A stretch of DNA of 64,000 nucleotides, taken from NCBI GenBank assembly GCA_964187785.1, contig OZ076415.1:6882001-6946000 (forward strand). Direction: 5' to 3'. The position numbers and the translations under genes were made by a program. The stretch is from Amphiscolops sp. MND2022. Lineage: Eukaryota. Shown here piece after piece: positions 1 to 64,000 of this stretch. The notes under the pieces were generated by a model that made no database searches, was not told the DNA's origin, and saw only the letters and a program-made list of their open reading frames with translations. How positions within the stretch are numbered: position 1 is the first letter of the stretch; each line of letters begins with the position of its first letter.

Positions 1-3000
1 TGGAAATCTTCTGCAACGCTTCCAAATAACTACTTTGCCGCTCTCAATCAAGCCCGTAGTCTTGAAAAACGTCTAAAAGACAAACCGATAACCTTGCAGA
101 AATACAAAGAAACCCTCACCAAAGATCTCGTCTTGAATTACGTCGAACCTGTCACCAAACAACATCCCCCTCCTGATAGAATTTGGTATCTGCCAACATA
201 CCCTGTTGAAAACCCAAACAAGCCAGGAAAAATCCGTCGCGTTGCGAATGCAGCCTCAAAATTCCAAGGCTGTTCCCTCAACACTTGTCTTCTGACCGGA
301 CCTGATCTTTTGGCCGACTTGCTTGAACTGATTCTTCATTTTCGAGAACATGCCATCGGTGTCCTTGCTGATATCGAAAGCATGTTCATGCAAATAGCAA
401 TCCGTAAAGAAGACCAGTCAGCCTTACGTTTTCTATGGTTGGAAGACAACGTAATTCGCCAGTACCAATACACCCGCCTAATTTTTGGTGCTAATTGTTC
501 GCCGTGTAGCGCAATTTTTGTACTCCGAAAATGCGCCGCCGACCATTCGACAAAATTCCCGGAAGGTAACCAAGCGTCCGAAAAAACTTCTACATGGATG
601 ACTTCATTGAGTCTTTTCCAAATGCGTCCGATGCTCGTCGTCTTACCGAAGACTTACGCAACAACGTCCTCATGCGAGGCGGGTTCCGTCTCACGAAATT
701 CCTATCTAACAACTCCGCCGCTATCAATCATCTTCCAGAATCCGAGAAAGAAACGCCCGTTCAAACGACCAGAGTCCATGGTCAGTCTTGGTGTCTGACT
801 GATGACACATATACCGCTCCTCCGCCAAAGCTCGTACCCGCCAACTCTACGCCAGCTTTTCAGTCTTGTCTTGTCTATTTTTGCTCCCATCGGTTTACTA
901 GCGCCCTTCGTCGTTCAATTTAAAATTCTTCTCCAGTCCCTATGGAAACATGGACAGAAATGGGATCAAATGATTCCGGAAGATCTTCACACGATCGAGT
1001 TAAACTCGTCGACCAATATCGAAACCTGCCTCCTATTTCCGTCCCGCGTCAACTTTGCCAGCCTTGTACTACCGTCAAGCTACACGTTTTTACAGATGCT
1101 TCTATTTCAGCATTCGCCGCCGTCATTTACGCCCGTCCGTCGCATACCGCTTCGAAATCCGCTACAATCACTTTCGTACTCGGAAAAAGTCGCGTCGCCC
1201 CCCTCAAACAATTAAGCGTCCCGAAACTTGAACTTGAAGCCGCTCTACTGGGAGTCCGTCTACTCCAAGTCGTTCGCAAAGCTTTCGATCAAAATTTTCG
1301 GTTTGTTACTTTCTGGACAGACAGTTGTGTTGTGCTCGACTGGATCCAAAACCAAAAAAAACTCAAAAGTTTCGTTACTCAGCGAGTTAACGAAATTTCC
1401 CGCTCTTCTGCCCCCGCGGATTGGAGGTATGTTCCATCCAATCTAAATCCAGCCGATCACGGCACAAGAGGTCTGAAACCAACAGACATCACCGCGAAAT
1501 GGACTAAAGGTCCAAGATTTTTGACAGAAAACACTCAACACTGGCCAACGAGGCCAAACAGCTCGTCCACCGACAACGTTTGCGCATTCGCGAGTGCTAA
1601 GTATCCGCCCGTCCTGCTTGACGTCCGCCGATTTTCGTCATGGCTCCGCTTGCTTAAAACGACCGCACAAGTCATACGTTTTGTTCGCCGCCTACGCAAT
1701 CGAAACTCTGATACAGGTCTAATTCCCGCCGATTTTCAACTTGCCCGTCTTCTGCTCATCCGACAGTCACAAGCAACAATCGTTTTCGTCAACCGTTGCC
1801 CACCTGAATTGCAACCTTCGTCCATCTGTGCAAGACAAACTTTTGCCTTACAATCCAGTCCTCGATGATCAAGGAATCCTTCGTTCTGCCGGCCGCCTGA
1901 AATACGCACCACTCCCGGAATCAACACGACTTCCCATCATTCTAGACGCTAAGAATCCCCTCGTGAAACTTCTTGTTGAGCATTCCCATGTCGTTTGCCA
2001 CCACGCCGGTCCGGAATACGTGAAAGCTTTTTTGCAGCAACGTTGTCTGATTATTGGAGTTCGTTGCGCGCTTCGAAGCGTAAGTCACAGATGTTTCGCT
2101 TGCCGCCGTTTTCGCGCCGAAAACATTCAACCTTTCATGGCTCCGCTGCCTCCTTTCCGTTATCCGTCACCAGATGCGCCTTTCCCTTTCGCTCAAACAG
2201 GTATCGACTTGTTTGGACCCTTTTTTATCGTCAATGGAAAAAAGCTCGAAAAGCACTACGCCATCATCTTCAACTGCCTGGTTACTCGCGCTTGTCATCT
2301 TGAGTCATGTCCTTTCATGACTAGCGACAGCTTCCTCAACGCTTTCCGACGATTCATTGCCAGGCGAGGACAACCGCAACTTCTAAGATCTGACAATGGT
2401 AGCAATTTCGTTGGTGCTCGACGTGAATTGCAACAATCCCTCAACGACAGCATAAAAAACGTCCGTGAGAATCTTCCTGAGTCCATTGAAATGCGATGGG
2501 ACTTAAACCCACCGTTTGCCCCACACTTCGGTGGTGTTTGGAAAAGAATGATCCAAACAGCTAAAAGGACCCTCCTGATCATTCTTGGCTCGAAGAAACT
2601 GACACTCGATTTCTTCCAGACAATTTTAACTGAAACCGAACTAATGCTGAACTCCCGACCACTTACCCATGTAGCAGACCAACCCGATAACGAAGAGCCC
2701 CTCACACCCAATCATTTTTTACTTCACAGGCCGTACGCGAACCTGCCACCAAGAATTTTCAACGATACGAAGGAACCCCTGTCCTTCAAGTCATGGAAAG
2801 AAGTTCAGAAAGTAATGAACCATTTTTGGGATAGATTCCTCAAGGAGTATCTGCCCACTCTTCATCAACGCTCTAAATGGAATCAAGACCAGCATCCACT
2901 CCAAGTCGGTGATATTGTGTGGGTCCTCAAAGATTTGACCCCCCGTGGGATCTGGCCTCTGGGAAGAATCGTCTCTCTGCACCCTGGTCCTGATGGAATA

Positions 3001-3081
3001 ACCCGTGTCTGTTCAGTAAAAACAGCTTACGGAACATTCGAACGACCCGCCGTTTCTCTTTCTCGCGTTTTCGCCCCGTGA
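1..3081 (+). mobile_element. BEL/Pao LTR retrotransposon pol region (RT, RNase H, integrase), frameshifted, 5'-truncated by the window edge
   Basis: RT motifs WYLPTYPV..PNKPGKIRRV, LLTGPDLL and ADIESMFMQI..LRFLW, with FYMDD at ~590. RNase H motifs LHVFTDAS, KSRVAP..SVPKLELEAA and FWTDS (942-1868). Integrase H..HH..C..C, GIDLFGP, SDNGSNF and a Pao-type C-terminus GDIVWV..WPLGRIV (1741-3081). Split over several frames. Confidence 0.95.
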
Positions 3082-3134
3082 CGGCTCGCTCCGCAATTTC
3101 AAATTTGCCTCTCCTCCTCTCTTCTTTGCAGCTC

Positions 3135-3200
3135 GGGGGGTGGAGCATGTCACTGACGTGATTCATCAAATGAAATACTTGACTCTTAATGTTTTCATGA
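3135..3200 (+). mobile_element. Polypurine tract and start of the 3' LTR of the BEL/Pao element (LTR end not located)
   Basis: GGGGGGTGGAGCA (3135-3147) directly followed by TGT at 3148, 66 bp after the pol stop. Confidence 0.6.
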
Positions 3201-4426
3201 CTAATTCATGCTTTGAGTGGAATTGTAGTACAATGTCATTGAACTCAATTGAAGTAAAAGAAGTCAATCTTTTACATGCGTCGTGTCTCTGATTGCTTTT
3301 CAGCATGTCTCAAAAGAGGCTGGGGCCGCTTTGACCCAATGTTGATACCAGTGGGATAAAAGGGCAACAAACGAAAACTGGTAAAACTGGAAATCAATCT
3401 GCACTCAATTTTTTTTGATTTTTTGGTCCCATCTTCTGGATTTCGGAGACACTACGTCAATATTCCGTGAAAATGCGCCGAATGCTATGCAATATCGTCT
3501 GAAAATTCTATTCAAGAGTTTTCTTTACCATACAATCAGCTGGTGCGTTTAGAATTTGCTGAAACTAAATGTGCCGAATTTGGTACAGTGGTCAAGTTAA
3601 GGTTAATTAGATATGTTCTAGTCTCATTGGTCGATATAGATTCAATAGCATCAAGTTGAATATATTGTTACCCATCAATTGCTTTAACGGTAGATTTGGA
3701 GATCTTAACGCATATTGCCAAAAATGTACCCAGAGGAGCTCTTGAACGCAAAAAAACTATTTACAAAAAGGAAGTTTTTCAAAAAAATATCTAAAAATCA
3801 AAGAACAGCCATCAAAATTGCTTCGAAAAGTTTTTTATTTTTAACCCGGGAAACTGTGAATACAACAGGAATCAGGAACTTGCTGGTGATATGAAATTTC
3901 TTCGAACACGCTTTTCCAGGAAGACGTTCCATTGATTCCGCAACACTCAAATCGCTGTTGGGTAAGGTCCCACGCTCTGAAAGACGGGATTATCTTGAAA
4001 CACCTCAGAGACTGTTAACACTGTCAAAACTCCTGGTCCAAAGACATGATTGAAAAACAAAATACCTAAAGGCCTATATGCCAAAAAATTTATTCATTCA
4101 CGTGGTTAAAAAGTATAATGATTTTTTCCGAGAGATAATTTCATTGATTCAAATGTGTTATTATATCAAGTTATAAATGAACTTCCTCACAAAAGCTATA
4201 TCGCCTGTACAATTTGAGGAAACTTTAAACATTACATATAATGGATATTATCATTAGTAGTAATAATTTAACAATTGGATAAAAAATCAATTTCGATCAA
4301 CACATTAGTTGCGAACACATTGGTTCTAGTATGATAAACGAAGATGAGACTGACGGTGCACTAAATTTATACTTCTGTTAACATAAATGTATATGTTTAT
4401 CCTCGGTCACTTTGTGTAAAAGATGC

Positions 4427-4651
4427 TGTGACACTGGTAACGACATGTGTCAATCCAGCAGATGCCAGCGAACAAACCTAATGAACTAAATGGCATAAAA
4501 CTACCAGTCAATGGCCTTATGTTGAAGTCATGTAACCACTATACATATATAACTTGTCTAGATATACTACAGTCGCGTTGATCCAAGCTAACTTACAATT
4601 GAGCTACTTTATTTTAATTCATTCTTAGAGCACCTTACTCTGTCTACTTTA
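4427..4651 (+). repeat. 5' LTR of Gypsy A
   Basis: TGTGAC...CTACTTTA, 96% identical to 25305-25529. Confidence 0.95.
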
Positions 4652-4665
4652 TGGCGCAGTCAGCA
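4652..4665 (+). promoter_or_regulatory. Primer binding site, probably tRNA-Ser
   Basis: TGGCGCAGTCAGCA immediately after the LTR, complementary to a tRNA 3' end ...GACUGCG-CCA typical of invertebrate tRNA-Ser. Confidence 0.75.
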
Positions 4666-4667
4666 TT

Positions 4668-7600
4668 TTGAACAAAATAATGGACAACAACAACACCAAC
4701 CTTAACCTAACGGAGGGTGAACCGAACACATTGGAGCGATCAACCAGAATGAACAACAATCAAACAACAACGTCAGAACGGATGGAAAAGACTAAATACA
4801 AAATTCCGATTTTATCGGACAGGGACACGGACCTCACAAAAATCAACCCCAAAATGTGGTGGGAGCAGATCGCGGAGTACATCCATCTGACATACAACCG
4901 TAACCGAGACGAAATCATCGATGAAGGAACAGAGTACCTGGATCCACACACAGTTTACCACATTAAAGGTGATGTCATTTGGGCACTTGGCCCAAAAGCG
5001 AAACACGAAATCATGAGAGGCCAATGGGGCCGTGAACTGAAAGATGTGAACCTATTCGAATTACCGACTTATTCAAGAAGACCTTCCTTCCTGCGAGAAA
5101 TGTATTTCACAGTAGAGCACAATTTTTCAACTGAAGCAGGAGGATAGTGAAACACTTGACGAATATTGGAAAAGATTAGTGGACACCGAACGAAAATGCG
5201 ATTTGGGCACCATCACAGCGGAAGAAATCATTACATACAAATTTGCATCAACAATTAAAGACAAAAGAGCCCGCGACAAATTCATAAAGGGCCCACTGAA
5301 ATAACAACTGGTCCTAGATACTATAGAACTTGACAACTACAACCGGAAATACGGGGACAAGAGACCGAAAAGCAAAAAAGCCAGAAAAGATTCATCAAAC
5401 AGCTCAAATTCTACCGAATTGATTGGACACACCAACCAACCGTGGAAACGCAAAACAAATTTTACCGAGAAGAAAAAGTTTTCAAACCGCAATTGCCGCT
5501 TTTGCGGAAAACCAAACTGCTCAATGGAGCACATTTGTCCGGCACGGAAGGCTCAGTGCAACAACTGTAAGAAGATGGGACATTTCGCCAAGGTGTGCAA
5601 ATCCAAAACCGTCAGCCGGATAAAAGAGATAGCTTCATCGGACAGCAGCACCGAGCCATGGCCGGAGATTGATCATATCCAGTCCGTCATCGGAGTGAAC
5701 CGTGTTGATTTCTACAAAACAATCCTATTGGTCGACGGCTAACCAATAGAATTTATCATTGATACCGGCTCACCCGTGACGATCGTACCTCCAATAATCA
5801 CACCAAAAGAATCAAAGAAAACGACAAAAACTTTCGTCGATGTGAACAAAAATCCCATCAAATTTAAGGGTGAGGCCATGGTCGAAGTGAAAACGGAGAA
5901 AAGTAAAGAAATACTGCCTATCCTTATCACAGAGAACAAAAATACACAACTAATATTGGGATTGGACTGCCTGGATAAACTGGAAATCGGGTTACAGGGC
6001 AGCAAAAAGACGAACGTGATCCGCCATGTAGAAGAAAATGAGAGACGAAAGAAAATTATCAGCGAACACGACGATCTATTTAAAAGTAACCATACCATAA
6101 AAGATCTAACGATTGACAACCAATTAAAGAAGGACATCAAACCTATTCAACAAAAGGGACGGCCTGTTCCTATACACTTTCAAAACAATGTCCGGGAGGA
6201 ATTAGAGGAACTTATCAAATCGGGACATATCGAGAAGGCTGATGAAATTACAGAAAATTTTTTCATTTCCCCTGCAGTCATCACCATCAAAAAAGACAAA
6301 TCTGTCAAAATTGCGTTGGATTCAAGAAAGCTTAACGAAGCATGCATAAAACGAAAAGCCGCAATGCCAAATATGGAAGAGCTAATCAGTAAAATCTCTG
6401 CCAAGATAACTAATGGCGAAGGCGAAATCTGGATGTCGAAGATAGACTTAGACTACGCCTACAGTCAGGCAAGACTGTCTAAAGAAGCAGCTAGACACTG
6501 CTTATCGACGGAGACTTTACCGGTCACTATCGCTTCAAGAAAGGCTTTTACGGATTATCAGATATCCCAACGGTGTTCCAGGAACACATTGACGGTGTAC
6601 TAGAATACAAAATCCCAGTTTGGCTCGATGATATTATTTGCGTGACTAACGGCAGTATCGAAGATCACGAGAAAGAGATACGAGAAGTCCTTATGAAACT
6701 GCAGAACGCCGGCTACCGAGCTAGCGAAAAAAAGACGGAACTGTTCAAGAAAGAACTAACCTGGCTCGGCTATTTCATCAATCAAAGCGGCGTGAAGCCA
6801 AATAAAGATAAAACTGAAGCGATAACCAAATTAGCCGCACCGAAGAATGTAAAGGAATTAAAATCTTTCCTGAGCTCCATTCAACAACAATTCAACAACA
6901 ATTCAACAACAATTTTCTCGAAGAAAACCTATCGAATGATGAAATTACTTGAAGAAAGACGTCAAATGGGTGTGGACTGCAGAAGTAAATGATGATTTTG
7001 AAAAACTGAAGAAGGAGAGTACTGAAGCCCCATGCCTGGCCCATTTTGACCCAAAAAGGGACAATTATATTACAACTGACGCTTGCAACACTGGACTGGG
7101 TGCGACCTTATGGCAAAAAGAAGGTGTAGTATTTAGACCCGTAGCTTTTGACAGTAGATTTTTAACTGATTGCGAAAAAAAATACGCAATAAATGAACTA
7201 GAACTTTTTGGAGCCTTATGGGGATTAGAACATTTCAGGTATTACGTTTACGGTAAGAGAGTAAGTTTGTTGACAGATCACCAAGCAGTACAACCATTAC
7301 TGAAAAAGAACCGGGCACATAAACAATATAGCGCACGCTTAACTTGTTGGTTGGATAGGCTGAGCCATTGTGATGTTAATATTCAGTACACGGCCGGCAA
7401 AAACATTCCGCCAACGGATTACCTAAGCCGTCATCCGATCGTACCGACCGAAATCGCCGAGCTAGAAAACAAAGCGGACGGACCAAACGAAGCGGAAGCC
7501 GACAAGGATTTCGTCGTCAATCAAATATACGGCTTATTTGAGTTCAACCGAGAGCGAGGAAGCATAAAACGATTCATCGAACAACTAAACACGAGAGAAA

Positions 7601-9678
7601 ATCTCGACCAATCACATCGCGACAAAAACGTACGTGAACAAAATTCAAAAACTCATTTGTGCAAAACCTCAACGCCGTCAATTAGCATTAACGCCATAAA
7701 CCGCAAAGTACCAAATTCGAAAATGGACAAAGCTAATGGTTTCGATATGAATTTCAGATACAAGAAAAGAGGTCACTCCCCGGAAACCAAACGCTTATGG
7801 ATAGAGCGAAAGCACTTACTGAAGCCAGACCGGACACGAATTGTCGGAAAAGGAAAGGAGAGTGAGCGGATACAAAAATACCGGCCAAACCAAGCCAGCA
7901 GAAAGAGGATAGTAGAACTCAATGTCGAGATCTGCAACCGCTTCTTCCATTTCTGTGAAACAATTGGGACGACACCCTTGTTGGAGTACCAACAGAATAA
8001 CAATGAATCCTGGCTACACAACAACCAGCCGGACTAAACAAGAAAAATGCTTTGAAGAAGTTTAAGAAACACGAAACCGTGAACTTGATCAGACTTAAGC
8101 AGACGGCGAAGAAAAACTTGCTCAGTGCAGATCAAAATGACAACACCGAAGATGCCATCAAAAGAGTGGAAAAGGATTTCGCGCTAGATCTTCCCCTCCT
8201 CGTAGATGAAACAGCGCGAGACATAAAAATACTCAACGCAATTGCTGCCATTGAAAACCAACAACTGGACAGCATATTTTATCCTTACCGTCAATATCGA
8301 GCACACCTGTCCACAAGATTCGGGCTGTTGTTCTACAACGACAAGATAATGATTCCAGAGAATATGCGGACAACATTAATCGCTATGTTGCATCACGGAC
8401 ACGCGTCGGCCGGATAGATGGAACAATTAACAGGAGCCTTCTGGTGGCCAGGAATGAACCGCAAGGTTCAGGAGAAGGCCGAATTATGCCCAAGCTGTAG
8501 GGCTGCAGGTAAGAACATTATCACTCAAATCCCGTCCACGGAGAAAAATAACCTAGAGATTTTAACCGAACCGAACCAAGAAATTCAATTGGACTTCGCC
8601 GGTCCAATCAAATCGAAAACACAAGGCGATGTATATATTTTAGTAGCCATTGACCGTTTTAGCAAATGGCCGACCGCACACAGTTGTAAAAGCACCGTCC
8701 TAAAATTTTTAACGAAATATTTTACCGACAACGGAACGCCACGGAATATTGGAACCGATAACGGCAGTTGTATTAAAAGTAACGAATTTAACCAATTTTG
8801 CGACGGTCAAAATATTAAACGTATAAGGTGCACGCCAAATTTACACACCGGTACCGGTTTAGTCGAACGAGCCATACGGACAATTAAATCATTTACTAGA
8901 GCAAACATGGCAGACGGCCTAACCTTTGAAGATAGCGTCCGATTAGCGATTAAAACAATTAGACAGACGCCACACAGCAGATTGAAAACGACACCTTTTC
9001 AGATGCATATAGGCAGAAAGCCGCGCACAGCTCTAACTAATCTGATAGATAAGCCAGAAAGTTTGCTATCTAATTGGAAGAAGACATTAGTTATATTTCA
9101 GCCCAACCGACAGAACTTCAAGTAGTCATCATAAATGATGCAGAAGGAGAGATGGTGGACTACTTGGTCCTCAACGAAACAAAGAAAAAAGGCCGTTCGG
9201 TAAGCCGGGATTTTAAAAATTACTAGTTCTACGAAAAGGAAAACAAACCGAACTCTATGAAATGTGGTTTTAAAACAAATAAAATTTTAACAAGGGGTAG
9301 CTGAAACAGGACACACAATAACCACTTCCGAAGGGAAGGTAATACATAAAAAATTAGCATCAAGGCCCCTGAATTTTCAGACATCAAAAAAGCCCCAGGA
9401 TCAGCGAAGACCAACAAACAGGTGCAGCAGATGTGGGAAATTCAGTAGCGGCGAATTATGTGAAACACATCTACGTCTCGAGGCCACTAATCAAGATGAC
9501 AACAATAATGAACCAGGCACCAGCCACACCACCATGCCGACCTTGCCAGCGAAAAAGAAACGGGCGTACAACCGTGTGGTGATGTACGACTCTTCTAGCC
9601 GTGATTCGGAATCAACAAGCAACTACGCCGACAGAGCTACCTCAGAAGAGGAAGATGCCACCGATGACATCACCATTA
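4668..9678 (+). pseudogene. Gypsy A gag-pol, decayed (Zn knuckles, aspartic protease, RT, RNase H, integrase)
   Basis: CRFCG..HIC..CNNCKKMGHFAKVC; IDTGSPVT; IDLDYAYSQ; WLDDII; TTDACNTGLGA..ELE; QLDFAGP, TDNGS. Many stops and frameshifts. Confidence 0.93.
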
Positions 9679-9719
9679 CAGTGCCAAAAGTGGGTTAACA
9701 CACTTTTGTGCTATTAAGT

Positions 9720-10105
9720 CACCGAAATCCACTGACATACTTTTAAACATGTATTTCACTGATTTTCATTGGATTCCGCTGTTGCCTGTTTTGGATTCCA
9801 CTAACATATCTAGCTAATGTACAAAAATGTGTGCACCGAAATCCACTGCTTTTCACTGCCAACTGATTGGACCAATCGCGTCAGCTTATTTCAACTTTCA
9901 GCGAAATTCGCTGAAACTTGCAGTGGATTCCACTTCAGCTTACAGTGGATTCCACTTTGGCTTACAGTCGATTCCACTTTGGCCTACAGCCGATTCCACT
10001 TTTCAACTTGTGGAATTGACTGCGAAACGAGTGGAATTGACTGTAAGCGAAAGTTGAATTCACTGTAAGCTGAAGTGGAATCCACTGCAAGTTTCAGCGA
10101 AAGGA
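9720..10105. repeat. E1 left subterminal region: GTGGAWTCCAC palindromic motifs and a fold-back
   Basis: Many (CA)GTGGATTCCAC(TG) variants. Arms ttcgctgaaacttgcagtggattccacttcagcttacagtg (~9907) and its reverse complement ending at ~10100. Confidence 0.8.
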
Positions 10106-10254
10106 CAGATCAGTGAAACATAAATATAAAATTTCTAATAATCTTCTTGCATTTTTCATGCTGAAACCTTTTGGCCGTTTAGTTTTGTCCCCCCTCCCCA
10201 CACCTGATTTAACAACTTATATATATTTATTATTATTATTAATTTGTTATGCAG

Positions 10255-12502
10255 GAACGGCTAGTTTCTGTTGGTTTAGGAGGTGGAAGCCTAGTACCGT
10301 CAATTCGTCACATCAAAAGAGCTACTAGCCTCATAATGAAATTGTTTGTTACAATTTGCGAGCCTGAGCGAACCTATTCTGGCTTTCGAGTCAGTTTACT
10401 GAAAGCAGTGACGTTTGCGTCATTAGTTTTACTGCAAAAAACCAATCTTGAAGGCCTTAAATTGATATTTGGGGTGACGGTTGCGAAATAGGGGGGGTGA
10501 GGTAACGCGTCTAGCATTCAGAATTTTGAACACCAAAGTTAGCAGCCAATCATCGAAAGCTGTCTTCTGTTTTGCATCATATCGTGGCAAAGATGGCCGA
10601 TATGCAATGGAACAAAATTTTGGCCTGTCTATCCTGGGTAAGCAAGAATCTGGATGGCTATACCGCCAGACAAAAGAACTACAAGCCTTGGGCGTTGAAA
10701 TTACATACAGTGGTGACAGCCCGTTCTTGACGCGTTTGGTCCTTGGAATTTCAACTGAACGTTCAAGTTCTCATCCGTCACAACTTCCGATATATGTATG
10801 CGATGAAAATTTCATCCCCACCCGCTGCTCAGATGTCGATGGAAGACGAACATCTTTGAAGATCCCATTCAGACAACATGTTCCTAGAGAAGCATTAGCA
10901 AGCATAATCGATGTCAGAACAATCTGCCCAGACGCTACACACATGATAACGCGTTGCACGGAGAATGATATTAGAAAAGTGGCTCAGAAGGTAATTGACG
11001 ACAAACATCCCTGGGAAACTTTGAGCATACAGCGCTTTGAGAAAAATTTGACCAGCCGAGAAGCTAAAAGACCGTCTTTTCAGTTCAATATCACCCACAA
11101 GAACGTAGGTAAAACCCCAGGAACAGTAGGACCACTGTCATTAGCGGGGTCGAATGCACTTACAGTTATAACCGAAACAGAAGAACTTAGAAGTGCTCAA
11201 TTTGGGACCATCACGAACCTTTATGACGGAGTTTGGACGACCGAGATACTACTTGGAAGAGAGGATGGATACAACTTGGGGGCTGCAAAAGTACTTAAGT
11301 CTTTATATCCACATTTATTTGACAAACGAGACCCCATAAATCCAAGAAACGAAGAAAGATATATATCAATTTATGACGCTTGTGAGCTTCTACGACAAAG
11401 TTTAAACCAGTGTGCTATTCTGTTGAGAACTCAGGGAACATTTGATGTCGACACTTACAAACGATGGGCTGAAACATACTTTCAAATCAATTTGCTCCTC
11501 TTCGGGCGAAAGGGGCTGTCACCATACAAGCTCAAGCTTCCATTGATAGCCCAACTAGTGGAGAGCGGATACATCGAGAAGCCATGGAATCACCTCTGCG
11601 AAGGCTTGGAAAAATCGAACCACAATGCGAACAGAAATTTTCAATCCCGAACCATGAGAGGCGGTGGCTCCATTTACCATCAAGATCCATTATTTCTGGA
11701 TACTGCATTTTCGTTTTGCCGGTTCCTGGATATTTCTTCAACAAGTTCCGAAAAAAAAATATCCAATGTCATTGAACATGTAAGAAAAACACTCACGACT
11801 GAAGAGACTTTAGAGGGTGCCAAAACTTATCTAGACATTTGTAGAACTCCCTTGGCGCTACCCTGCCTTGCCGTTGGCGAAAAGAGAGAATTTTGCGACC
11901 TTCTACGAGGATTGAGATTTACAATTGTAGGTAGGTTCAAGCGTGGGCTCACACAGGATTTCCTCAAAGATAGAATTTCCGAAATGGGAGGTGTCGTTTA
12001 TGAGAAAGAAAACGCGGAGAACATAATGAAATCCCATTCAAATATCTTGAATTTTTACGTTATTGTCAAAGACGAAGAGGACCTAATAAACGCGACCGGC
12101 GATAAACATCAATTGGAAGCCATGAGAAGAAAACTGAAGCTCCATAGACATTGTACCGCAAGCGAGTTGTCAACAGACGCCGAAAGCAGAGAAGATGAAA
12201 AGTGTTCAACAAAAAAGAATTTGTCTCCTGCAGCTTTGGCCTGCAAAAGATTTGCGTCGGGGGGTTTCATGTTCATCACTGTTGAATACGTACTCGAAAT
12301 GATGAAAAGTAACGTCATTCTGGACCCTGAAAATTATATTATAAGGCCTGGACTCTTGATCAACCCGATGAAAATTAATGACATGCGACCACTCTTGATG
12401 GATCAAATAGATGATAACAAATCAATAGCGAATACGTCAGCCATTGTGGCCTTGAAAAGATACCGAAACGGCCTAGTGAAACAACAAAACTCCAGCAGAT
12501 GA
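10255..12502 (+). CDS. RAG1/Transib-like DDE transposase with C-terminal BRCT domain (~750 aa after correcting two 1-bp homopolymer deletions)
   Basis: Reconstructed LKIDIWGDGCEIGG (D at 10476), TYSGDSPFL..LG (D at 10715), ICPDATHMITR, GLSPY..., CEGLEKSNH..F..RT.RGGG (E at 11609), matching RAG1 motifs GYDEK, IDALH and SEGNESGN. BRCT: GLRFTIVG..LKDRISEMGGVV ... ITVEYVLEMMKSNVILDPENYII. Frameshifts at 10459-61 and 10491-97. Confidence 0.75.
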
Positions 12503-12635
12503 TTGACTTTTACTCTGATTTCTGCAAATGCTTGTTACAATAAATGATTTTGAAGACATATGTTTTAATCTTTGCTTGTGGTACTAATTTAGCTTTTGAA
12601 CATTTTTTTCTCGGAAACTTAGACAAAAAATCTTA

Positions 12636-13220
12636 AGCATTTTACACCAAATCAAAAGGGGTACATTCAGTAAAGCATTAGTTCTAAATAGACTTTATTG
12701 CAGTGGATTCCACTATTCTGGAAAGTGTTCTTCATCCTGCGAAAAGCGATATGCGGAATTGACTAACATATACCAATACATTGACAGTGGATTCCACAAA
12801 CAAATGCTTAAACATTTGCAAACCAATACGAAAGGGGTACATTCATTAAGCATTAGTTCTAAATAGACTTTATTGCAGTGGATTCCACTATTCTGGAAAG
12901 TGTTCTTCATCCTGCGAAAAGCGATATGCGGAATTGACTAACATATACCAATACATTGACAGTGGATTCCACAAACAAATGCTTAAACATTTGCAAACCA
13001 ATTCAAAAGGGGTACATTCAGTGAATTATTAGTTCTAAATAGACTCAAGTTCCTATTGCAGTGGATTCCACTATTCTGGAAAGTATTCTTCATCCTGCGA
13101 AAAGCCATATGCGGAATTGACTAACATATACCAATACCTTGACAGTGGATTCCACAAACAAATGCTTAAACATTTGCAAACCAATTCAAAAGTGGTACAT
13201 TCAGTGAATTATTAGTATAT
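12636..13220 (+). repeat. Tandem array of a 175-183-bp unit (~3.3 copies)
   Basis: ggtacattc recurs at 12661, 12837, 13012 and 13195; each unit holds two CAGTGGATTCCAC motifs. Confidence 0.9.
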
Positions 13221-14120
13221 CCAGCAAAAAAAAATCAAATCAGGCTGCATTGAATAAAATTGACAATTAACTCCCTCATAGTCGTGACGAAAGAAATCTT
13301 GAACAAAGTTAATGATCAAAATCAACATACCGTATTTTCCAGCAAAGAAGCCACCTCCCCTTTTTTTGAATTTTTGGTGGTCAAAAGTTTGGGGAGGGGG
13401 CTTATACGATGAACATAAAACAAAGACCGTTTTTTTTCGGAATCAAAAATTTGGCATGATTTTAGAGGACAGTGCAGTTGATTTTTTTGAGGAAGTTTCA
13501 GAGCCTAAAGAAATGACAGATGATGACTCCACTTTTAGTCCGTGAGAATTGAAAATTGAATTTATACCAAGAAAGTTCATTCAATTGACTCTTATTGAAC
13601 TTTATTTTATTTTTTTTCCGAAGTGCATTTCCAAAAATTTTGGTAGGTTAAAATTTGAGTCATTTTGTCTTCTAGAAGGAGTTAGTCTCTTTCCGTTTTT
13701 CATTTTGCTTCAATAATTTGTTTACCATTCATTTGTTGAACACTATTCGTTCACTCAGCACAATTGGAATGAATCTGACGAAAGTGTCAATTTAGTAAAC
13801 TTGTGTGCAAATGAAGTGGTATAAAACAAAACTGTTACATAAGTTTACGGAACCGAGAATGCTTATTCGATTTTGATTGGCTGCCGAAGTGGATGTAGGA
13901 AATGTTCTTCTAGTTCAGGAAATTGATTCTTTGTCGTTCGACCTTTCAATTCAACAGCTTGCTAGTTTTGTTTAATTCAAGATACATTCTTTAAGCCTTC
14001 CTCTTACCTTTGTCTAATTCTAGATTCCCTATACGTTGCCTGCTACTTCATTCCACAATGGTTAGTTTCTTTCTTAAGAATGTTTTTCATCTCTAATTTG
14101 GGATACGAAATAAAAATTTC

Positions 14121-14575
14121 AGTTTCAGTTGGAAAAAAATTGAGTAACCACTGTGAGTATAAAAAAACAGTTTTAATATACACCGCTTTGGTTTTGGTAC
14201 TTACCAAGAGTAAGTTATTGTACTCGTTTTTGGTACCCACCGTGAGTAAAGTATTATCCTGCATTTGTATAGAAATTTTTTGTATCCACCGTGAGTAGTG
14301 GAAAAAACCTTGGTTAGAAACAAAATTTGTACACACTGTCAGCAAAAATGTTAGTTTCAGTTGGAAAAATTCGAGTATCCACCGTGAGCAAAAAAACTCA
14401 GTTTTAATAAACACCGCTTTGGTTTTGGTACTTACCTTGAGTAAATTATTGTACTCGTTTTTGGTACACACGGTGGGTAAAGTATTGTCCTGCATTTGTA
14501 TAGAAATTTTTTGTATCCACCGTGAGTAGTGGAAAAATCTGAGTTAGAAAAAAACTGTACACACTGTCAGCAAAA
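14121..14575 (+). repeat. Direct repeat, 2 x ~232 bp
   Basis: agtttcagttggaaaaa...cacactgtcagcaaaa starting at 14121 and 14353; rich in the motif tatccaccgtgag. Confidence 0.85.
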
Positions 14576-15224
14576 CTGCTCTTGAATTTTCATACGACGT
14601 TTTTGGTTTCCCCCGTGTAGTAAAAACAAATCTGAGTTTGAACTGCCATCTTCTTTGAACAGGCCTGAGTGAAAAACTGTTCACAATTTGCAGAGAAATC
14701 TGGGAGTGAAATATTGTTATCGATTTTGTGGGTCTTTTCTGCTACAACCCCTCCCCCCCTCCCAGCAAGTTTACTCCCATCCCACTCAATTCACTAAGAA
14801 GTGAATCAATATAAAGTCAATCTTATACAACAATTCTTGTCCTAATTTTTGAAATGTTGATAGGTGTTCATTATTGAGAAGTGAATCATTAGAGAGTGAG
14901 TCAAATACCTCGATTCTTATCCTGACAAAAAATATATTGGGGGTAATTTTTAAAGAATAGAGAGGGGGAAAACTATCTCGTTTTAAGGGAAAGCAATCCA
15001 TTACTCATGTCAAAGACCAATTTTTTTTGATACTCAACTGTTGTCAGATGAAATCAGAAAGCAATGATACGATATGAAGAAAAGATTAAAAGTTGTTGTT
15101 AACATAGACTATCAAACTAAATTTCGCGATAGCAAGATCAAAGTTTTTACATATTATTTGAAAAATTAGGTATACTCAGTTTTTCTGAGATAACATAGGC
15201 TGTAAAAAGTCCACTGTAAAAAGT

Positions 15225-15296
15225 CGACACGATAGAGATTCGAACCCACGATCTATGGCTTCATAGTCTAATTGCTTACCACTCGGCCATAGCGCG
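15225..15296 (-). pseudogene. tRNA-derived sequence (pseudo-tRNA or SINE head)
   Basis: A box TGGCCGAGTGG, B box GGTTCGAATC, tRNA-like spacing, followed by T runs. Anticodon and acceptor stems do not pair properly. Confidence 0.65.
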
Positions 15297-15558
15297 TTGT
15301 TATTTGTTTGTTTTTATTTAACCATATTGTTAAACAACCGAGATAATTATCTCCATTTTAAAATGATGGCGTTCTAAATTCATTTGTGGTTTGGCATGTT
15401 CTGTTTTTTTTCGCTTGTTCGTTTCCTTTTTTTCTGATTGGAAAAACAGGTCTTTATTTGAAATGGGAGGTTGTAAAATCTTTTAGCGGTTTGAAATTTT
15501 GGCGTGTACAAGTAAGACGCTTCGAGGATAAACTATAATGTTGTTTTTGTTTCTACAG

Positions 15559-18526
15559 ACTGAATACAGCTGCCCCAACTGTTCGTACAAGTCGAACCGC
15601 CGCACGAATTTTGAGAGGCACCAAAAAACCTGCGGTACAAAGCAGCCGCAAAACAAAGCCTGTCCCCGTTGCAAGAGAGTCTTCGCCACCCTTGTAACGC
15701 TCAAGCGGCACATCAAAAAAGCGAGGTACTGCACGACAGACATACCCCAAAATGAACGAAAGTACAGTAAGTACATCAACTATGTCAACGACTTGCGGCT
15801 CTTTTTGTTCCCCCCACCACATTTTTCATGAAAAAATAGTGAAAAACTTATATCACAAAGACGTGAATACAAACCAGAAAGCCTCAAATTTATATTTATT
15901 TTTAGTGTGACAGTTTAGGATTTAGATACAAATAATTACGAACATAATACAAACATAATACGAACATAAGTATTGTCTGCAAGTTTTATATAATCTGCGT
16001 TCGTTAGTTTACATTTTATTCAGTAAAATTTTATAGGAACTGCCAACCCCAGCAAGAAATATCCTTGCACATCATGTAGTGAGGAATTTGCCCGGAGTGA
16101 CTCCCTGCAGAGACACCTGGAACGATTTCCCCTCCACAAAGAAAGCGACATGGCAATGACGAGCGAGCCTAGTCGACGGGCGTACGAAGGGTCAAGTCTC
16201 TTCGTAAAGTACCTAGAGGACATGCCGCTATCAGAGGAGCCCTGGAACTGCTGCAGGTGGGCAAATCAGCAGGAAGATGAAAACGGCATGGTCCTGAAAG
16301 CACTCTCTCGTGGCCAGCCGATTTTGTGGAAGAACGGGGCTATGCACACGCGAGGTTTGAAGCTCCCAGTTTTGCCCGCTGAGGACTTCGTCCACCAAGT
16401 GGAGTTCTTGCTGCAGCACTTGGCTAATCCTGCAGCGAAGCTTGCTGTAAAGTCATCACGGCTGCCACAAGACCAACAGGTGAACATATCCCGCCATTCT
16501 TTGTATTTTTCGAATTTCACAAACTTCATTCAAGTATAGCGTTTTACCATTAGTGATAAAATTTATTGTATACATTGAATCAAAACATAGTGAGCTTTAG
16601 TATCCACTAAGTCGTCGTTGGCAGTGGATTTCACTGTAAGTTATCTAAACATTGGTAAAGTAATTTCAAAGGATTATGATTGAAATATATTTTTCTGAAC
16701 TTTAGGTCAGGTCTTTAACAGTGAGAGAGTACCTGGATGAGCAGCGAGCGGGGCCCTCAGTAGCACCCACGGGAACATTTCCTGTCAATGTCATTGACAT
16801 TGCACTCGAACGGAATGTATGTTTTTTTATCATATCTTGAAAGGGCTCATATTGGAAAAAATTACTCTTTGAATTTGGTGTCTTTACAGTGCCAAAAGTT
16901 AGTGAAATACATGATGCACCCTTCTATTGTTCAAATTTTTAGCAACTAAATGGATGTTGAAAATGGCGACCACTGTAAGGAGTCTTTGTTCTGAAACCGT
17001 TTGCTGAGGTCTTGTCGTTTTGGTTTAGTTTTTCCAAGTACCGGATTTCGTCAGACACTGTGCGGCCGATCATCTGGCAGATGAGTGTGTGGATGCAGCA
17101 GGGCACTTCACCGAGGCTACATCCAATTATTTGCTGGTCTCAAACGACCAGTGTCTCACGCCGTGGCATGTCGACTTCTCCAGCACGACTGCCTTCTATA
17201 CTGTCGCCCGAGGACAGAAGATCTTCTGGCTGGTGGAGCGACAAGCTCAAATTTGCAGCTCTTTGAGGAGTGGAGCAATATCCCCACAAAAAGGTAAATG
17301 TACTCAGATCATGTACTGAAAACATACTCATCTCAAAGTCATCATTTTGCGAAGAGCACATTATCAATCATGCACATGATTCAAAATCATTGAACCAGTT
17401 GTTTCGTTTATATTTATACTAATTTGTTTTTATTTAGACCAACTTCCTTCGGGAACCTGAAGGCGCTGACAGGTGGGGTCCACAAACTTGTGGTGGAAGC
17501 AGGCGACATCCTCGTTTTGCCTGCACGCTGGCCACATATAGTGGCAACAAAGGGAGACGCCATTGCTTTTGCCTCCAACATCCTCGCTGTCACACATTTC
17601 CCTCTGATTGTGGACAGTCACCTCCACGCCAGTCAGCAGGAAATAGACGACGAAGAGGTTTTTCCCGGAGTTGTTCGTGTGTATGCTGTGCTACAGTTTA
17701 AAATACGACAACTCCAGCGAAAACTCAATTCCCTGAGCGGAACATGGAGCCCCCTCTTCTCCAGCCCACAACTGACTCTTCTGAAAGAGCAGATCAGCAG
17801 TGAGCTCGACGCCATCAAAATGGTAATCAATGTTTGTTAATTATGAATGGTAACTGATAATGTAGAAAAAAGAACTAATCTCTTCCACGGTCTGGGATGT
17901 GAACTACGGATTTTAATGGTTCTCGTTTCGAACTGCCTAACAATGTAAACGTATTTTTTCAAATGTAATTGTAATTTTGCACTTTTCTCATTGAATTCGC
18001 TCTATTTTATCATTGTCAATGGCTTTTGTTACCAGGTGTATCCAGCGTTCAATTTAAAGCAAATGGGATTGAGGGGTCCGGAGAAGCCCTATTGCGACCC
18101 AAAAGGGCCAGTGTACGCCTTCACAGGGACTGTGAAGGAAGTCCGAATTGGGCCTACACACCAGGTTGAAATCCCCGAAATGTCACAGAAGGGAAAGAAA
18201 TATGACCGCAGCATCCTTCAAAAGGAGGAGGACGTCTTCGATATAGGTTAGGAGCTGCAATTGTTGATGTCATAATTTTCGAAATCTTGATATTAAACCT
18301 TACATAGATATTTGACCACTAGTCTATAGGAAAACCTTGAAATTGCATCTGTTGAAAAAAAATCACAAACCCCATCGTTATGATCTGTTTAGACACCCTG
18401 CCGCCTCTCATTGCAAACTGCGACACTTTCAAAGAGTTTTTGAGCAAGAAAATTGCTCTCTACAAGCTGGCTTTTGCAACGAGCCTACATTGCAAAAGAA
18501 GCCTCGAGAAAAATTCACTATGGTGA
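15559..18526 (+). CDS. Multi-exon C2H2 zinc finger + JmjC (KDM2/KDM7-like) + ELM2-like protein; start codon not located
   Basis: GT-AG exons 15559-15766 (2 ZnF), 16037-16479 (ZnF), 16706-~16815 (FPVNVID), ~17039-17293 (TPWHVDFSSTTAFY..RGQKIFWLV), 17438-17822 (LPARWPHIV, third Fe ligand His), 18036-18246 (VRIGPTHQVEIP) and 18393-18526 (IALYKLA). Phases are compatible except across 16815-17039. Two 1-bp deletions at 16750-52 and 17239. Confidence 0.8.
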
Positions 18527-18627
18527 ATAAAGAAGCTGCCTGGAGCAAACTTTTATAGTTCATTATTTTTTTATCAAACTCTTTAGTTTAGAATTGAACA
18601 GAATTTAGTTTAGAATTTACTCCTTTA

Positions 18628-19255
18628 TATTGGTTTGCAAATGTTCGAGCATTTGTTTGTAGAAATCACTTTTAATGGATTGAAATACGTCTGTCGATTC
18701 CGCATATCGCTTTTCGCAGGATGAAGAATTTTTTCTAGAATAATGGAATCCACTGCAATAGAAACTTGAGTCTATTTAGAACTAATAATTTACTGAATGT
18801 ACCCCTTTTGGATTGGTTTGCAAATGCTTAAGAATTTGTTCGTGGAATCCACTGTCAATGTATTGGTATATGTTAGTCAATTCCGCATATCGCTTTTCGC
18901 AGGATGAAGAATACTTTCCAGAATAGTGGAATCCACTGCAATAGAAACTTGAGTCTATTTAGAACTAATAATTCACTGAATGTACCCCTTTTGAATTGGT
19001 TTGCAAATGTTTAAGCATTTGTTTGTGGAATCCACTGTCAATGTATTGGTATATGTTAGTCAATTCCGCATATCGCTTTTCGCAGGATGAAGAACACTTT
19101 CCAGAATAGTGGAATCCACTGCAATATAAACTTGGGTCTATTTAGAACTAGTAATTCACTGATGTACCCCTTTTGTATTGGTTTGCAAATGTTTAAGCAT
19201 TTGTTTGTGGAATCCACTGTCAATGTATTGGTATACGTTAGTCAAATCCACTTAC
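18628..19255 (-). repeat. Inverted copy of the 175-183-bp tandem array (~3.4 copies)
   Basis: gtacccc at 18799, 18982 and 19164; reverse complement of the 12636-13220 units. Confidence 0.9.
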
Positions 19256-19651
19256 TGTTTCTGGCTAGATGCATTTAGGTTTAGTAGAACGTTTGTACCA
19301 TAAATCTGAATGTGCAAAAACCAAAGTAACAAAGCATTATTACGTATCGGGAACAGTTCTGAATAATAATTTGAAATTATCTACTGGGGAGAATTTTTCA
19401 AGAAAGTAGTCGCAAGTGAAAAAAGTTTTTTGACATCATTTATTGTAACAAAGACAAAATTACTGTAACAATCGAATTAAGAAAAAGAACTTTATCAGTG
19501 CAATACCAACAAAAATACCATTCAATTTATTTAGGGTAACAAAACAGACGCATTTTGAAGATGTATTTGCACATTTACTCACGGTGGATACCAAAATTGC
19601 TACCCCTATTGGTCAACAAAGTATTCAATGTGCGCATGTTGAATGTTTTGC

Positions 19652-20902
19652 CTAAAGCGTTGTCGATGGTCTCCATTTTTTGTAGTGGCCTTCAGTTGTA
19701 GTTATGTGGCACCTGAATGAGAACATCATAAAGTCACGATGTTCCGTGAATTTCAAAGTCTTGATCAATGTTGCAGGCTCATCTTCAAGTGTATCTGGAA
19801 TGATGTCCCAGTTCTGGCCCAATATAAAATCTAAGCTGTTGTAGCTTCCCAAGTTTCCCGTTTCAACTTCTATTGAAAATTTCACGTTTTCTCTGCTTGA
19901 GTCCGACTTGAACCCACAGATACGTTTTGTGAGCTCTGTTGCAGGTATCATGTTTGTCACAGTTGATGATTTCTTGAACGACAAGCCAACACATCTCTTA
20001 ATTGCAGAAAAGACTGCAAACGTTCTATCAACATCATTATCAAGAGTGAAAAAATTGATTTCCACGTTTTTTAAATATTCCGAGATCTTTAACGAACAAT
20101 TGTTTACTGGCATCCTAAGTTCGCAGTCTTCGTCGTCCATGGATACCATTATTGCAAAAGGTTTCAACTTCTGTGCACTGTAGTACAAATCCTTCACTTT
20201 GAATTCCATTCCAGACAAAGTAATAATGGATCCTCTTTGACAAATTCCATTGACACATGGTACAAAGCTTAATTTGACATCAACATCGGTTTGCGGTATC
20301 AATGCTGAAAAGTCTATTTCTGGTATTTGTGTTTTAGGTCTTTTCTGTTTTGGTTCCTGCCTCGTCTCTTCAGCTTCCTCGTCGTCTTCTGCTTTCTCAT
20401 CGTGAACATGGGTTTCTTCCACTGAGTTCTTCAAATAGCAATAGGGGATAAATCTAAACATTTCGTCCACCTCCACGACACACTCATGGGTAAATGGGTC
20501 ATTCGTCGAAATAGTTCCCGTTTTGATTTTTCTATGGGAATCAATAAAACAATGCCCCACACACTCACAATCGGGTAGCCAGAATGTCACATGCTCGTTT
20601 TTTTGCAGTCGGTTTGGGTTATACGACAGGGGTTTAGAACGCTTTTTCGACATGACTGGTTGTGAATGTCGTGCTTTTCTAATGTTCCACCTGTTTGGGT
20701 CAGGACGCAATTCTAGGGGAATTTCAATTTTCTGCAGACGATTGTTCCAGTCGATCCATTGGATTTTCAGAGACCAATCACTTATGAACGCTATTATCTT
20801 CGCAGACTCCCAAATATAGGTTTCAGGGTCGAGGATTTGGACAGTTTCATTTATTTTAAAAGTTTGCAGAAGCATTGTAGTGGAGACTAAATTTGACTTC
20901 AA
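19652..20902 (-). CDS. 416-aa intronless protein with N-terminal Tudor/Royal-family-like domain(s)
   Basis: Uninterrupted ORF. INETVQILDPETYIWESAKII..SLKIQWIDW resembles a Tudor/Agenet barrel with aromatic-cage residues; possible second barrel (EHVTFW..KTGTI..CVVEVD). C-terminal half unassigned. Confidence 0.6.
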   Translation of the reverse strand: MKSNLVSTTMLLQTFKINETVQILDPETYIWESAKIIAFISDWSLKIQWIDWNNRLQKIEIPLELRPDPNRWNIRKARHSQPVMSKKRSKPLSYNPNRLQKNEHVTFWLPDCECVGHCFIDSHRKIKTGTISTNDPFTHECVVEVDEMFRFIPYCYLKNSVEETHVHDEKAEDDEEAEETRQEPKQKRPKTQIPEIDFSALIPQTDVDVKLSFVPCVNGICQRGSIITLSGMEFKVKDLYYSAQKLKPFAIMVSMDDEDCELRMPVNNCSLKISEYLKNVEINFFTLDNDVDRTFAVFSAIKRCVGLSFKKSSTVTNMIPATELTKRICGFKSDSSRENVKFSIEVETGNLGSYNSLDFILGQNWDIIPDTLEDEPATLIKTLKFTEHRDFMMFSFRCHITTTEGHYKKWRPSTTL

Positions 20903-21299
20903 CAGAAAGAAACACTTGAGCTTACTCTGTGCATAAACTGTTCAAATTTGTGCAAAGTGATTACCAGGTGTCAACGCATAAACTGCGCGAAAAAGAGGCT
21001 AATTTTACGGTGATGATCCTAAAAGAAGGTGTCATTCCATTTTGAGCGCTCAATAAAAGAAATTATCACTAGCAATTAGTTTTTAAACTCATCTCGTGAG
21101 TGTTAATATCTTTGAATAGGCAATTGAGTCCCGAAAGGACTCAACCACCGTAATAAACCTGATAACACTTACTGGTTGAAATTATTAATTTAGTCACTGT
21201 GAAATGCAATGGGTGAAATCGAGTCTCTGCTAATTATGAAAACGACGATTTATCGAAAAAATTAATTACAAAATTGTCATTTCTTTTTACATCATAATT

Positions 21300-23282
21300 T
21301 TGATTCACTCAGCGAAATCCACCGTCAAGATTTGTACTCCTAGTTTCATGAATACTTCTAGCATGCCTGACAAAATTTCAAATCTCGAATCGACACACTT
21401 GTGTCCATCCCAGACTTTTACACCTGTGCAACAGTCACATCGACGATCTACCGACTGGAATGTGCCGCCAGATTTCCTCAGCAATACATCCATATTTTGT
21501 CCGCCATCTTATTCGCCAATTCCATCGGCCCCCGAGGAGGGTTTCTTCAGTGCAACTAGAATGATGAACTCTGATGGGATCGAGCACTTGATTGAACATA
21601 CGCCCACAGACGCTCTAGAACATTTACTGCAGAATGCTCACAATCTGACTCATATTCCTTTGCCGCCTGAGAACCCACTACAACAGGACCCCCCGTCACA
21701 GAATTCACTGCCTCACCAGAACTTGCCACCCCAGAGCAATGTGCCCGGGACCAATGCGTCACCCCAGCTCAATGAGCCACCCGGGAAGCGTCCATTTGAC
21801 TCCCAGTGCAGTGAGGATAATTTAAGTAACAGCCAATCCAAATGTGCGAAAGTTACTTACTTTGACAACAACATGTACGAAAGAACGTTGGCTAAACATG
21901 TGCAGGCATCGAAAGAAAATGTGGGACTAGTACAAAAAGCTAAGTTGGAACTCTTTCGATGCATAATTACAACCCTGTTCAAGTTTGCGGTACCACCTAT
22001 GCTTGAAAGTTCCATCCGAAATGTCTCGGTACACTCAGTTGTGCAAATCGTGATGGATCACGAAGAAGATTCACTGAGCGACGCTTTCAATCTCTGTGTG
22101 GAACACACAATTGGATCATCGGAACGAACAGTTCACAAAGTATCCGGAAGTCTTGTTGAAGCATTGAAAGTATATTTTACACAAATTCGGCCATTTTTTG
22201 TTACCAATCACGCCAAGTTAGCCATTGTTCGATACGAAAAGGCCGACAAACGTCCAATTAATACAGAGTTATTCTTCGTGAATTCAATTGGTAAAACGGA
22301 CTTCCGCGTTAAATCTGTTGTAGATCTTTTCATTTCAAGCAAAAAAGCAGAAACAAAAGATCAATATACATTGAAAGGTAAAGTCGCGGAACTGATGCCC
22401 CTTTCCAATGACCCATGCTTCAAAATCGCCAAGCTGAAACATGCAGTGAATTTGGTTCTTTCGAATGTTGAAGGTTTCGACAAAGACGTTGTGAGAAACG
22501 CTGTTCGCGGCCGCCAAGACCAGCAAAGGTACACTCGCCAGTCAGCCAGGGCCTTGCTATACTTTGAACACGTTTCTGGGAAAGTTGCTATTAACTGTCT
22601 TGAGTCAAGAGCGGCGGCATTTTTTCAGCGACAAAAGTGGACTTCGCTGAAGGATAAGAACCAGGACGTGAAAAAAGTGACAGCGCAGTTATTGATTCTC
22701 TCTAACAACCAGTCAATTAGAAAATCTTCGCAGGTACCTGAGAACAGTGGAATTCGGTATGCTGGACTTGCTCATAATTTGCCATATGAAGAACAAATTT
22801 TGCTGTCGCAACGATGTGAGACGCAGCTGTGGCCTGGAATCTGCTTAGCCAAAATGTCAAAATTTGGGAGATGTGTGATTGCTACACAGAAATTTTCAAA
22901 AGACGACATTTTGATGGATTATCATGGCGAGGTGTCTTTGAACATGTCATTGAGCCAAGTCCTCGAGAAAGAAGGCGTGGAGCAAGAGTTCGTTCTGGAG
23001 GTTAAAAGTGGCGCCTCTAGAAGAATCATTGATGCCTCCAAAGAGATTTGCCCCCTTCACCCAAATATTCGCTGCCCTGGACGTCTTGCCAACCACTCGC
23101 AGTTGAAATCAAACGGCGCCAACATGAAGCCCACAGTGATCGAATTGTTTCAAAATGGCAAAAAGATTGTAGTGTTCCGAGCTACACGTGATATTCTACC
23201 ATTTGAGCAGCTCCGTTTTGATTACAATGACCCCATTGCCAATCAACTTTTCCAGGAAGATTCTCAACCAATTTTTGACTGA
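21300..23282 (+). CDS. 660-aa intronless protein: P/S/Q-rich N-terminus, degenerate tyrosine-recombinase-like domain, C-terminal PR-Set7/KMT5A-like SET domain
   Basis: SET: FGRCVIATQKFSKDDILMDYHG..IIDAS..GRLANHS..FRATRDILPFEQLRFDY. Middle region follows the YR motif order (LKVYFTQIRP, LFFVNSIGK, KLKHAV, QQRY) without the catalytic R/K/H residues. Confidence 0.8.
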   Translation: MIHSAKSTVKICTPSFMNTSSMPDKISNLESTHLCPSQTFTPVQQSHRRSTDWNVPPDFLSNTSIFCPPSYSPIPSAPEEGFFSATRMMNSDGIEHLIEHTPTDALEHLLQNAHNLTHIPLPPENPLQQDPPSQNSLPHQNLPPQSNVPGTNASPQLNEPPGKRPFDSQCSEDNLSNSQSKCAKVTYFDNNMYERTLAKHVQASKENVGLVQKAKLELFRCIITTLFKFAVPPMLESSIRNVSVHSVVQIVMDHEEDSLSDAFNLCVEHTIGSSERTVHKVSGSLVEALKVYFTQIRPFFVTNHAKLAIVRYEKADKRPINTELFFVNSIGKTDFRVKSVVDLFISSKKAETKDQYTLKGKVAELMPLSNDPCFKIAKLKHAVNLVLSNVEGFDKDVVRNAVRGRQDQQRYTRQSARALLYFEHVSGKVAINCLESRAAAFFQRQKWTSLKDKNQDVKKVTAQLLILSNNQSIRKSSQVPENSGIRYAGLAHNLPYEEQILLSQRCETQLWPGICLAKMSKFGRCVIATQKFSKDDILMDYHGEVSLNMSLSQVLEKEGVEQEFVLEVKSGASRRIIDASKEICPLHPNIRCPGRLANHSQLKSNGANMKPTVIELFQNGKKIVVFRATRDILPFEQLRFDYNDPIANQLFQEDSQPIFD

Positions 23283-23785
23283 TGGAATCGTCAGAAAACT
23301 CCGTTTACGAAACACTTTTTGTTGTTGTGTATTCAATTTTTCACTACTTTCGTTTTAATTTCACTTGTAATTAAACACTGATTGCTACAAGTACAAATGT
23401 TCGTTTTTCGTAATATCGAAACAAAACACCGTAAATAACGTCTTTCCCTTGCAACGTCTTCTTCACTCGAATTTAGATTTCCATTCATCATTCGACTTGT
23501 AATTCAATTTGAAATTTTGGTATCCGCCTTGAGGTATTTGAAAAATGGAAACTAGTTGTACCTAAAATACACTAAAATACACGAAAGAGCTGTGTGTGAA
23601 CTTTGATGTAGAATTGATAAGGTCTCCGTTGCAGTCAGCAGTATGCTTGAAGTGAGTTTTCCGGAACCAAATTTTGGTATCCACCATGAGGTAAATGAAA
23701 AATGAAAGCTAGTTATTTCTAAAGGTATGTGTGTATAACTAGGTAACTAGCAGGAACTGGGTGTGAAATTTTGATGCCCACTATG

Positions 23786-24520
23786 ATTCAGTGAAATAAT
23801 TCAGTGAAATAATTCAGTGAAATAATTCAGTGAAATAATTCAGTGAAATAATTCAATGAATTCCACCAAAACAATTGAAATAACTCAGTGAATTCAGGTA
23901 TTGAAAAAATTAGGTGAAATAATTAGGTGAAATAATTCAGTGAAATAATTCAGTGAAATAATTCAGTGAAATAATTCAGTGAATTCTACCAAAACATTTG
24001 AAATAACTCAGTGAATTCAGGTATTGAAAAAATTAGGTGAAATAATTAGGTGCAATAATTCAGTGAAATAATTCAGTGAAATAATTCAGTGAAAAAATTC
24101 AGTGAATTCTACCAAAACATTTGGAATAACTCAGTGAATTCAGGTATTGAAAAAATTAGGTGAAATATTTAGGTGAAATAATTCAGTGAAATAATTCAGT
24201 GAAATAATTCAGTGAAATAATTCAGTGAATTCTACCAAAACATTTGAAATAACTCAGTGAATTCAGGTATTGAAATAAAAAACTGAAATAATTAGGTGAA
24301 ATTATTCAGTGAAATAATTCAGTGAAATAATTCAGTGAAATAATTCAGTGAATTCTACCAAAACACTGCATTGGAAATAATTTTGTGAAATAATTCAGTG
24401 AATTCAGGTATTCAAATAATTCAGTGAAATAATTCAATGAAATAATTCAGTGAAATAATTCAGTGAATTCCACTAAAACACTGCAGTGGAAATAATTAGG
24501 TGAAATAATTCAGTGAATTC
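23786..24520 (+). repeat. 13-bp minisatellite (TTCAGTGAAATAA)n with higher-order ~115-bp blocks, E1 right subterminal region
   Basis: Dozens of direct copies, periodically interrupted by ttctaccaaaacatttgaaataactcagtgaattcaggtattg. Confidence 0.95.
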
Positions 24521-24830
24521 CACTAAAACACTGCAGTGGAGTCCACTGCAGCTGATAGTGGATTCCACAGCGGCTATCGGTGGAGTCCACTGCGGCCATC
24601 GGTGGAGTCCACTGCAGCGTTCAGTGGAATCCACAGCAGTGTTTTGTGGAATCCACTGCAAGATCCGAATGTTTAAGGTATTTGATAGTGGAATCCAATG
24701 CTTTGCAGCGAAATTCGCTGCAGAAAAATCGCCAAAAGAGTGGAATCGACTGCAACGTAATAGCATTTGTTAGTGGATTACGCTGCACGCTTTCCAAAAC
24801 TGCCGTCCAGCGAAATCCACTGCAAAAATT
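24521..24830. repeat. E1 right subterminal CAGTGGA(A/G)TCCACTG palindromes
   Basis: Repeated cagtggagtccactg / gtggaatccac motifs mirroring the left subterminal region. Confidence 0.8.
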
Positions 24831-24853
24831 CAAAATACCCACTTTTGGCACTG

Positions 24854-25176
24854 TAATGACACTGGAGGCCATGATCGGACAGGAAGTAGAGCGGATACGG
24901 TCGCAAACGCCGATGCTGACCTCTTCAATCGGCTGCAGCACTGAAATACCACAGGCCGCCGACGCGACACAACCGGACGCACTCGAAACGCCGATCCGCA
25001 GCCAAAGCACTTCAAACACTGAGGCAATAGACCATGACCACGCAGGTAAAGCACGGTTAAAACAAACCTTTAGCGATGAAAGTAGCTCACTAGATTTAAA
25101 TCAGGAGCCACGTAGATCCGAAAGGATAAGATCTGCAAAAAGAGTAGTTAAATTAGGCGGTGTCGAATACTTCTAA
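24854..25176 (+). pseudogene. C-terminal tail of Gypsy A pol, resuming after E1
   Basis: MTLEAMIGQEVERIR...EPRRSERIRSAKRVVKLGGVEYF*, in frame with the sequence before 9677; PPT AGAGGAGGGAA at 25294-25304. Confidence 0.85.
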
Positions 25177-25304
25177 CCATTGTCTATTTAGGAAATACTT
25201 TTACCTTCACTATTCCGAAGAAATACCCCATGACCCCTTTTCCTCGGATCAAGAACTATGAACCATCGCAGATCTGGTTCCCTTGAACGCCGCAGAGGAG
25301 GGAA

Positions 25305-25529
25305 TGTGACTCTGGTAACGACATGTGTCAATCCAACAGATGCCAACGATCAAACCTAATCAACTAAATGGCATAAAACTACCAGTCAATGGCCTTATGT
25401 TGAAGTCATGTAACCACTATACATATTTAACTTGTCTAGATATACTACAGTCGTGTTGATCCAAGCTAACTTACAATTGAGCTACTTTATTTTAATTCAT
25501 TCTTAGAGCACCTTCCTCAGTCTACTTTA
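25305..25529 (+). repeat. 3' LTR of Gypsy A
   Basis: Preceded by the PPT and followed by TSD GATGC. Confidence 0.95.
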
Positions 25530-27761
25530 GATGCTCCGATTACTTTTTGTTTTCGAACGTCCCATGTGGACAAAGAACTAATTTAAATTCTTCTTCTTCT
25601 TCTTCTATCAAATAAATCCATGAGATATATGTAACTGATTCCCGTTTTGATTCTCGATTCAGCTGTGATTTGCCGGGTCATTTTGCATGTACACTTCTAC
25701 ACAGTTCAGACACGGTTGGGTTGTTGCGAAAATGAATGAAAATGATAAATGCATCTTTCATTATTCAATTTTTGAGGTTTTATTTTTTGCCTCATTTTAA
25801 AATATCTCTGAAGCTATAGCTGCAAAGTTTTTGTCAAACTGTTTGTCATAGAAAAACATCCTGAGGATTTTTTCAAAAGTTTGCGCTTTTTGAACGTTTT
25901 ACAGGTATTGCACCGATTTATGCCGTTCCCAGCTTGGTTTAAAGAAACTTAGCCTTGTAGGCAGCTTGCAATTTTTCCCAACAGATTTCACTAGGAAGCT
26001 AACTTGGAAAATCAATGTGAATGAAAAATTATAAGCAACTTTTTTGTTAGTTCCAAGACAGTAATTGCGGAAAGTTTAATTTGACCTGTCATGTTCACGC
26101 AATCGATTTGAGTTGCAGTTAGAGTTAAACAATACTGAAATCTGATTGGTTGTTGCTAACTGTTGTTTGACTTGACAGCATAACCTGGGAATTAATTTGG
26201 CCAGGCGGGAATTGACAAAAACATCAAAAACGTACGATGGACGATGTTACTTCTTACAACTCAATCCTGCCCCCGCGGCCTGGGTACTCCTTGTTTAGTA
26301 TCCCCTAACGTGAAAACACGAGCATTACTGAAAAAAGCTCTTGCACAAATAAAAGAATATTATGGTTACAAATACTTGAAGAACTGTCTCTACAGGTGTT
26401 TGACACTCCCAGGATAAAGTAACCTAACTTTTTGATATTATTGTCCAAAATAGCAAAATTTCACGCCTGGAACAAGTTAAAATTGTATAGAAAGTCCCCT
26501 ATCTAAGGCTCAAAAGGCACTTTGGGCTTTGTGAAACTCCAGTTGGTTGCAAAATATGAAAAAAAAATTAAAGGGGGACCTTTGGGAGGTTTTAGAAAAA
26601 TTCGGAAAAAAATTTGAAAATGAGATTTTTGAACAGTGTCACAGTGCCGAAAAATGAAAAAGAAGACACCTTGAGATTTTTTGACATTCATTGTGTTGCA
26701 AAATATCGAAACAAACAAAGGGAGACCCTTTGGTGGAATCCAAAAAATTTCAAAAGAAGTCTCATAATGCCGAAAAAATTTAAGTGAAAAACACCTAGAA
26801 AGCCAGAGTGTGTTTTCGAGGTTGTGGACGTTGGTTTTGTTTCTTTTTGTATTGGCGTGGTTCTGAAGTTTATTGTATTGAACCTCCGTAGTTCATCAAG
26901 TTTTTGAACAAATGAACAAAAAAGTGGACCGATCGGGTTGAACTGACGAAAAAAACTAGCCACTGTAAGAGTCGTGCATTTTCTTCGAAAACGCCGACTA
27001 AAAATGGGATTGTGCGAAAATTTGTTTTTAATATCAACAATCTATTGGTCTATCTGGGGTGAGTTGTTATTTGTGTCAATATAGTTTGTTTTCTGAACCA
27101 CCAGCAAAAGAGTTTTCAGAAAATTCACTTTTTCTCAATAACACTGCAACTGTTTGCTAAGTTACTGTCACACTCTAGCAACACAACACAGTTTGCCACC
27201 ATTAAAAACGCATATAGAAGACTTTTTCAATCAAGCTTCAGCTAAGAGTTCGACCGGCATTTGAAAGGCCCAGCGCTCTCACTCCAAAAAGTGGCGCCAA
27301 CTCGTATGCATTTGAAAACTTACGTAAAGGGCTTTCAGGAAAAGAAACTTGATTTGGGCTGTGGCTATTATTCGTGGAGAAATTAAGCTTTGAAAAAATT
27401 TTGCCAATTTTTGTCAATTTTTCAACTTCTCGGTGTACTGCCGAGGATAAGAAACATTGTTTGATTTGATTATAGTTAGAGAATATTTTGGGAGATCTTT
27501 TCACTTGGATCTTTTCAATTGGATTTTTTCACTTAATTGTAAGCGCAAAAACTTTAATTAAATTACACAACACCCACCCCAAATATGAACTATGAGTTTC
27601 AGGTGCAGTTACAGTTATGAAAAACTGCAATTTGATTGGCTGTTACTCTGTTACTATTAATGCAATGATAATTTTGATAATTTCACTTGACCGTTTACTT
27701 GGGGGAGGGGGAATTGAATTAACTTGGTGGGGGGATTAACAGAAAAGATTCGTTGAATCAC

Positions 27762-27908
27762 CTGGTGCTTTTCTCGAAGCCAATCTCGTTGTAATGTACC
27801 ATGCCACTCTGCATGGCGGCTTCATTGACGTGATCAAAGTTGCCGACACACACAAAGCTGTACACTGCCATTCCACAACTCATCCACACAAGAAACTTCT
27901 CCACGAAA
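27762..27908 (-). CDS. Candidate isolated 147-bp coding exon (host gene?)
   Basis: Acceptor ccctgcag and donor AG|gtgatt; open frame FVEKFLVWMSCGMAVYSFVCVGNFDHVNEAAMQSGMVHYNEIGFEKST; length is a multiple of 3. No family recognised. Confidence 0.3.
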
Positions 27909-28512
27909 CTGCAGGGATCAAAAAAACATTCGAGTCTTTTTTAAACTCACACTTTGGTGCATGCCACATATAACACGTTTTGTACAGACTTAAGACGTAA
28001 TCTAGTAGAATTTGATAACGACCTTTGATAGAAATAGTCTTCCGTGTAATGCTGGATCCCATGAAAAATAAAGCCGATGATTTGTTGATTTTCTCAAAAT
28101 CTCAATTTAACAATCAATCTTTCGAATTTGTTCTTTCGAATGGCGGGAACAAGACGAGCATTTATGCTCATTTATCGTTTTTATTGGGCATTTAAATAAC
28201 AATTAATTTTATATTATAACAATACTTGAATTAACCATTTTATTCTATTCTACTTTATTCTATTATACTCTAAAAAAAACAATCATTTTATAATAATTTG
28301 AAGTTAAAAAAATTGATTACTTTCTAGAAAGAACAAATTTCAAAGATCGAAGGTTTAATTGAGAAAATACTGAACATCAACAAATCATCAGCTTTATACT
28401 TGTTGGAATTCAGTAATGCAGCAAAGAAAAGTTCTTTTGTTGATAATTATTTGATCATCATAATCAGAGTTGGAACCGGGCCCGAATTTTCAGGCCCGAG
28501 TCCGGTCCGGCC

Positions 28513-31500
28513 TGGCGCAGTGAATTGTTTTGTAACATCTAAAATCTGTAAAACGACTTAAATTCTGAAACTTTTTTTACTACACCTATTGTGGAGCGAA
28601 GTCTAGAGGTCAGACTGAACATTACATAACCCACTAAAGTACCTGTTAAAGTAATGCTAGCTGAATGAACTCAGTGTATTAGAATAACATCTGATACGAA
28701 CGAATACAGCATTACTCTTATCTTTTACGATTATCGAGAATACAACATGGCGCAGTCAGAAAGACTTCAAATAGTTCAAATAGTTCAAAAATTGTCACAA
28801 ACGAGGAGACGGAACCAAATTCCTCTAGAACTGGAAGTGAAAATCAAAGACATATTCATTTGGGCGCTAAGCGAAGCGGCAGTAACCGAAATGACAAAAA
28901 CAGTGAGAGACAACGACCCCAACAAAATGAATAGCAATCAACTGTACACCCTATTCAGACTCCATTTCATACCCCAAAAGAAATAAATTCCATAGCAGAG
29001 CCGACTTCTTCGGCATCACTAGGGAATCGAACGAAACAGCGGAAGATGTCTGGACAAGTATATTACAAACGGAGAAGAACTGTGAATTCGACAGAGAAAC
29101 TCCGGCAGAAATAATTGCATCGAAGTTCTCATCCCGCATTGGAAGATCAACGAGCGATTATGAACTGAAGAAAAAGATCCGGAAGACCGATATGACAATT
29201 GAAACAATAACGGACTTAATACATGAATACAAGTAAGACCGGCTAAATGACTCCAACAATTCAAATGACGGAAGATATATCAAACACGTACAAGAACGGC
29301 CACAGAAAAAAATGGTCAGAAAAACCCGGTTACGAAAGAAATGAAAGAAGACCGGACTACCACAAAGAAGATACAAAGACAGCCGTTGCGTACAATGCGG
29401 AGCACCGAACTAGACTAGACAACACTTATGTCCCGCAAAATCTGTGGAGCGCAGAAACTGCAAGAAGCGAGGACACTACGAAAAGATGTGCCGCATCCTC
29501 AAAAGAATACAACATGTGGAGAAAACAACATCATCAACAGAAGAAGATAACTAGGATTATGCCAAAATTCAAGAGATAAACAACAACAAAAAGAAAGGCG
29601 ACTACATCTACGTAACCTTATTGGTAACAATGCACCAATAAAATTCATCATCGACAGTGGCTCACCGGTGACACTAATACCTCAAAGCTTGTTTAACGAA
29701 ACAACCAAAGTGGAGAAAATGAATACCGATTACAAAGATGTCAATGATAACAAGATCGAATTTGTCTGACAAACCAACGCAACGGTTAGAACAAACAAAA
29801 CGTCATTACAACTGCCGCTGTTGATTACAAAAGCAAACATAACGATGTTAATGGGATTAGATTGCGTGAAACGGCTGAAAATAACAATCAACTCAAACAC
29901 CGAAGCTATCAAAATACACAACATAAAAATGGACGAAAACGAAAAGCGAATCCTAAAGCTAAAAAACGAACTCTAAGACCTGTTTTACAGCAACACGGAA
30001 ATAAAAGAGACGGTAGTCAAAATTAACCTAAACGAAAATGCGAATATAATACAACAGAAAGGAAGACCAATACCAATTCATTTGCAAGATCAAGTCGCCG
30101 AAGAAATGAAAAGATTGATAAAGAACGGATACCTAGATTGACGTAACCCTATTGGTAACAATGCACCAATAAAATTCATCATCGACAGTGGCTCACCGGT
30201 GACACTAATACCTCAAAGCTTGTTTAACGAAATAACCAAAGTGGAGAAAATGAATACCGATTACAAAGATGTCAGTGATAACACGATAGAATTTGTCTGA
30301 CAAACCAACGCAATGGTGAGAACAAACAAAACGTCATTACAACTGCCGCTATTGATTACAAAAACAAACATAACGATGTTAATGGGATTAGATTGCGTGA
30401 AACGGCTGAAAATAACAATTAACTCAAACACCGAAGCTATCAAAATACACAACATAAAAATGGACGAAAACGAAAAGCGAATCCTAAAGCTAAAAAACGA
30501 TCTCAAAGACCTGTTTTACAGCAACACGGAAATGAAAGAGACGGTAGTCAAAATTAACCTAAACGAAAATGCGAACATGATACAACAGAAAGGAAAACCA
30601 ATACCACTTCATTTGCAAGATCAAGTCGCCGAAGAAATGAAAAGATTGATAAAGAACGGATACCTAGATTGAGCAACGAAAATTACCAAAGATTATTTCG
30701 TAAGTCCAGCGGTATAAACGGCCAGGAAGGATAAATCTATAAAAATGGCACTGGACTTAAGAAAATTAAACGAGGCGACAATTAATCCAAAGGCGCAAAT
30801 GCCGAATATGGAAGAGTTGATATCAAGAATATCGCGGGAAATATCAGAAGAAAACGGAAGGTGAGATAATGATAACAAAATTTGACTTCGATTACGCCTA
30901 TGGACAATTAAAATTAGACGACCCAACAAGAAACTTGTGTATATTTACGGTCACAGGCGGGGAATTCACCGGATACTACCGTTTCCGGAAAGGATTTTAC
31001 GGACTGGCAGACATTTCAACAATCTTTCAGGAATGGATAGACAAAACACTCGACTTCAAACATCCCGCTTGGTTGGACGACATAATAATTGTAACCAAAG
31101 GAAGCGTAGAAAAACACGAAACGGAGGTAAAAGCAACGATGAAAAAACTGGAAGAAGCAGTGTACAGACTGAACCCGAATAAATGTGAGTTATTCAAAAA
31201 AGAAGCAGAATGGATCGGACACAAGATAGGTCAGAACGGAGTACGACCTCTACAAGACAAATTAGAAGCGATCACAAAAATAGAAATACCAAAAAACGAA
31301 AAAGATCTGAAATACTTCCTGGGAGCAGAACAATATTTGTCAAAGTATATCGAAAACTTGTCGGCACAAACAGATATACTAAGAAAGTGCAAAAAAACAA
31401 AATCAGTGGATATGGACTGACGAACACACAAAAGCTCTCAACAACCTAAAGAATATAATAACACAACTGCCATGTGTAGCACAGTATAACTCAAAAAGTG

Positions 31501-32088
31501 AAAGTTTTGCAAGCAAATTTCTATCGGATACAGAAAAGAAATACGCCATAGATGAACTGGTGCTCCTTGCAGTAGTCTGACGATCGGAGCTTTTTCGATT
31601 ACACAATTCATTTATGGTAAACAGACTGAATTGCTGACTGATCACCAAGCGCTAGAACCAATAATTAAATGAAATCGATCAAACAAATCATGTACCGCGA
31701 GACTAACAAGGTGGTTGGATAGATTAGCACATTTTGGTCTTCAAATAAAGCACGTTGCAGGCAAGCACCTGAACTTAACCACTTACTTGAGTAGAAATCC
31801 AATATCCAAGTCGGAACCAAATGAAAATTACGACGACTAATACGTAATCAATTGATCAAAAGAAACACGGAAACTGACAACCCGATGGAAAGAGATAACG
31901 AAACCCGGAGATTACCAGTACACTCAAGGACAATGGAAGAGATACAATCCCCCGAGAACGCAAAAAGCAGAACAGAAGAAAATCGATGTCGAACTATGGC
32001 AAAGAAACAAAATTCCTCTAGCAGAGAATGGAGGGAATAGTAAACAGAGACACACCTGAAGAAATAGAACGGAAGACAAATAACTACG
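28513..32088 (+). mobile_element. Ty3/Gypsy element B, heavily decayed, related to A, truncated at E2
   Basis: PBS-like TGGCGCAGT at 28513; gag with CVQCG..HLC..CRNCKKRGH; IDSGSPVT; DFDYAYGQ; WLDDIII; RNase H remnants. Many stops. No LTR found. Confidence 0.88.
29611..30672 (+). repeat. 531-bp tandem duplication of the protease region of Gypsy B
   Basis: 29611-30141 and 30142-30672 are near-identical, both ending aagaacggatacctagattga. Confidence 0.92.
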
Positions 32089-32794
32089 CAGTGTTAATAG
32101 CAGTGCCAAGTTACACCTTTAGTATTAAGATATTAAGAGGGTTATTTGGTATGTGTAGATTGCTTCCAAAGGGGCTATTTGTCCGTAAGAATAACCCGTA
32201 AAACAGTTTTCCGCGGGACATTTAAACCCCTGCAGTGGGAAACTAGTTCCAACAGTGCTAATGATATTGTTGATGCCATACAACTCCACTTTATAACCTC
32301 GTAACTAATGTTGGATAGGTACCTGCACTGCGTTTTCAGTTTTAGCACTTTTCCAGATATGAGTAAAATTTGTTCAAAGTTGACCGAAGTTACGTTTTAT
32401 TGCCTGGTTTTGGATAAATACCGCTTTCGAAGAAGAGAATTTCAAGAAGAAAAACTTTTTTTATGATATAACCGATTCCGAACGGAAAAGAGTTTTCCTT
32501 CAATCGTGCCTTGGAAGGAGGCATGGGGAAAAAGAGATCTTTTCAATTAATTACCCCACACCGGTATTAAAACCCCTTCAGTTGGGCGGTCGAATGAAAT
32601 TTTCATAAAAGTGTTAGTAACCGCCAATGAAACTGCATTTTTTTAAGAGAAAAAACCTTCGATTTGAAAAATCTAGAAAGCTTTACAGACTTGGGAAAAA
32701 ACTGAAAACATTCCTGTTTCTGAAGTTTGTTTTTCGTCGGAAAAAGATATATGAGACGTTTTTCATTGTGAAATTTTTAGCCCACAAAAGTCAG

Positions 32795-32985
32795 CTATTT
32801 TTGATGTTAGTAACGCAAACACCTATTTTAGACGTTAGCCACAAGCACAAATAACAACCATTCTTGACGTTAGTCACGATAACAGCTATTTTTGACGTTA
32901 GTTAACACAAACACCTATGTCTGATGTTAGTTAACACAAACACCTATTTTTGACATTGAAGACGTTTTTTTAAGTTAGTCACGCG
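32795..32985 (+). repeat. E2 left subterminal repeats TTTTGAYGTTAGTYAC
   Basis: About 6 degenerate copies at 30-40-bp spacing. Confidence 0.75.
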
Positions 32986-33369
32986 CACACTCAGACTAAC
33001 GGATACTAGTTAACTAACTTTTTTGAATTTTGTTTTGGCAACTATCAGATACATTGACAAGAGGATGCGATTCCTAGGTACTTCCTAGGTACTGCATTCA
33101 TGTGTGTGGATAATTTAGCTGAAAAAAATTCAAAAAATTCAAAATATCAAAATTGTTTGTGTTCTTTTTTAAAAAACATCAAATTTTCAACTAATCAACC
33201 CCCGAAATTACCCATCGAGAAAAGAATTTTATCAGTTATCTTCTCTCATGACATACCACGAAATCCACCCCAAGATTTTAAATCCCCCGCTAGTTCATAG
33301 AAAAATATCCTTGAATTAAATAATGGTAGCAACCTATTACTTTCGATTGTTTTTCAATGTACTATCTAC

Positions 33370-36300
33370 TATATATTATCTACTCTTTTTAGCAATCAGG
33401 AAAACCCAAACAATCCCAGGTCTGATAGGAATGACAGCACTGTGTCCTCCCAAAATGAAAGTAGATTTTTCCGTGTTGGGAAACAATGGGAGGAAAAAGA
33501 CTGAACGGGTAATGCTGGTCCCCGTGTCCGCTATCAACCATGCATGCCAACCAAATGCCGAATTTATAAATCATGGCGAATTGTCAACAACCGCCTTGGA
33601 AGTTAAGACAACTCGACCCCTCAAAAAGGGGGAAGAAATAACGTTGTCCTATGGCGAAGACTTTTTCGGTGCTGGCAACAAGGATTGTGGTTGCAATGAT
33701 TGCAAGGAAGAACAACTCGAATCAGAACCTACCATACAGATTCGAGAGCCAGAGAACGAACTACCAACCTCGGAAATTCAAGAGACACAGAAGGAACCAG
33801 CAACCTCGGAAATTCAAGAGACACAGAAGGAACCAGCAACCTCGCCAATTCAAGAGACATAGATCGAACCAGCAACCTCGCAACTTCAAGAGCCAGAGAA
33901 CGAAGCAGCAACCTTGCAAACTCAAGAGCCAGAGAACGAAGCAGCAAGTTTGCAAAGTCAAGAGACAGAGAACGAAGCAGCAACCTTGCAAACTGAAGAG
34001 CCAGAGAACGATGCAGCAACCTTGCAAAGTCAAGAGCCAGAGAACGAAGCAGCAACCTTGCAAACTCAAGAGCCAGAGAAAGAATCGAATGTTGAGCTAG
34101 AAGAGCCAGTTTATACGAAGGTGCTACCAGTGAACCGTGATTTAATGGATTTTCTGGATTCACAGGACCTCGCTGATTTTTCGGACGTTAATTTCGCGGA
34201 AATGTCAGCGATTGCTTACTACACCCCAATGCAACCTTTTCAGTTTCAGCAACTCCCTTATATGCATCTTTGCCCCTCTTACATGGAAAACATGAATTAC
34301 ACGCCACAATATCCACAACATATCACTTACATGCCACCGTTTCATCCCCCGATGCCACCTCAACCATTAATACAACAACATCCTCAACCCACCAATTCAA
34401 CTCCGCGTTCTGCTCCGAAAATGCTGGAAGATCCTAATCCTGGCCAAAAGTCTACCAATTGCAGAGTATTCATTGATCAAACTAGATGAGCATATAGAAT
34501 GCCTAATTTGCCATAAAGTTGTCAAACGAATGGACAAGCACCTCGAAAGTCATTACCTAGAGAAAAGAAAATTAAGTATAACATGGATTTGTTTCGGACG
34601 AAAGAATCTGGCAGAAAAACAGTATGGAACTGTGAAGTATGCTCCGAAGATTCGCAAGTAAAAAACCTCATAGAACAACATGTATTGCTACATTACAAGA
34701 AATTGAAAATCCCTCCAGTAGAAAATCTCTCCCCCAGAGCATCCGCGACAAATGCAAAACGAAAATTCTCGCTCGGGAAGAGGACGTTCAAGTGGTGGAA
34801 CGACTCATGAAGCAGCAACAGGTTCTGGCGGATATGTCAGAAAAAGGGCCCCGAACAGTCAGTTGCTGCCAAAATTCAAATTTGCACTCTGTTATTCAAC
34901 GAAACAAAGAAACTGACAGATGCCAAAGCCCTTGTGGAGTCAGCCCGCAGAATTCAGATGAGAAAGTCATTGAAGCCCCAATCCATGCTGATTTATCTAG
35001 CAACATTCAGACATTTCGTGGAATATTGCTTCATGTATGAGGATGGAGTGTGCTCCCAAAACAATAACCACCACATGATGATGAATGCTGCAATGCGGCA
35101 GGTACATTTTCTTGAAATTTCAAAAGTTCAGCTCTATACAATCCATACTCATTAGAAAAAAAATAAATTATAGAAATCTTTTAGTGAGAAGGTCAGGCGA
35201 TGAAAGAATTGAACCAACTATTTTTTGATGTTTGTCAGGCATAGGAGTAATGTTGTCGAATGAAGGAATTGAATCAACTAATTTTTGAAGTTTGACACGC
35301 AAAATAGAACCGATTTTGAAAGATTTTTTGATCCAACGCGCAAGAGATGTTATCGAGCGTTGTAAAAACACTAACTAATAACTGACGTTCGTCCCGGTGA
35401 AGAGATGTTCTTGAATGATGAAAATAAAAATCTAGGAAAAAAACAAGTTGGGCAGAAAAATGTTTTGTTTCTGACTAAGAAAGCATTCAGAAGCGCTGCT
35501 GCTCGGGACTACAAGAAAGTAGTAAAACAGCTGAGAGCTTTGGTCCCTAGCACGGAATTGATCAGCGAAAGGATGCGAGGGACACTTGAAATCCTGAATA
35601 AATCTTGAAAGAAAACAGTCTATCGTACAAAATACAACAGGCCCTGAACTTCTTCCTCTTACAAGGCAGACTCAGACTCAACGTAAGAGCCGGACCAATC
35701 CTCACCCTAACTTGAGAGGATTTCAAATGGATTTAGGAAAACGGTGCCCCCTTTACAAACCGATAAACATAAGACAGGGTCGTACTATACAGTATACATT
35801 CAAATTGAAAAGGACCAGCGGGAGTTCCTGAAACGCCAGGAAGAAGCTTTTGTGCGGGAGGTGGGAGATCAACCTAACTTCATCTTGGCCTCGCAAAATA
35901 ATAAAGAAGAGAGGTCCATTTGCCGGCATTTGCGCGAGGTTATTTTTCGACTTGTTTTTATCTACACAAAAGAAAAATATCATTACTGCTGAGTCTTGAA
36001 TTTCAATCCATTTTTCCAGGTCTTCTTCACTCTGTTCATGACGATCCCAGTGCTGTGCGATTCAATGCAAACTCTATCAGAAAATATTGGGAACGTCGTT
36101 GGAAAGTTATTGGAAAGGACTCTGGGGACGGCGTAATGAAAGCACATTATGCCCAAACTGCGCATTCGGCAAAAACAGATCTTTACATTGGATGAGAAGG
36201 CACAGAGTCGGAACGTGCATGCCTTCTTTCAATGTACGCAAACGGTTTGGCCTTGAGACCAGGATGCCAGGAAGAACCTGCAATGGAAGAGCCTGAAGAG

Positions 36301-36600
36301 GCATCTGACTCAGGTAATTTTCATGTTTTTTTCCTTTTGCGTGTTTCTAAAATTACAGAAATTATTCAAAAAATGCCCCTTTTCAGAAAGAATTTTTACA
36401 AAACGTCCCAAAATCAACGTCTCAAATGATTTTTTTCTCTAGATTCATCAGATTCTGATATCAGTGAGCCGGATGATCAACCGCCGCTGAAACGCCCCTG
36501 CTTGACTGCCCCGCCCCTAAGCCTAAGCCCAGAGTTAACAACCCGCGGGACTCCATAAATTCAACACTACATTCAGATCCCCGATGTGACGCATTCATGA
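33370..36600 (+). pseudogene. Suv4-20(KMT5B/C)-like SET + 12-aa acidic repeats + zinc finger + tyrosine recombinase, multi-exon, decayed
   Basis: DFSVLG..VMLVPVSAINHACQPNAEF..GEEITLSYGEDFFG..CGCNDC; CLICHKVVKRMDKHL; ALNFFLLQ..RLNVRAGP; HKTGSYY; NANSIRKYW; AHSAKT. Premature stop at 33860 and several frameshifts. Confidence 0.85.
33740..34085 (+). repeat. 36-bp coding tandem repeat (EPENEAATLQTQ-like)
   Basis: About 9 copies of caagagccagagaacgaagcagcaaccttgcaaact variants. Confidence 0.9.
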
Positions 36601-38147
36601 AGTCCCTAAAGTGCTTCCGCAGCACCAGTGGCAAAAACGTATGGACAGAGCGGGAAAAAGGTGCAGTTGCCCTTTTTTTCCAAGTGAAGCTGAACCCCGC
36701 TTATGGGGATATTTAAGCCCGCTGCGAAGAAGTCGGATATATTTTTGCCGAAGACGTCTACATTAGAATATACAACAAAGTGAAAGCAGCCACTTTCCTT
36801 CATTTGAGATAGACTTTTGAGATTCCTAAACTCGGAGATAATCTGCAAAATTTGCATTGTTGACATTAGTTTCAATAAATCTAATGTTTCAATATCAATT
36901 ATTCTTCAATATGATGCTTTTCTTTATAGCTAACAGAACAGAAGCAAAAAACAGTAAGTTTTGAGCCCACTCAAATCCCTAGAGTTACAAATAGAATTAG
37001 TGTATGTAAATCAAGTACACTGAACAAATAAGTAGGAAACACTGAAATTTGATTGGCTGTTATCATTGGTATGTGATCATTAAGTTGCCGCTTTTTTCTC
37101 ACTTTATTTGAATTGTCAACATCTTGCAAAAGTTCGGTCAGTTTGATGAATTATAATTGTCACTAGTTGAACGTCACTAAAATTGAATGGACATTGCATC
37201 GGTGTTATTGAAGGTTAGTGTATATTCAATACTTTCGTACAGAACGCTTGAACAACATCTTCAGAGTTGTTAGATGATACGTACAAAAATATATTATACT
37301 GAATCTGAGAACTCTCGAGAAGGAAGTTCCGATTGTTAACTGGTAGCTGAAGAATGTTTTGTAAATAGTTGTAGATATTACGGTGAATTCCCAAATAAAA
37401 TAGAGCAAACATTAATACTAAGATAGTTTCAGATAGAATAAAAGAAAATGTGTTTGATTTATTGGTTAATTCCAACCACCGATTTAATTCCCCGGCGATT
37501 TAAATCCCCCAGTTTTCACATTCACAATTCACAATTCAAAATATTCACTGAAAACAGTATAATATTAACAGAAACTATTTTCATTTTTATGTTAAATAGG
37601 AATAATTTCGTTTTTATGTTAGTTGCTCTTATGTTATTTAATACGTAATCAAATTTACGATCTTGTTTCATTGTTAACTTCAGTGGAAAGTTGCTCAAAT
37701 TAGGCTGAATGAATTCATAATGAAATATCACTTTGACTGGAAATTTAGATAGGAAATACATATAAACAAACTTGTGACCTCGGTGTCCTGGCAAAGGGTG
37801 TTCCGAATTTGAACTTCCGAATAATTCGTCGTAAAATGAGTCGAACCAAATGAAACAATAATGGATCTTTTCCGTTAATTCCCCCAACAAACCATCACAA
37901 ACCTTTTATTCTTTGAAATATTGGTAACAGACTATCAATTTTTGGTGAATTGAAAATTCTAACTGCAATTCAAAACGATCGCTTGAAATGTTTACTTTGT
38001 GGGAATTCACAGAAAGCTGTTCTTTCATTTGCAAACCAGTGTAAAAAAAACGAAGTAATGGAGTATACTAGTTACACATTTGAAGCAACTGCACAAAAAT
38101 TTAAAATCAGTGCACGCAGATTGAAAGATGTGTCAAACAAGTGTTAA

Positions 38148-38385
38148 AAAGACTAACACCAAAAAGTGTGTTTCTGTTTTCGAGTGACTAACATCAAAAT
38201 TACTGTTTCTGTTTTTGCTTGACTAATGTCAAAAAGTCTGTTTCTGTTTTCGAGTGACTATCATAAAAAATTCTTTTTCTGTTTTTGCTTGACTAATGTC
38301 AAAAAGTCTGTTTCTGCTTTCGAACGACTATCAACAAAATGTCCAATTCTGCTTCTTGCCGTGACTAACCTACAAAAGTCGCTAT
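38148..38385 (-). repeat. E2 right subterminal repeats GTGACTAACATCAAAA (inverse of the left array)
   Basis: About 6 degenerate copies, reverse complement of the 32795-32985 motif. Confidence 0.75.
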
Positions 38386-39139
38386 TCTTTTATTTTCCAA
38401 CTTTTCATGAGAGGAAAATAGAGGAAAACTGATTTGAATTATTCTTTTTTTGAAAAGAACAAGAACAATAAAGATCCCAAAAATGATGATTCAACGGACT
38501 TTAGTCAAGGTAAAAAAACAAAGCTTATACTCGCTGCAAAAATTAAAAAAACATCAGCCCACCTCTGGCTATAATGATGTGTAAAGCGAATGAAGTTTAA
38601 TCAACTGGTCAGTTGTTACAGTATATGAAGGATATGAGGTTTTTTGAAAACAAGGACACTGTTGCTTTAGGAAACGATTGAATTACATACATGAATAGTA
38701 ATTGAGCATCTTTTTGCACTTTGGTACTCGAATTTAAGGTGAAAATACACAAAATATTGTTCACCAAAATTGTACCAAAAAGGAGTAATTTGACATTTCT
38801 TGCGTTGGTGGAAAACTTCAGGCAGTGTAATTACGGTACTACCTACAACTTTTTTTTAGATACCAACATTGTGTACTTTGTCCTTGAGATTACCTGGCAT
38901 GAGGTTATTTGGCATTGGGAAAAGGCCCTTAATAACTTCGCACGGATATACGCAATCGATTTCTTTCAAACTTTGTGAAAAGTATTTTTAAGGGTTTTGG
39001 GCTATTCTCCCAAATTTCGTTTTCCTACGACCCGTGAAAGTGGAGATTCAGGGTCATGCCAATCTACACCCCCAAATAACCCCTCAGCTGGTGGTATTTG
39101 GTATGTGCTAAAATACAACTTTTGGTATTTGGCACTGCG

Positions 39140-39195
39140 TTATATAATGATAGTAATAATAATAATAATAATCATAATAATAATAATAATAATAA
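39140..39195 (+). repeat. (AAT)n microsatellite
   Basis: taataataat run immediately after the E2 right end. Confidence 0.9.
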
Positions 39196-39664
39196 AAATC
39201 AGGGACAAGTTGCATTTTAATTTCCAAAAATCATACCAACTTCCTCGATTTTGTTATTATCCAAAATGCCATGTTGCACCATTATTATTAGACTTAATAA
39301 TAATAATGACATTATTAACAAAAATGCAACTTGTCCTCATATTTGCAACATGTCCCTGATTTTTTCACACTTTTTACACTTTTACTAACAACTGTTACAT
39401 TATTAACAGAAATGCAACTTGTCCTCATATTTGCAACATGTCCCTGATTTTTCACACTTTTTACACTTTTACTTTTTCTACCAACAACTGTTCCAAGATT
39501 GTTACTTTGAGCGAACGTTATCTACAAGTTAGGCAAATGTCGATTTCAACTGAATGGTAACTCACCTGGTACTAGAAAAAAGGTAAAATTTTGTTAATGA
39601 AACATTCAATTGAAAATTTTAATTCTTTCGAATTTAAAACAAAAATAAAGAACAATATTTAATT

Positions 39665-42600
39665 TCAGCAGTTTTTCAGAAGAGACCATGCAGTCTTAAT
39701 CTTTTGGTAGATTTTCTTGACAGCCTCTTGATTGAAGTTGAACTCCATCTGAATCAACATTTCCCGCACTTCCGTCATTTGTACTGATGATGTGACAGTC
39801 TCAGCGAGTAGGCTTCATGCTCGTTTCTCCTCCTCTGTCCACCCAGTTTTCGTTTTTCTGAAAACAGACATGCTTTTGATGAAGCGCATTCGGGTTGGAC
39901 TTCGTTGTCTTGGTTTGGGCGTTGGTTTGTTCCTCGTGGTTCCACGTGAACTTGGCCCAGGCGTGTAGGGTGGCTGATGGTTGTCTTCGTCATCAGCGTC
40001 GTCACCACAGGCTGGCTCTCTTCTCGTACGCTTTCGAACGGAGTGTTCTGGCGAAGGCAGGTTGTTGGCTTCGTCATTATCATCGTCATCGGAGGTCGAC
40101 TCTCTTCTTCTTCGCTTTCGACCAGAGTGCAGATCCATCGTCGAATTCAGCGACGCTCTGTATGGTGCTCGCGGTTGAGGCTCCTCCTCTTCTGATACTG
40201 TATCAGAGTCAGAATCAGGGCAATGGTCGGCAGGCAATGGTTCAATTCCTGATTCATTGCCATCATCATCTTCATGAATTGTGTTAAGTTCTTTGCGGTA
40301 CACATCAAGCACTTTATTTCTGTCAGCCTCTGTAACTCCTGAAACCACATTGTGAATAAATAAGTGATTGTAACAAAATTACAATCTGATATAAACATCA
40401 ATGGAAAAATTTGCATAAAAGATTTCAAATGTATCGGTAGTTTGGTATAAAATTATTTGCAAAGTTTGCTTACTTATGTAGTGTTTTTTCGCCGTTGATC
40501 TCGAGTGACCTGTCTGGGAGAAATGAGCTTCTTCATCGTTGTCCTGCAGGTTCATCTTGTCAATATGCTCATCCCAGAACTTTCGAATTGACGTGGCATT
40601 GTACCTTGTCACTGTGGGATCGTCCCCAAACAACTCTGTGAAGCACTGGTTAATGTACCAGGCGATCTTCGTTTCCTGCCCATTTTGACTATTGGAGAAG
40701 ACGTAGTCCGGAACGGTGCCATACTCATCAAGCATCCGTTCCCGCATCTCTTGCACGAATTTGACTTGGTCCCCATCCATTTTCACGGCCACTGTGTAGT
40801 ATTTTCCTGCAAACAATATATTGTATTAAGTTAGAATAAAAACTTTTGTTGAACACTTTTTTATAGAAAAACCTTTATAATTTCTATAGAATAATACAAT
40901 GTAGCGTTTTTTATAGTATTCACTCTTTAAATTCTATAAAAAGTTACCTGTTTTGTGCTCGTTGGTTTCAATTGAGAATCCATGCCTCAAATGAGAATCA
41001 AATTGATCCCATTTTATGTTCAACAGTGGCCCGGGCCTCACATTGAGTCGAACTTGGAGCAGGAAAAAGTTGAGGGCCTTCAAGAAGTTTAGGCTCAACT
41101 TTTTGTCGTCGAGGTCGTTCGTCAGAGCTTCTATCACCTGCCGTTGTCGTTTGGTCACCTGTTGTTTTGTAGGCACTTGCGCGAACCTTTCTTTAGCTCC
41201 CTCGCGTTTTGACTTTGACACATCCACGCTGATTTTTCGTTTCACATCCCTGCAGGCCTTCTTCATAACTTCGATTTTGAAATCTTTCCTCACATTCGGT
41301 CTTTCGTAGCAGTTGCAATACTCACAGAAGTTCTTGAAGTGAGTGAGGTAAATGTCAGTTGTTGTTGGCAGCCATCCCTTCCGCCGTTCTAAGTTTTCAA
41401 TTGCTGGAGCCAGCGCTTTGGGCTGCGTTAGACCCAATGTTTGTCCATACAACAACGCAAGAACGTTCTTCAAGCCATCTTTCCCCTTCACTTCCTCATT
41501 TTCATCTGTATTTTTGCCTCTTTTGCGGAATTCCATGTTGACAAAGCTGGTGACAATGTCCAAGTGCTCCTCACGGGGAATACATCCATTCCTTAGTTTA
41601 CATCTCAGTTCTACTGGCAATGATCTAAACAGAAAAAGAACAAATTGTAGATTTTGCTTCCATTTTTCAATACCATAATTTAGGAAACACTACTTTATTC
41701 TTTGAGAGGTGATTTTTACTATAACAAGTACTACAAATGTTTCAGTTCTAGTACTAATACTTTGCTTAAAGTAGTAACTTACGTTCTACTCTGATGATTA
41801 GCAACAACAGATATGTTGGAGTCATTGCACTTCATGCTCCTTTTGTGACTGGCCCTGTCTATGAATCTTCTGTTATGCTCAGAACAGAAGAACACTTTGG
41901 TGTTCGCATGAAGATGCTGAGTCCTGAAGAAGTCTTTCAGCATCACGATGTCAGATCTCGTCAGCTCTGGATGTTGTTGAGAGAGGTGCTTGTCGATCCG
42001 CTTCGAAGTCTTCTCGCAGATAGGGCATTGGGTCACGTCGTCGTATTTGGTCTTCTTGGAGTACGATTTAGCTTTGCGCTGTTCAGTGCTATTGGAATCA
42101 TCGGAACTATTACCCTTGCAAACTTGGCACAAACATTGAACGTTATTCTGGCCAAAATAATTTCCCCCATAACTGACGAAAATTTCCTCATTCTCAGCAA
42201 TCCCCCGAGTTGTTTCCACTCTCAACACAGTTTGATTTTTTGTTGGCCCTCCATAGACAAACACTGCATTGGGTTCACAGCTGTGGTTAATGAAGCTTGC
42301 TGGTCCTAGCATTATCCTCTCCTTTGAGTTGTTGTCTGTCGCCCCGAAGACAGAGAACTAAGGAGCGTTTTGTACTGCATCTGCGAAGTAGCCGTCGACA
42401 CCACGAATTTTCAGTCCTTTCGGGAGCGCCTTGCGAGCTCTGACAGAAAACTCGATCCCGCCTTGGTATCCGGGAATGTCGACATACTTGACACTTTCGA
42501 ATGATGAAGAATAGGATTCCATCATCTGACTGAAAAGCTTCTGGTGCTGGGGATTGTTGCTGATGATCGCAAAAATATTTGTTGGTGGCTCAACGTACTT

Positions 42601-43635
42601 GTGGGAAGTACGTACGTCGGTATCGATGAAGCTTTTTGTGCAGTATGCGTCAATAGCACCAAGTACCAAGTCTGGACGCATCTCGTCTTCCGTTTCAGGC
42701 AGTCTCAATAGTTGCGGCGATACAGTTTCTGGGAGAGCCTCGTCAGTGGATGTTGCAGTTTTTCTGTCAGAAGTTGACTCAGCTTTTTGCGGTGAATAGT
42801 CAGTTTGTGCTGGGGGTGAATCGTCAGTGATGGCCAAAGTTCCAACATCAGGTGCTGACGCAGTTTGTGGAATTGGGTCGTCAGACGATTCTGGGGGTGA
42901 ATCGTCAGTGAGGGCAAGAATTTCAGCATCAGGTGAAACGGCCCTGGGTGCTGAAGTTTCACCATCAGGAGCTGACCTAGCTACTGGGGAGGAACCGTTA
43001 CTTAGCGCTGAAGTTTGATCATCAAGAGTTGACACAGCTTCTGATGGTAAATCGTTACTAGGTGCCGACGTTTCAGCATCAGGTGCTGACGCCGTTTGTG
43101 GAATTGGGTCGTCACACGATTCTGGGGGTGAATCGTCAGTGAGGGCAAAAATTTCAGCATCAGGTGAAACGGACCTGGGTGCTGAAGTTTCACCATCAGG
43201 AGCTGACATAGCTACTGGGGAGGCACCGTTAGTTAGCGCTGAAGTTTCATCATCAGGAGTTGACACGGCTTCTGGGGGTGAATCGTTAGTAGGTGCCAAA
43301 GTTTTAGCATCAGGAGCTGACACAGATTCTAGGGGTGACCCGCCAGTGGGTGACGAAGTCTCAGCATCGTGGGTGGGTTCAGAAATTTCAACGTGAGAAG
43401 CTGACGCAGGTTTTGTAAGTGGCTCTTCAGTGGGTACTGCAGTTTCATTGTTTATGGTGTTAAGTATAGGGGCATTAACCATGCTTGTTCCGTTTTCAAT
43501 GTCACAGTTCGTCTTCTTTCCTCTCGTTTTCGGTTTTGGTTTCCCCTCGTATCCCTTCGGTTTTGCTGCAGGTGCAGTCTTGACTTGCTGCCGGGTGGCG
43601 CGGGTTAGAAGAGCTTGTGATCGAAGGCTTGGCAT
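39665..43635 (-). pseudogene. Suv4-20-like SET + zinc finger + tyrosine recombinase + acidic linker + Myb/SANT-like domain; 4 coding exons, two in-frame stops, no frameshifts
   Basis: Exons 43635-41783, 41624-40948, 40806-40474 and 40338-39665 with compatible phases. SET: FSVFG..IMLGPASFINHSCEPNA..EEIFVSYGGNYFGQNNVQCLCQVC. YR: RLNVRPGP, HKTG|K, TSIRKFW, GHSRSTAKKHY. C-terminal WTEEEK. Stops at 42358-60 (TAG) and 39815-17 (TGA). Confidence 0.88.
42780..43400 (-). repeat. Coding acidic repeats (~19-20-aa subunits, ~80-aa higher-order duplication)
   Basis: APDGETSAPR.VSPDAEI.ALTDDSPPES.DDPIPQTASAPD occurs twice. Confidence 0.85.
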
Positions 43636-44078
43636 TTTTAAGCAATTTGGCTATCAGTAGATTTTTTTACCGCTGTTAAGTTTCAACTTGTTTCCAAAGT
43701 GGAGCTGGGTTTAATGAAAAATTTTTCAAAACTTGGAAGTCTAACAAATGTTAACTCACTCTGATGGACTCAATCACAAACGATGAGGCTCTATTAGACT
43801 CATTTTAAACGCAAACTGGTATGCAACATGGTTGTTAAAGTTACACCTCTGATATTGAACTGGTTGTTAACATGAGTAATATGTTTACACCTGAGTTGTA
43901 CGCTATGGTATTTTATGATTAGATAAACGAGGTCTTAAAACTAATATTGAATACGAAGGTATAAATATAAAAATGTTGGAAGTTTTACTGAATCTAGGAA
44001 AAGTGAACAAAAGATAAATATATGTTGGCAAAAGAAAAGTTTAGGAAGTTTGATCATTGATACAGAATGGGGCATGAT

Positions 44079-47000
44079 TCAGTTTTTCAACAGCTTTCTT
44101 CTGGCAGTCAATATTTTTCTATTGAGGGTTTGCCAGCTGGGCAGAGTCACATTGTTTGACATCATTTGTTGCTAAACACAAAAAAACTCTTATTAGTGTG
44201 TTTTTATAGTATACTGTATTGATATATGGGGATAATAAGTTTTTAGAATACATATTTAAAGAAGAAAATTAATGTATGATATATGAAACTTTTTAATAGA
44301 CATAACTTCATAACATTTAAACAATAATACATTGTAGAATCTATGGGATTAACTCTATAATTTCTATAACAAAAGGTGCTTTGGAGAATATCTTATGGAA
44401 TTCAAGATATAATTTCTATAGAAAAGTATTGTTGGGAATATCCTATGGAATTCGTCCTAGAACTTCTATAGAATAGTACTTTGGGAGATACTTTGGAAAA
44501 GTAATGTGATGTTAATAAGAAATAAAACTGAGTATACCAGGTAAATTTGAGTTTCGTCTTGAGCATCTTTGTTCAGCAGGACATCTGCAACTCGAAGCAT
44601 CTCGTTCGAAGGGTTTGAGTCGAGTTGATCAATTAGCCACAACAAGAGAATCGCCGGGAGAGAAGGATAGTAGGAGTTAAATGACAACCCCTGTTGCTTC
44701 TCTTTGTTGAATGTTTCCACAATTTGAGCTAAACATTTCAGAAATCACATCTTTTGTCAACGTTGGTTTCATGGAAGAACAATTACTTCATTTCAAGATA
44801 CAATCCTATAGCTATATGTTGTGGTAACATTAGATGACTTACGCATTTGAACATCCCAAAGGAAGTTTGAACCACGCGCGATTGAACCCTTCGTAGTCCG
44901 AACCATATGAGGCACTCCTCCGGGGATGATCATACCCTCGTCCTCCTTTAGCACTACTTTCCTCACGGCCAACCTTGGGTCTGTCCCAAATATCTCAGTC
45001 CTGTAAAAATAGAACGTGAAGTTATATTAATTATTCAAAGTAATTGAATAAGTCTATAAGAGAAGTATATATGTATGAGTGCTTAGACTGCTGAGAACAT
45101 CTTACAGAAATTATGACAACTATATTATGTCGGAGAACTCTCGATAGAAATTTTAGTCTCTTACTGATTTCCGGCGAGGTAGTCCTCGAAAAGCTCCTTG
45201 TTAAATAGAGTTGGCTCGACTACCAAGAATTCCTTCTCGCCCTTCAACAAAATGTAGAAGACACTGGTCCCCGAGAAGTCGACATGCCAAGGTGTTATGG
45301 CTCCTCCCTCTGTCATCAGCATGTACTTGCTGACGTCCGAGCTCTTCAACACTGGTGGCAAAACTTTTTCATAGCGGTGTCCTAGTGACACTTTTTTCAC
45401 TACATCAGGCGGCTGGAAGTGGCAAAGCTCTGCGTTATCTGAAAAACACGGCTACAAGGTACTCAAAGCGCGAGACACTGAGAATGTAGGGTAAACAGTG
45501 TTTTTACGTATGAGCTTATAAATTCGATATATTCTATGTATCAAGTTCTACAAAAAATAGGTTCAACCAACCCGGTGGAAAAAAATCAATGACGTTCATC
45601 GGGAATTTGGATTCCCCAATGACTTTGATGAACTGATCCAGAGTCATCTTGTTCAACTCTTCCTCACCGGACTCATTGTAATGCCGGACCAAGACATCTT
45701 GTTGAGCCATGCAGTTTTCGGTGGCTATCTGCCGAACACAGTCCTTGAAGTTGAGGCTCAGAGTCTTTTTCGGAATGGTAGAGGTCAATCCTTTGAATTT
45801 GAAAGCATCCTTGATGTGATACACCTTCAAATTCTCCCTCATTCCAGATAAGTCCCTCTCAACATCGTCAGCAGATATGACCGTGACAAACGCAGTATTC
45901 TCTGTGAAAACGTTGTCGAAGAACCGATTCAATTCTTCAGTGTTCCTCATAATATCCATCAGAGCTTGAGGAATCTCTGAATCGGTGTCATCATATTGTT
46001 GTTGCGAAAAGTCATCTTGTTCTCGAGTGGTGCCTTCTTCTTGCGGTTGTGAATTGGATGACGAGGCTTGTTGCTGTGAATTTGTGGACGAGGCTTGAGG
46101 AATGCGTTGAGCTGGAAGCTTATCAAGAGTGGGCATTTTGTTGTCTCTCAACGTAGCATTAATAGCGGCTAACGACGGCATGTAGTTGAAGGAAGACTTC
46201 CTCTGCAGTACTGTCTTCATCGATGGCAGGTTCCTGGCTTTCATAAGTGACAGCACATTCTCCTCAGTTGGCAGGAAAAGCTTGTACCTGACCTTTTGGG
46301 TGAAAGGCTCCTTGGATTCCCACTGTGCCTTCATAATCCTTCTGCAAAGGTCACCAAGGCAATGGTCCCCCAAGCGCCAGATGTCTTCAAAGGGGAATCC
46401 AGCGGGGCCATAGCCGCAGAAGAAGCATGGCAATCGTGTCTTTCCCTGACACGTCCCTTTCTTGAGAGCTTGGTGCTTCCTCAGTGTGGTTCGTGTCTTG
46501 AACCTCTCTTTACAAACTGAAAGAATTGACGATTAAACTACAACAAAAAAGATACGAAATGTGTCTAAGTAACTCCTATATCTACGTCTATTACCTCAGG
46601 CATTTTTTTGGAAAAGTACCATGGACAATATTTTATTGAAATAAGTCAATACCTTCTATAGAATTGTATCCTGGGAATATCTTATAGAAATCACTAGATG
46701 ATTTCTATAGAATAGTGTCATGGGGATTATCCTATAGATTTTAATCAGTAATTTCTATAGAATGGTATCACGGGATTCTTTTATAGAGTTTTTTTCATAA
46801 TTTCTATAGAATAGTGTCATGGGGATTATCCTATAGATTTCATTCAGTAATTTCTATAGAATGGTATCACGGGATTCTTTTATAGAGTGTTTTTCATAAT
46901 TTCTATAGAATAGTACTATTCTATAGAAATTATGAAAAAAACTCTATAAAAGAATCCCGTGATCTCAAAAGATAGTTTTCAGAGTATTGTTCAAAATAAA

Positions 47001-47391
47001 TCAAACTGAAAAGATATTCTTCATGCTACTAATCTATAGAAAATATGGAGCAAATTCTATAAAAGTGGAATCAATAAGATAATCTGCATACTACGTAGTA
47101 TGCAGATTATCTTATTGATTCCCCTTTTATAGAATTTGCTCCATATTTTCTATAGATTAGTAGCATGAAGAATATCTTTTCAATTTGATTTATTTTGAAC
47201 AATACTCTGAAAACTATCTTTTGAAAATCACTTCATAATTTCTTCAGAATACTTAACTTCAGAATACTTCAGAATGTTTTAAATAATTTTATAAATTTCC
47301 CTAGTTAGTGACGTTAGTAGTTAGTTAGTTAAGTACTCTACTCACCGTTGCACTGTGGTCTGGCATCTTGATAGGGGGGTTTGCTAGCCAT
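44079..47391 (-). CDS. Multi-exon C2H2 zinc finger + JmjC (KDM2/KDM7-like) protein, apparently intact
   Basis: Exon 47391-47346 spliced to 46516 rebuilds CN|VCKERFKTRTTLRKH. FPMNVID; KYMLMTEGGAITPWHVDFSGTSVFYILLKGEKEFLVVEPT (His 45284, Asp 45278); IPGGVPHMV..GSNF (His 44907); YYPSLPAILLLW; last exon stop at 44079. GT-AG phases are compatible. Confidence 0.85.
46650..46865. repeat. TTCTATAGAA-rich tandem repeats (~100-bp unit), intron 1 of the JmjC gene
   Basis: atttctatagaatagtgtcatggggattatcctatagatt repeated; related motifs at 40860-40920 and 44330-44480. Confidence 0.8.
46866..46963. repeat. 98-bp loopless palindrome (1 mismatch)
   Basis: atcacgggattc...tagt|acta...gaatcccgtgat, centre 46914/46915. 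Confidence 0.95.
46965..47224. repeat. 260-bp loopless palindrome (2 mismatches)
   Basis: tcaaaagatagttttc...tactac|gtagta...gaaaactatcttttga, centre 47094/47095. Confidence 0.95.
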
Positions 47392-49560
47392 GCCGATAAC
47401 TTTTGGGTGAACTTTAATGGAAAATAATTTGTTAGCTGTTTCCAATTTACAGTAGTATGAATGAATTTACTGAGTGTTGTTATGAATCATGTGCGTGTAA
47501 TGTGATTGACACCTAATGCTGCTAGCACAGTATGTACGTGTACATTGTTCATTCAATCACGCTCTGCACGCAGGCTGCAGCCAATCAGAAACTCATATTT
47601 GTAAAACAGGTACATGTATTACTTGTTATGCAATTTTGCTCAAATACTTTAGTGGCTAGCTCAATTAGTTCTGCTTTAGTGGCTAGCTCAAATAATTATG
47701 AATCATATAAGTAAAACTACCGAGAGAGTTCTTCGACAAAGTTTTGAGAATATGTACTTTTTAAAGATTTTAATTTAGAAAATTTTAAGATTTTGAAACT
47801 TTTAATCAGCTTCCTTCAGAGTTTCATATATTGTTCATCAGTGGCTTCTTGGCGTCAAATTTATTCTAAAATGTCATGAGGGTAATATACTGATATACAT
47901 ATATCGAAGCTATCATTTAGCAGTCTCTGTGGGAAAGAAGCTGTTCCACTTTACTAGTTCAGAATAGAAACGTGACACGTTTTTGTTGTTTGAATTATAC
48001 TCATTGGATTAGATTTTTGTTATATACCAGTTATCCACGGAGATGTCACTTCTTGTGAACTGGTAACTTGTTGATCCCAATTTAAAATATCAAGTCTCTC
48101 ATCTGTATATTTTCTGTGTATGGAGAACCAAAACCAATTCAAAACATTCAGAAAATCACAAATTGAACGTGTGAATCTCACAAAAACTTGCGATTTTTGT
48201 TATATACGTTATCCACGGAAATATTACTTCTTTTGAATTTGTTATTTGTTGATCCCACTTTACAATATCATCAGTCTCTCATCTGTAAATTTCCTGTTCA
48301 TGAAGAATTTAATAAAAGCAATTCAGAACATTCAGAAAATCACAAATTGAAGGTGTGAATCTCACAAAAACTTGCGATTGGTTTAACCTTGGCCAATCAG
48401 AAGCGAAGCATTCAATTGTGAAATCAATAACTAATTATGCCTGTCGTTTATACAGAACTTATTCGAACTCTCTATTTTGTCAGTTATCAACATCTACTAT
48501 TTCTATTTTTTACAAATTATTTTTACTATTAGAAGGATGAGGCTCTCATTATCCATAACGGTTGTGTATTGTTACTCAGGCAACTATTACGTTTTGCGTG
48601 AAAGGGGTGACTTCTGCATCGAGGTAAATTCAGTGTGACAAGTTTCCAGCTTGGAATTGTGTTGGGGGAGTAAAATAAGTGGCCTTTTATTTATGAATCA
48701 TAGACTGATTTTATCCTGTACGAATATGTTTGGTAAACTTTCTGTCGAAATTAACCTGATGTATTATCTGCGACGACATCTTAGACTTCAAAACTTCAAT
48801 GTGCAAAGAATTCTCAAATCTTATTGGTTCACAAAACCTTGTGCTCAAATTCCATAAGTAAACGAGTCTCCATCAATTGCTGAATTGATTTTTTAAAATT
48901 TTTACCGTTTTTCTAAACTAAAAACTAACTTTTATAGTTTTTTACTAAAATTACATCAGAAACGAAAATTTCTCCGAATTTTTTAATCCCATGATGCTTT
49001 TTGTTTTTGGAAATTACCAAGAAAACAAAAAGGGGGCATTTTTTTTCATTACCATTTGACTTCATGTTACTGTATTGATTTGTGAAAATAAGATCAAAAG
49101 TTTTATGCGATATTCTGATACAGGTGTCGAAATCAGTCCGAAGTAGCTGATTTCTTTCAAAAGAATTTCAAACTATTAGTACTGATTTTCCATGAGATGC
49201 TTTTGGTTGACAACAGTTTTTCAGGTCACTCTATGATATAAAGCAGAGTTTTATCGGATTAATTGAATTTTTGACACCGAAAATTTTTTTCAAAAATCAT
49301 ACCAAATTGCATCTTTTCATGCAAAATGGATTTTTTTTCTGGAGCAACTTGGCAAAAAAATTTTATCCCAAAAATTTTTTCAATAGAAAAAAATGAAAAT
49401 TTTATATTGCCATCCTTTTCCATTTTTAGCCCCAAACACGTGATTAATTTTTTTTGAGTAAGATGGCCTTAGGAAACGAAATATGATGGGTTGGCAACTT
49501 GCATGCCAACTTGCACTCTTTATTTTGCAAGTTGTCCTGATTAATTTTGAAATCACCCTG

Positions 49561-49700
49561 NNNNNNNNNNNNNNNNNNNNNNNNNNNNNNNNNNNNNNNN
49601 NNNNNNNNNNNNNNNNNNNNNNNNNNNNNNNNNNNNNNNNNNNNNNNNNNNNNNNNNNNNNNNNNNNNNNNNNNNNNNNNNNNNNNNNNNNNNNNNNNNN
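49561..49700. other. Assembly gap (140 N)
   Basis: Run of n. Confidence 1.
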
Positions 49701-51145
49701 AAATACAAGTTTTTTTTAACAGCCGAAAACATTCCGCTATAACGTATTGCGTCGTCTGCCAATTGTATTTCGTCAAAATATATGCGGTATGGTTTCAAGT
49801 GCTGGTTATCATTGTAACGTTTCTCTAGAAGTATGATCTAAAAGAAACGCAATGTGATCAGGATTCCTGAGAAAAAAACTGCAACGAAAATAACTGAGAA
49901 TTAAATACTATGAGTGAAAATCCTTAGAGGACTGTGTGTGTAGAGGACACGAAACGTAGTGGGACCTAACCCCATTTTTTACTAATCTTTGGTGAGACGG
50001 GCAATAGGTTGGACATAAAAAACGTGACCTCATACGAGACAGTGAAAAATGAGTGCAATTGGACAATAACTATTTGAACTAAGCTTCTGCCAAGTGCTGA
50101 ACACTCCAAAACTACACAACCTTAAAACACGTTGTTTCACAGCTATTTCGGCACTTCTAGTAAAAACAGGACACTAGACGTAATGGTATTTGAACCTTGT
50201 GTCTTATTTTCCCTGCGGTTGCTTGGGGAGGGGGCAATTTGCGCAATTATTGACAAAACACAATTACCTTTGAAAAAACGGCATGGTAAAAGCCATTTAT
50301 AATTATATAATTAGAAACCAACACTTTAATGTACTTTTATTCTGACATCAAATCAGTATTTCAACCAATAATGGTTAACTAAAAACTTTGGCTTTCAAAT
50401 AAAATCATTTCATTGTTGCCAAACAAACTCAAACGACCCAGTCTCTATTCTTTTTTGTCATCATTTAGTGTCTCTCCTCATCTAAAATCACTCAGTCTCT
50501 TTCATTTAGTCTTCTGTTCTCATTCTGCCATCAATCAGTCTCACTTACCAGGTCATCTGTACTCGGTCTCTCCGCAAACCCTCTTCTGCACCCAGTCTCT
50601 CTCCACAAGTCATACATCTGTACTCATTTTCGCTTCTTGATTCAATGGATGAACTCATCTCACAAAATGGCGAAAACGCAGTTAATAAATTACATGGAAA
50701 GTTGCATACCCGACGCAAAGTTGACTTTTGCTACTGCTGCCAAGTGTTTTAACCAAACGGGAAAACGAAGTACGAAGTTACACAAAAAACACGTACAATG
50801 AAGAGATCATTTCCAATGAGATCTTGAGACGGAACAATAATCTTCATGTTAATTCTTTTAGGACTCAGCTCTAAACCAAACCAGTACCCCTTAAACCAAA
50901 TCCAGTACAACAAAAATCCAAAGAAGAAATTATAAGCCCTCTCGAGCCACTCTTTCGCTACTGCTTCAACCAAAAAGAACTTTTTGATTTGATGAATTGT
51001 AATTTTTATATTCATTTTGTATTCAGATGACCAAATAATTTTATTCATATTTAGTTATTTTCTGTACAAAGCTGTAACTTTTTTGAGTTAACGTAGAGAG
51101 AGAAACGCGACGTGATTGGGATCAAATGTGTATTGTGTCATTGCA

Positions 51146-51541
51146 GTAGCGATCTAAAACATCGCAACTCCATTTCCTAAAGTTTTTCAAGTCCAATTTT
51201 CTTGTAAACGGTCACAAAAACAAAAAATTGTCAGCTGGGAGAGTTTCTCAGATATTTTAGTTTACAAAAATATTTGTTTGAAATTTCGACGACGAAAATT
51301 TTAAAAATTAGAAATTTTATGTTTTGGAAATTTCATCGAATTTGAACTTTTTTAAACTCATTCTTTGAACAAAAAATCGAATTTTAATTAACAGTTTTTG
51401 AAATTTGCCTTTTTTTACCTTTTTCTGTAAGGTTCGTAGAAATTTCAAACAAACATTTTTGCATTCGTGATAGTTTACAAGATATTTGCGTTTGAATTTT
51501 GACATTTTAGGCAATAAGGTTGCGATATTTTAGAACGCTAC
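51146..51541. mobile_element. MITE-like fold-back element (copy at 58928-59324; degenerate relatives at ~52760-52980 and ~53900-54600)
   Basis: Terminal inverted repeat gtagcgatctaaaacatcgcaac / gttgcgatattttagaacgctac (2 mismatches), plus internal inverted tttgtttgaaatttc / gaaatttcaaacaaac. Confidence 0.55.
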
Positions 51542-54500
51542 CGTGGAAAGATGATCCTAAAAAAACACAATGTGATCGTAATTTGACTTGCTTGGTTTCA
51601 TTAGAGGTTTTGCCTCAACGAAACTCTATTTTGCACTGTCATAGGAGATACCACCGTTGACGAGCAAAAAGAATAAAAGCAAATAGAAATGTTTTAAAAG
51701 AAATGCCATCCTGGGAGACTAAAGCTCGTTTTTAGAAAAGAATGGCAACACTCTATTGTCAAACGTTCTCTGGCCCACAATAGTACAGAGTAACATTGCG
51801 ATAGTATGATTAAACTGTCAAAGAAACAAAAGTTGTTTACAAATATTACCAACTTTTAGGTCGAGATAGCAATTTGAATCTTGTTTCAAAATATATTTTT
51901 CTATTTTCAGAATTATCAAATGTTTGACGATATACGGAATCGAACTCATTCATATTGCGGAATGGTGAAGGAAATCATTCCTTTAACTCATTCATATTGC
52001 AAACCGTTTATGTCCCACCTAAAGCCCGTCCCACCAAGGCCTTGTAAATGGTGTCTATGTCTCACCAACTCTAGTTGCCTCAACGCCATTACACTCTTAT
52101 TGAAAAATTGAGAAACTTTCACATGAATAGCTTTTGGCAGAAAATAGTTGCGGAGATATCGGTTCCTTTTGTTTAGTCTAAATCCTTGTTCACAAATTAT
52201 TTTTTAAAGTATGACAAATGAAATAAAATTACCTACACGTCAGGTTTTCCTAATATGGTATGACGAATGTATGTCTGCCCCTTATCATCAGCCATAATAA
52301 ATTGCCCTATTTACATTAAAACCCATAAATTGTGGAAACTATGTGAATTATCAATTTCCATATTTGGTCACGTAAATACTTGCCACGAAAAAGATTTATG
52401 TTTCAAAACTCAATTTTACGAAGAAAGCGAATCAACATCCCACATTTTTGCTCTTTTTGGTTACCCCCACCGCCGATTAGTTTTGAGAAATTAGTTTAAA
52501 AAATTATAACACAAAACCTTGATTAAAAACCATAAACCTTTAATTTTATCTTTATTTTCATGGTAACAGTTTAGAATTGAGATTTATTTTAATCATCTAT
52601 TTATTTTAATTATTTATTTTATGTGAGCAAGTTTATCACATTATTTTGTGCAGTCACAAGAAAGTCAACGACTTTCTGTTTTGAGTTGAACTTTCTTTCG
52701 CTTTAATTTTTGCGATAATTTTGCCCGAAATTCTTTTTTGATCACCCCTGCCGGAATATACGGTAAATTATTTTGTATTTTTCTTAAATTTTTCAAAAAA
52801 GATCGTAGAATTTCAAACGAACATTTTTGTAAACTAGATTAAAATCTTCTTTAAAGAGTTCCAAAGATTAAAAACTTCCATAGTTGACAATTTATCGGAT
52901 TCGTGACAGTTTTCAAAAAAATTGGATTTGAAAGTTGCAATTTTGGGCATTGGAGTTGCGATAGTTAAGAACGTTACATTTACTGAACACAATTATCAAT
53001 TATGACGTCACAGCAGTCCTGACATTCGGTGAAAATTGCGTTCAGTCCCAGCATGGTTCGTAAACGGATTTACAAAATATAAACTTCGTTGACACTTGAG
53101 AATTCTCAGATTTCCCAGAATTCTTTCCCGATTGAACCTAACCAGATTCACATTCAGCATTTATTGAACACTAATTTGCATTATTCGCAACTTTTTTTTT
53201 CCATTATACGCAACAGCGAATAATCAACAGCAACAATTACATAACGAGCATAACAAAAACAACAACAAGTATAGCGGGCGGATTTGTCAATTCAGAATTG
53301 AACTCTGTTACCTTTCATCGCCTGATAACGTCATTGATTCAATGCGTATTGTTTGTAATGTCCTAATTTAATGTCAAATTATCACGTACCGAATACACCT
53401 AAGAACAAATAACATAAAAACGGAATTTATCCTATGGGATTGACTTCGCATATAACATATAAAAAAGAAATTAGTTTCAAATTACATAAAAGAAACCAAA
53501 TACCCGGTTGAGCAATTGAATTCACGGAATTTTATAAGTATTTCTGATACTTTTCTCAGTAAGTCTTTTGAATTGTGAACGCTTTTGACCAATAAAACTT
53601 TCTCGTAAACCATTTTGTTTTTGTTCAGTGAAACTAACTTCTTTTTCATGTCATTTGAAACTACTTCAGCGTAGTTTTAAGGTAAAACTCGCTATTGTTA
53701 ATCAATTTGAATCAATTTGAACATCCGTCTTTCCAAGTTCTATATATAACCGTCCTCCTATATAGCGTAAATCCAGAATTAACGTTTTCTTCTCAATCAT
53801 CCCGTAGGTGTAAACAATATAGAAGTTCGTCTGTAAAACAAAACATTCGACAAAACTCGGTATCACACCGGGTTTCATTTCCATTGGAACTTCAATGCTT
53901 AAAATTGCAAATTTCAAATCGAAATTTCTTGAAAACTGTCACGAATACAAAAAAGTGTCCGCTAGGAAAATTTATTAGAATTTTATCTAGTTTACAAAAA
54001 TGTTTGTTTGAAATTTCTGCGACAAAAATTACAAAAATTGGAAATTGGAAATTTTGACAAAATTTATTCAAATTTGTACTTTTCTGGACTTTCACAAAAG
54101 TGAAAGTATATTTTTGAAAAATTTTCATTCAATCAAGTGCCTCCAAATCTGCCGAGGATGCTGATATATCTTGATTGGAAAACTTTCTCGATTTCTAATG
54201 AAAATCATCAGTTTTCCAAATACAATTCTTATAGCCAACTTAATACATGTACTTCGGTGCTCATAGACACAAAAAAGTGTATTTTTCTGATTCGAAAAAA
54301 TTCTCGATCAAAAAAAATCAGTAGGTTCGGGAGATTATATGAAGTTTCCCAATGAAGGAAAAATCCGAAAAAAATGTTCTAAGTTACTCAATTTTCGAAA
54401 AAGTTCAAATTTCAAATAAAATTCACTGAAATTTGCAATTTCTAACTTTTTTGGTAACAGTCGTAGAAATTTCAAACAAACACTTTTGTAAACTATATAA

Positions 54501-54599
54501 AAATTCTAAGAAAATTTTGTATTTGTGACAGTATATGAGATAATTGGTTTTGAGTTTTGCCATTTTATGCTATGAGGTTGCGATATTTTAGAACTGTAC

Positions 54600-54935
54600 T
54601 CGGAATCACATCGCATTAATATTTCAATGAAGATACCGGAAATCACATCGCTTTGCTATTTCATCTGAGTTACTCGAAGTCACATCGCGATGCTATTTCA
54701 TTGAAGTGACTCGAAATCACATCGCGTTGCTATTTCAATGAAGTTACTCGAAATCACATCGCGTTGCTATTTCAATGAAGTTACTGGAAATCACATCGCG
54801 TTGCTCTTTCATCCAAGTTACCCGAAATCACATCGCGTTGCTATTTCATCGAAGTTACTCGAAATCACATCGCGTTGCTATTTCATCGAAGTTACCCGAA
54901 ATCACATCGCGTTGCTACTTCATCGAAGTTACTCG
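54600..54935 (+). repeat. 33-bp tandem repeat (~10 copies; second copy ~62340-62675)
   Basis: gaagttactcgaaatcacatcgcgttgctatttcat variants. Confidence 0.9.
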
Positions 54936-54949
54936 AACTTACAAAGTAT

Positions 54950-55076
54950 TCATCTAGAACATAGTTCACATTTAGCCTGTAGAGATTGTATGAAACAATA
55001 TTTAGATAGTTTAGCAAGTGCAGTTGTCACATGTCCTTACTGCAGATCACCCGTAAATATTAATTTGTACAATTAA
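54950..55076 (+). pseudogene. C-terminal half of a RING finger (copy at 62690-62816 has C>W)
   Basis: HSSHLACRDCMKQY..VVTCPYCRSPV matches RING ligands 4-8; the N-terminal half is replaced by the 33-bp repeat. Confidence 0.5.
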
Positions 55077-58000
55077 ACTTTTGTAAAATTGTAGTTATCA
55101 GGGCTTCCGCTTGTTTAACAATTAATTATGATTTTTTTTGCCTGGAATGATGCATTAAAATGTGACGCACACTAGAAATAAAAATGAAAAAATGGAAAAC
55201 ACAAAACATATCTGAGTATATTGATATTGATTTTATATTGCCGACCTCTAATTAAATGGGAAGGTTCTTTACTACCGCGGATTAGGCCTTGGACGGTTTC
55301 AGATAAGTGTTTTTTCAATGAACCCTTGAAAATTTTGAAGATGAATGGACTATCTTGGGATGTAAGTCTTATTACCGAAAATAATGCTTCAACTATTGCG
55401 AATTAATTGAAAAAAACTTCCAAGTTTCTAATATTCCATTATTTGATTTTATTTCAAATTATTTGAATTTTTTGATCTCAAAAAAATTTTGATAGTTAGC
55501 ATAATTTTGTAATAGGTTTTCTAAACTTAGATTTTTGAGACCTTTCAGAGGCGACGTCCTCGTTCTCGGCGTGGGTCTTGTTATGGGCGACAATGTGTGA
55601 TCCCCTAACTGAGAGCCTCTGTAAAACTGAATTATACGGGGCAAAAGTAACTTTTCGTTGAGATTTGTAATCTCAGCTGTTATTTGTGCCCGACAAAATA
55701 TGTTCTCATTCACGTGAAATTTATCTCCAGCTGCAACTGAAACTCATCGCTGATACTAGGGGGGTTGTAGGTTGTTAACCTTTTCGCCGTTACTGAGCGG
55801 GGGGGGTTCAGTGATCTCCATTTATATTAATAAATTCGTTCCAAGTGGTTTTCAAACTCCTGATAACTTTCCTTTCAAGTTTTCTTCTCTAAAAACACGG
55901 ATTCTATATGTGCTTTACATGTACTTTTGTTTCTATTACATTTTGGAAAATTTTTACTAATTTCGTAAAGTTTGCTACTCCAAACTCCATTAGGCGCTCC
56001 AAACTCAATTACCAAACAGAGGTTCCATTCTTTAATCACAATACTGTATCTCCAACGATTACGTACCAAATGCCCCACCAACTCTGGTTGCAAATAATGT
56101 TATTTGGGATTTCACAATCTCCAACTGCAACTGAACTTTACATGCTCAGCACACGGCACTTCTTTTTCAGAGTTGTGAAGTTGCTTGCTAGCAGCAGGCG
56201 GCACAATAGCATGCCTATCAGTGATGAGCCATCAAATAGCGTTTCCTACAGTTACATGTATACAACTTGTGATGGCTGTGTGGTAGCAGCCTTGCATAAC
56301 GTCACAAGTTGACACGTCACATTTAAAATTCGTGGAAGGTGCGATTTTGCTTAAGCAAAACTAGTAGTTGTGACTCATAACTACAAGTTTTGCCTAAGCA
56401 AATTCGCACCTTCACCGAACTGCCAATAACCATTAAAATAAACCCGTCAGAAAAAATGCTTGTGAAATTAAAAATGAACGAGGAATAAAGTAGTGACAGA
56501 ACCAACTTTGGCTGAAATTATACATAAAAAAATCAACTCCGCTCATGTGGCAAGGAGGAAGGAACACTGAAAAGTGTTTATTACAATTTTTTCCAACCAA
56601 AACCTGCTCGGAAAGTTTAGACGGGCATATGAATGAACACTAATGAAAAACTTGAAAACCACATTTTCCCTTTCTTTCGAGCATTTCTGATACCAATTAT
56701 AATTTTGACGAACAACGGTGATGCTGAAATGTATCGGAAAATAGTTTTTCATCAGTTTCTTGGATTTTGAATAAGTTAAAATATTTTTTATTAACACCAT
56801 CATGTGGCCGTCTAAGGTCTCATCATCTTCAATATGCTCGGAAACGCAATAAGACACAGTAAAGATGTCTTTATTAGTTGTGCAACTAACAGTGCAGGAC
56901 TTGTTGTGTTCAGACGGGCCTTCTTAGATATTTAGTACCTGGTTTCAATGAATTATCTTTTAATGTGCTAATTTGTTCACAAAGAGATTTTCGAGTACCA
57001 CAAATATTCAAGTAATATTTGTCCTTTAAACAACTTCTGCCTTTCTGCGACTTCTATAATGTGATTGAGAACGTTGGATTAAAAATAAAAAGTGATTGTT
57101 CAGCGAACCTGTGATTGTTTCTAATAACAAAACTTGTTCGTTGAAGAACGGCGTTTGGTCAGTGGGTAGCCAAAGGGAGTCTAAATCTTCACACACTAAT
57201 TTTTTGTTTGAAAAACTCGATTTTCGCTCAAACTTAGATTTATAGTGATCAAAAATGGTTTGCGATTGACAACTTTGATGGTGAAAGGCTGCCATTAGAT
57301 GAACACGAGTAAATTATCTCAGTTTAATCACATTGAACCTCGAATTGAAGCACTTTATTGTTTGGCATGCCATCAGTTGATTCAATCCAAAACATCTGAA
57401 AACTAAGACTGGCAACAATTCTAACTTTTCTGGTTAGTTTTATGGAGCCACTAAAAGACTCGAGGAAGCAGGAATTAAAAGCATTGGGTTTTTATTGATT
57501 GTTTTGACGAAATTTTTGGACATCAACGAACAGATAAAAGTGATGTATTCTAGATGACCATACTAAGTCTAATTATTACCAACTAAAATTGAATAGTTAT
57601 TTTATAGGTTTTATTATGTCTTCGAAACAGAATTGAGAGCACTCTGGAATGTTGTTTATTGTCATTTGTATGTTTTGTATACACCACCGGCTTTCTTTAA
57701 ACAGTTTTAGCTGTTGGGACCAGCACTTGAATTTCTCAGAAAACTTACATTTCCTGATAACATGAAATGCCATAGAGAGTCCACTTTCAATACCGGTTAT
57801 TGGCGAAACCGCTGAAACTAGTGAGCTGAGCATTTGCGTGCGGCGTTCTAATTGGACGAGAATCGGATTGGAATGATTGCTGTTCCGGTGGCGATTTTTC
57901 ATCAATCCAAGTCCGAAGAACTTTCTATGGCTACCCGTGATTCAGCGATCAGACTCTTTATGGCTTCTTGGAATGGCATTTTCCATAGCCAAATGTGGTC

Positions 58001-61000
58001 TGAGAATCATAATAATAATAATAATACTAATAGGTTTCGAATCTCCCAAATACAAGTTTTTTTAACAGCCGAAAACATTCCGCTATAACGTATTGCGTCG
58101 TCTGCCAATTGTATTTCGTCACAATATATGCGGTATGGTTTCAAGTGCTGGTTATCATTGTAACGTTTCTCTAGAAGTATGATCTAAAAGAAACGCAATG
58201 TGATCAGGATTCCTGAGAAAAAAACTGCAACGAAAATAACTGAGAATTAAATACTATGAGTGAAAATCCTTAGAGGATTGTGTGTGTAGAGGACACGAAA
58301 CGTAGTGGGACCTAACCCCATTTTTTTACTAATCTTTGGTGAGACGGGCAATAGGTTGGACATAAAAAACGTGACCTCATACGAGACAGTGAAAGATGAG
58401 TGAAATTGGACAATAACTATTTGAACTAAGCTTCTGCCAAGTGCTGAACACTCCAAAACTACACAACCTTAAAACACGTTGTTTCACAGCTATTTCGACA
58501 CTTCTAGTAAAAACAGGACACTAGACGTAATGGTATTTGAACCTTGTGTCTTATTTTCCCTGCGGTTGCTTGGGGAGGGGGCAATTTGCGCAATTATTGA
58601 CAAAACACAATTACCTTTGAAAAAACGGCATGGTAAAAGCCATTTATAATTATATAATTAGAAACCAACACTTTAATGTACTTTTATTCTGACATCAAAT
58701 CAGTATTTCAACCAATAATGGTTAACTAAAAACTTTGGCTTTCAAATAAAATGTCAAAGAACTTTTTGATTTGATGAATTGTAATTTTCATATTCATTTT
58801 GTATTCAGATGACCAAATAATTTTATTCATATTTAGTTATTTTCTGTACAAAGCTGTAACTTTTTTGAGTTAACGTAGAGAGAGAAACGCGACGTGATTG
58901 GGATCAAATGTGTATTGTGTCATTGCAGTAGCGATCTAAAACATCGCAACTCCATTTCCTAAAGTTTTTCAAGTCCAATTTTCTTGTAAACGGTCACAAA
59001 AACAAAAAATTGTCAGCTGGGAGAGTTTCTCAGATATTTTAGTTTACAAAAATATTTGTTTGAAATTTCGACGACGAAAATTTTAAAAATTAGAAATTTT
59101 ATGTTTTGGAAATTTCATCGAATTTGAACTTTTTTAAACTCATTCTTTGAACAAAAAATCAAATTTTAATTAACAGTTTTTGAAATTTGCCTTTTTTTTA
59201 CCTTTTTCTGTAAGGTTCGTAGAAATTTCAAACAAACATTTTTGCATTCGTGACAGTTCACAAGATATTTGCGTTTGAATTTTGACATTTTAGGCAATAA
59301 GGTTGCGATATTTTAGAACGCTACCGTGGAAAGATGATCCTAAAAAAACACAATGTGATCGTAATTTGACTTGCTTGGTTTCATTATAGGTTTTGCCTCA
59401 ACGAAACTCTATTTTGCACTGTCATAGGAGATACCACCGTTGACGAGCAAAAAGAATAAAAGCAAATAGAAATGTTTTAAAAGAAATGCCATCCTGGGAG
59501 ACTAAAGCTCGTTTTTAGAAAAGAATGGCAACACTCTATTGTCAAACGTTCTCTGGCCCACAATAGTACAGAGTAACATTGCGATAGTATGATTAAACTG
59601 TCAAAGAAACAAAAGTTGTTTACAAATATTACCAATTTTTAGGTCGAGATAGCAATTTGAATCTTGTTTCAAAATATATTTTTCTATTTTCAGAATTATC
59701 AAATGTTTGACGATATACGGAATCGAACTCATTCATATTGCGGAATGGTGAAGGAAATCATTCCTTTAACTCATTCATATTGCAAACCGTTTATGTCCCA
59801 CCTAAAGCCCGTCCCACCAAGGCCTTGTAAATGGTGTCTATGTCTCACCAACTCTAGTTGCCTCAACGCCATTACACTCTTATTGAAAAATTGAGAAACT
59901 TTCACATGAATAGCTTTTGGCAGAAAATAGTTGCGGAGATATCGGTTCCTTTTGTTTAGTCTAAATCCTTGTTCACAAATTATTTTTTAAAGTATGACAA
60001 ATGAAATAAAATTACCTACACGTCAGGTTTTCCTAATATGGTATGACGAATGTATGTCTGCCCCTTATCATCAGCCATAATAAATTGCCCTATTTACATT
60101 AAAACCCATAAATTGTGGAAACTATGTGAATTATCATTTTCCATATTTGGTCACGTAAATACTTGCCACGAAAAAGATTTATGTTTCAAAACTCAATTTT
60201 ACGAAGAAAGCGAATCAACATCCCACATTTTTGCTCTTTTTGGTTACCCCCACCGCCGATTAGTTTTGAGAAATTAGTTTAAAAAATTATAACACAAAAC
60301 CTTGATTAAAAACCATAAACATTTAATTTTATCTATATTTTCATGGTAACAGTTTAGAATTGAGATACAAGTTTATCACATTATTTTGTGCAGTCACAAG
60401 AAAGTCAACGACTTTCTGTTTTGAGTTGAACTTTCTTTCGCTTTAATTTTTGCGATAATTTTGCCCGAAATTCTTTTTTGATCACCCCTGCCGGAATATA
60501 CGGTAAATTATTTTGTATTTTTCTTAAATTTTTCAAAAAAGATCGTAGAATTTCAAACGAACCTTTTTGTAAACTAGATTAAAATCTTCTTTAAAGAGTT
60601 CCAAAGATTAAAAACTTCCATAGTTGACAATTTATCGGATTCGTGACAGTTTTCAAAAAAATTGGATTTGAAAGTTGCAATTTTGGGCATTGGAGTTGCG
60701 ATAGTTAAGAACGTTACATTTACTGAACACAATTATCAATTATGACGTCACAGCAGTCCTGACATTCGGTGAAAATTGCGTTCAGTCCCAGCATGGTTCG
60801 TAAACGGATTTACAAAATATAAACTTCGTTGACACTTGAGAATTCTCAGATTTCCCAGAATTCTTTCCCGATTGAACCTAACCAGATTCACATTCAGCAT
60901 TTATTGAACACTAATTTGCATTATTCGCAACTTTTTTTTCCATTATACGCAACAGCGAATAATCAACAGCAACAATTACATAACGAGCATAACAAAAACA

Positions 61001-64000
61001 ACAACAAGTATAGCGGGCGGATTTGTCAATTCAGAATTGAACTCTGTTACCTTTCATCGCCTGATAACGTCATTGATTCAATACGTATTGTTTGTAATGT
61101 CCTAATTTAATGTCAAATTATCACGTACCGAATACACCTAAGAACAAATAACATAAAAACGGAATTATTCCTATGGGATTGACTTCGCATATAACATATA
61201 AAAAAGAAATTAGTTTCAAATTACATAAAAGAAACCAAATACCCGGTTGAGCAATTGAATTCACGGAATTTTATAAGTATTTCTGATACTTTTCTCAGTA
61301 AGTCTTTTGAATTGTGAACGCTTTTGACCAATAAAACTTTCTCGTAAACCATTTTGTTTTTGTTCAGTGAAACTAATTTCTTTTTCATGTCATTTGAAAC
61401 TACTTCAGCGTAGTTTTAAGGTAAAACTCGCTATTGTTAATCAATTTGAATCAATTTGAACATCCGTCTTTCCAAGTTCTATATATAACCGTCCTCCTAT
61501 ATAGCGTAAATCCAGAATTAACGTTTTCTTCTCAATCATCCCGTAGGTGTAAACAATATAGAAGTTCGTCTGTAAAACAAAACATTCGACAAAACTCGGT
61601 ATCACACCGGGTTTCATTTCCATTGGAACTTCAATGCTTAAAATTGCAAATTTCAAATCGAAATTTCTTGAAAACTGTCACGAATACAAAAACGTGTCCG
61701 CTAGGAAAATTTATTAGAATTTTATCTAGTTTACAAAAATGTTTGTTTGAAATTTCTGCGACAAAAATTACAAAAATTGGAAATTGGAAATTTTGACAAA
61801 ATTTATTCAAATTTGTACTTTTCTGGACTTTCACAAAAGTGAAAGTATATTTTTGAAAAATTTTCATTCAATCAAGTGCCTCCAAATCTGCCGAGGATGC
61901 TGATATATCTTGATTGGAAAACTTTCTCGATTTCTAATGAAAATCATCAGTTTTCCAAATACAATTCTTATAGCCAACTTAATACATGTACTTCGGTGCT
62001 CATAGACACAAAAAAAGTGTTTTTTTCTGATTCGAAAAAATTCTCGATCAAAAAAAATCAGTAGGTTCGGGAGATTATATGAAGTTTCCCAATGAAGGAA
62101 AAATCCGAAAAAAATGTTCTAAGTTACTCAATTTTCGAAAAAGTTCAAATTTCAAAGAAAATTCACTGAAATTTGCAATTTCTAACTTTTTTGGTAACGG
62201 TCGTAGAAATTTCAAACAAACACTTTTGTAAACTATATAAAAATTCTAAGAAAATTTTGTATTTGTGACAGTATATGAGATAATTGGTTTTGAGTTTTGC
62301 CATTTTATGCTATGAGGTTGCGATATTTTAGAACTGTACTCGGAATCACATCGCATTAATATTTCAATGAAGATACCGGAAATCACATCGCTTTGCTATT
62401 TCATCTGAGTTACTCGAAGTCACATCGCGATGCTATTTCATTGAAGTGACTCGAAATCACATCGCGTTGCTATTTCAATGAAGTTACTCGAAATCACATC
62501 GCGTTGCTATTTCAATGAAGTTACTGGAAATCACATCGCGTTGCTCTTTCATCCAAGTTACCCGAAATCACATCGCGTTGCTATTTCATCGAAGTTACTC
62601 GAAATCACATCGCGTTGCTATTTCATCGAAGTTACCCGAAATCACATCGCGTTGCTACTTCATCGAAGTTACTCGAACTTACAAAGTATTCATCTAGAAC
62701 ATAGTTCACATTTAGCCTGTAGAGATTGGATGAAACAATATTTAGATAGTTTAGCAAGTGCAGTTGTCACATGTCCTTACTGCAGATCACCCGTAAATAT
62801 TAATTTGTACAATTAAACTTTTGTAAAATTGTAGTTATCAGGGCTTCCGCTTGTTTAACAATTAATTATGATTTTTTTTGCCTGGAATGATGCATTAAAA
62901 TGTGACGCACACTAGAAATAAAAATGAAAAAATGGAAAACACAAAACATATCTGAGTATATTGATATTGATTTTATATTGCCGACCTCTAATTAAATGGA
63001 AAGGTTCTTTACTACCGCGGATTAGGCCTTGGACGGTTTCAGATAAGTGTTTTTTCAATGAACCCTTGAAAATTTTGAAGATGAATGGACTATCTTGGGA
63101 TGTAAGTCTTATTACCGAAAATAATGCTTCAACTATTGCGAATTAATTGAAAAAAACTTCCAAGTTTCTAATATTCAATAATTTGATTTTATTTCAAATT
63201 ATTTGAATTTTTTGATCTCAAAAAAATTTTGATAGTTAGCATAATTTTGTACTAGGTTTTCTAAACTTAGATTTTTGAGACCTTTCAGAGGCGACGTCCT
63301 CGTTCTCGGCGTGGGTCTTGTTATGGGCGACAATGTGTGATCCCCTAACTGAGAGCCTCTGTAAAACTGAATTATACGGGGCAAAAGTAACTTTTCGTTG
63401 AGATTTGTAATCTCAGCTGTTATTTGTGCCCGACAAAATATGTTCTCATTCACGTGAAATTTATCTCCAGCTGCAACTGAAACTCATCGCTGATACTAGG
63501 GGGGTTGTAGGTTGTTAACCTTTTCGCCATTACTGAGCGGGGGGGGTTCAGTGATCTCCATTTATATTAATAAATTCGTTCCAAGTGGTTTTCAAACTCC
63601 TGATAACTTTCCTTTCAAGTTTTCTTCTCTAAAAACACGGATTCTATATGTGCTTTACATGTACTTTTGTTTCTATTACATTTTGGAAAATTTTTACTAA
63701 TTTCGTAAAGTTTGCTACTCCAAACTCCATTAGGCGCTCCAAACTCAATTACCAAACAGAGGTTCCATTCTTTAATCACAATACTGTATCTCCAACGATT
63801 ACGTACCAAATGCCCCACCAACTCTGGTTGCAAATAATGTTATTTGGGATTTCACAATCTCCAACTGCAACTGAACTTTACATGCTCAGCACACGGCACT
63901 TCTTTTTCAGAGTTGTGAAGTTGCTTGCTAGCAGCAGGCGGCACAATAGCATGCCTATCAGTGATGAGCCATCAAATAGCGTTTCCTACAGTTACATGTA

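Follow-up and report, generated by a model that had tools for sequence, protein, structure and literature searches.

A multicopy DNA transposon family of Amphiscolops with predicted histone-methylation genes among its components

Transposons are usually viewed as targets of chromatin silencing, and to our knowledge the described exceptions carry one gene each (SET in oomycetes, TET/JBP in fungi, and VANC in plants). CACTA elements are large and multi-gene, with subterminal repeat arrays. The wider CACTA-Mirage-Chapaev-Transib clade (CMC or CMCT) is characterized by 5′-CA..TG-3′ termini and target duplications of 2–5 bp (PMC12730594). A SET histone methyltransferase gene occurs in the HarbingerS and MuDR families of Phytophthora (Kojima and Jurka 2014, as cited in PMC12730594). 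TET/JBP dioxygenase genes, read as a defence against silencing, are encoded by fungal DNA transposons; they were acquired several times independently and are stably carried by several lineages (PMC12730594). In VANDAL elements (MuDR), VANC proteins bind motif arrays in non-coding parts of the element itself and undo its silencing (PMC10398659).

The window analysed here is a 64,000-nucleotide stretch of the Amphiscolops sp. MND2022 genome (contig OZ076415.1). Positions 9674–24858 of the window hold a non-autonomous copy, derived by deletion, of a cut-and-paste DNA transposon family that is young and multicopy (Table 1). Our main reading joins this structure, four conserved genes and a chromatin function in a single statement, to which we give a probability of about 0.7.

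Ends, target sites, and copies of the element

CATTA precedes C[A/T]GTGCC at all of the approximately 18 ends examined, and the element therefore spans 15,185 bp. An earlier note, made from the sequence of the window alone, had described perfect 17-bp inverted repeats; a perfect repeat does bound the segment, and its length is 22 bp. Most other copies have CATTACTGTGCC at the left end (the window copy has CATTACAGTGCCAAAAGTGGGT). The first 11 bp, CATTACTGTGC, recur in a lineage with a transposase of only 42% identity; lineage L016 has its own 22-bp repeats, which start CATTACTGTGC. In two diverged lineages the terminal sequence is CATTAC[A/T]GTGC, and elements of the family start with CATTAC and finish with GTAATG.

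The target duplication is 2 bp of any sequence, present in 8/8 independent insertions (AC in the window, then AC, TT, TT, TA, CG, TT, and TT in seven others); extension to 3 bp or more breaks the match both in the window copy and in L007. The TA duplication originally proposed lies inside the repeat. The insertion point is in the C-terminal part of the pol ORF of a Gypsy element, whose two LTRs are 96% identical; both flanks belong to this one element. Removal at the corrected ends leaves one ORF of 232 aa that runs in the integrase frame from 9291 to 25173, in agreement with the reported restoration of the host frame; removal by the TA model gives two shorter ORFs. BEL/Pao and Gypsy elements neighbour the transposon.

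Table 1. Features of the element and its insertion site (window positions)
Feature	Position	Strand	Basis or remark
Host Gypsy LTR retrotransposon, degraded	4427..25529	+	LTRs 4427-4651, 25305-25529
Left target-site duplication AC, 2 bp	9672..9673	.	Equals 24859-24860
Left 22-bp terminal inverted repeat CATTACAGTGCCAAAAGTGGGT	9674..9695	+	Repeat comparison, ends of copies
Left subterminal region, 7 GGAWTCCAC motifs, 195-bp palindrome (9907-10101)	9696..10258	+	Ends at deletion breakpoint
ORF1 remnant, RAG1/Transib-like DDE transposase, probable C-terminal BRCT	10246..12502	+	Homologues, fold
Array A, ~3.4 tandem units of ~175-183 bp, 12 GGAWTCCAC motifs	12623..13216	+	Left-end orientation
Two tandem copies of ~232-bp repeat	14112..14578	.	
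Predicted spliced C2H2/JmjC gene (KDM2/KDM7-like), weak C-terminal ELM2-like motif	15538..18251	+	Pfam; KDM2A, PHF8, ceKDM7A matches
Internal end-like site CTTTACAGTGCCAAAAGTTAGT	16882..16903	+	Present in every copy covering position
Array A′, repeats array A in inverted orientation (89-97% complementary), 11 GGAWTCCAC motifs	18613..19249	-	
ORF2, 416 aa, conserved protein	19652..20902	-	Homologues start at MLLQTF methionine, near 20875
ORF3, 660 aa, likely ATG at 21348	21300..23282	+	Pfam, Foldseek, alignment
Array B, ~123-bp tandem repeats, very variable between copies	23783..24533	.	
Right subterminal region with GGAWTCCAC motifs	24534..24836	.	
Right 22-bp terminal inverted repeat	24837..24858	-	Repeat comparison, ends of copies
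Right target-site duplication AC, 2 bp	24859..24860	.	Equals 9672-9673

Nine more copies, each at another locus of assembly ENA ERZ25074608, keep this gene order end to end; this collinearity bears out the proposal that the whole segment moved as one unit, and the 2-bp duplications expected of further copies were found at the seven other independent insertions. All copies share the structure, extra genes included. Elements of the family measure 16–17.5 kb, among them an intact 17-kb copy, L008, in which all ORFs are intact. The coding regions of the copies lie 0.2–1% from the consensus. Near-identical proteins form clusters of comparable size, with 77 sequences in that of ORF1, 76 in that of ORF2, and 92 in that of ORF3. 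Within the family, pN/pS is near neutral (0.6–0.95), as expected of decaying copies, and lends no support to the case for conserved genes. The window copy has lost approximately 256 N-terminal codons of ORF1 to a 1,922-bp deletion (breakpoint ~10259) and carries a frameshift after the first catalytic Asp; because of these two lesions it is non-autonomous, contrary to the earlier description.

GGAWTCCAC arrays occupy both ends of the element and two internal inverted positions (A and A′). An internal site matches the left repeat at 19 of 22 bases and is located in intron 2 of the JmjC gene. A 150-aa ORF on the minus strand (14043–14495) was dismissed as an artefact of the ~232-bp tandem repeat. 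That the locus is one mobile unit, with the corrected ends and four conserved genes, we regard as very probable.

The transposase and three further genes

The full transposase of the family has approximately 1,000 residues. Relative to a 1,040-aa homologue (P0001), the window remnant comprises residues 278–358 (10246–10485) and, in a second frame, residues 361–1034 (10493–12493); the first ~277 residues are missing. Profile searches gave no Pfam or PDB sequence match for ORF1 (the search for Pfam transposases included six full-length homologues), and 41 ORF1 homologues are without Pfam domains. Conserved acidic residues among the homologues are D351/D355 on predicted strand 1, D435 after strand 4, and E730/E733 in a helix. 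In a Foldseek search with an AlphaFold model of moderate confidence (mean pLDDT 67), the RAG1 core (E = 6e-6, ~740 columns) and HzTransib (target TM-score up to 0.49) were the best matches, both at probability 1.0 (E values for the two 6e-6 to 1e-3), with the P element and Hermes next. The model thus bears out the DDE transposase that had been reported, and suggests a resemblance to RAG1/Transib by fold only, without sequence-level similarity.

Conserved Cys and His residues flank a large insertion that separates the second Asp from the Glu, with C505-x4-H510-x4-C515 and H727-x-C729 as candidate motifs; H510, H727, and C729 are kept across the family, whereas the reading of C505 and C515 comes from P0001 and the consensus of the family only. 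Compared at the sequence level, these spacings differ from C(2)C and H(3-4)H. A probable BRCT domain lies at ~11897–12091, at the C-terminus, where the model has a beta-alpha-beta topology; matches to BRCT (Pfam E = 0.007 for the window ORF1, 5e-4 for P0017, and a precomputed PF16589 match for P0035) are all below Pfam curated thresholds.

The JmjC gene has five proposed exons (15538–15766, 16037–16479 or to 16533, 17029–17312, 17438–17822, and 18036–18248), with in-frame GT..AG sites at every junction; its end coordinate presumes a stop codon directly after exon 5. Compared with L008, introns are 3.9% and exons 2.5% diverged. The protein has Pfam matches to zf-C2H2 (2e-8) and JmjC (1e-3), and matches KDM2A (7e-6), PHF8, and ceKDM7A (1.7e-4). 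Its TPWHVDF..FY..RGQK and WPH segments align to these three proteins at the HxD...H iron ligands and the 2-oxoglutarate-binding Thr, Tyr, and Lys. A predicted KDM2/KDM7-type protein with intact catalytic residues is thus encoded. The C2H2 and JmjC domains and the predicted introns of the earlier description stand; its ELM2 domain is a weak hint, below the curated cut-off (Pfam E = 0.008, 17.4 bits vs 21.7, with no more than the first 22 of the profile's 53 positions matched), and a weak homologous match is present in lineage L019.

ORF2 is conserved; it matches no known family and has no Pfam Tudor match. The N-terminal ~80 residues have a Tudor-like pattern, and the family profile hits a single 81-aa PDB chain (2ldm) weakly, at E = 0.25, which is a hint of the Tudor label given to this gene earlier.

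ORF3 consists of a disordered N-terminus, an alpha/beta domain of ~280 aa (aa ~190–470) that is conserved and belongs to no known family, and a SET domain (aa ~495–645; Pfam SET, 4.5e-9). Relatives at 24–32% identity also combine the middle domain with SET. Foldseek matched the SET domain to SETD8 (E = 7e-10, target TM-score 0.70–0.75), and the segments FGRCV, RLANHS, and EQLRFDY align to the GxG, NH, and ELxFDY motifs of SET8. The C-terminus is thus a predicted KMT5A/SET8-like methyltransferase domain with catalytic residues intact. A dN/dS of 0.25 for ORF3 (0.19 for the SET part), obtained with L015, a 2.5-kb contig with no genomic context, compares with 0.24 for ORF1.

Conservation of the gene set and alternative explanations

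Four other lineages, in which ORF1 is 35–50% identical, carry homologues in differing order and orientation. Two of the four (L016 and L019) have all three chromatin genes, and thus all four genes; L004 has JmjC, ORF2, and ORF1, with ORF3 not found within the 23 kb examined, and L003 has ORF2, ORF3, and ORF1, with JmjC not found within the 23 kb examined. Counted with the window family, at least five diverged lineages keep this gene set in whole or in part. Element ends were not found in L003, L004, and L019, so membership in the same element rests there on proximity. The JmjC HxD..H residues are kept in L004, L016, and L019, and the SET NH and DY residues in L003, L016, and L019. Co-inheritance of the four genes and purifying selection across deeply diverged lineages argue that the chromatin genes, initially described as cargo, are core genes of this transposon group, not captured ones.

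From these sequence features a mechanism can be proposed. The transposase would bind the terminal repeats and motif arrays and cut and paste the whole unit, and intact copies such as L008 could move the window copy in trans. Zinc fingers may steer the demethylase, with the methyltransferase alongside, and histone lysine methylation would be reset on the element or its target; the likeliest benefit would be resistance to heterochromatic silencing. Editing of the chromatin at its own locus by the element is plausible. This functional proposal as a whole is tentative, and we hold it with somewhat less than even confidence.

The chromatin genes could instead serve the transposition reaction, by steering the repair of the double-strand breaks, or of the hairpins, that a RAG-like transposase leaves behind, or by marking chromatin for integration. 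The SET8-like protein would write H4K20 methylation, the Tudor-like ORF2 would read it, and the KDM7/PHF8-like protein would erase it, with the transposase BRCT tying into the DNA-damage response. RAG-type cleavage depends on end-joining repair, PHF8 removes H4K20me1, and H4K20 methylation at breaks is read by the Tudor domains of 53BP1. Among solved structures, the SET domain is closest to KMT5A/SET8, an H4K20 monomethylase; for the JmjC domain the nearest relatives are KDM2A, PHF8, and KDM7, and there are BRCT hints at the transposase C-terminus. However, identity of ~24% is too low for substrate specificity to be read, the Tudor assignment is weak, and the BRCT matches are subthreshold; we consider this explanation unlikely. 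Chance nesting or recent gene capture, by which a simple transposon would passively carry unrelated inserts, is suggested by the position of arrays A and A′, which stand on either side of the JmjC gene as the termini of a nested element would, and by the end-like site within that gene. It is very improbable given a structure common to all copies, homologues with conserved catalytic residues in four lineages at 35–50% ORF1 identity, the ORF3 dN/dS, and the motif that A and A′ share with the element's own termini.

Two further explanations concern the mode of movement. The sequence TA|CAGTGCC...GGCACTG|TA resembles the ends of a Tc1/mariner element, here one that had picked up extra genes, but CATTA lies inside the repeat at every end, the 2-bp duplication is variable and not TA-specific, ORF1 and six full-length homologues have no Pfam match to the DD(E/D) transposase of ~340 aa typical of Tc1/mariner or to any other transposase domain, and the ORF1 fold matches RAG1/Transib; this identity was rejected as scarcely credible. 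Movement by a tyrosine recombinase in ORF3 (Crypton-like, with ORF1 accessory) would accord with the YR-SET label of the earlier note, of which the SET part holds. The label probably reflects ORF3 ~aa 270–340, superficially like an Xer-type hairpin-helix region. The recombinase was not supported in seven tests: there was no integrase match in Pfam, NCBIfam, or PHROGs (singly or across 26 relatives), no match in the PDB profile search, no integrase among the best 50 BFVD fold matches, a probability of 0.2% against lambda Int in hhalign, and an alignment that lacks a conserved R..HxxR..Y set. Nor is the combination of inverted repeats and target duplications a tyrosine-recombinase signature, and this candidate too was rejected, as highly doubtful.

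Comparison with known transposons

If the reading of a transposon that resets chromatin is true, a mobile element has kept its own histone-methylation write-and-erase system through tens of percent protein divergence, with writer, eraser, and third protein as fixed parts, conserved about as strongly as the transposase. The recent copies and the intact ORFs of L008 would offer a direct system for the manipulation of host chromatin or break repair by a mobile element. Genome annotation could mistake such copies for host histone-modifier genes. We found no description of a JmjC, SET, and third-protein gene set in the searchable literature, to which this search was confined. It is possible, at just short of even odds, that the family represents a new DNA transposon group at superfamily level, with methyltransferase, demethylase, and a third chromatin-linked protein as obligate co-inherited partners and Transib/RAG1 related by fold only.

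Transib and RAG1 are the best structural match of the ORF1 model, whose predicted DDE core is, like theirs, interrupted by a large insertion after the second Asp and before the Glu. Sequence similarity is absent, and ORF1 and its element have a BRCT-like tail and long motif arrays; Transib differs further in its 5-bp duplication (2 bp here), its CAC-type heptamer (CATTAC... ends here), and its one or two genes (four here). Probably related to RAG1/Transib distantly, through its structure, and marked by a BRCT-like tail and by the 2-bp duplications of its element, ORF1 may bear on the diversification of RAG-type recombinases and their partnership with chromatin readers.

The closest known group, compared by description (PMC12730594), is the CMC/CMCT clade, which the family resembles in its CATTAC...GTAATG ends, 2-bp duplication, and RAG1-like transposase. 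ORF1 has no match to Pfam families built on plant CACTA transposases, and the C(2)C and H(3-4)H motifs cannot readily be made out in it in that form; no member with a JmjC and SET gene set is reported in the searchable literature. Large size, several genes, and subterminal arrays are likenesses to CACTA elements.

The Phytophthora HarbingerS and MuDR families are likewise DNA transposons with a SET lysine methyltransferase gene, but belong to other superfamilies and oomycete hosts, and the account of them cited above reports SET only, with no demethylase or third partner. The enzyme encoded by TET/JBP transposons erases a methyl mark of epigenetic kind and is an Fe(II)/2-oxoglutarate dioxygenase, the class to which JmjC also belongs; there the mark is 5-methylcytosine instead of methyl-lysine, the hosts are fungi, and the gene set is not fixed and inherited. 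VANC of VANDAL elements is not a histone-methylation enzyme and acts in plant hosts, whereas array binding in the window family is a prediction; for a zinc-finger demethylase that may act through motif arrays of its own element, VANC offers the best functional analogy.

Boundaries and copies of the element

A single degraded Gypsy element supplies both flanks of the 15-kb segment, which is therefore an insertion into one older element. The ends form a perfect inverted repeat that an earlier note had given as 17 bp; complementarity is perfect over 22 nt, including CATTA/TAATG outside those 17 bp. In the window copy and in further copies, CATTA directly precedes C[A/T]GTGCCAAAAGTGGGT at every end, the base before CATTA is variable, and the 2 bp outside CATTA agree between the two ends of a copy and vary from copy to copy: AC (window copy and L007), TT (L008, L009, L013, and L014), TA (L010), and CG (L011). 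These eight insertions were counted as independent; L012 has the flanks of L007, L001 those of L013, and L006 the contig of L014. The shared CATTA and the matching outer 2 bp define an element that spans 15,185 bp and is flanked by AC as its 2-bp duplication. The TA duplication claimed previously is ruled out by the flanks of the eight insertions and by the frame of the host. Removal of the element and one AC yields a single 232-aa ORF in the integrase frame, running to 25173, whereas removal under the TA model yields two shorter, overlapping ORFs; restoration of the Gypsy frame is thus confirmed with corrected ends. At L016, the locus of a relative with a transposase only 42% identical, 22-bp repeats start with the same CATTACTGTGC, with flanks TT and TA (one mismatch). 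No paralogous Gypsy copy representing the empty site was present among the loci examined.

Via homologues of the internal ORFs, nine additional copies (loci L001 and L005-L014) were located on separate contigs of a single public assembly, ENA ERZ25074608. All match the layout of the window copy over the whole element, genes included; chance nesting of independent insertions would predict copies without the supposed cargo, and none lacks it. The segment is one mobile unit. Whole-element identity to L008, an intact 17-kb copy, is 96.3%, the sole large difference being a 1.9-kb deletion; full-length copies span 16.1-17.5 kb. Clusters at 90% identity, on many contigs, contain 77 (ORF1), 76 (ORF2), and 92 (ORF3) distinct sequences. 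Because coding regions lie 0.2-1% from their consensus and every ORF of L008 is intact, the family is young and may still be active. When both 22-bp repeats were scanned against JGI metagenome contigs for exact matches, none was found, and a scan of the window for tRNA and Rfam families gave zero matches.

Features of the window and of related loci
Feature	Position	Strand	Description
BEL/Pao fragment	94-3081		RT, Peptidase_A17, integrase, DUF5641
Gypsy LTRs	4427-4651, 25305-25529		225 bp, 96% identical
Gypsy coding region	6573-9125		RT, RNase H, integrase
Element	9674-24858		window copy
Inverted repeat	9679-9695, 24837-24853		inner 17 bp
ORF1	10481-12502		transposase gene
Internal arrays	12623-13216, 18613-19249		~175-bp tandem units, second inverted
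JmjC gene	15538-18251	+	at least 5 exons
End-like 22-mer	16882-16903		JmjC intron 2
ORF2	19652-20902	-	416 aa
ORF3	21300-23282		660 aa
RT fragment	30869-31420		upstream of SET gene set
SET gene set	33320-36192	+	paralogous SET ORF and others
Coding tandem repeat	33688-34119		36-bp unit
C2H2-like ORFs	34371-35152		in SET gene set
Second gene cluster	39818-46532	-	sequence unlike first
Cluster ORF	40382-40825		relative in SET gene set
Cluster repeat arrays	40854-40946, 44384-44478, 46624-46963		~50-bp TTTCTATAGAAT units, between genes
Cluster SET domain	41782-42357		NHSCxPN type, Pfam 1.4e-9
Cluster repeat ORF	42361-43650		430 aa, internal repeats
Cluster JmjC exon	45164-45451		HxD
Cluster C2H2-like ORF	45537-46532
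Palindrome	46965-47224		130-nt arms, 98% complementary, no spacer
N gap	49561-49700		just upstream of first duplicate
Direct duplication	49711-55044, 58057-62784		97-100% identical
End-like 22-mer	L002:1054-1075	-	CATTACAGGGCCAAAGGTGGGT
Right-end candidate	L003:18641-18651
Duplicated JmjC exons	L004:39-603, 2844-3408		~2.8 kb apart

Transposase and histone-methylation genes

Pfam gave only weak BRCT matches for ORF1. Its 41 homologues reach 1,000-1,100 aa and lack Pfam domains except for a BRCT match in P0035; in a scan of six full-length homologues, the only extra was a set of weak BRCT matches in P0017. ORF1 itself had no match among PDB sequences, and neither a single sequence nor the family profile linked it to RAG1/Transib among PDB chains. 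The presence of a DDE transposase, as the earlier note had proposed, is instead supported by predicted fold. An AlphaFold model of the 1,040-aa homologue P0001 (18-sequence alignment, mean pLDDT 67) best matches the RAG1 core (E = 6e-6, ~740 aligned columns), with HzTransib (target TM-score up to 0.49) next, ahead of the P element transposase and Hermes. The conserved acidic residues of this model are placed as expected of a DDE RNase H-like core: D351/D355 on predicted strand 1, D435 following strand 4, and E730/E733 within a helix. Comparison with P0001 and L008 shows a 1,922-bp deletion in the window copy at ~10259 (upstream region and ~256 codons) and a frameshift just after the DIWGDG motif; this copy is not autonomous, contrary to the earlier suggestion.

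The JmjC gene has in-frame GT..AG sites and encodes a pair of C2H2 fingers (Pfam 2e-8) plus a weaker third one. Its JmjC domain is nearest KDM2A (7e-6), then PHF8 and C. elegans KDM7A (1.7e-4), and retains the iron and 2-oxoglutarate ligands. C2H2 fingers, JmjC domain, and predicted splicing thus agree with the initial description, but the ELM2-like motif falls below the Pfam threshold (E = 0.008). ORF2 matched no family; the Tudor-like character ascribed to it is no more than a hint, the profile of its relatives matching one small PDB chain (2ldm) at a weak E = 0.25, with a Tudor-like pattern. The C-terminal SET domain of ORF3 is nearest KMT5A/SET8 by sequence and fold, with cofactor and catalytic motifs aligned. 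The 280 aa in the middle of this protein are predicted with pLDDT above 90 and recur in front of SET in relatives of 24-32% identity, and they matched no known family. The tyrosine recombinase once assigned to ORF3 found no support in seven tests, including Pfam, NCBIfam, PHROGs, a PDB profile search, a BFVD fold search, and hhalign against lambda Int; the PDB fold search, made with the middle domain joined to the rest of the protein, was dominated by SET matches, and the alignment with relatives has no conserved R..HxxR..Y set.

The proteins of the window were searched against the loci of four ORF1 homologues that are more distant. Order and orientation of the genes are shuffled among these lineages and gene content is kept; for ORF1, ORF2, and ORF3, L019 diverges most from the window copy. 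JmjC and SET catalytic residues are conserved in each lineage where the gene was found.

Gene order in four diverged lineages
Locus	ORF1 identity	Order and orientation	Missing
L003	47%	ORF2(-), ORF3(+), ORF1(+)	JmjC, in stretch examined
L004	47%	JmjC(+), ORF2(-), ORF1(+)	ORF3, in 23 kb examined
L016 (different sample, own repeats, 13.1 kb)	42-50%	ORF3(-), ORF2(+), ORF1(+), JmjC(-)	none
L019	35-38%	ORF2(-), ORF1(+), ORF3(-), JmjC(-)	none

Comparison of the window family with its closest diverged relatives gives a dN/dS of 0.25 for ORF3 (SET 0.19, middle domain 0.21) and 0.24 for ORF1. When the window copy is set against L008, pN/pS (uncorrected proportions) comes to 0.29 for ORF1, 0.41 for ORF3, and 0.98 for ORF2 (only 6 synonymous changes), and JmjC exons are 2.5% diverged versus 3.9% for introns. 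Conserved gene content, catalytic residues, dN/dS, and exon versus intron divergence together indicate, on comparative grounds, that the chromatin genes are old, selected components of the element and not the cargo that they had been called. The ends of the L003, L004, and L019 elements were not found, short repeats there being hidden by tandem arrays; L003 holds the only right-end candidate. JmjC exons are duplicated at L004.

Repeat arrays and neighboring loci

All 37 occurrences of the motif GGAWTCCAC in the element fall in four zones, namely the two subterminal regions and a pair of internal arrays on either side of the JmjC gene. The first array is oriented as the left end and the second as the right end, placing this gene in an apparent inner element without 22-bp repeats. 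The differences in gene order among lineages are consistent with rearrangement between such arrays. A 22-mer in JmjC intron 2 resembles the left terminal repeat (19/22 bases matching) and is found in all copies that cover it (L001 and L005-L014); possible readings are a relic, an alternative end, and a binding site of the transposase. Other lineages show no clear equivalent. The related element at L002, which comes from another sample, has an end-like 22-mer within the transposase N-terminal coding region; this 22-mer encodes IPTFGPVM, the same peptide as read-through of the right end in the window.

Elsewhere in the window, a BEL/Pao retrotransposon fragment gives the sole indication of an animal host. 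A second gene cluster carries a C2H2-like ORF, a JmjC exon 37-42% identical to exon 3 of the element, a SET domain, an ORF with internal repeats, and three more ORFs, with no ORF1-like transposase in its vicinity; the cluster may be either a host locus or a further transposon family that carries chromatin enzymes. A palindrome adjoins its repeat arrays. The SET ORF of the plus-strand set has 40% amino acid identity to that of the cluster and is followed by the coding tandem repeat and C2H2-like ORFs; a further ORF is 27% identical to one in the cluster. The direct duplicates lie ~7.7 kb apart, each holding a 37-bp tandem array.

Proposed mechanism and relation to known systems

The element is a cut-and-paste transposon with defined ends, 2-bp staggered integration, and a RAG1/Transib-like DDE enzyme. 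The transposase would recognize the 22-bp repeats and might also recognize the motif arrays, and the accessory proteins would alter histone lysine methylation to the benefit of the element. This could take the form of (a) anti-silencing, in which a zinc-finger-guided KDM2/KDM7-type demethylase would strip repressive or transcription-coupled marks over the element, a version modeled by analogy on VANC, the anti-silencing protein of plant VANDAL elements, and on fungal elements bearing TET/JBP genes (PMC10398659; PMC12730594). Alternatively, (b) break repair or integration might be controlled via an H4K20 methylation axis, with a SET8-like writer, a PHF8-like eraser, a Tudor-like reader, and a BRCT tail as the putative parts. 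Version (a) is ranked first, although the evidence does not separate the two.

In keyword-searched literature we found no element with a JmjC, SET, and partner set, and no such set conserved across a whole transposase lineage. The set is therefore provisionally new relative to that literature. The SET genes of the HarbingerS and MuDR families in Phytophthora, as cited in PMC12730594, and TET/JBP genes in several fungal transposon lineages (PMC12730594) mean that a transposon carrying an epigenetic enzyme is not a new idea. The CACTA-Mirage-Chapaev-Transib (CMCT) clade is characterized by CA..TG termini, 2-5-bp duplications, and a RAG1-like transposase (PMC12730594). The element shares the termini and a duplication in that size range, and its transposase is RAG1-like by fold, but its Cys/His motifs are not in the form stated for the clade, and it lacks the 5-bp duplication and heptamer ends of Transib. 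The finding holds and is of more interest than chance nesting would be. We rate the element as a DNA transposon of CMCT-like type whose histone-methylation gene set is fixed, and it has a fair chance of representing a superfamily-level group not yet described.

What the first reader, a model, noticed from the sequence alone, without database searches (positions are those of the whole stretch)
15559..47391. Cargo across the window converges on H4K20 methylation
Seen: one PR-Set7/KMT5A-like SET (~22820-23230), two Suv4-20-like SETs with post-SET CxCxxC (33.4-33.7 kb and 42.1-42.4 kb), two KDM2/7-type JmjC genes, a Tudor-like gene and a BRCT. Established: PR-Set7 writes H4K20me1, Suv4-20 writes H4K20me2/3, the KDM7-family member PHF8 erases H4K20me1, and 53BP1 (tandem Tudor + BRCT) reads H4K20me2. 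Inference: these elements independently captured writers, erasers and readers of a single mark tied to heterochromatin and double-strand-break repair. Substrate specificity is inferred from family resemblance only; KDM2 acts on H3K36.
Basis: inference. Interest (0 to 1): 0.82.

Follow-up and report, generated by a model that had tools for sequence, protein, structure and literature searches.

The report
Transposons carrying histone-methylation enzymes
Three DNA transposon copies in an animal genome carry their own histone methyltransferase and demethylase genes, probably to manage their own chromatin, but only the methyltransferases point to the H4K20 mark and the proposed eraser and readers of that mark are not supported.

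Summary
The domains are mostly real; the H4K20 writer-eraser-reader story is mostly not. The region holds three DNA transposons. A (9674-24858) has 21-bp terminal inverted repeats, sits inside a Gypsy element, and encodes a broken DDE transposase, a zinc-finger JmjC gene, a 407-aa unknown ORF and a SET8-like gene. B (decayed) and C encode Suv4-20-like SET fused to a putative tyrosine recombinase; C also has a JmjC gene. Their proteins fall in clusters of 8 to 92 members.
Independence fails: both Suv4-20-like SETs lie in one clade (100/97), and the two JmjCs are closer to each other than to solved KDM2/7 proteins. In this window B's SET lacks its N-half and C's has a stop, though 13 of 14 siblings read through. 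The SET8-like enzyme has Phe at the monomethylation switch. The JmjCs lack a PHD finger and cannot be placed between KDM2 and KDM7. The Tudor was not detected; the BRCT is single, weak and part of the transposase.
What survives: two separately captured SET types, both from H4K20 families, with conserved catalytic cores, riding multi-copy transposons. Most likely role: self-directed chromatin control (inferred).

The parts
9674..24858 (.). Element A: 15,185-bp DNA transposon with perfect 21-bp terminal inverted repeats, inserted into the tail of a Gypsy-type LTR retroelement; probable 2-bp target duplication
   Evidence: TIRs and flanks; host LTRs 4427-4651 and 25305-25529 are 96% identical; favours a 2-bp duplication
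10246..12502 (+). DDE transposase gene (RAG1/Transib-like by motif, lead only) ending in one weak BRCT; 5'-truncated and frameshifted near 10475-10493 in this copy
   Evidence: tblastn of the 834-aa sibling P0219; Atlas rows with RAG1 families at score 0.76; 77-member cluster; BRCT E 1.8e-4
12623..13216 (.). 175/183-bp tandem array, inverted relative to the array at 18629-19271; the pair brackets the JmjC gene
   Evidence: GTGGAWTCCAC motif: 28 of 29 matches lie inside element A, 0.78 expected
15559..17822 (+). C2H2 zinc fingers + KDM2/7-group JmjC, five GT-AG exons, open frame, Fe/2-oxoglutarate residues present, no PHD
   Evidence: Pfam, PDB, spliced model; exon-2 cluster of 27 members
18036..18246 (+). 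Probable further exon with a weak ELM2-like start; its 3' splicing was not resolved
   Evidence: ELM2 E 0.004, below cut-off
18629..19271 (.). 183-bp tandem array, inverted partner of 12623-13216
19652..20875 (-). Intronless 407-aa ORF of unknown family (the 'Tudor-like' gene); N-terminal part predicted beta-rich
   Evidence: 76-member cluster; no match; poor model
21348..23282 (+). Intronless 644-aa ORF with a C-terminal SET8/PR-Set7-like SET (22866-23228); Phe at the Tyr334 switch
   Evidence: 92-member cluster; relatives at 75% and 31% identity
33392..36791 (+). Element B remnant: C-terminal half of a Suv4-20-like SET, repeat linker, zinc finger, putative tyrosine recombinase; many stops and frameshifts
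39665..43635 (-). Element C gene: Suv4-20-like SET (42100-42699) - zinc finger - putative tyrosine recombinase - Myb-like tail, four GT-AG exons; stops at 42358-42360 and 39815-39817
   Evidence: spliced model; colinear 1115-aa relative P0027; clusters of 15, 8 and 14 members
44529..46514 (-). Element C zinc-finger + KDM2/7-group JmjC gene, four exons modelled (first exon not found), open frame, no PHD
   Evidence: relatives in clusters of 20 and 11
46654..47224 (.). 49/50-bp repeat array and a 130-bp perfect hairpin (46965-47224) upstream of C's JmjC gene; probable end region of C
   Evidence: TTCTATAGAA 10 of 10 matches inside C, 0.09 expected

Best explanation
These are cargo-bearing DNA transposons of an animal genome that carry their own histone-methylation enzymes to control their own chromatin. 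Shown: A is a TIR element that moved as one 15-kb unit; B and C belong to a family whose single protein joins a Suv4-20-type SET, a zinc finger and a putative tyrosine recombinase; cargo is shared between unrelated element types; catalytic residues are kept across a diverged family. Inferred: the zinc-finger JmjC proteins bind the element-specific repeat motifs and remove silencing marks (H3K9me2/H3K27me2, as KDM7 enzymes do), keeping the family expressed, in the manner of plant VANC proteins. The Suv4-20-type SET, tethered to the recombinase, docks on nucleosomes at element ends or targets and probably still methylates H4K20, loosening or marking nucleosomal DNA for recombination and repair. 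The SET8-like enzyme is probably active, but its substrate and product are open. The window copies are mostly non-autonomous or dead and would be served in trans by siblings.
For: TIRs and insertion into a retroelement. Clusters of 92, 77, 76 and 27 for A's ORFs and 15, 8 and 14 for C's; among the at most 15 listed members per cluster, A's genes share contigs with each other (1-5 per pair), C's with each other (6-11), A with C never (0 in 12 pairs). SET-zinc finger-recombinase fusion intact in P0027. In the 33-row clade: Ser161 32/33, Asn182 32/33, His183 31/33, Tyr217 33/33, Cys185 33/33 (residue roles from PMC3874154). The same SET clade is also fused to CACTA-type transposases (P0096, P0119; DUF1258 E 1.6e-4 and 6.4e-4, below cut-off). 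JmjC WHVDFS in 20 of the 20 stored relatives that cover the site (27 examined). A contiguous relative scores KDM7-group proteins above KDM2A (64, 59, 57 against 49 bits). Element-specific motif arrays parallel VANC targets (PMC5735166 passages). SUV420H1 binds the acidic patch and detaches nucleosomal DNA ends (10.1101/2023.03.17.533220 passages); 7 of 9 long-leader clade members start with an M-x-[LT]R[SNAG] motif against 1 of 51 others (pattern chosen after seeing the data).
Against: No activity, expression or chromatin data. Recombinase and transposase identities rest on motif reading; Pfam, PHROGs, NCBIfam and PDB searches did not name them. The motif arrays could simply be transposase or recombinase binding sites. 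H4K20 enzymes usually silence repeats, which fits anti-silencing poorly. The SET-I segment that carries an H4-contacting glutamate is shortened (median 15 against 20 residues), and Phe191 is Tyr in 19 of 33, a change that cut activity in mouse Suv4-20h1. Window exons split between KDM2A and PHF8 as best match. dN/dS could not be computed without sibling DNA.
Confidence: 0.55

Rival explanations
1. One reading: the elements independently captured writers, erasers and readers of H4K20 methylation, forming a kit tied to heterochromatin and break repair.
For: Both SET types are from H4K20 families. PHF8 and PHF2 are listed as H4K20 demethylases and PHF8 is the top match for one exon by 3 bits. By recall, some Tudor-like barrels read H4K20me, and the ORF's N-terminus looks like one by eye.
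Against: One origin for both Suv4-20-like SETs (100/97; alternatives rejected at p-AU 7e-12 and 9e-48). JmjC A is closer to JmjC C (43.8 bits) than to any solved KDM2/7 protein (29.2). No PHD. No Tudor detected. One sub-threshold BRCT on a transposase. Phe at the SET8 switch.
Confidence: 0.1
2. The enzymes have left histones and methylate or demethylate the elements' own transposase or recombinase, or host defence proteins.
For: Substrate-contacting parts have drifted while catalytic cores are kept: SET-I strand of the SET8-like enzyme unlike KMT5A; SET-I helix shortened and Ser255 kept in only 7 of 33.
Against: The Suv4-20-specific N-terminal helical region and zinc site are kept; most H4 contacts in Suv4-20 are main-chain, so side-chain drift need not change the substrate; putative acidic-patch leader.
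Confidence: 0.15
3. Self-restraint: the H4K20 writers silence the elements (or rival elements) to limit harm, and the JmjC lifts this in the germ line.
For: H4K20me3 marks repeats and loss of SUV420H2 derepresses them (PMC9406493 passages); C carries a writer and an eraser together.
Against: The host should already supply this mark; fusion of SET to the recombinase suggests action during transposition.
Confidence: 0.1
4. Passengers: small self-contained domains were picked up by chance and amplified with the elements; the H4K20 theme reflects which SET domains are compact.
For: Most window copies are broken; SET8 and Suv4-20 SETs are compact single-chain enzymes (own knowledge).
Against: Catalytic residues are nearly invariant across relatives that are only about 45-60% identical; 9 of 15 listed SET8-like cluster members hold all three SET motifs tested, while only 4 of 15 listed transposase members hold all three acidic motifs in one ORF.
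Confidence: 0.1

Closest known systems
Suv4-20/KMT5B-C (fungal Set9) methyltransferases
   Same: N-terminal helical region, Phe160-Ser161, Asn-His-x-Cys, Tyr217 and CxCxxC zinc site.
   Different: Trp174 is Met in 33 of 33; SET-I helix 4-8 residues shorter; fused to a zinc finger and a putative recombinase or transposase; multi-copy.
PR-Set7/SET8/KMT5A
   Same: Only SET family matched in PDB; no post-SET cysteines; Tyr245 position kept.
   Different: Phe at Tyr334, as in the Y334F structures bound to dimethyl-lysine; divergent SET-I strand; best match is 4ldg, not an animal KMT5A; unknown 500-aa N-terminal part.
KDM2/KDM7 (JHDM1, PHF8, PHF2) demethylases
   Same: JmjC with H-x-D...H and the 2-oxoglutarate Thr, Tyr and Lys.
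   Different: C2H2 zinc fingers in place of PHD/CXXC; derived WHVDFS motif; carried by transposons.
Crypton tyrosine-recombinase DNA transposons (PMC3212892)
   Same: Intron-bearing recombinase gene without reverse transcriptase; some Cryptons carry an extra C48 peptidase (passages).
   Different: No SET or JmjC cargo in the passages read; B and C ends not found; no profile match to a recombinase family.
RAG1/Transib-like and CACTA-type DDE transposons
   Same: TIRs, subterminal repeats, three acidic motifs; weak Atlas lead to RAG1 families.
   Different: Probable 2-bp target duplication (Transib has 5 bp, recalled); TIR starts CATT; C-terminal BRCT; three cargo genes.
VANC anti-silencing proteins of Arabidopsis VANDAL transposons (PMC5735166)
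   Same: Transposon-encoded accessory proteins plus family-specific short motifs in tandem arrays.
   Different: VANC acts on DNA methylation and is not a known enzyme; here the cargo are histone-modifying enzymes in an animal; binding untested.
SETMAR/Metnase (PMC2847698, search listing only)
   Same: SET domain fused to a transposition enzyme.
   Different: A domesticated primate host gene with an H3K36 SET and a mariner transposase; these fusions are multi-copy and mobile.

Membership tests
Suv4-20/KMT5B-C | Best sequence match and tree position within Suv4-20/Set9 | tested here: met
   one search places the clade on the non-fungal side, but no other SET families were in the tree
Suv4-20/KMT5B-C | Ser161, Phe191, Tyr217 active site | tested here: met
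   all three in both window copies; across the clade 32/33, 12/33 (Tyr in 19), 33/33
Suv4-20/KMT5B-C | Trp174 methyl pocket and full SET-I helix (Glu239) | tested here: not met
   Met in 33/33 (Trp in only 5 of 97 other rows, so variable family-wide); segment 12-13 residues in the window against median 20
Suv4-20/KMT5B-C | Complete, uninterrupted SET domain in the window copies | tested here: not met
   B lacks the N-half; C has a stop; 13 of 14 C siblings read through
Suv4-20/KMT5B-C | H4K20me2/3 activity | not testable with these tools
   needs an assay
PR-Set7/KMT5A | Nearest solved SET family; no post-SET cysteines | tested here: met
   (E 1.9e-8 to 3.9e-4, modest)
PR-Set7/KMT5A | Two-tyrosine monomethylation switch (Tyr245 + Tyr334) | tested here: not met
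   Phe at 334 (numbering through 3F9W = Y334F); Phe or Trp in relatives
PR-Set7/KMT5A | Grouping with animal KMT5A in a tree | not tested
   no named KMT5A sequences were returned
KDM2/KDM7 group | JmjC match and Fe/2-oxoglutarate residues | tested here: met
PHF8/KDM7 subfamily | Closer to KDM7 than to KDM2 | tested here: inconclusive
   A exon favours KDM2A (29 vs 24 bits), C exon PHF8 (46 vs 43), relative P0180 KDM7 (64 vs 49); no tree with references
PHF8/KDM7 subfamily | N-terminal PHD finger | tested here: not met
   C2H2 fingers found, no PHD match; the first exon of each gene was not located
53BP1-type H4K20me2 reader | Tandem Tudor domain with aromatic cage | tested here: inconclusive
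   no sequence match; model too poor to judge
53BP1-type H4K20me2 reader | Tandem BRCT in the same protein as the Tudor | tested here: not met
   one weak BRCT in the transposase ORF, other strand, 8 kb away
Crypton-type tyrosine recombinase element | R-H-R-Y tetrad (plus K and H/W) | tested here: inconclusive
   R, K, R, H/W-position His and Y read by eye in C, Thr at the first His; no profile match
Crypton-type tyrosine recombinase element | Short terminal direct repeats, no TIR | tested here: inconclusive
   ends of B and C not found
DDE TIR transposon | Terminal inverted repeats and target duplication | tested here: met
Transib/RAG1-like superfamily | 5-bp target duplication (recalled) | tested here: not met
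   flanks share 2 bp only
Transib/RAG1-like superfamily | RAG1-core similarity | tested here: inconclusive
   Atlas 0.76 lead; no Pfam or PDB match

The most novel reading that the evidence does not exclude
Animal DNA transposons of at least three unrelated kinds (tyrosine-recombinase, CACTA-type and RAG1-like DDE) swap an active, selected set of histone-methylation enzymes, and the writers were taken twice from the two H4K20 families because H4K20 methylation, or Suv4-20-type nucleosome opening, directly helps transposition. A second Suv4-20-like group that includes a Trichogramma wasp protein may be the same mobile lineage, which would make it old and widespread.
Probability: 0.3. Interest if true: 0.85.

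Novelty: new variant of a known kind. Interest (0 to 1): 0.6.

Why it matters
Transposon-encoded counter-silencing is documented mainly in plants (VANC), through a non-enzymatic protein. Multi-copy animal transposons carrying conserved histone methyltransferases and demethylases would be an enzymatic version of that arms race, and a recombinase fused to a nucleosome-binding SET makes it testable how transposition deals with chromatin. It also warns that expansions of 'KMT5A-like', 'KMT5B-like' or 'KDM7-like' genes in invertebrate annotations may be transposon cargo. The H4K20 theme reduces to two captures, which is suggestive but a small sample.

Tried and rejected
Tudor: Pfam on the whole ORF and on three sub-pieces, PDB sequence and profile searches, Atlas (best 0.77, unrelated nematode clusters) and a single-sequence model (pLDDT 53.6) with Foldseek and VIA (no E<=0.001; best Z 4.3) all gave nothing; absence is not shown. 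I suspected by eye that the N-terminal part of the SET8-like ORF is a dead tyrosine recombinase; hhalign, my recombinase profile and an 11-sequence model (pLDDT 43.5) did not support it, so it is left as a guess. The careful tree of 130 rows did not finish; a 40-row subset of my choosing did. Glu314 was dropped as a test because ordinary rows keep it in only 17 of 83. Homolog searches returned no named KMT5A or KDM2/7 proteins, so no reference trees for these. No Rfam or tRNA matches. Host-gene origin was rejected because of TIRs, insertion into a retroelement and copy number. The PNAS paper on KDZ/TET-JBP transposons was not held.
Full report
Setting. The window is 38% G+C with GT-AG introns, Bel/Pao and Gypsy retroelements, so I read it as an animal genome; the taxon was not determined. 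The finding's genes fall in three DNA transposon copies, here A, B and C.

Element A. A perfect 21-bp inverted repeat bounds 9674-24858, and both flanks show the same dinucleotide; favours a 2-bp target duplication. A lies between two Gypsy LTRs that are 96% identical, so it arrived as one 15-kb unit. It holds a DDE-type ORF, a zinc-finger JmjC gene bracketed by inverted 175/183-bp arrays, a 407-aa ORF and a SET8-like ORF. Their 90%-identity clusters have 77, 27, 76 and 92 members. These count predicted ORFs and fragments and may pool assemblies. Among the at most 15 members listed per cluster, A's genes share contig lengths with each other (1-5 per pair), C's genes with each other (6-11), and A with C in none of 12 pairs, the window's own contig excluded. 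The window's transposase is 5'-truncated and frameshifted against an 834-aa sibling. Its RAG1/Transib likeness is a motif reading plus an Atlas lead at 0.76; Pfam and PDB did not confirm it.

Elements B and C. C encodes a four-exon protein: SET, zinc finger, putative tyrosine recombinase, Myb-like tail (the last two labels are by eye, with no profile match). A 1115-aa relative has the same order in one ORF. The window copy has a stop inside the SET and one in the tail; 13 of 14 siblings read through the first. B is the same kind of gene, decayed, and lacks the first half of its SET. C also has a zinc-finger JmjC gene and a 130-bp hairpin. The ends of B and C were not found.

SET families. B and C match SUV420H1/H2 far better than any other family. 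Of 154 rows (150, two siblings, two window copies), 24 short ones were dropped; in the quick tree of 130, B and C lie in one 33-row clade (SH-aLRT 100). A careful tree of 40 rows that I chose gives 100/97. Forcing B's or C's group to join ordinary animal Suv4-20 rows is rejected (p-AU 7e-12 and 9e-48). Only two reference rows are named (Anisakis, Trichogramma); the other labels are my reading, the host's own gene is unidentified, and branches are long. The two SETs are therefore one capture. The clade keeps Ser161 (32/33), Tyr217 (33/33) and the zinc cysteines (33, 31, 30, 25 of 33), but has Met for Trp174 (33/33), Tyr for Phe191 in 19 and a shorter SET-I segment (median 15 against 20). Roles come from PMC3874154 (Results read) and 10.1101/2023.03.17.533220 (passages). 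Two clade members continue into CACTA-type transposase sequence (below Pfam cut-offs). The SET in A matches only SET8-type chains, modestly, and has Phe where KMT5A has Tyr334, the change made in structures 3F9W-3F9Y (table in PMC3529403). Strict H4K20 monomethylation cannot be carried over.

JmjC. Both genes splice to open frames with the iron and 2-oxoglutarate residues and match only the KDM2/KDM7 group. They share WHVDFS where the solved proteins have FH(I/V)DFGG, as do 20 of the 20 stored relatives covering the site (27 examined). A's exon scores 43.8 bits against C's and 29.2 against the best solved protein, which points to one capture later shared between a TIR element and a recombinase element. 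Subfamily is unresolved, leaning KDM7 in one relative. No PHD was found. PMC6130214 (passages) gives H3K9me1/2 and H3K27me2 for KDM7 enzymes, H3K36me1/2 for KDM2, and lists PHF8 and PHF2 for H4K20.

Readers. The BRCT is single, below cut-off, without a PDB match and part of the transposase.

Mechanism. The anatomy and conservation are shown; the function is inferred. 28 of 29 matches to one palindromic motif lie in A and 10 of 10 matches to another lie in C (0.78 and 0.09 expected). With zinc fingers replacing the PHD, this recalls VANC proteins, which bind family-specific motifs in tandem arrays (PMC5735166, abstract and passages), though the motifs could equally be transposase sites. I favour anti-silencing by the JmjCs at H3K9/H3K27 and nucleosome engagement by the recombinase-tethered SET, probably at H4K20 (0.55). 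The residual convergence is two SET captures from the two H4K20 families. With roughly a dozen animal SET families (recalled) that is about a 1-in-100 draw, but these are also among the most compact SETs, so capture bias may explain it.

Novelty. Eight searches aimed at prior description listed no paper on transposon-borne Suv4-20, PR-Set7 or KDM2/7 genes. I read passages of PMC9406493, PMC3212892, PMC3627910, PMC6431247, PMC8869645, PMC13465315, PMC4157794 and PMC13269885 and saw none there; SETMAR (PMC2847698) and the other hits were seen as listings only. No supplements were read; those of PMC3212892 list Crypton elements and could bear on this. The library lacks most subscription journals and Repbase Reports. 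I recall that fungal KDZ-type transposons carry chromatin-modifying domains and that fish genomes have many recombinase-linked KMT5A-like genes; neither was checked (not held). Cargo-bearing transposons are a known kind; this cargo appears to be a new variant. Interest 0.6, down from 0.82.

Noticed in passing
window 43558-43635 (minus) and P0033, P0034, P0036, P0042, P0049, P0052: Conserved N-terminal M-x-[LT]R[SNAG] motif in 7 of 9 long-leader members of the SET-recombinase clade against 1 of 51 others; by recall like viral nucleosome acidic-patch anchors.
   Followed up: partly
P0065, P0087, P0122 and relatives: A second divergent Suv4-20-like group, including a Trichogramma kaykai protein, joins the transposon clade at 96/91 and has Cys/His tails like those I recall before recombinase domains; shared mobile origin or long-branch attraction.
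   Followed up: partly
P0096, P0119: Suv4-20-like SET fused to CACTA/EnSpm-type transposase sequence.
   Followed up: partly
window 21888-22790: N-terminal part of the SET8-like ORF looks by eye like a degenerate tyrosine recombinase; tests did not support it.
   Followed up: yes
window 16885-16902: Partial copy of element A's terminal repeat inside a JmjC intron; one sibling ORF (P0266) runs from JmjC exon 2 into the right end, suggesting internally deleted copies.
   Followed up: no
window 46767-47224: Two adjacent perfect hairpins (49-bp and 130-bp arms, no spacer) at the upstream end of element C.
   Followed up: no
window 15230-15300 (minus): tRNA-like stretch with apparent A and B boxes inside element A; ARAGORN and Rfam found nothing.
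   Followed up: partly
window 49701-64000: Tandem duplication of a unit of about 7.7 kb (over 99% identical) with a 37-bp array running into a weak RING-finger ORF at 54705-55076 and 62445-62816.
   Followed up: no
window 1-3081, 4427-9673 and 24859-25529, 28669-32100: A Bel/Pao element and two frameshifted Gypsy elements; B begins just after the second, which may explain its lost 5' half.
   Followed up: partly
window 23786-24517: 13-bp/123-bp nested subterminal array inside A's right end.
   Followed up: no

Follow-up and report, generated by a model that had tools for sequence, protein, structure and literature searches.

The 64-kb window (the whole stretch of DNA that was analysed) contains on its minus strand one copy of a young, multi-copy mobile element. 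The copy is defective, and the element it represents is probably an autonomous-type, Crypton-like DNA transposon. It carries a gene for a tyrosine recombinase fused to a SET domain, together with a ZnF-JmjC gene, and from sequence comparisons we infer that its mobility would be driven by this recombinase. The best reading of its ends is that TAA microsatellites serve as integration sites and that the element enters them in one orientation.

Extent and copies of the mobile unit

The sequence-only reading had placed a module at 39665-47391 and had suggested aligning genomic copies to define its ends. The alignment showed that this extent was too short. The readable mobile unit comprises positions 39194-49560 (minus strand, ~10.4 kb). 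Its 3' end lies at 39194, while its 5' end in gene orientation enters a run of N (49561-49700), which hides the 5' end of the window copy; by coordinates, the point at which other copies part from one another in their upstream flanks also falls within this run. Full-length matches were present in loci L017 and L019, which matched window positions 49560-39144 at 99.1% and 99.6% identity, respectively, with both flanks unrelated; L001, L002 and L003 gave partial matches (98-99.5% identity). Altogether the window-type unit was present at at least five loci, 98-99.6% identical and with unrelated flanks. In assembly ERZ25074608 its SET exon was represented by 15 variants on at least 15 contigs. Among related types, the P0009 type comprised four copies with identical inner ends and unrelated flanks, and the L005 type one full and one partial copy whose left ends agreed. 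Across the family the unit measured 10.4-11.5 kb. No empty site was found; window positions 56200-58050, which lie beside a duplicated flank, had no match elsewhere.

It could be argued that no mobile element is involved and that this is a host gene family dispersed by segmental duplication or by unequal recombination at microsatellites. Microsatellites are prone to recombination, the genes are interrupted by introns and resemble ordinary regulators of chromatin, and pN/pS between copies gave no sign of purifying selection, a comparison that is uninformative with just 10-16 differences. However, in the two lineages in which several copies could be read at an end, the inner boundaries of all copies examined were identical while their flanks were unrelated, the window-type SET exon exists in at least 15 variants, and terminal arms and motif clusters are restricted to the ends. 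In addition, single copies decay neutrally, as expected of transposon copies, and the 23 clusters checked included no named NCBI or UniRef orthologue. A host gene family is hardly credible in the face of these observations; the sequence-only reading would have accepted genes that are single-copy and syntenic in related species as host genes, and what was found were copies at several unrelated sites.

The surroundings of two copies raise another question, namely whether the unit, instead of being a free-standing transposon, belongs as a module to some larger element of viral type, Maverick/Polinton-like or other. Directly beside the unit in L019 lies a Maverick-like segment with an rve integrase and a double-jelly-roll capsid protein (2e-22), and a segment 84% identical to it occupies the same relative position beside a different lineage in L014. 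Of the Maverick/Polinton hallmarks, which are a double-jelly-roll capsid, a protein-primed polymerase and an rve integrase, none was seen outside the flanks in these two loci, and the shared unit includes neither the capsid nor the integrase gene. The copies in the window, L001, L002 and L017 lie in different, unrelated flanks. Two different recombinase lineages occupy the corresponding end of two Maverick copies that have diverged, which agrees with repeated insertion into a repeat tract carried by that element, and no relatives were found among the IMG/VR viral contigs. We therefore consider membership in a virus-like element distinctly improbable and treat the unit as a transposon in its own right.

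Terminal arms and microsatellites

The 3' end of the window copy abuts a microsatellite (39144-39193) that reads (TAA)n on the plus strand and (ATT)n on the gene strand, and it is here that the homology between copies ends. Adjacent to it lies a 23-nt terminal arm, AATGCAACTTGTCCCTGATTTTT (39194-39216, minus strand), with the same letters in the window, L002, L003, L017 and L019. The arm motif reads TGCAACTTG(G/T)CCCTGATTTTT. Further copies are found in two 88-nt subterminal repeats (39309-39473, plus strand), each with two copies inverted with respect to the arm, and in a subterminal cluster at 49488-49560. The latter belongs to the 5' non-coding region (47392-49560, minus strand), which also contains a 184-nt tandem repeat (48012-48379). 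The motif is confined to the ends of the unit. An earlier statement that no TIR was present is explained by coordinates that stopped short of the real ends, where arm, microsatellite and both motif clusters are located.

While the microsatellite of the window copy is readable at the 3' end alone, both ends could be read in two sister lineages. These showed imperfect inverted arms of ~21 bp which point outwards, with TAA/TTA microsatellites on both sides that are on the same strand, i.e. direct and not inverted. The repeat at their ends is a long tract and not a 4-6-bp motif. Every copy whose ends were read adjoins a tract of at least 26 nt (range 26-114 nt). The orientation of the element with respect to the microsatellite strand was constant within each lineage wherever a terminal tract was read, which comprised five window-type 3' ends together with L001, two L005-type copies and four P0009-type copies.

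As had been claimed for the shorter module, ORF and Pfam scans detected no DDE transposase in the mobile unit, nor in a sister unit in L013, and neither of them contained a reverse transcriptase; a capsid gene was likewise absent from the mobile unit. Long terminal repeats were not detected by a repeat scan, and the tyrosine recombinase was the sole recombination enzyme that the ORF and Pfam scans revealed. The unit might nevertheless be moved in trans by a cut-and-paste DDE enzyme from another locus, for instance one of the PIF/Harbinger type, in which case the recombinase and chromatin genes would be cargo or serve another purpose. PIF/Harbinger elements encode a DDE transposase and a separate Myb-like DNA-binding protein, possess TIRs and duplicate a 3-bp TWA (TTA/TAA) target. 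Short inverted arms like those of ~21 bp that directly adjoin TTA/TAA here are also expected of DDE transposons, and subterminal motif repeats are typical of many of them. A precedent for such TIR-like ends beside TA-rich target bases, with a Crypton recombinase riding within a DDE element, is MarCry-1_FO (PMC3212892). In contrast to that element, the window unit lacks a DDE transposase between its ends, and no DDE gene was recognisable in the flanks of L017 and L019 either. Every copy whose ends were read abuts a tract, yet tracts of at least five units account for just 1-2% of all TAA/TTA trinucleotides. The flanking tracts are direct, an orientation that is fixed within a lineage relative to the tract strand is not predicted by a 3-bp duplication, and the C-terminal domain of the recombinase protein is not recognisably Myb. 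Finally, the recombinase and its catalytic residues have been kept across lineages that share just ~50% identity. On balance, mobilisation in trans appears unlikely, and insertion by the element's own recombinase into TAA microsatellites remains the preferred reading.

The two genes of the unit

The description of two tandem, spliced minus-strand genes proved accurate: the introns of both are canonical (GT..AG) and their phases are consistent. The SET-ZnF-tyrosine recombinase gene (39665-43635) comprises exons 43635-41783, 41624-40948, 40806-40474 and 40338-39665. Its joined-exon model of 3537 nt (1178 codons) contains exactly two in-frame stops and not a single frameshift, in agreement with the sequence-only reading. 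The window copy is thus unable to make the full protein. In L002 and L019 the gene is open under the same exon model, and in L019 both genes of the unit are open.

The SET domain (approximately 42105-42530, minus strand) was recognised by Pfam (1.4e-9) and carries the NHSC and post-SET CxCxxC motifs. When the intact SET exon of L002 was compared with PDB, KMT5B was matched (1.8e-11) with NHxC, the catalytic Tyr and the post-SET CxCxxC all aligned, and by these features the domain resembles the KMT5B/KMT5C (SUV4-20) family. Between SET domain and recombinase lies a pair of C2H2-like zinc fingers (41818-42033, minus strand), conserved throughout the family (alignment A6) and weakly matched by ROS_MUCR and zf-Di19.

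The recombinase region (40474-41624, minus strand) is encoded by exons 2 and 3, which are separated by the intron at 40807-40947, and is composed of a SAM-like N-domain and a catalytic domain. The five catalytic residues reported earlier were all present: R (~41037), K (within HKTG), R (~40584), H (~40506) and Y (~40479). They are conserved in relatives, the first R in 41 of 41, K in 39 of 41, the second R in 36 of 39, H in 34 of 37 and Y in 30 of 35. In the HxxR motif the family has N or T in place of His. Similarity at the level of sequence profiles was low. Pfam gave no recombinase match with single exons of the window gene, Phage_integrase was matched by 3 of the 41 relatives, and a profile built from all 41 found no match among PDB sequences. 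An AF2 model of the relative P0009 (pLDDT 80.8) had tyrosine recombinases as all of its top 50 fold matches in PDB, and its fold matches in a viral structure library were likewise all tyrosine recombinases. It is by this fold comparison and a few distant relatives, and by nothing else, that the family is tied to the tyrosine recombinases.

The protein ends in a conserved domain of four helices (39665-39910, minus strand) for which a Myb identity had been proposed. Pfam returned nothing at E<=10, and in a fold search with a confident four-helix model the best match had an E-value of 0.95 and Myb/SANT was absent from the top 50 PDB matches. Neither search supports the label.

The second gene, ZnF(C2HC)-JmjC (44079-47391, minus strand), has six exons (47391-47346, 46516-45572, 45438-45165, 45000-44843, 44728-44538 and 44171-44079) which form a model of 568 codons without breaks, starting with the ATG at 47391; it had rightly been described as intact. 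The JmjC catalytic core, which is PHF8/PHF2/KDM7/KDM2A-like, is encoded by exons 3 and 4 (44843-45438, minus strand). It matched PHF8 (7e-11) and a KDM7 homologue (3e-3) in PDB, and JmjC and Cupin_8 weakly in Pfam. In its iron ligands (HxD...H) and its T/K contacts to 2-oxoglutarate the domain resembles PHF8/KDM7/KDM2. The protein possesses no PHD finger but a C2HC finger in that place.

The introns contain related repeats. An array of a ~50-nt repeat containing TTCTATAGAA, followed by a near-perfect palindrome of 260 nt (46965-47224), occupies 46624-47224 within JmjC intron 1. Three further copies of the 50-nt repeat (44341-44486) lie in the last JmjC intron (44172-44537), and two (40854-40946) make up the bulk of the recombinase intron that interrupts the HKTG region, an intron missing from collinear relatives.

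Distant paralogues of both genes do exist elsewhere in the window, as had been noted. E2 (33.3-36.8 kb), one of two elements that, according to the sequence-only reading, had possibly captured their cargo from the element described here, contains a decayed version of the SET-recombinase-C-terminal-domain gene. It is more simply viewed as a decayed member of what appears to be the same superfamily; Pfam found no DDE gene in either E2 or the other element, E1. The guess that SET-recombinase proteins might already be annotated in other animals found no support in the collection searched: neither the 23 clusters checked nor the matches from protein searches contained a source name or an NCBI or UniRef member. 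No search produced a named Crypton, DIRS or virus recombinase, and a literature search for a SET-recombinase or JmjC transposon yielded nothing relevant. The combination of a SET-recombinase gene with a JmjC gene is without a named relative in the databases searched.

Relationship to known elements and proposed mechanism

Like Cryptons (CryptonF/S/A/I; Goodwin 2003; Kojima and Jurka 2011, PMC3212892), the window family has a tyrosine recombinase as its sole recombination enzyme and lacks both reverse transcriptase and long terminal repeats, and spliced genes are possible in both. Cryptons carry at either end one short sequence that is identical to the target, to which the TAA/TTA tracts on both sides of the sister-lineage copies may correspond, and the model for both is that a circle is integrated by site-specific recombination. 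This model of Goodwin has been confirmed for one active CryptonF, in which the short terminal motif is the target (PMC9977147). The differences are considerable. The recombinases of animal Cryptons match DUF3504 (PMC3212892), at E<=8e-12, whereas none of the 41 relatives did so at E<=1. Animal Cryptons (CryptonA/CryptonI) lack a C-terminal domain and terminal repeats, while the window family has both a helical C-terminal domain and inverted arms. SET and zinc-finger domains precede its recombinase, and subterminal motif repeats and the ZnF-JmjC gene are further additions; its units are 10.4-11.5 kb long and its target is a long trinucleotide microsatellite instead of a 4-6-bp motif. Since the recombinase has no DUF3504 match, the element, by this profile, falls outside the known Crypton groups and appears Crypton-like in mechanism. 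What survives of the original Crypton-like proposal is the multi-copy nature with unrelated flanks, the spliced genes, the catalytically complete recombinase as only recombination enzyme and the methyltransferase/demethylase pair; what had to be revised concerns the extent, the ends, DUF3504 and Myb.

Other tyrosine recombinase systems resemble the family in part. The recombinases of endogenous nimaviruses possess a C2H2 finger and a SAM-like N-domain and are associated with insertion into simple repeats (PMC10871703); a flanking target repeat and possible introns are further likenesses. The nimaviral elements insert into (TAACC)n repeats (PMC10871703), whereas copies of the window family sit in TAA/TTA, and nimavirus genomes span hundreds of kb and include virion genes whereas the window unit has ~10 kb and no virus genes. 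DIRS, Ngaro and PAT-like elements are likewise tyrosine recombinase elements of animals, but they are characterised by Gag, reverse transcriptase/RNase H and split or inverted long repeats, none of which was found in the window unit. Fungal Starships are recombinase elements that carry cargo, and KDZ elements carry chromatin- or DNA-modification genes of the TET/JBP type. Here, too, epigenetic enzymes travel alongside a recombinase. These elements differ in host kingdom, recombinase family, size and enzymes; DUF3435 was matched by none of the 41 relatives, and in the window unit methyltransferase and recombinase are parts of a single protein.

The proposed mechanism is as follows. The recombinase would excise or copy the element to give a circle, whose joined ends would form a classical recombinase core site, i.e. 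two inverted binding arms around a spacer of TAA repeats. Recombination between this site and a genomic TAA microsatellite would integrate the circle, with spacer homology determining its orientation and repeat tracts remaining on either side. Arm-type binding is the probable role of the zinc fingers, of the C-terminal domain and of the motif copies near the ends. For the SET domain and the demethylase of PHF8 type, the probable substrates are nucleosomes, either those of the element or those of its target, with H4K20 and H3K9-type marks, which could favour expression, targeting or maintenance of the element. A more specific and rather speculative possibility is a chromatin programme borne by the element, in which the recombinase-tethered SET domain and the PHF8/KDM7-like demethylase might rewrite H4K20 and H3K9-type methylation on its own nucleosomes, on the circle or on the target microsatellite, in order to escape heterochromatic silencing or to help upkeep or copying of the circle.

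Eukaryotes have few DNA transposons of the recombinase-only kind, and these are poorly understood. The one family seen to be active comes from a green alga, and the way in which such elements increase in number is unsettled (PMC9977147). The family described here offers young, near-identical copies (both genes being open in L019 at least), ends that can be defined precisely, a simple, abundant and orientation-specific target in the TAA microsatellite, and a natural histone methyltransferase-recombinase fusion with a demethylase as its partner. Because of these properties, three questions become approachable by description: how targets are chosen, whether circles are involved, and whether host chromatin marks are directly manipulated by a transposon. 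The family accounts for clusters of elements stacked at one microsatellite and may be a contributor to the expansion of microsatellites in this genome. The chromatin programme, if true, would be an epigenetic counter-defence of a transposon that is built into the recombinase itself. The family as a whole would then represent a new superfamily, the microsatellite-specific recombinase transposons of animals.

Gene content and recombinase fold and residues

The window consists of eukaryotic, AT-rich, repeat-rich DNA, with fragments of Pao/BEL and Gypsy-type retrotransposons at 1-9200 and 30869-31420 (peptidase A17, RNase H, rve, DUF5641, RVT_1). Two minus-strand genes lie within 39665-47391: an upstream ZnF-JmjC gene and a downstream SET-recombinase gene. 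The latter was modelled with four exons (43635-41783, 41624-40948, 40806-40474 and 40338-39665) separated by introns of the form GTAAGT..TAG, GTAACT..CAG and GTAAGC..CAG, the phase being consistent throughout. The HKTG motif is interrupted by the second intron, which is supported by three relatives that are intronless at the site and can be read through it without interruption, namely P0004, P0009 and the in-window paralogue at 35.7 kb. The joined model of 3537 nt contains two in-frame stops and no frameshift in the window copy, the same count as in the earlier sequence-only reading. The ZnF-JmjC gene has six exons (47391-47346, 46516-45572, 45438-45165, 45000-44843, 44728-44538 and 44171-44079), of which the short first one provides the ATG and the first Cys of a C2HC finger. 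Its 568 codons are unbroken in the window copy, in agreement with the earlier reading that the gene looked intact.

The SET domain was recognised by Pfam (1.4e-9). When the intact SET exon of the copy at locus L002 was compared with solved structures, KMT5B/KMT5C (SUV4-20H1/H2) scored best (1.8e-11), and the NHSC motif, the catalytic tyrosine region and the post-SET CxCxxC motif were all aligned. Exon 3 of the JmjC gene matched PHF8, PHF2, KDM2A and KDM7 (7e-11 to 1e-7) and exon 4 matched a KDM7 homologue; the domain retains the HxD...H iron ligands and the T/K contacts to 2-oxoglutarate.

The recombinase region alone gave no Pfam match. Searching 1.84 billion representatives with a profile yielded 98 relatives; Phage_integrase was matched by 3 of 41 relatives (best 4.3e-5) and the SAM-like N-domain by 5 of 41. 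An AlphaFold model was available for P0009, a natural relative of 481 aa (mean pLDDT 80.8). The best 50 matches of this model among PDB folds were all tyrosine recombinases (probability up to 1.0, E at least 0.025), including XerA, Tn1549 Int, XerH, Cre, lambda Int and Flp, and in a viral structure library nearly all matches were named recombinases and integrases. Among the relatives the catalytic residues are kept as follows: Arg-I in 41/41, the HKTG Lys in 39/41, Arg-II in 36/39, His-III in 34/37 and Tyr in 30/35, while the His of HxxR is replaced by N or T. In the window copy the R, K, R, H and Y had all five been placed correctly from the sequence. Two C2H2-like fingers N-terminal to the recombinase are kept family-wide. 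The C-terminal domain is also conserved and adopts a confident four-helix fold in the predicted structure. The earlier label of Myb is not supported: Pfam gave no match at E<=10, and the best PDB fold match had an E value of 0.95, with no Myb or SANT protein listed.

Ten copies of an ~50-nt repeat built around the palindromic 10-mer TTCTATAGAA are found in the window, all inside three introns of the element genes (40854-40946, 44341-44486 and 46624-46963). They occupy the same places in the copies at L001-L003, and none was found elsewhere in the window or in other lineages. The recombinase intron, which is missing from the relatives, consists mostly of this repeat. This suggests an origin of the intron by repeat insertion or, alternatively, a function of the array in regulation or protein binding. 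In JmjC intron 1 the array adjoins a 260-nt palindrome at 46965-47224 (130-nt arms, 98% complementary, no spacer), which lies inside the segment deleted in L001.

A multi-copy unit with precise ends, microsatellite flanks and fixed orientation

All close relatives came from one ENA assembly, ERZ25074608. Window positions 49560-39144 are matched by locus L017 at 99.1% and by L019 at 99.6%; these two loci can be aligned with one another over 10.5 kb and have no flank in common. L001 and L002 represent additional genomic contexts. L003/L018 has the upstream flank of the window (100%) and the downstream flank of L017 (96%). Four kinds of upstream flank and five kinds of downstream flank were distinguished. 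The SET-exon cluster is spread over at least 15 contigs; of its 15 distinct members, 8 have the full 618-aa ORF. Both genes are free of breaks in L019. The JmjC gene is likewise unbroken in L017, runs off the contig in L002, has a 5' deletion in L001 and has one exon not aligned in full in L003/L018. Beside the two stops of the window copy, the SET-recombinase gene shows one in-frame 54-nt deletion in L017, the same deletion plus one stop in L003/L018, one stop in L001 and no break in L002. Differences between copies are few (10-16) and without sign of selection, the pattern expected of young transposon copies. The window unit is a mobile, multi-copy unit, and it is very unlikely that its two genes represent a host gene family. 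The originally proposed extent, 39665-47391, was too small, since the homology to L017 and L019 spans 49560-39144.

Alignment of genomic copies, which the sequence-only reading had called for, defined the 3' arm and its tract in the window type and both ends in the sister lineages. On the gene strand the 3' end reads AATGCAACTTGTCCCTGATTTTT followed by (ATT)n, where homology ends; this holds for all window-type 3' ends that could be read completely (window, L002, L003, L017 and L019). In L001 a 3-kb insertion (12347-15301) with a FLYWCH-finger ORF is located ~20 nt before the end of the 3' arm. Elsewhere in the 64-kb window the 20-nt arm and core motif occur only in subterminal repeats at 39309-39473; the core motif is also present at 49526-49537 and a shorter variant at 49344-49514. 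The 5' boundary is placed by coordinates within the N run 49561-49700. No other N run occurs in the window, and this one falls where the element's 5' end is expected.

Four copies of the P0009-type sister lineage, on four contigs, share one 11.5-kb unit with identical inner ends, unrelated flanks and (TAA)n tracts of 26-69 nt at both sides. The L005 type has (TTA)n at both sides and imperfect inverted arms of ~21 bp (left TAAAAATTGGTGCCAAGTTGCA, right TGCAACTTGGCCCTGATTTTT). The earlier statement that no TIR was found has to be qualified by these arms and by the window-type 3' arm at (ATT)n. Only 1-2% of TAA/TTA trinucleotides lie within tracts of at least five units, so the elements are specifically associated with such tracts. 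Orientation with respect to the tract strand is constant in each lineage (window-type 3' ends at five loci plus L001, L005 type 2/2, P0009 type 4/4), the P0009 type being oriented on the opposite tract strand; random orientation would give such samples in roughly 1 in 100. It is this specificity and fixed orientation that speak against the main rival explanation, a DDE enzyme moving the unit in trans, even though inverted arms beside TTA are Harbinger-like. Moreover, the tracts flanking the sister-lineage units are direct and not inverted repeats, and no DDE gene was found in the unit or in the L017 and L019 flanks.

At L014 (1-5971) an L005-type and a P0009-type copy, oppositely oriented, adjoin one and the same (TAA)n tract, an accumulation of elements at a single microsatellite. 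A 3.5-kb segment following the 3' microsatellite in L017 (14383-17863) and L018 (14404-17863), with two copies 96% identical and a 639-aa ORF without Pfam family, may be another repeat landing in such tracts. L014 (17405-21446) and L019 (1-3992) also contain a Maverick/Polinton-like segment (rve integrase, double-jelly-roll capsid protein; 84% identical). This capsid-plus-integrase segment adjoins two different lineages in the same relative position, which suggests, as another rival explanation, that the unit is part of a Maverick-like element. However, the flanks of the remaining copies are unrelated, and the pattern at L014 and L019 is consistent with several insertions into a tract that a Maverick-like element carries.

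Related elements in the window

The upstream flank consists of a tandem unit of ~8.3 kb (49701-58047 and 58048-64000), mostly non-coding, whose copies are 98.7-99% identical. At the tandem junction GTGGTCTGAGAATCA, a sequence similar to the P0009-type right arm, stands directly before (TAA)5 (58010-58024), and an internal 300-nt piece at 53378-53666 is ~71% identical to 12759-13042 of the sister-lineage locus L013 and ~73% identical to L005. A non-autonomous relative, stacked at a shared microsatellite, may be present here.

Two further elements are located on the plus strand. E2 (33323-36800) is a decayed paralogue of the entire SET-ZnF-recombinase-C-terminal domain gene. Its nearest lineage is P0013/P0016; it lacks the intron at the HKTG site and is broken at several points. 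In E1, positions 17032-17840 and 21300-23282 contain a JmjC paralogue and a 660-aa ORF whose last domain is SET, and ~600-bp inverted repeats lie at 12623-13216 and 18613-19249. Pfam revealed no DDE gene in E1, and no recombinase was detectable there at E<=1e-3.

Mechanism and affinities

The order of the genes differs between lineages, JmjC preceding SET-recombinase in the window type and SET-recombinase preceding ZnF-JmjC in the P0009 type. Either a shifted joining point on a circle or inversion of a gene block would give this outcome. In a putative circular form with joined ends, two inverted arms would surround a TAA spacer. Inverted arms around a spacer are the layout of the classical recombinase core site. 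The joined-end site would then recombine with genomic TAA tracts. The subterminal motifs, together with the zinc fingers and the C-terminal domain, probably serve as arm-type binding parts, and the SET and JmjC enzymes probably have a role in chromatin. The model of circle integration into TAA tracts is reasonable because precedents exist: in one active CryptonF the terminal CACCG equals the CAYCG target (PMC9977147), and endogenous nimaviruses with recombinases insert into (TAACC)n (PMC10871703).

The element is Crypton-like in mechanism, as first proposed, but it differs from the animal Cryptons. These match DUF3504 and have neither a C-terminal domain nor terminal repeats (PMC3212892), whereas here DUF3504 was matched by none of 41 relatives and both a C-terminal domain and terminal arms are present. 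No SET-recombinase fusion and no JmjC partner in a transposon was found among named proteins or in the literature searched, Repbase not being covered. The fusion is not confined to the source genome, since P0040, a relative found in a JGI metagenome, shares the SET-ZnF-recombinase-C-terminal architecture of the window gene. Another relative, P0105 (747 aa), is identical on 15 short contigs; the six places shown (L007-L012) include at least five metagenome assemblies (ENA ERZ17174939, ERZ17174956 and ERZ2729xxxx). This suggests that P0105 belongs to a high-copy relative in some eukaryote common in those samples.
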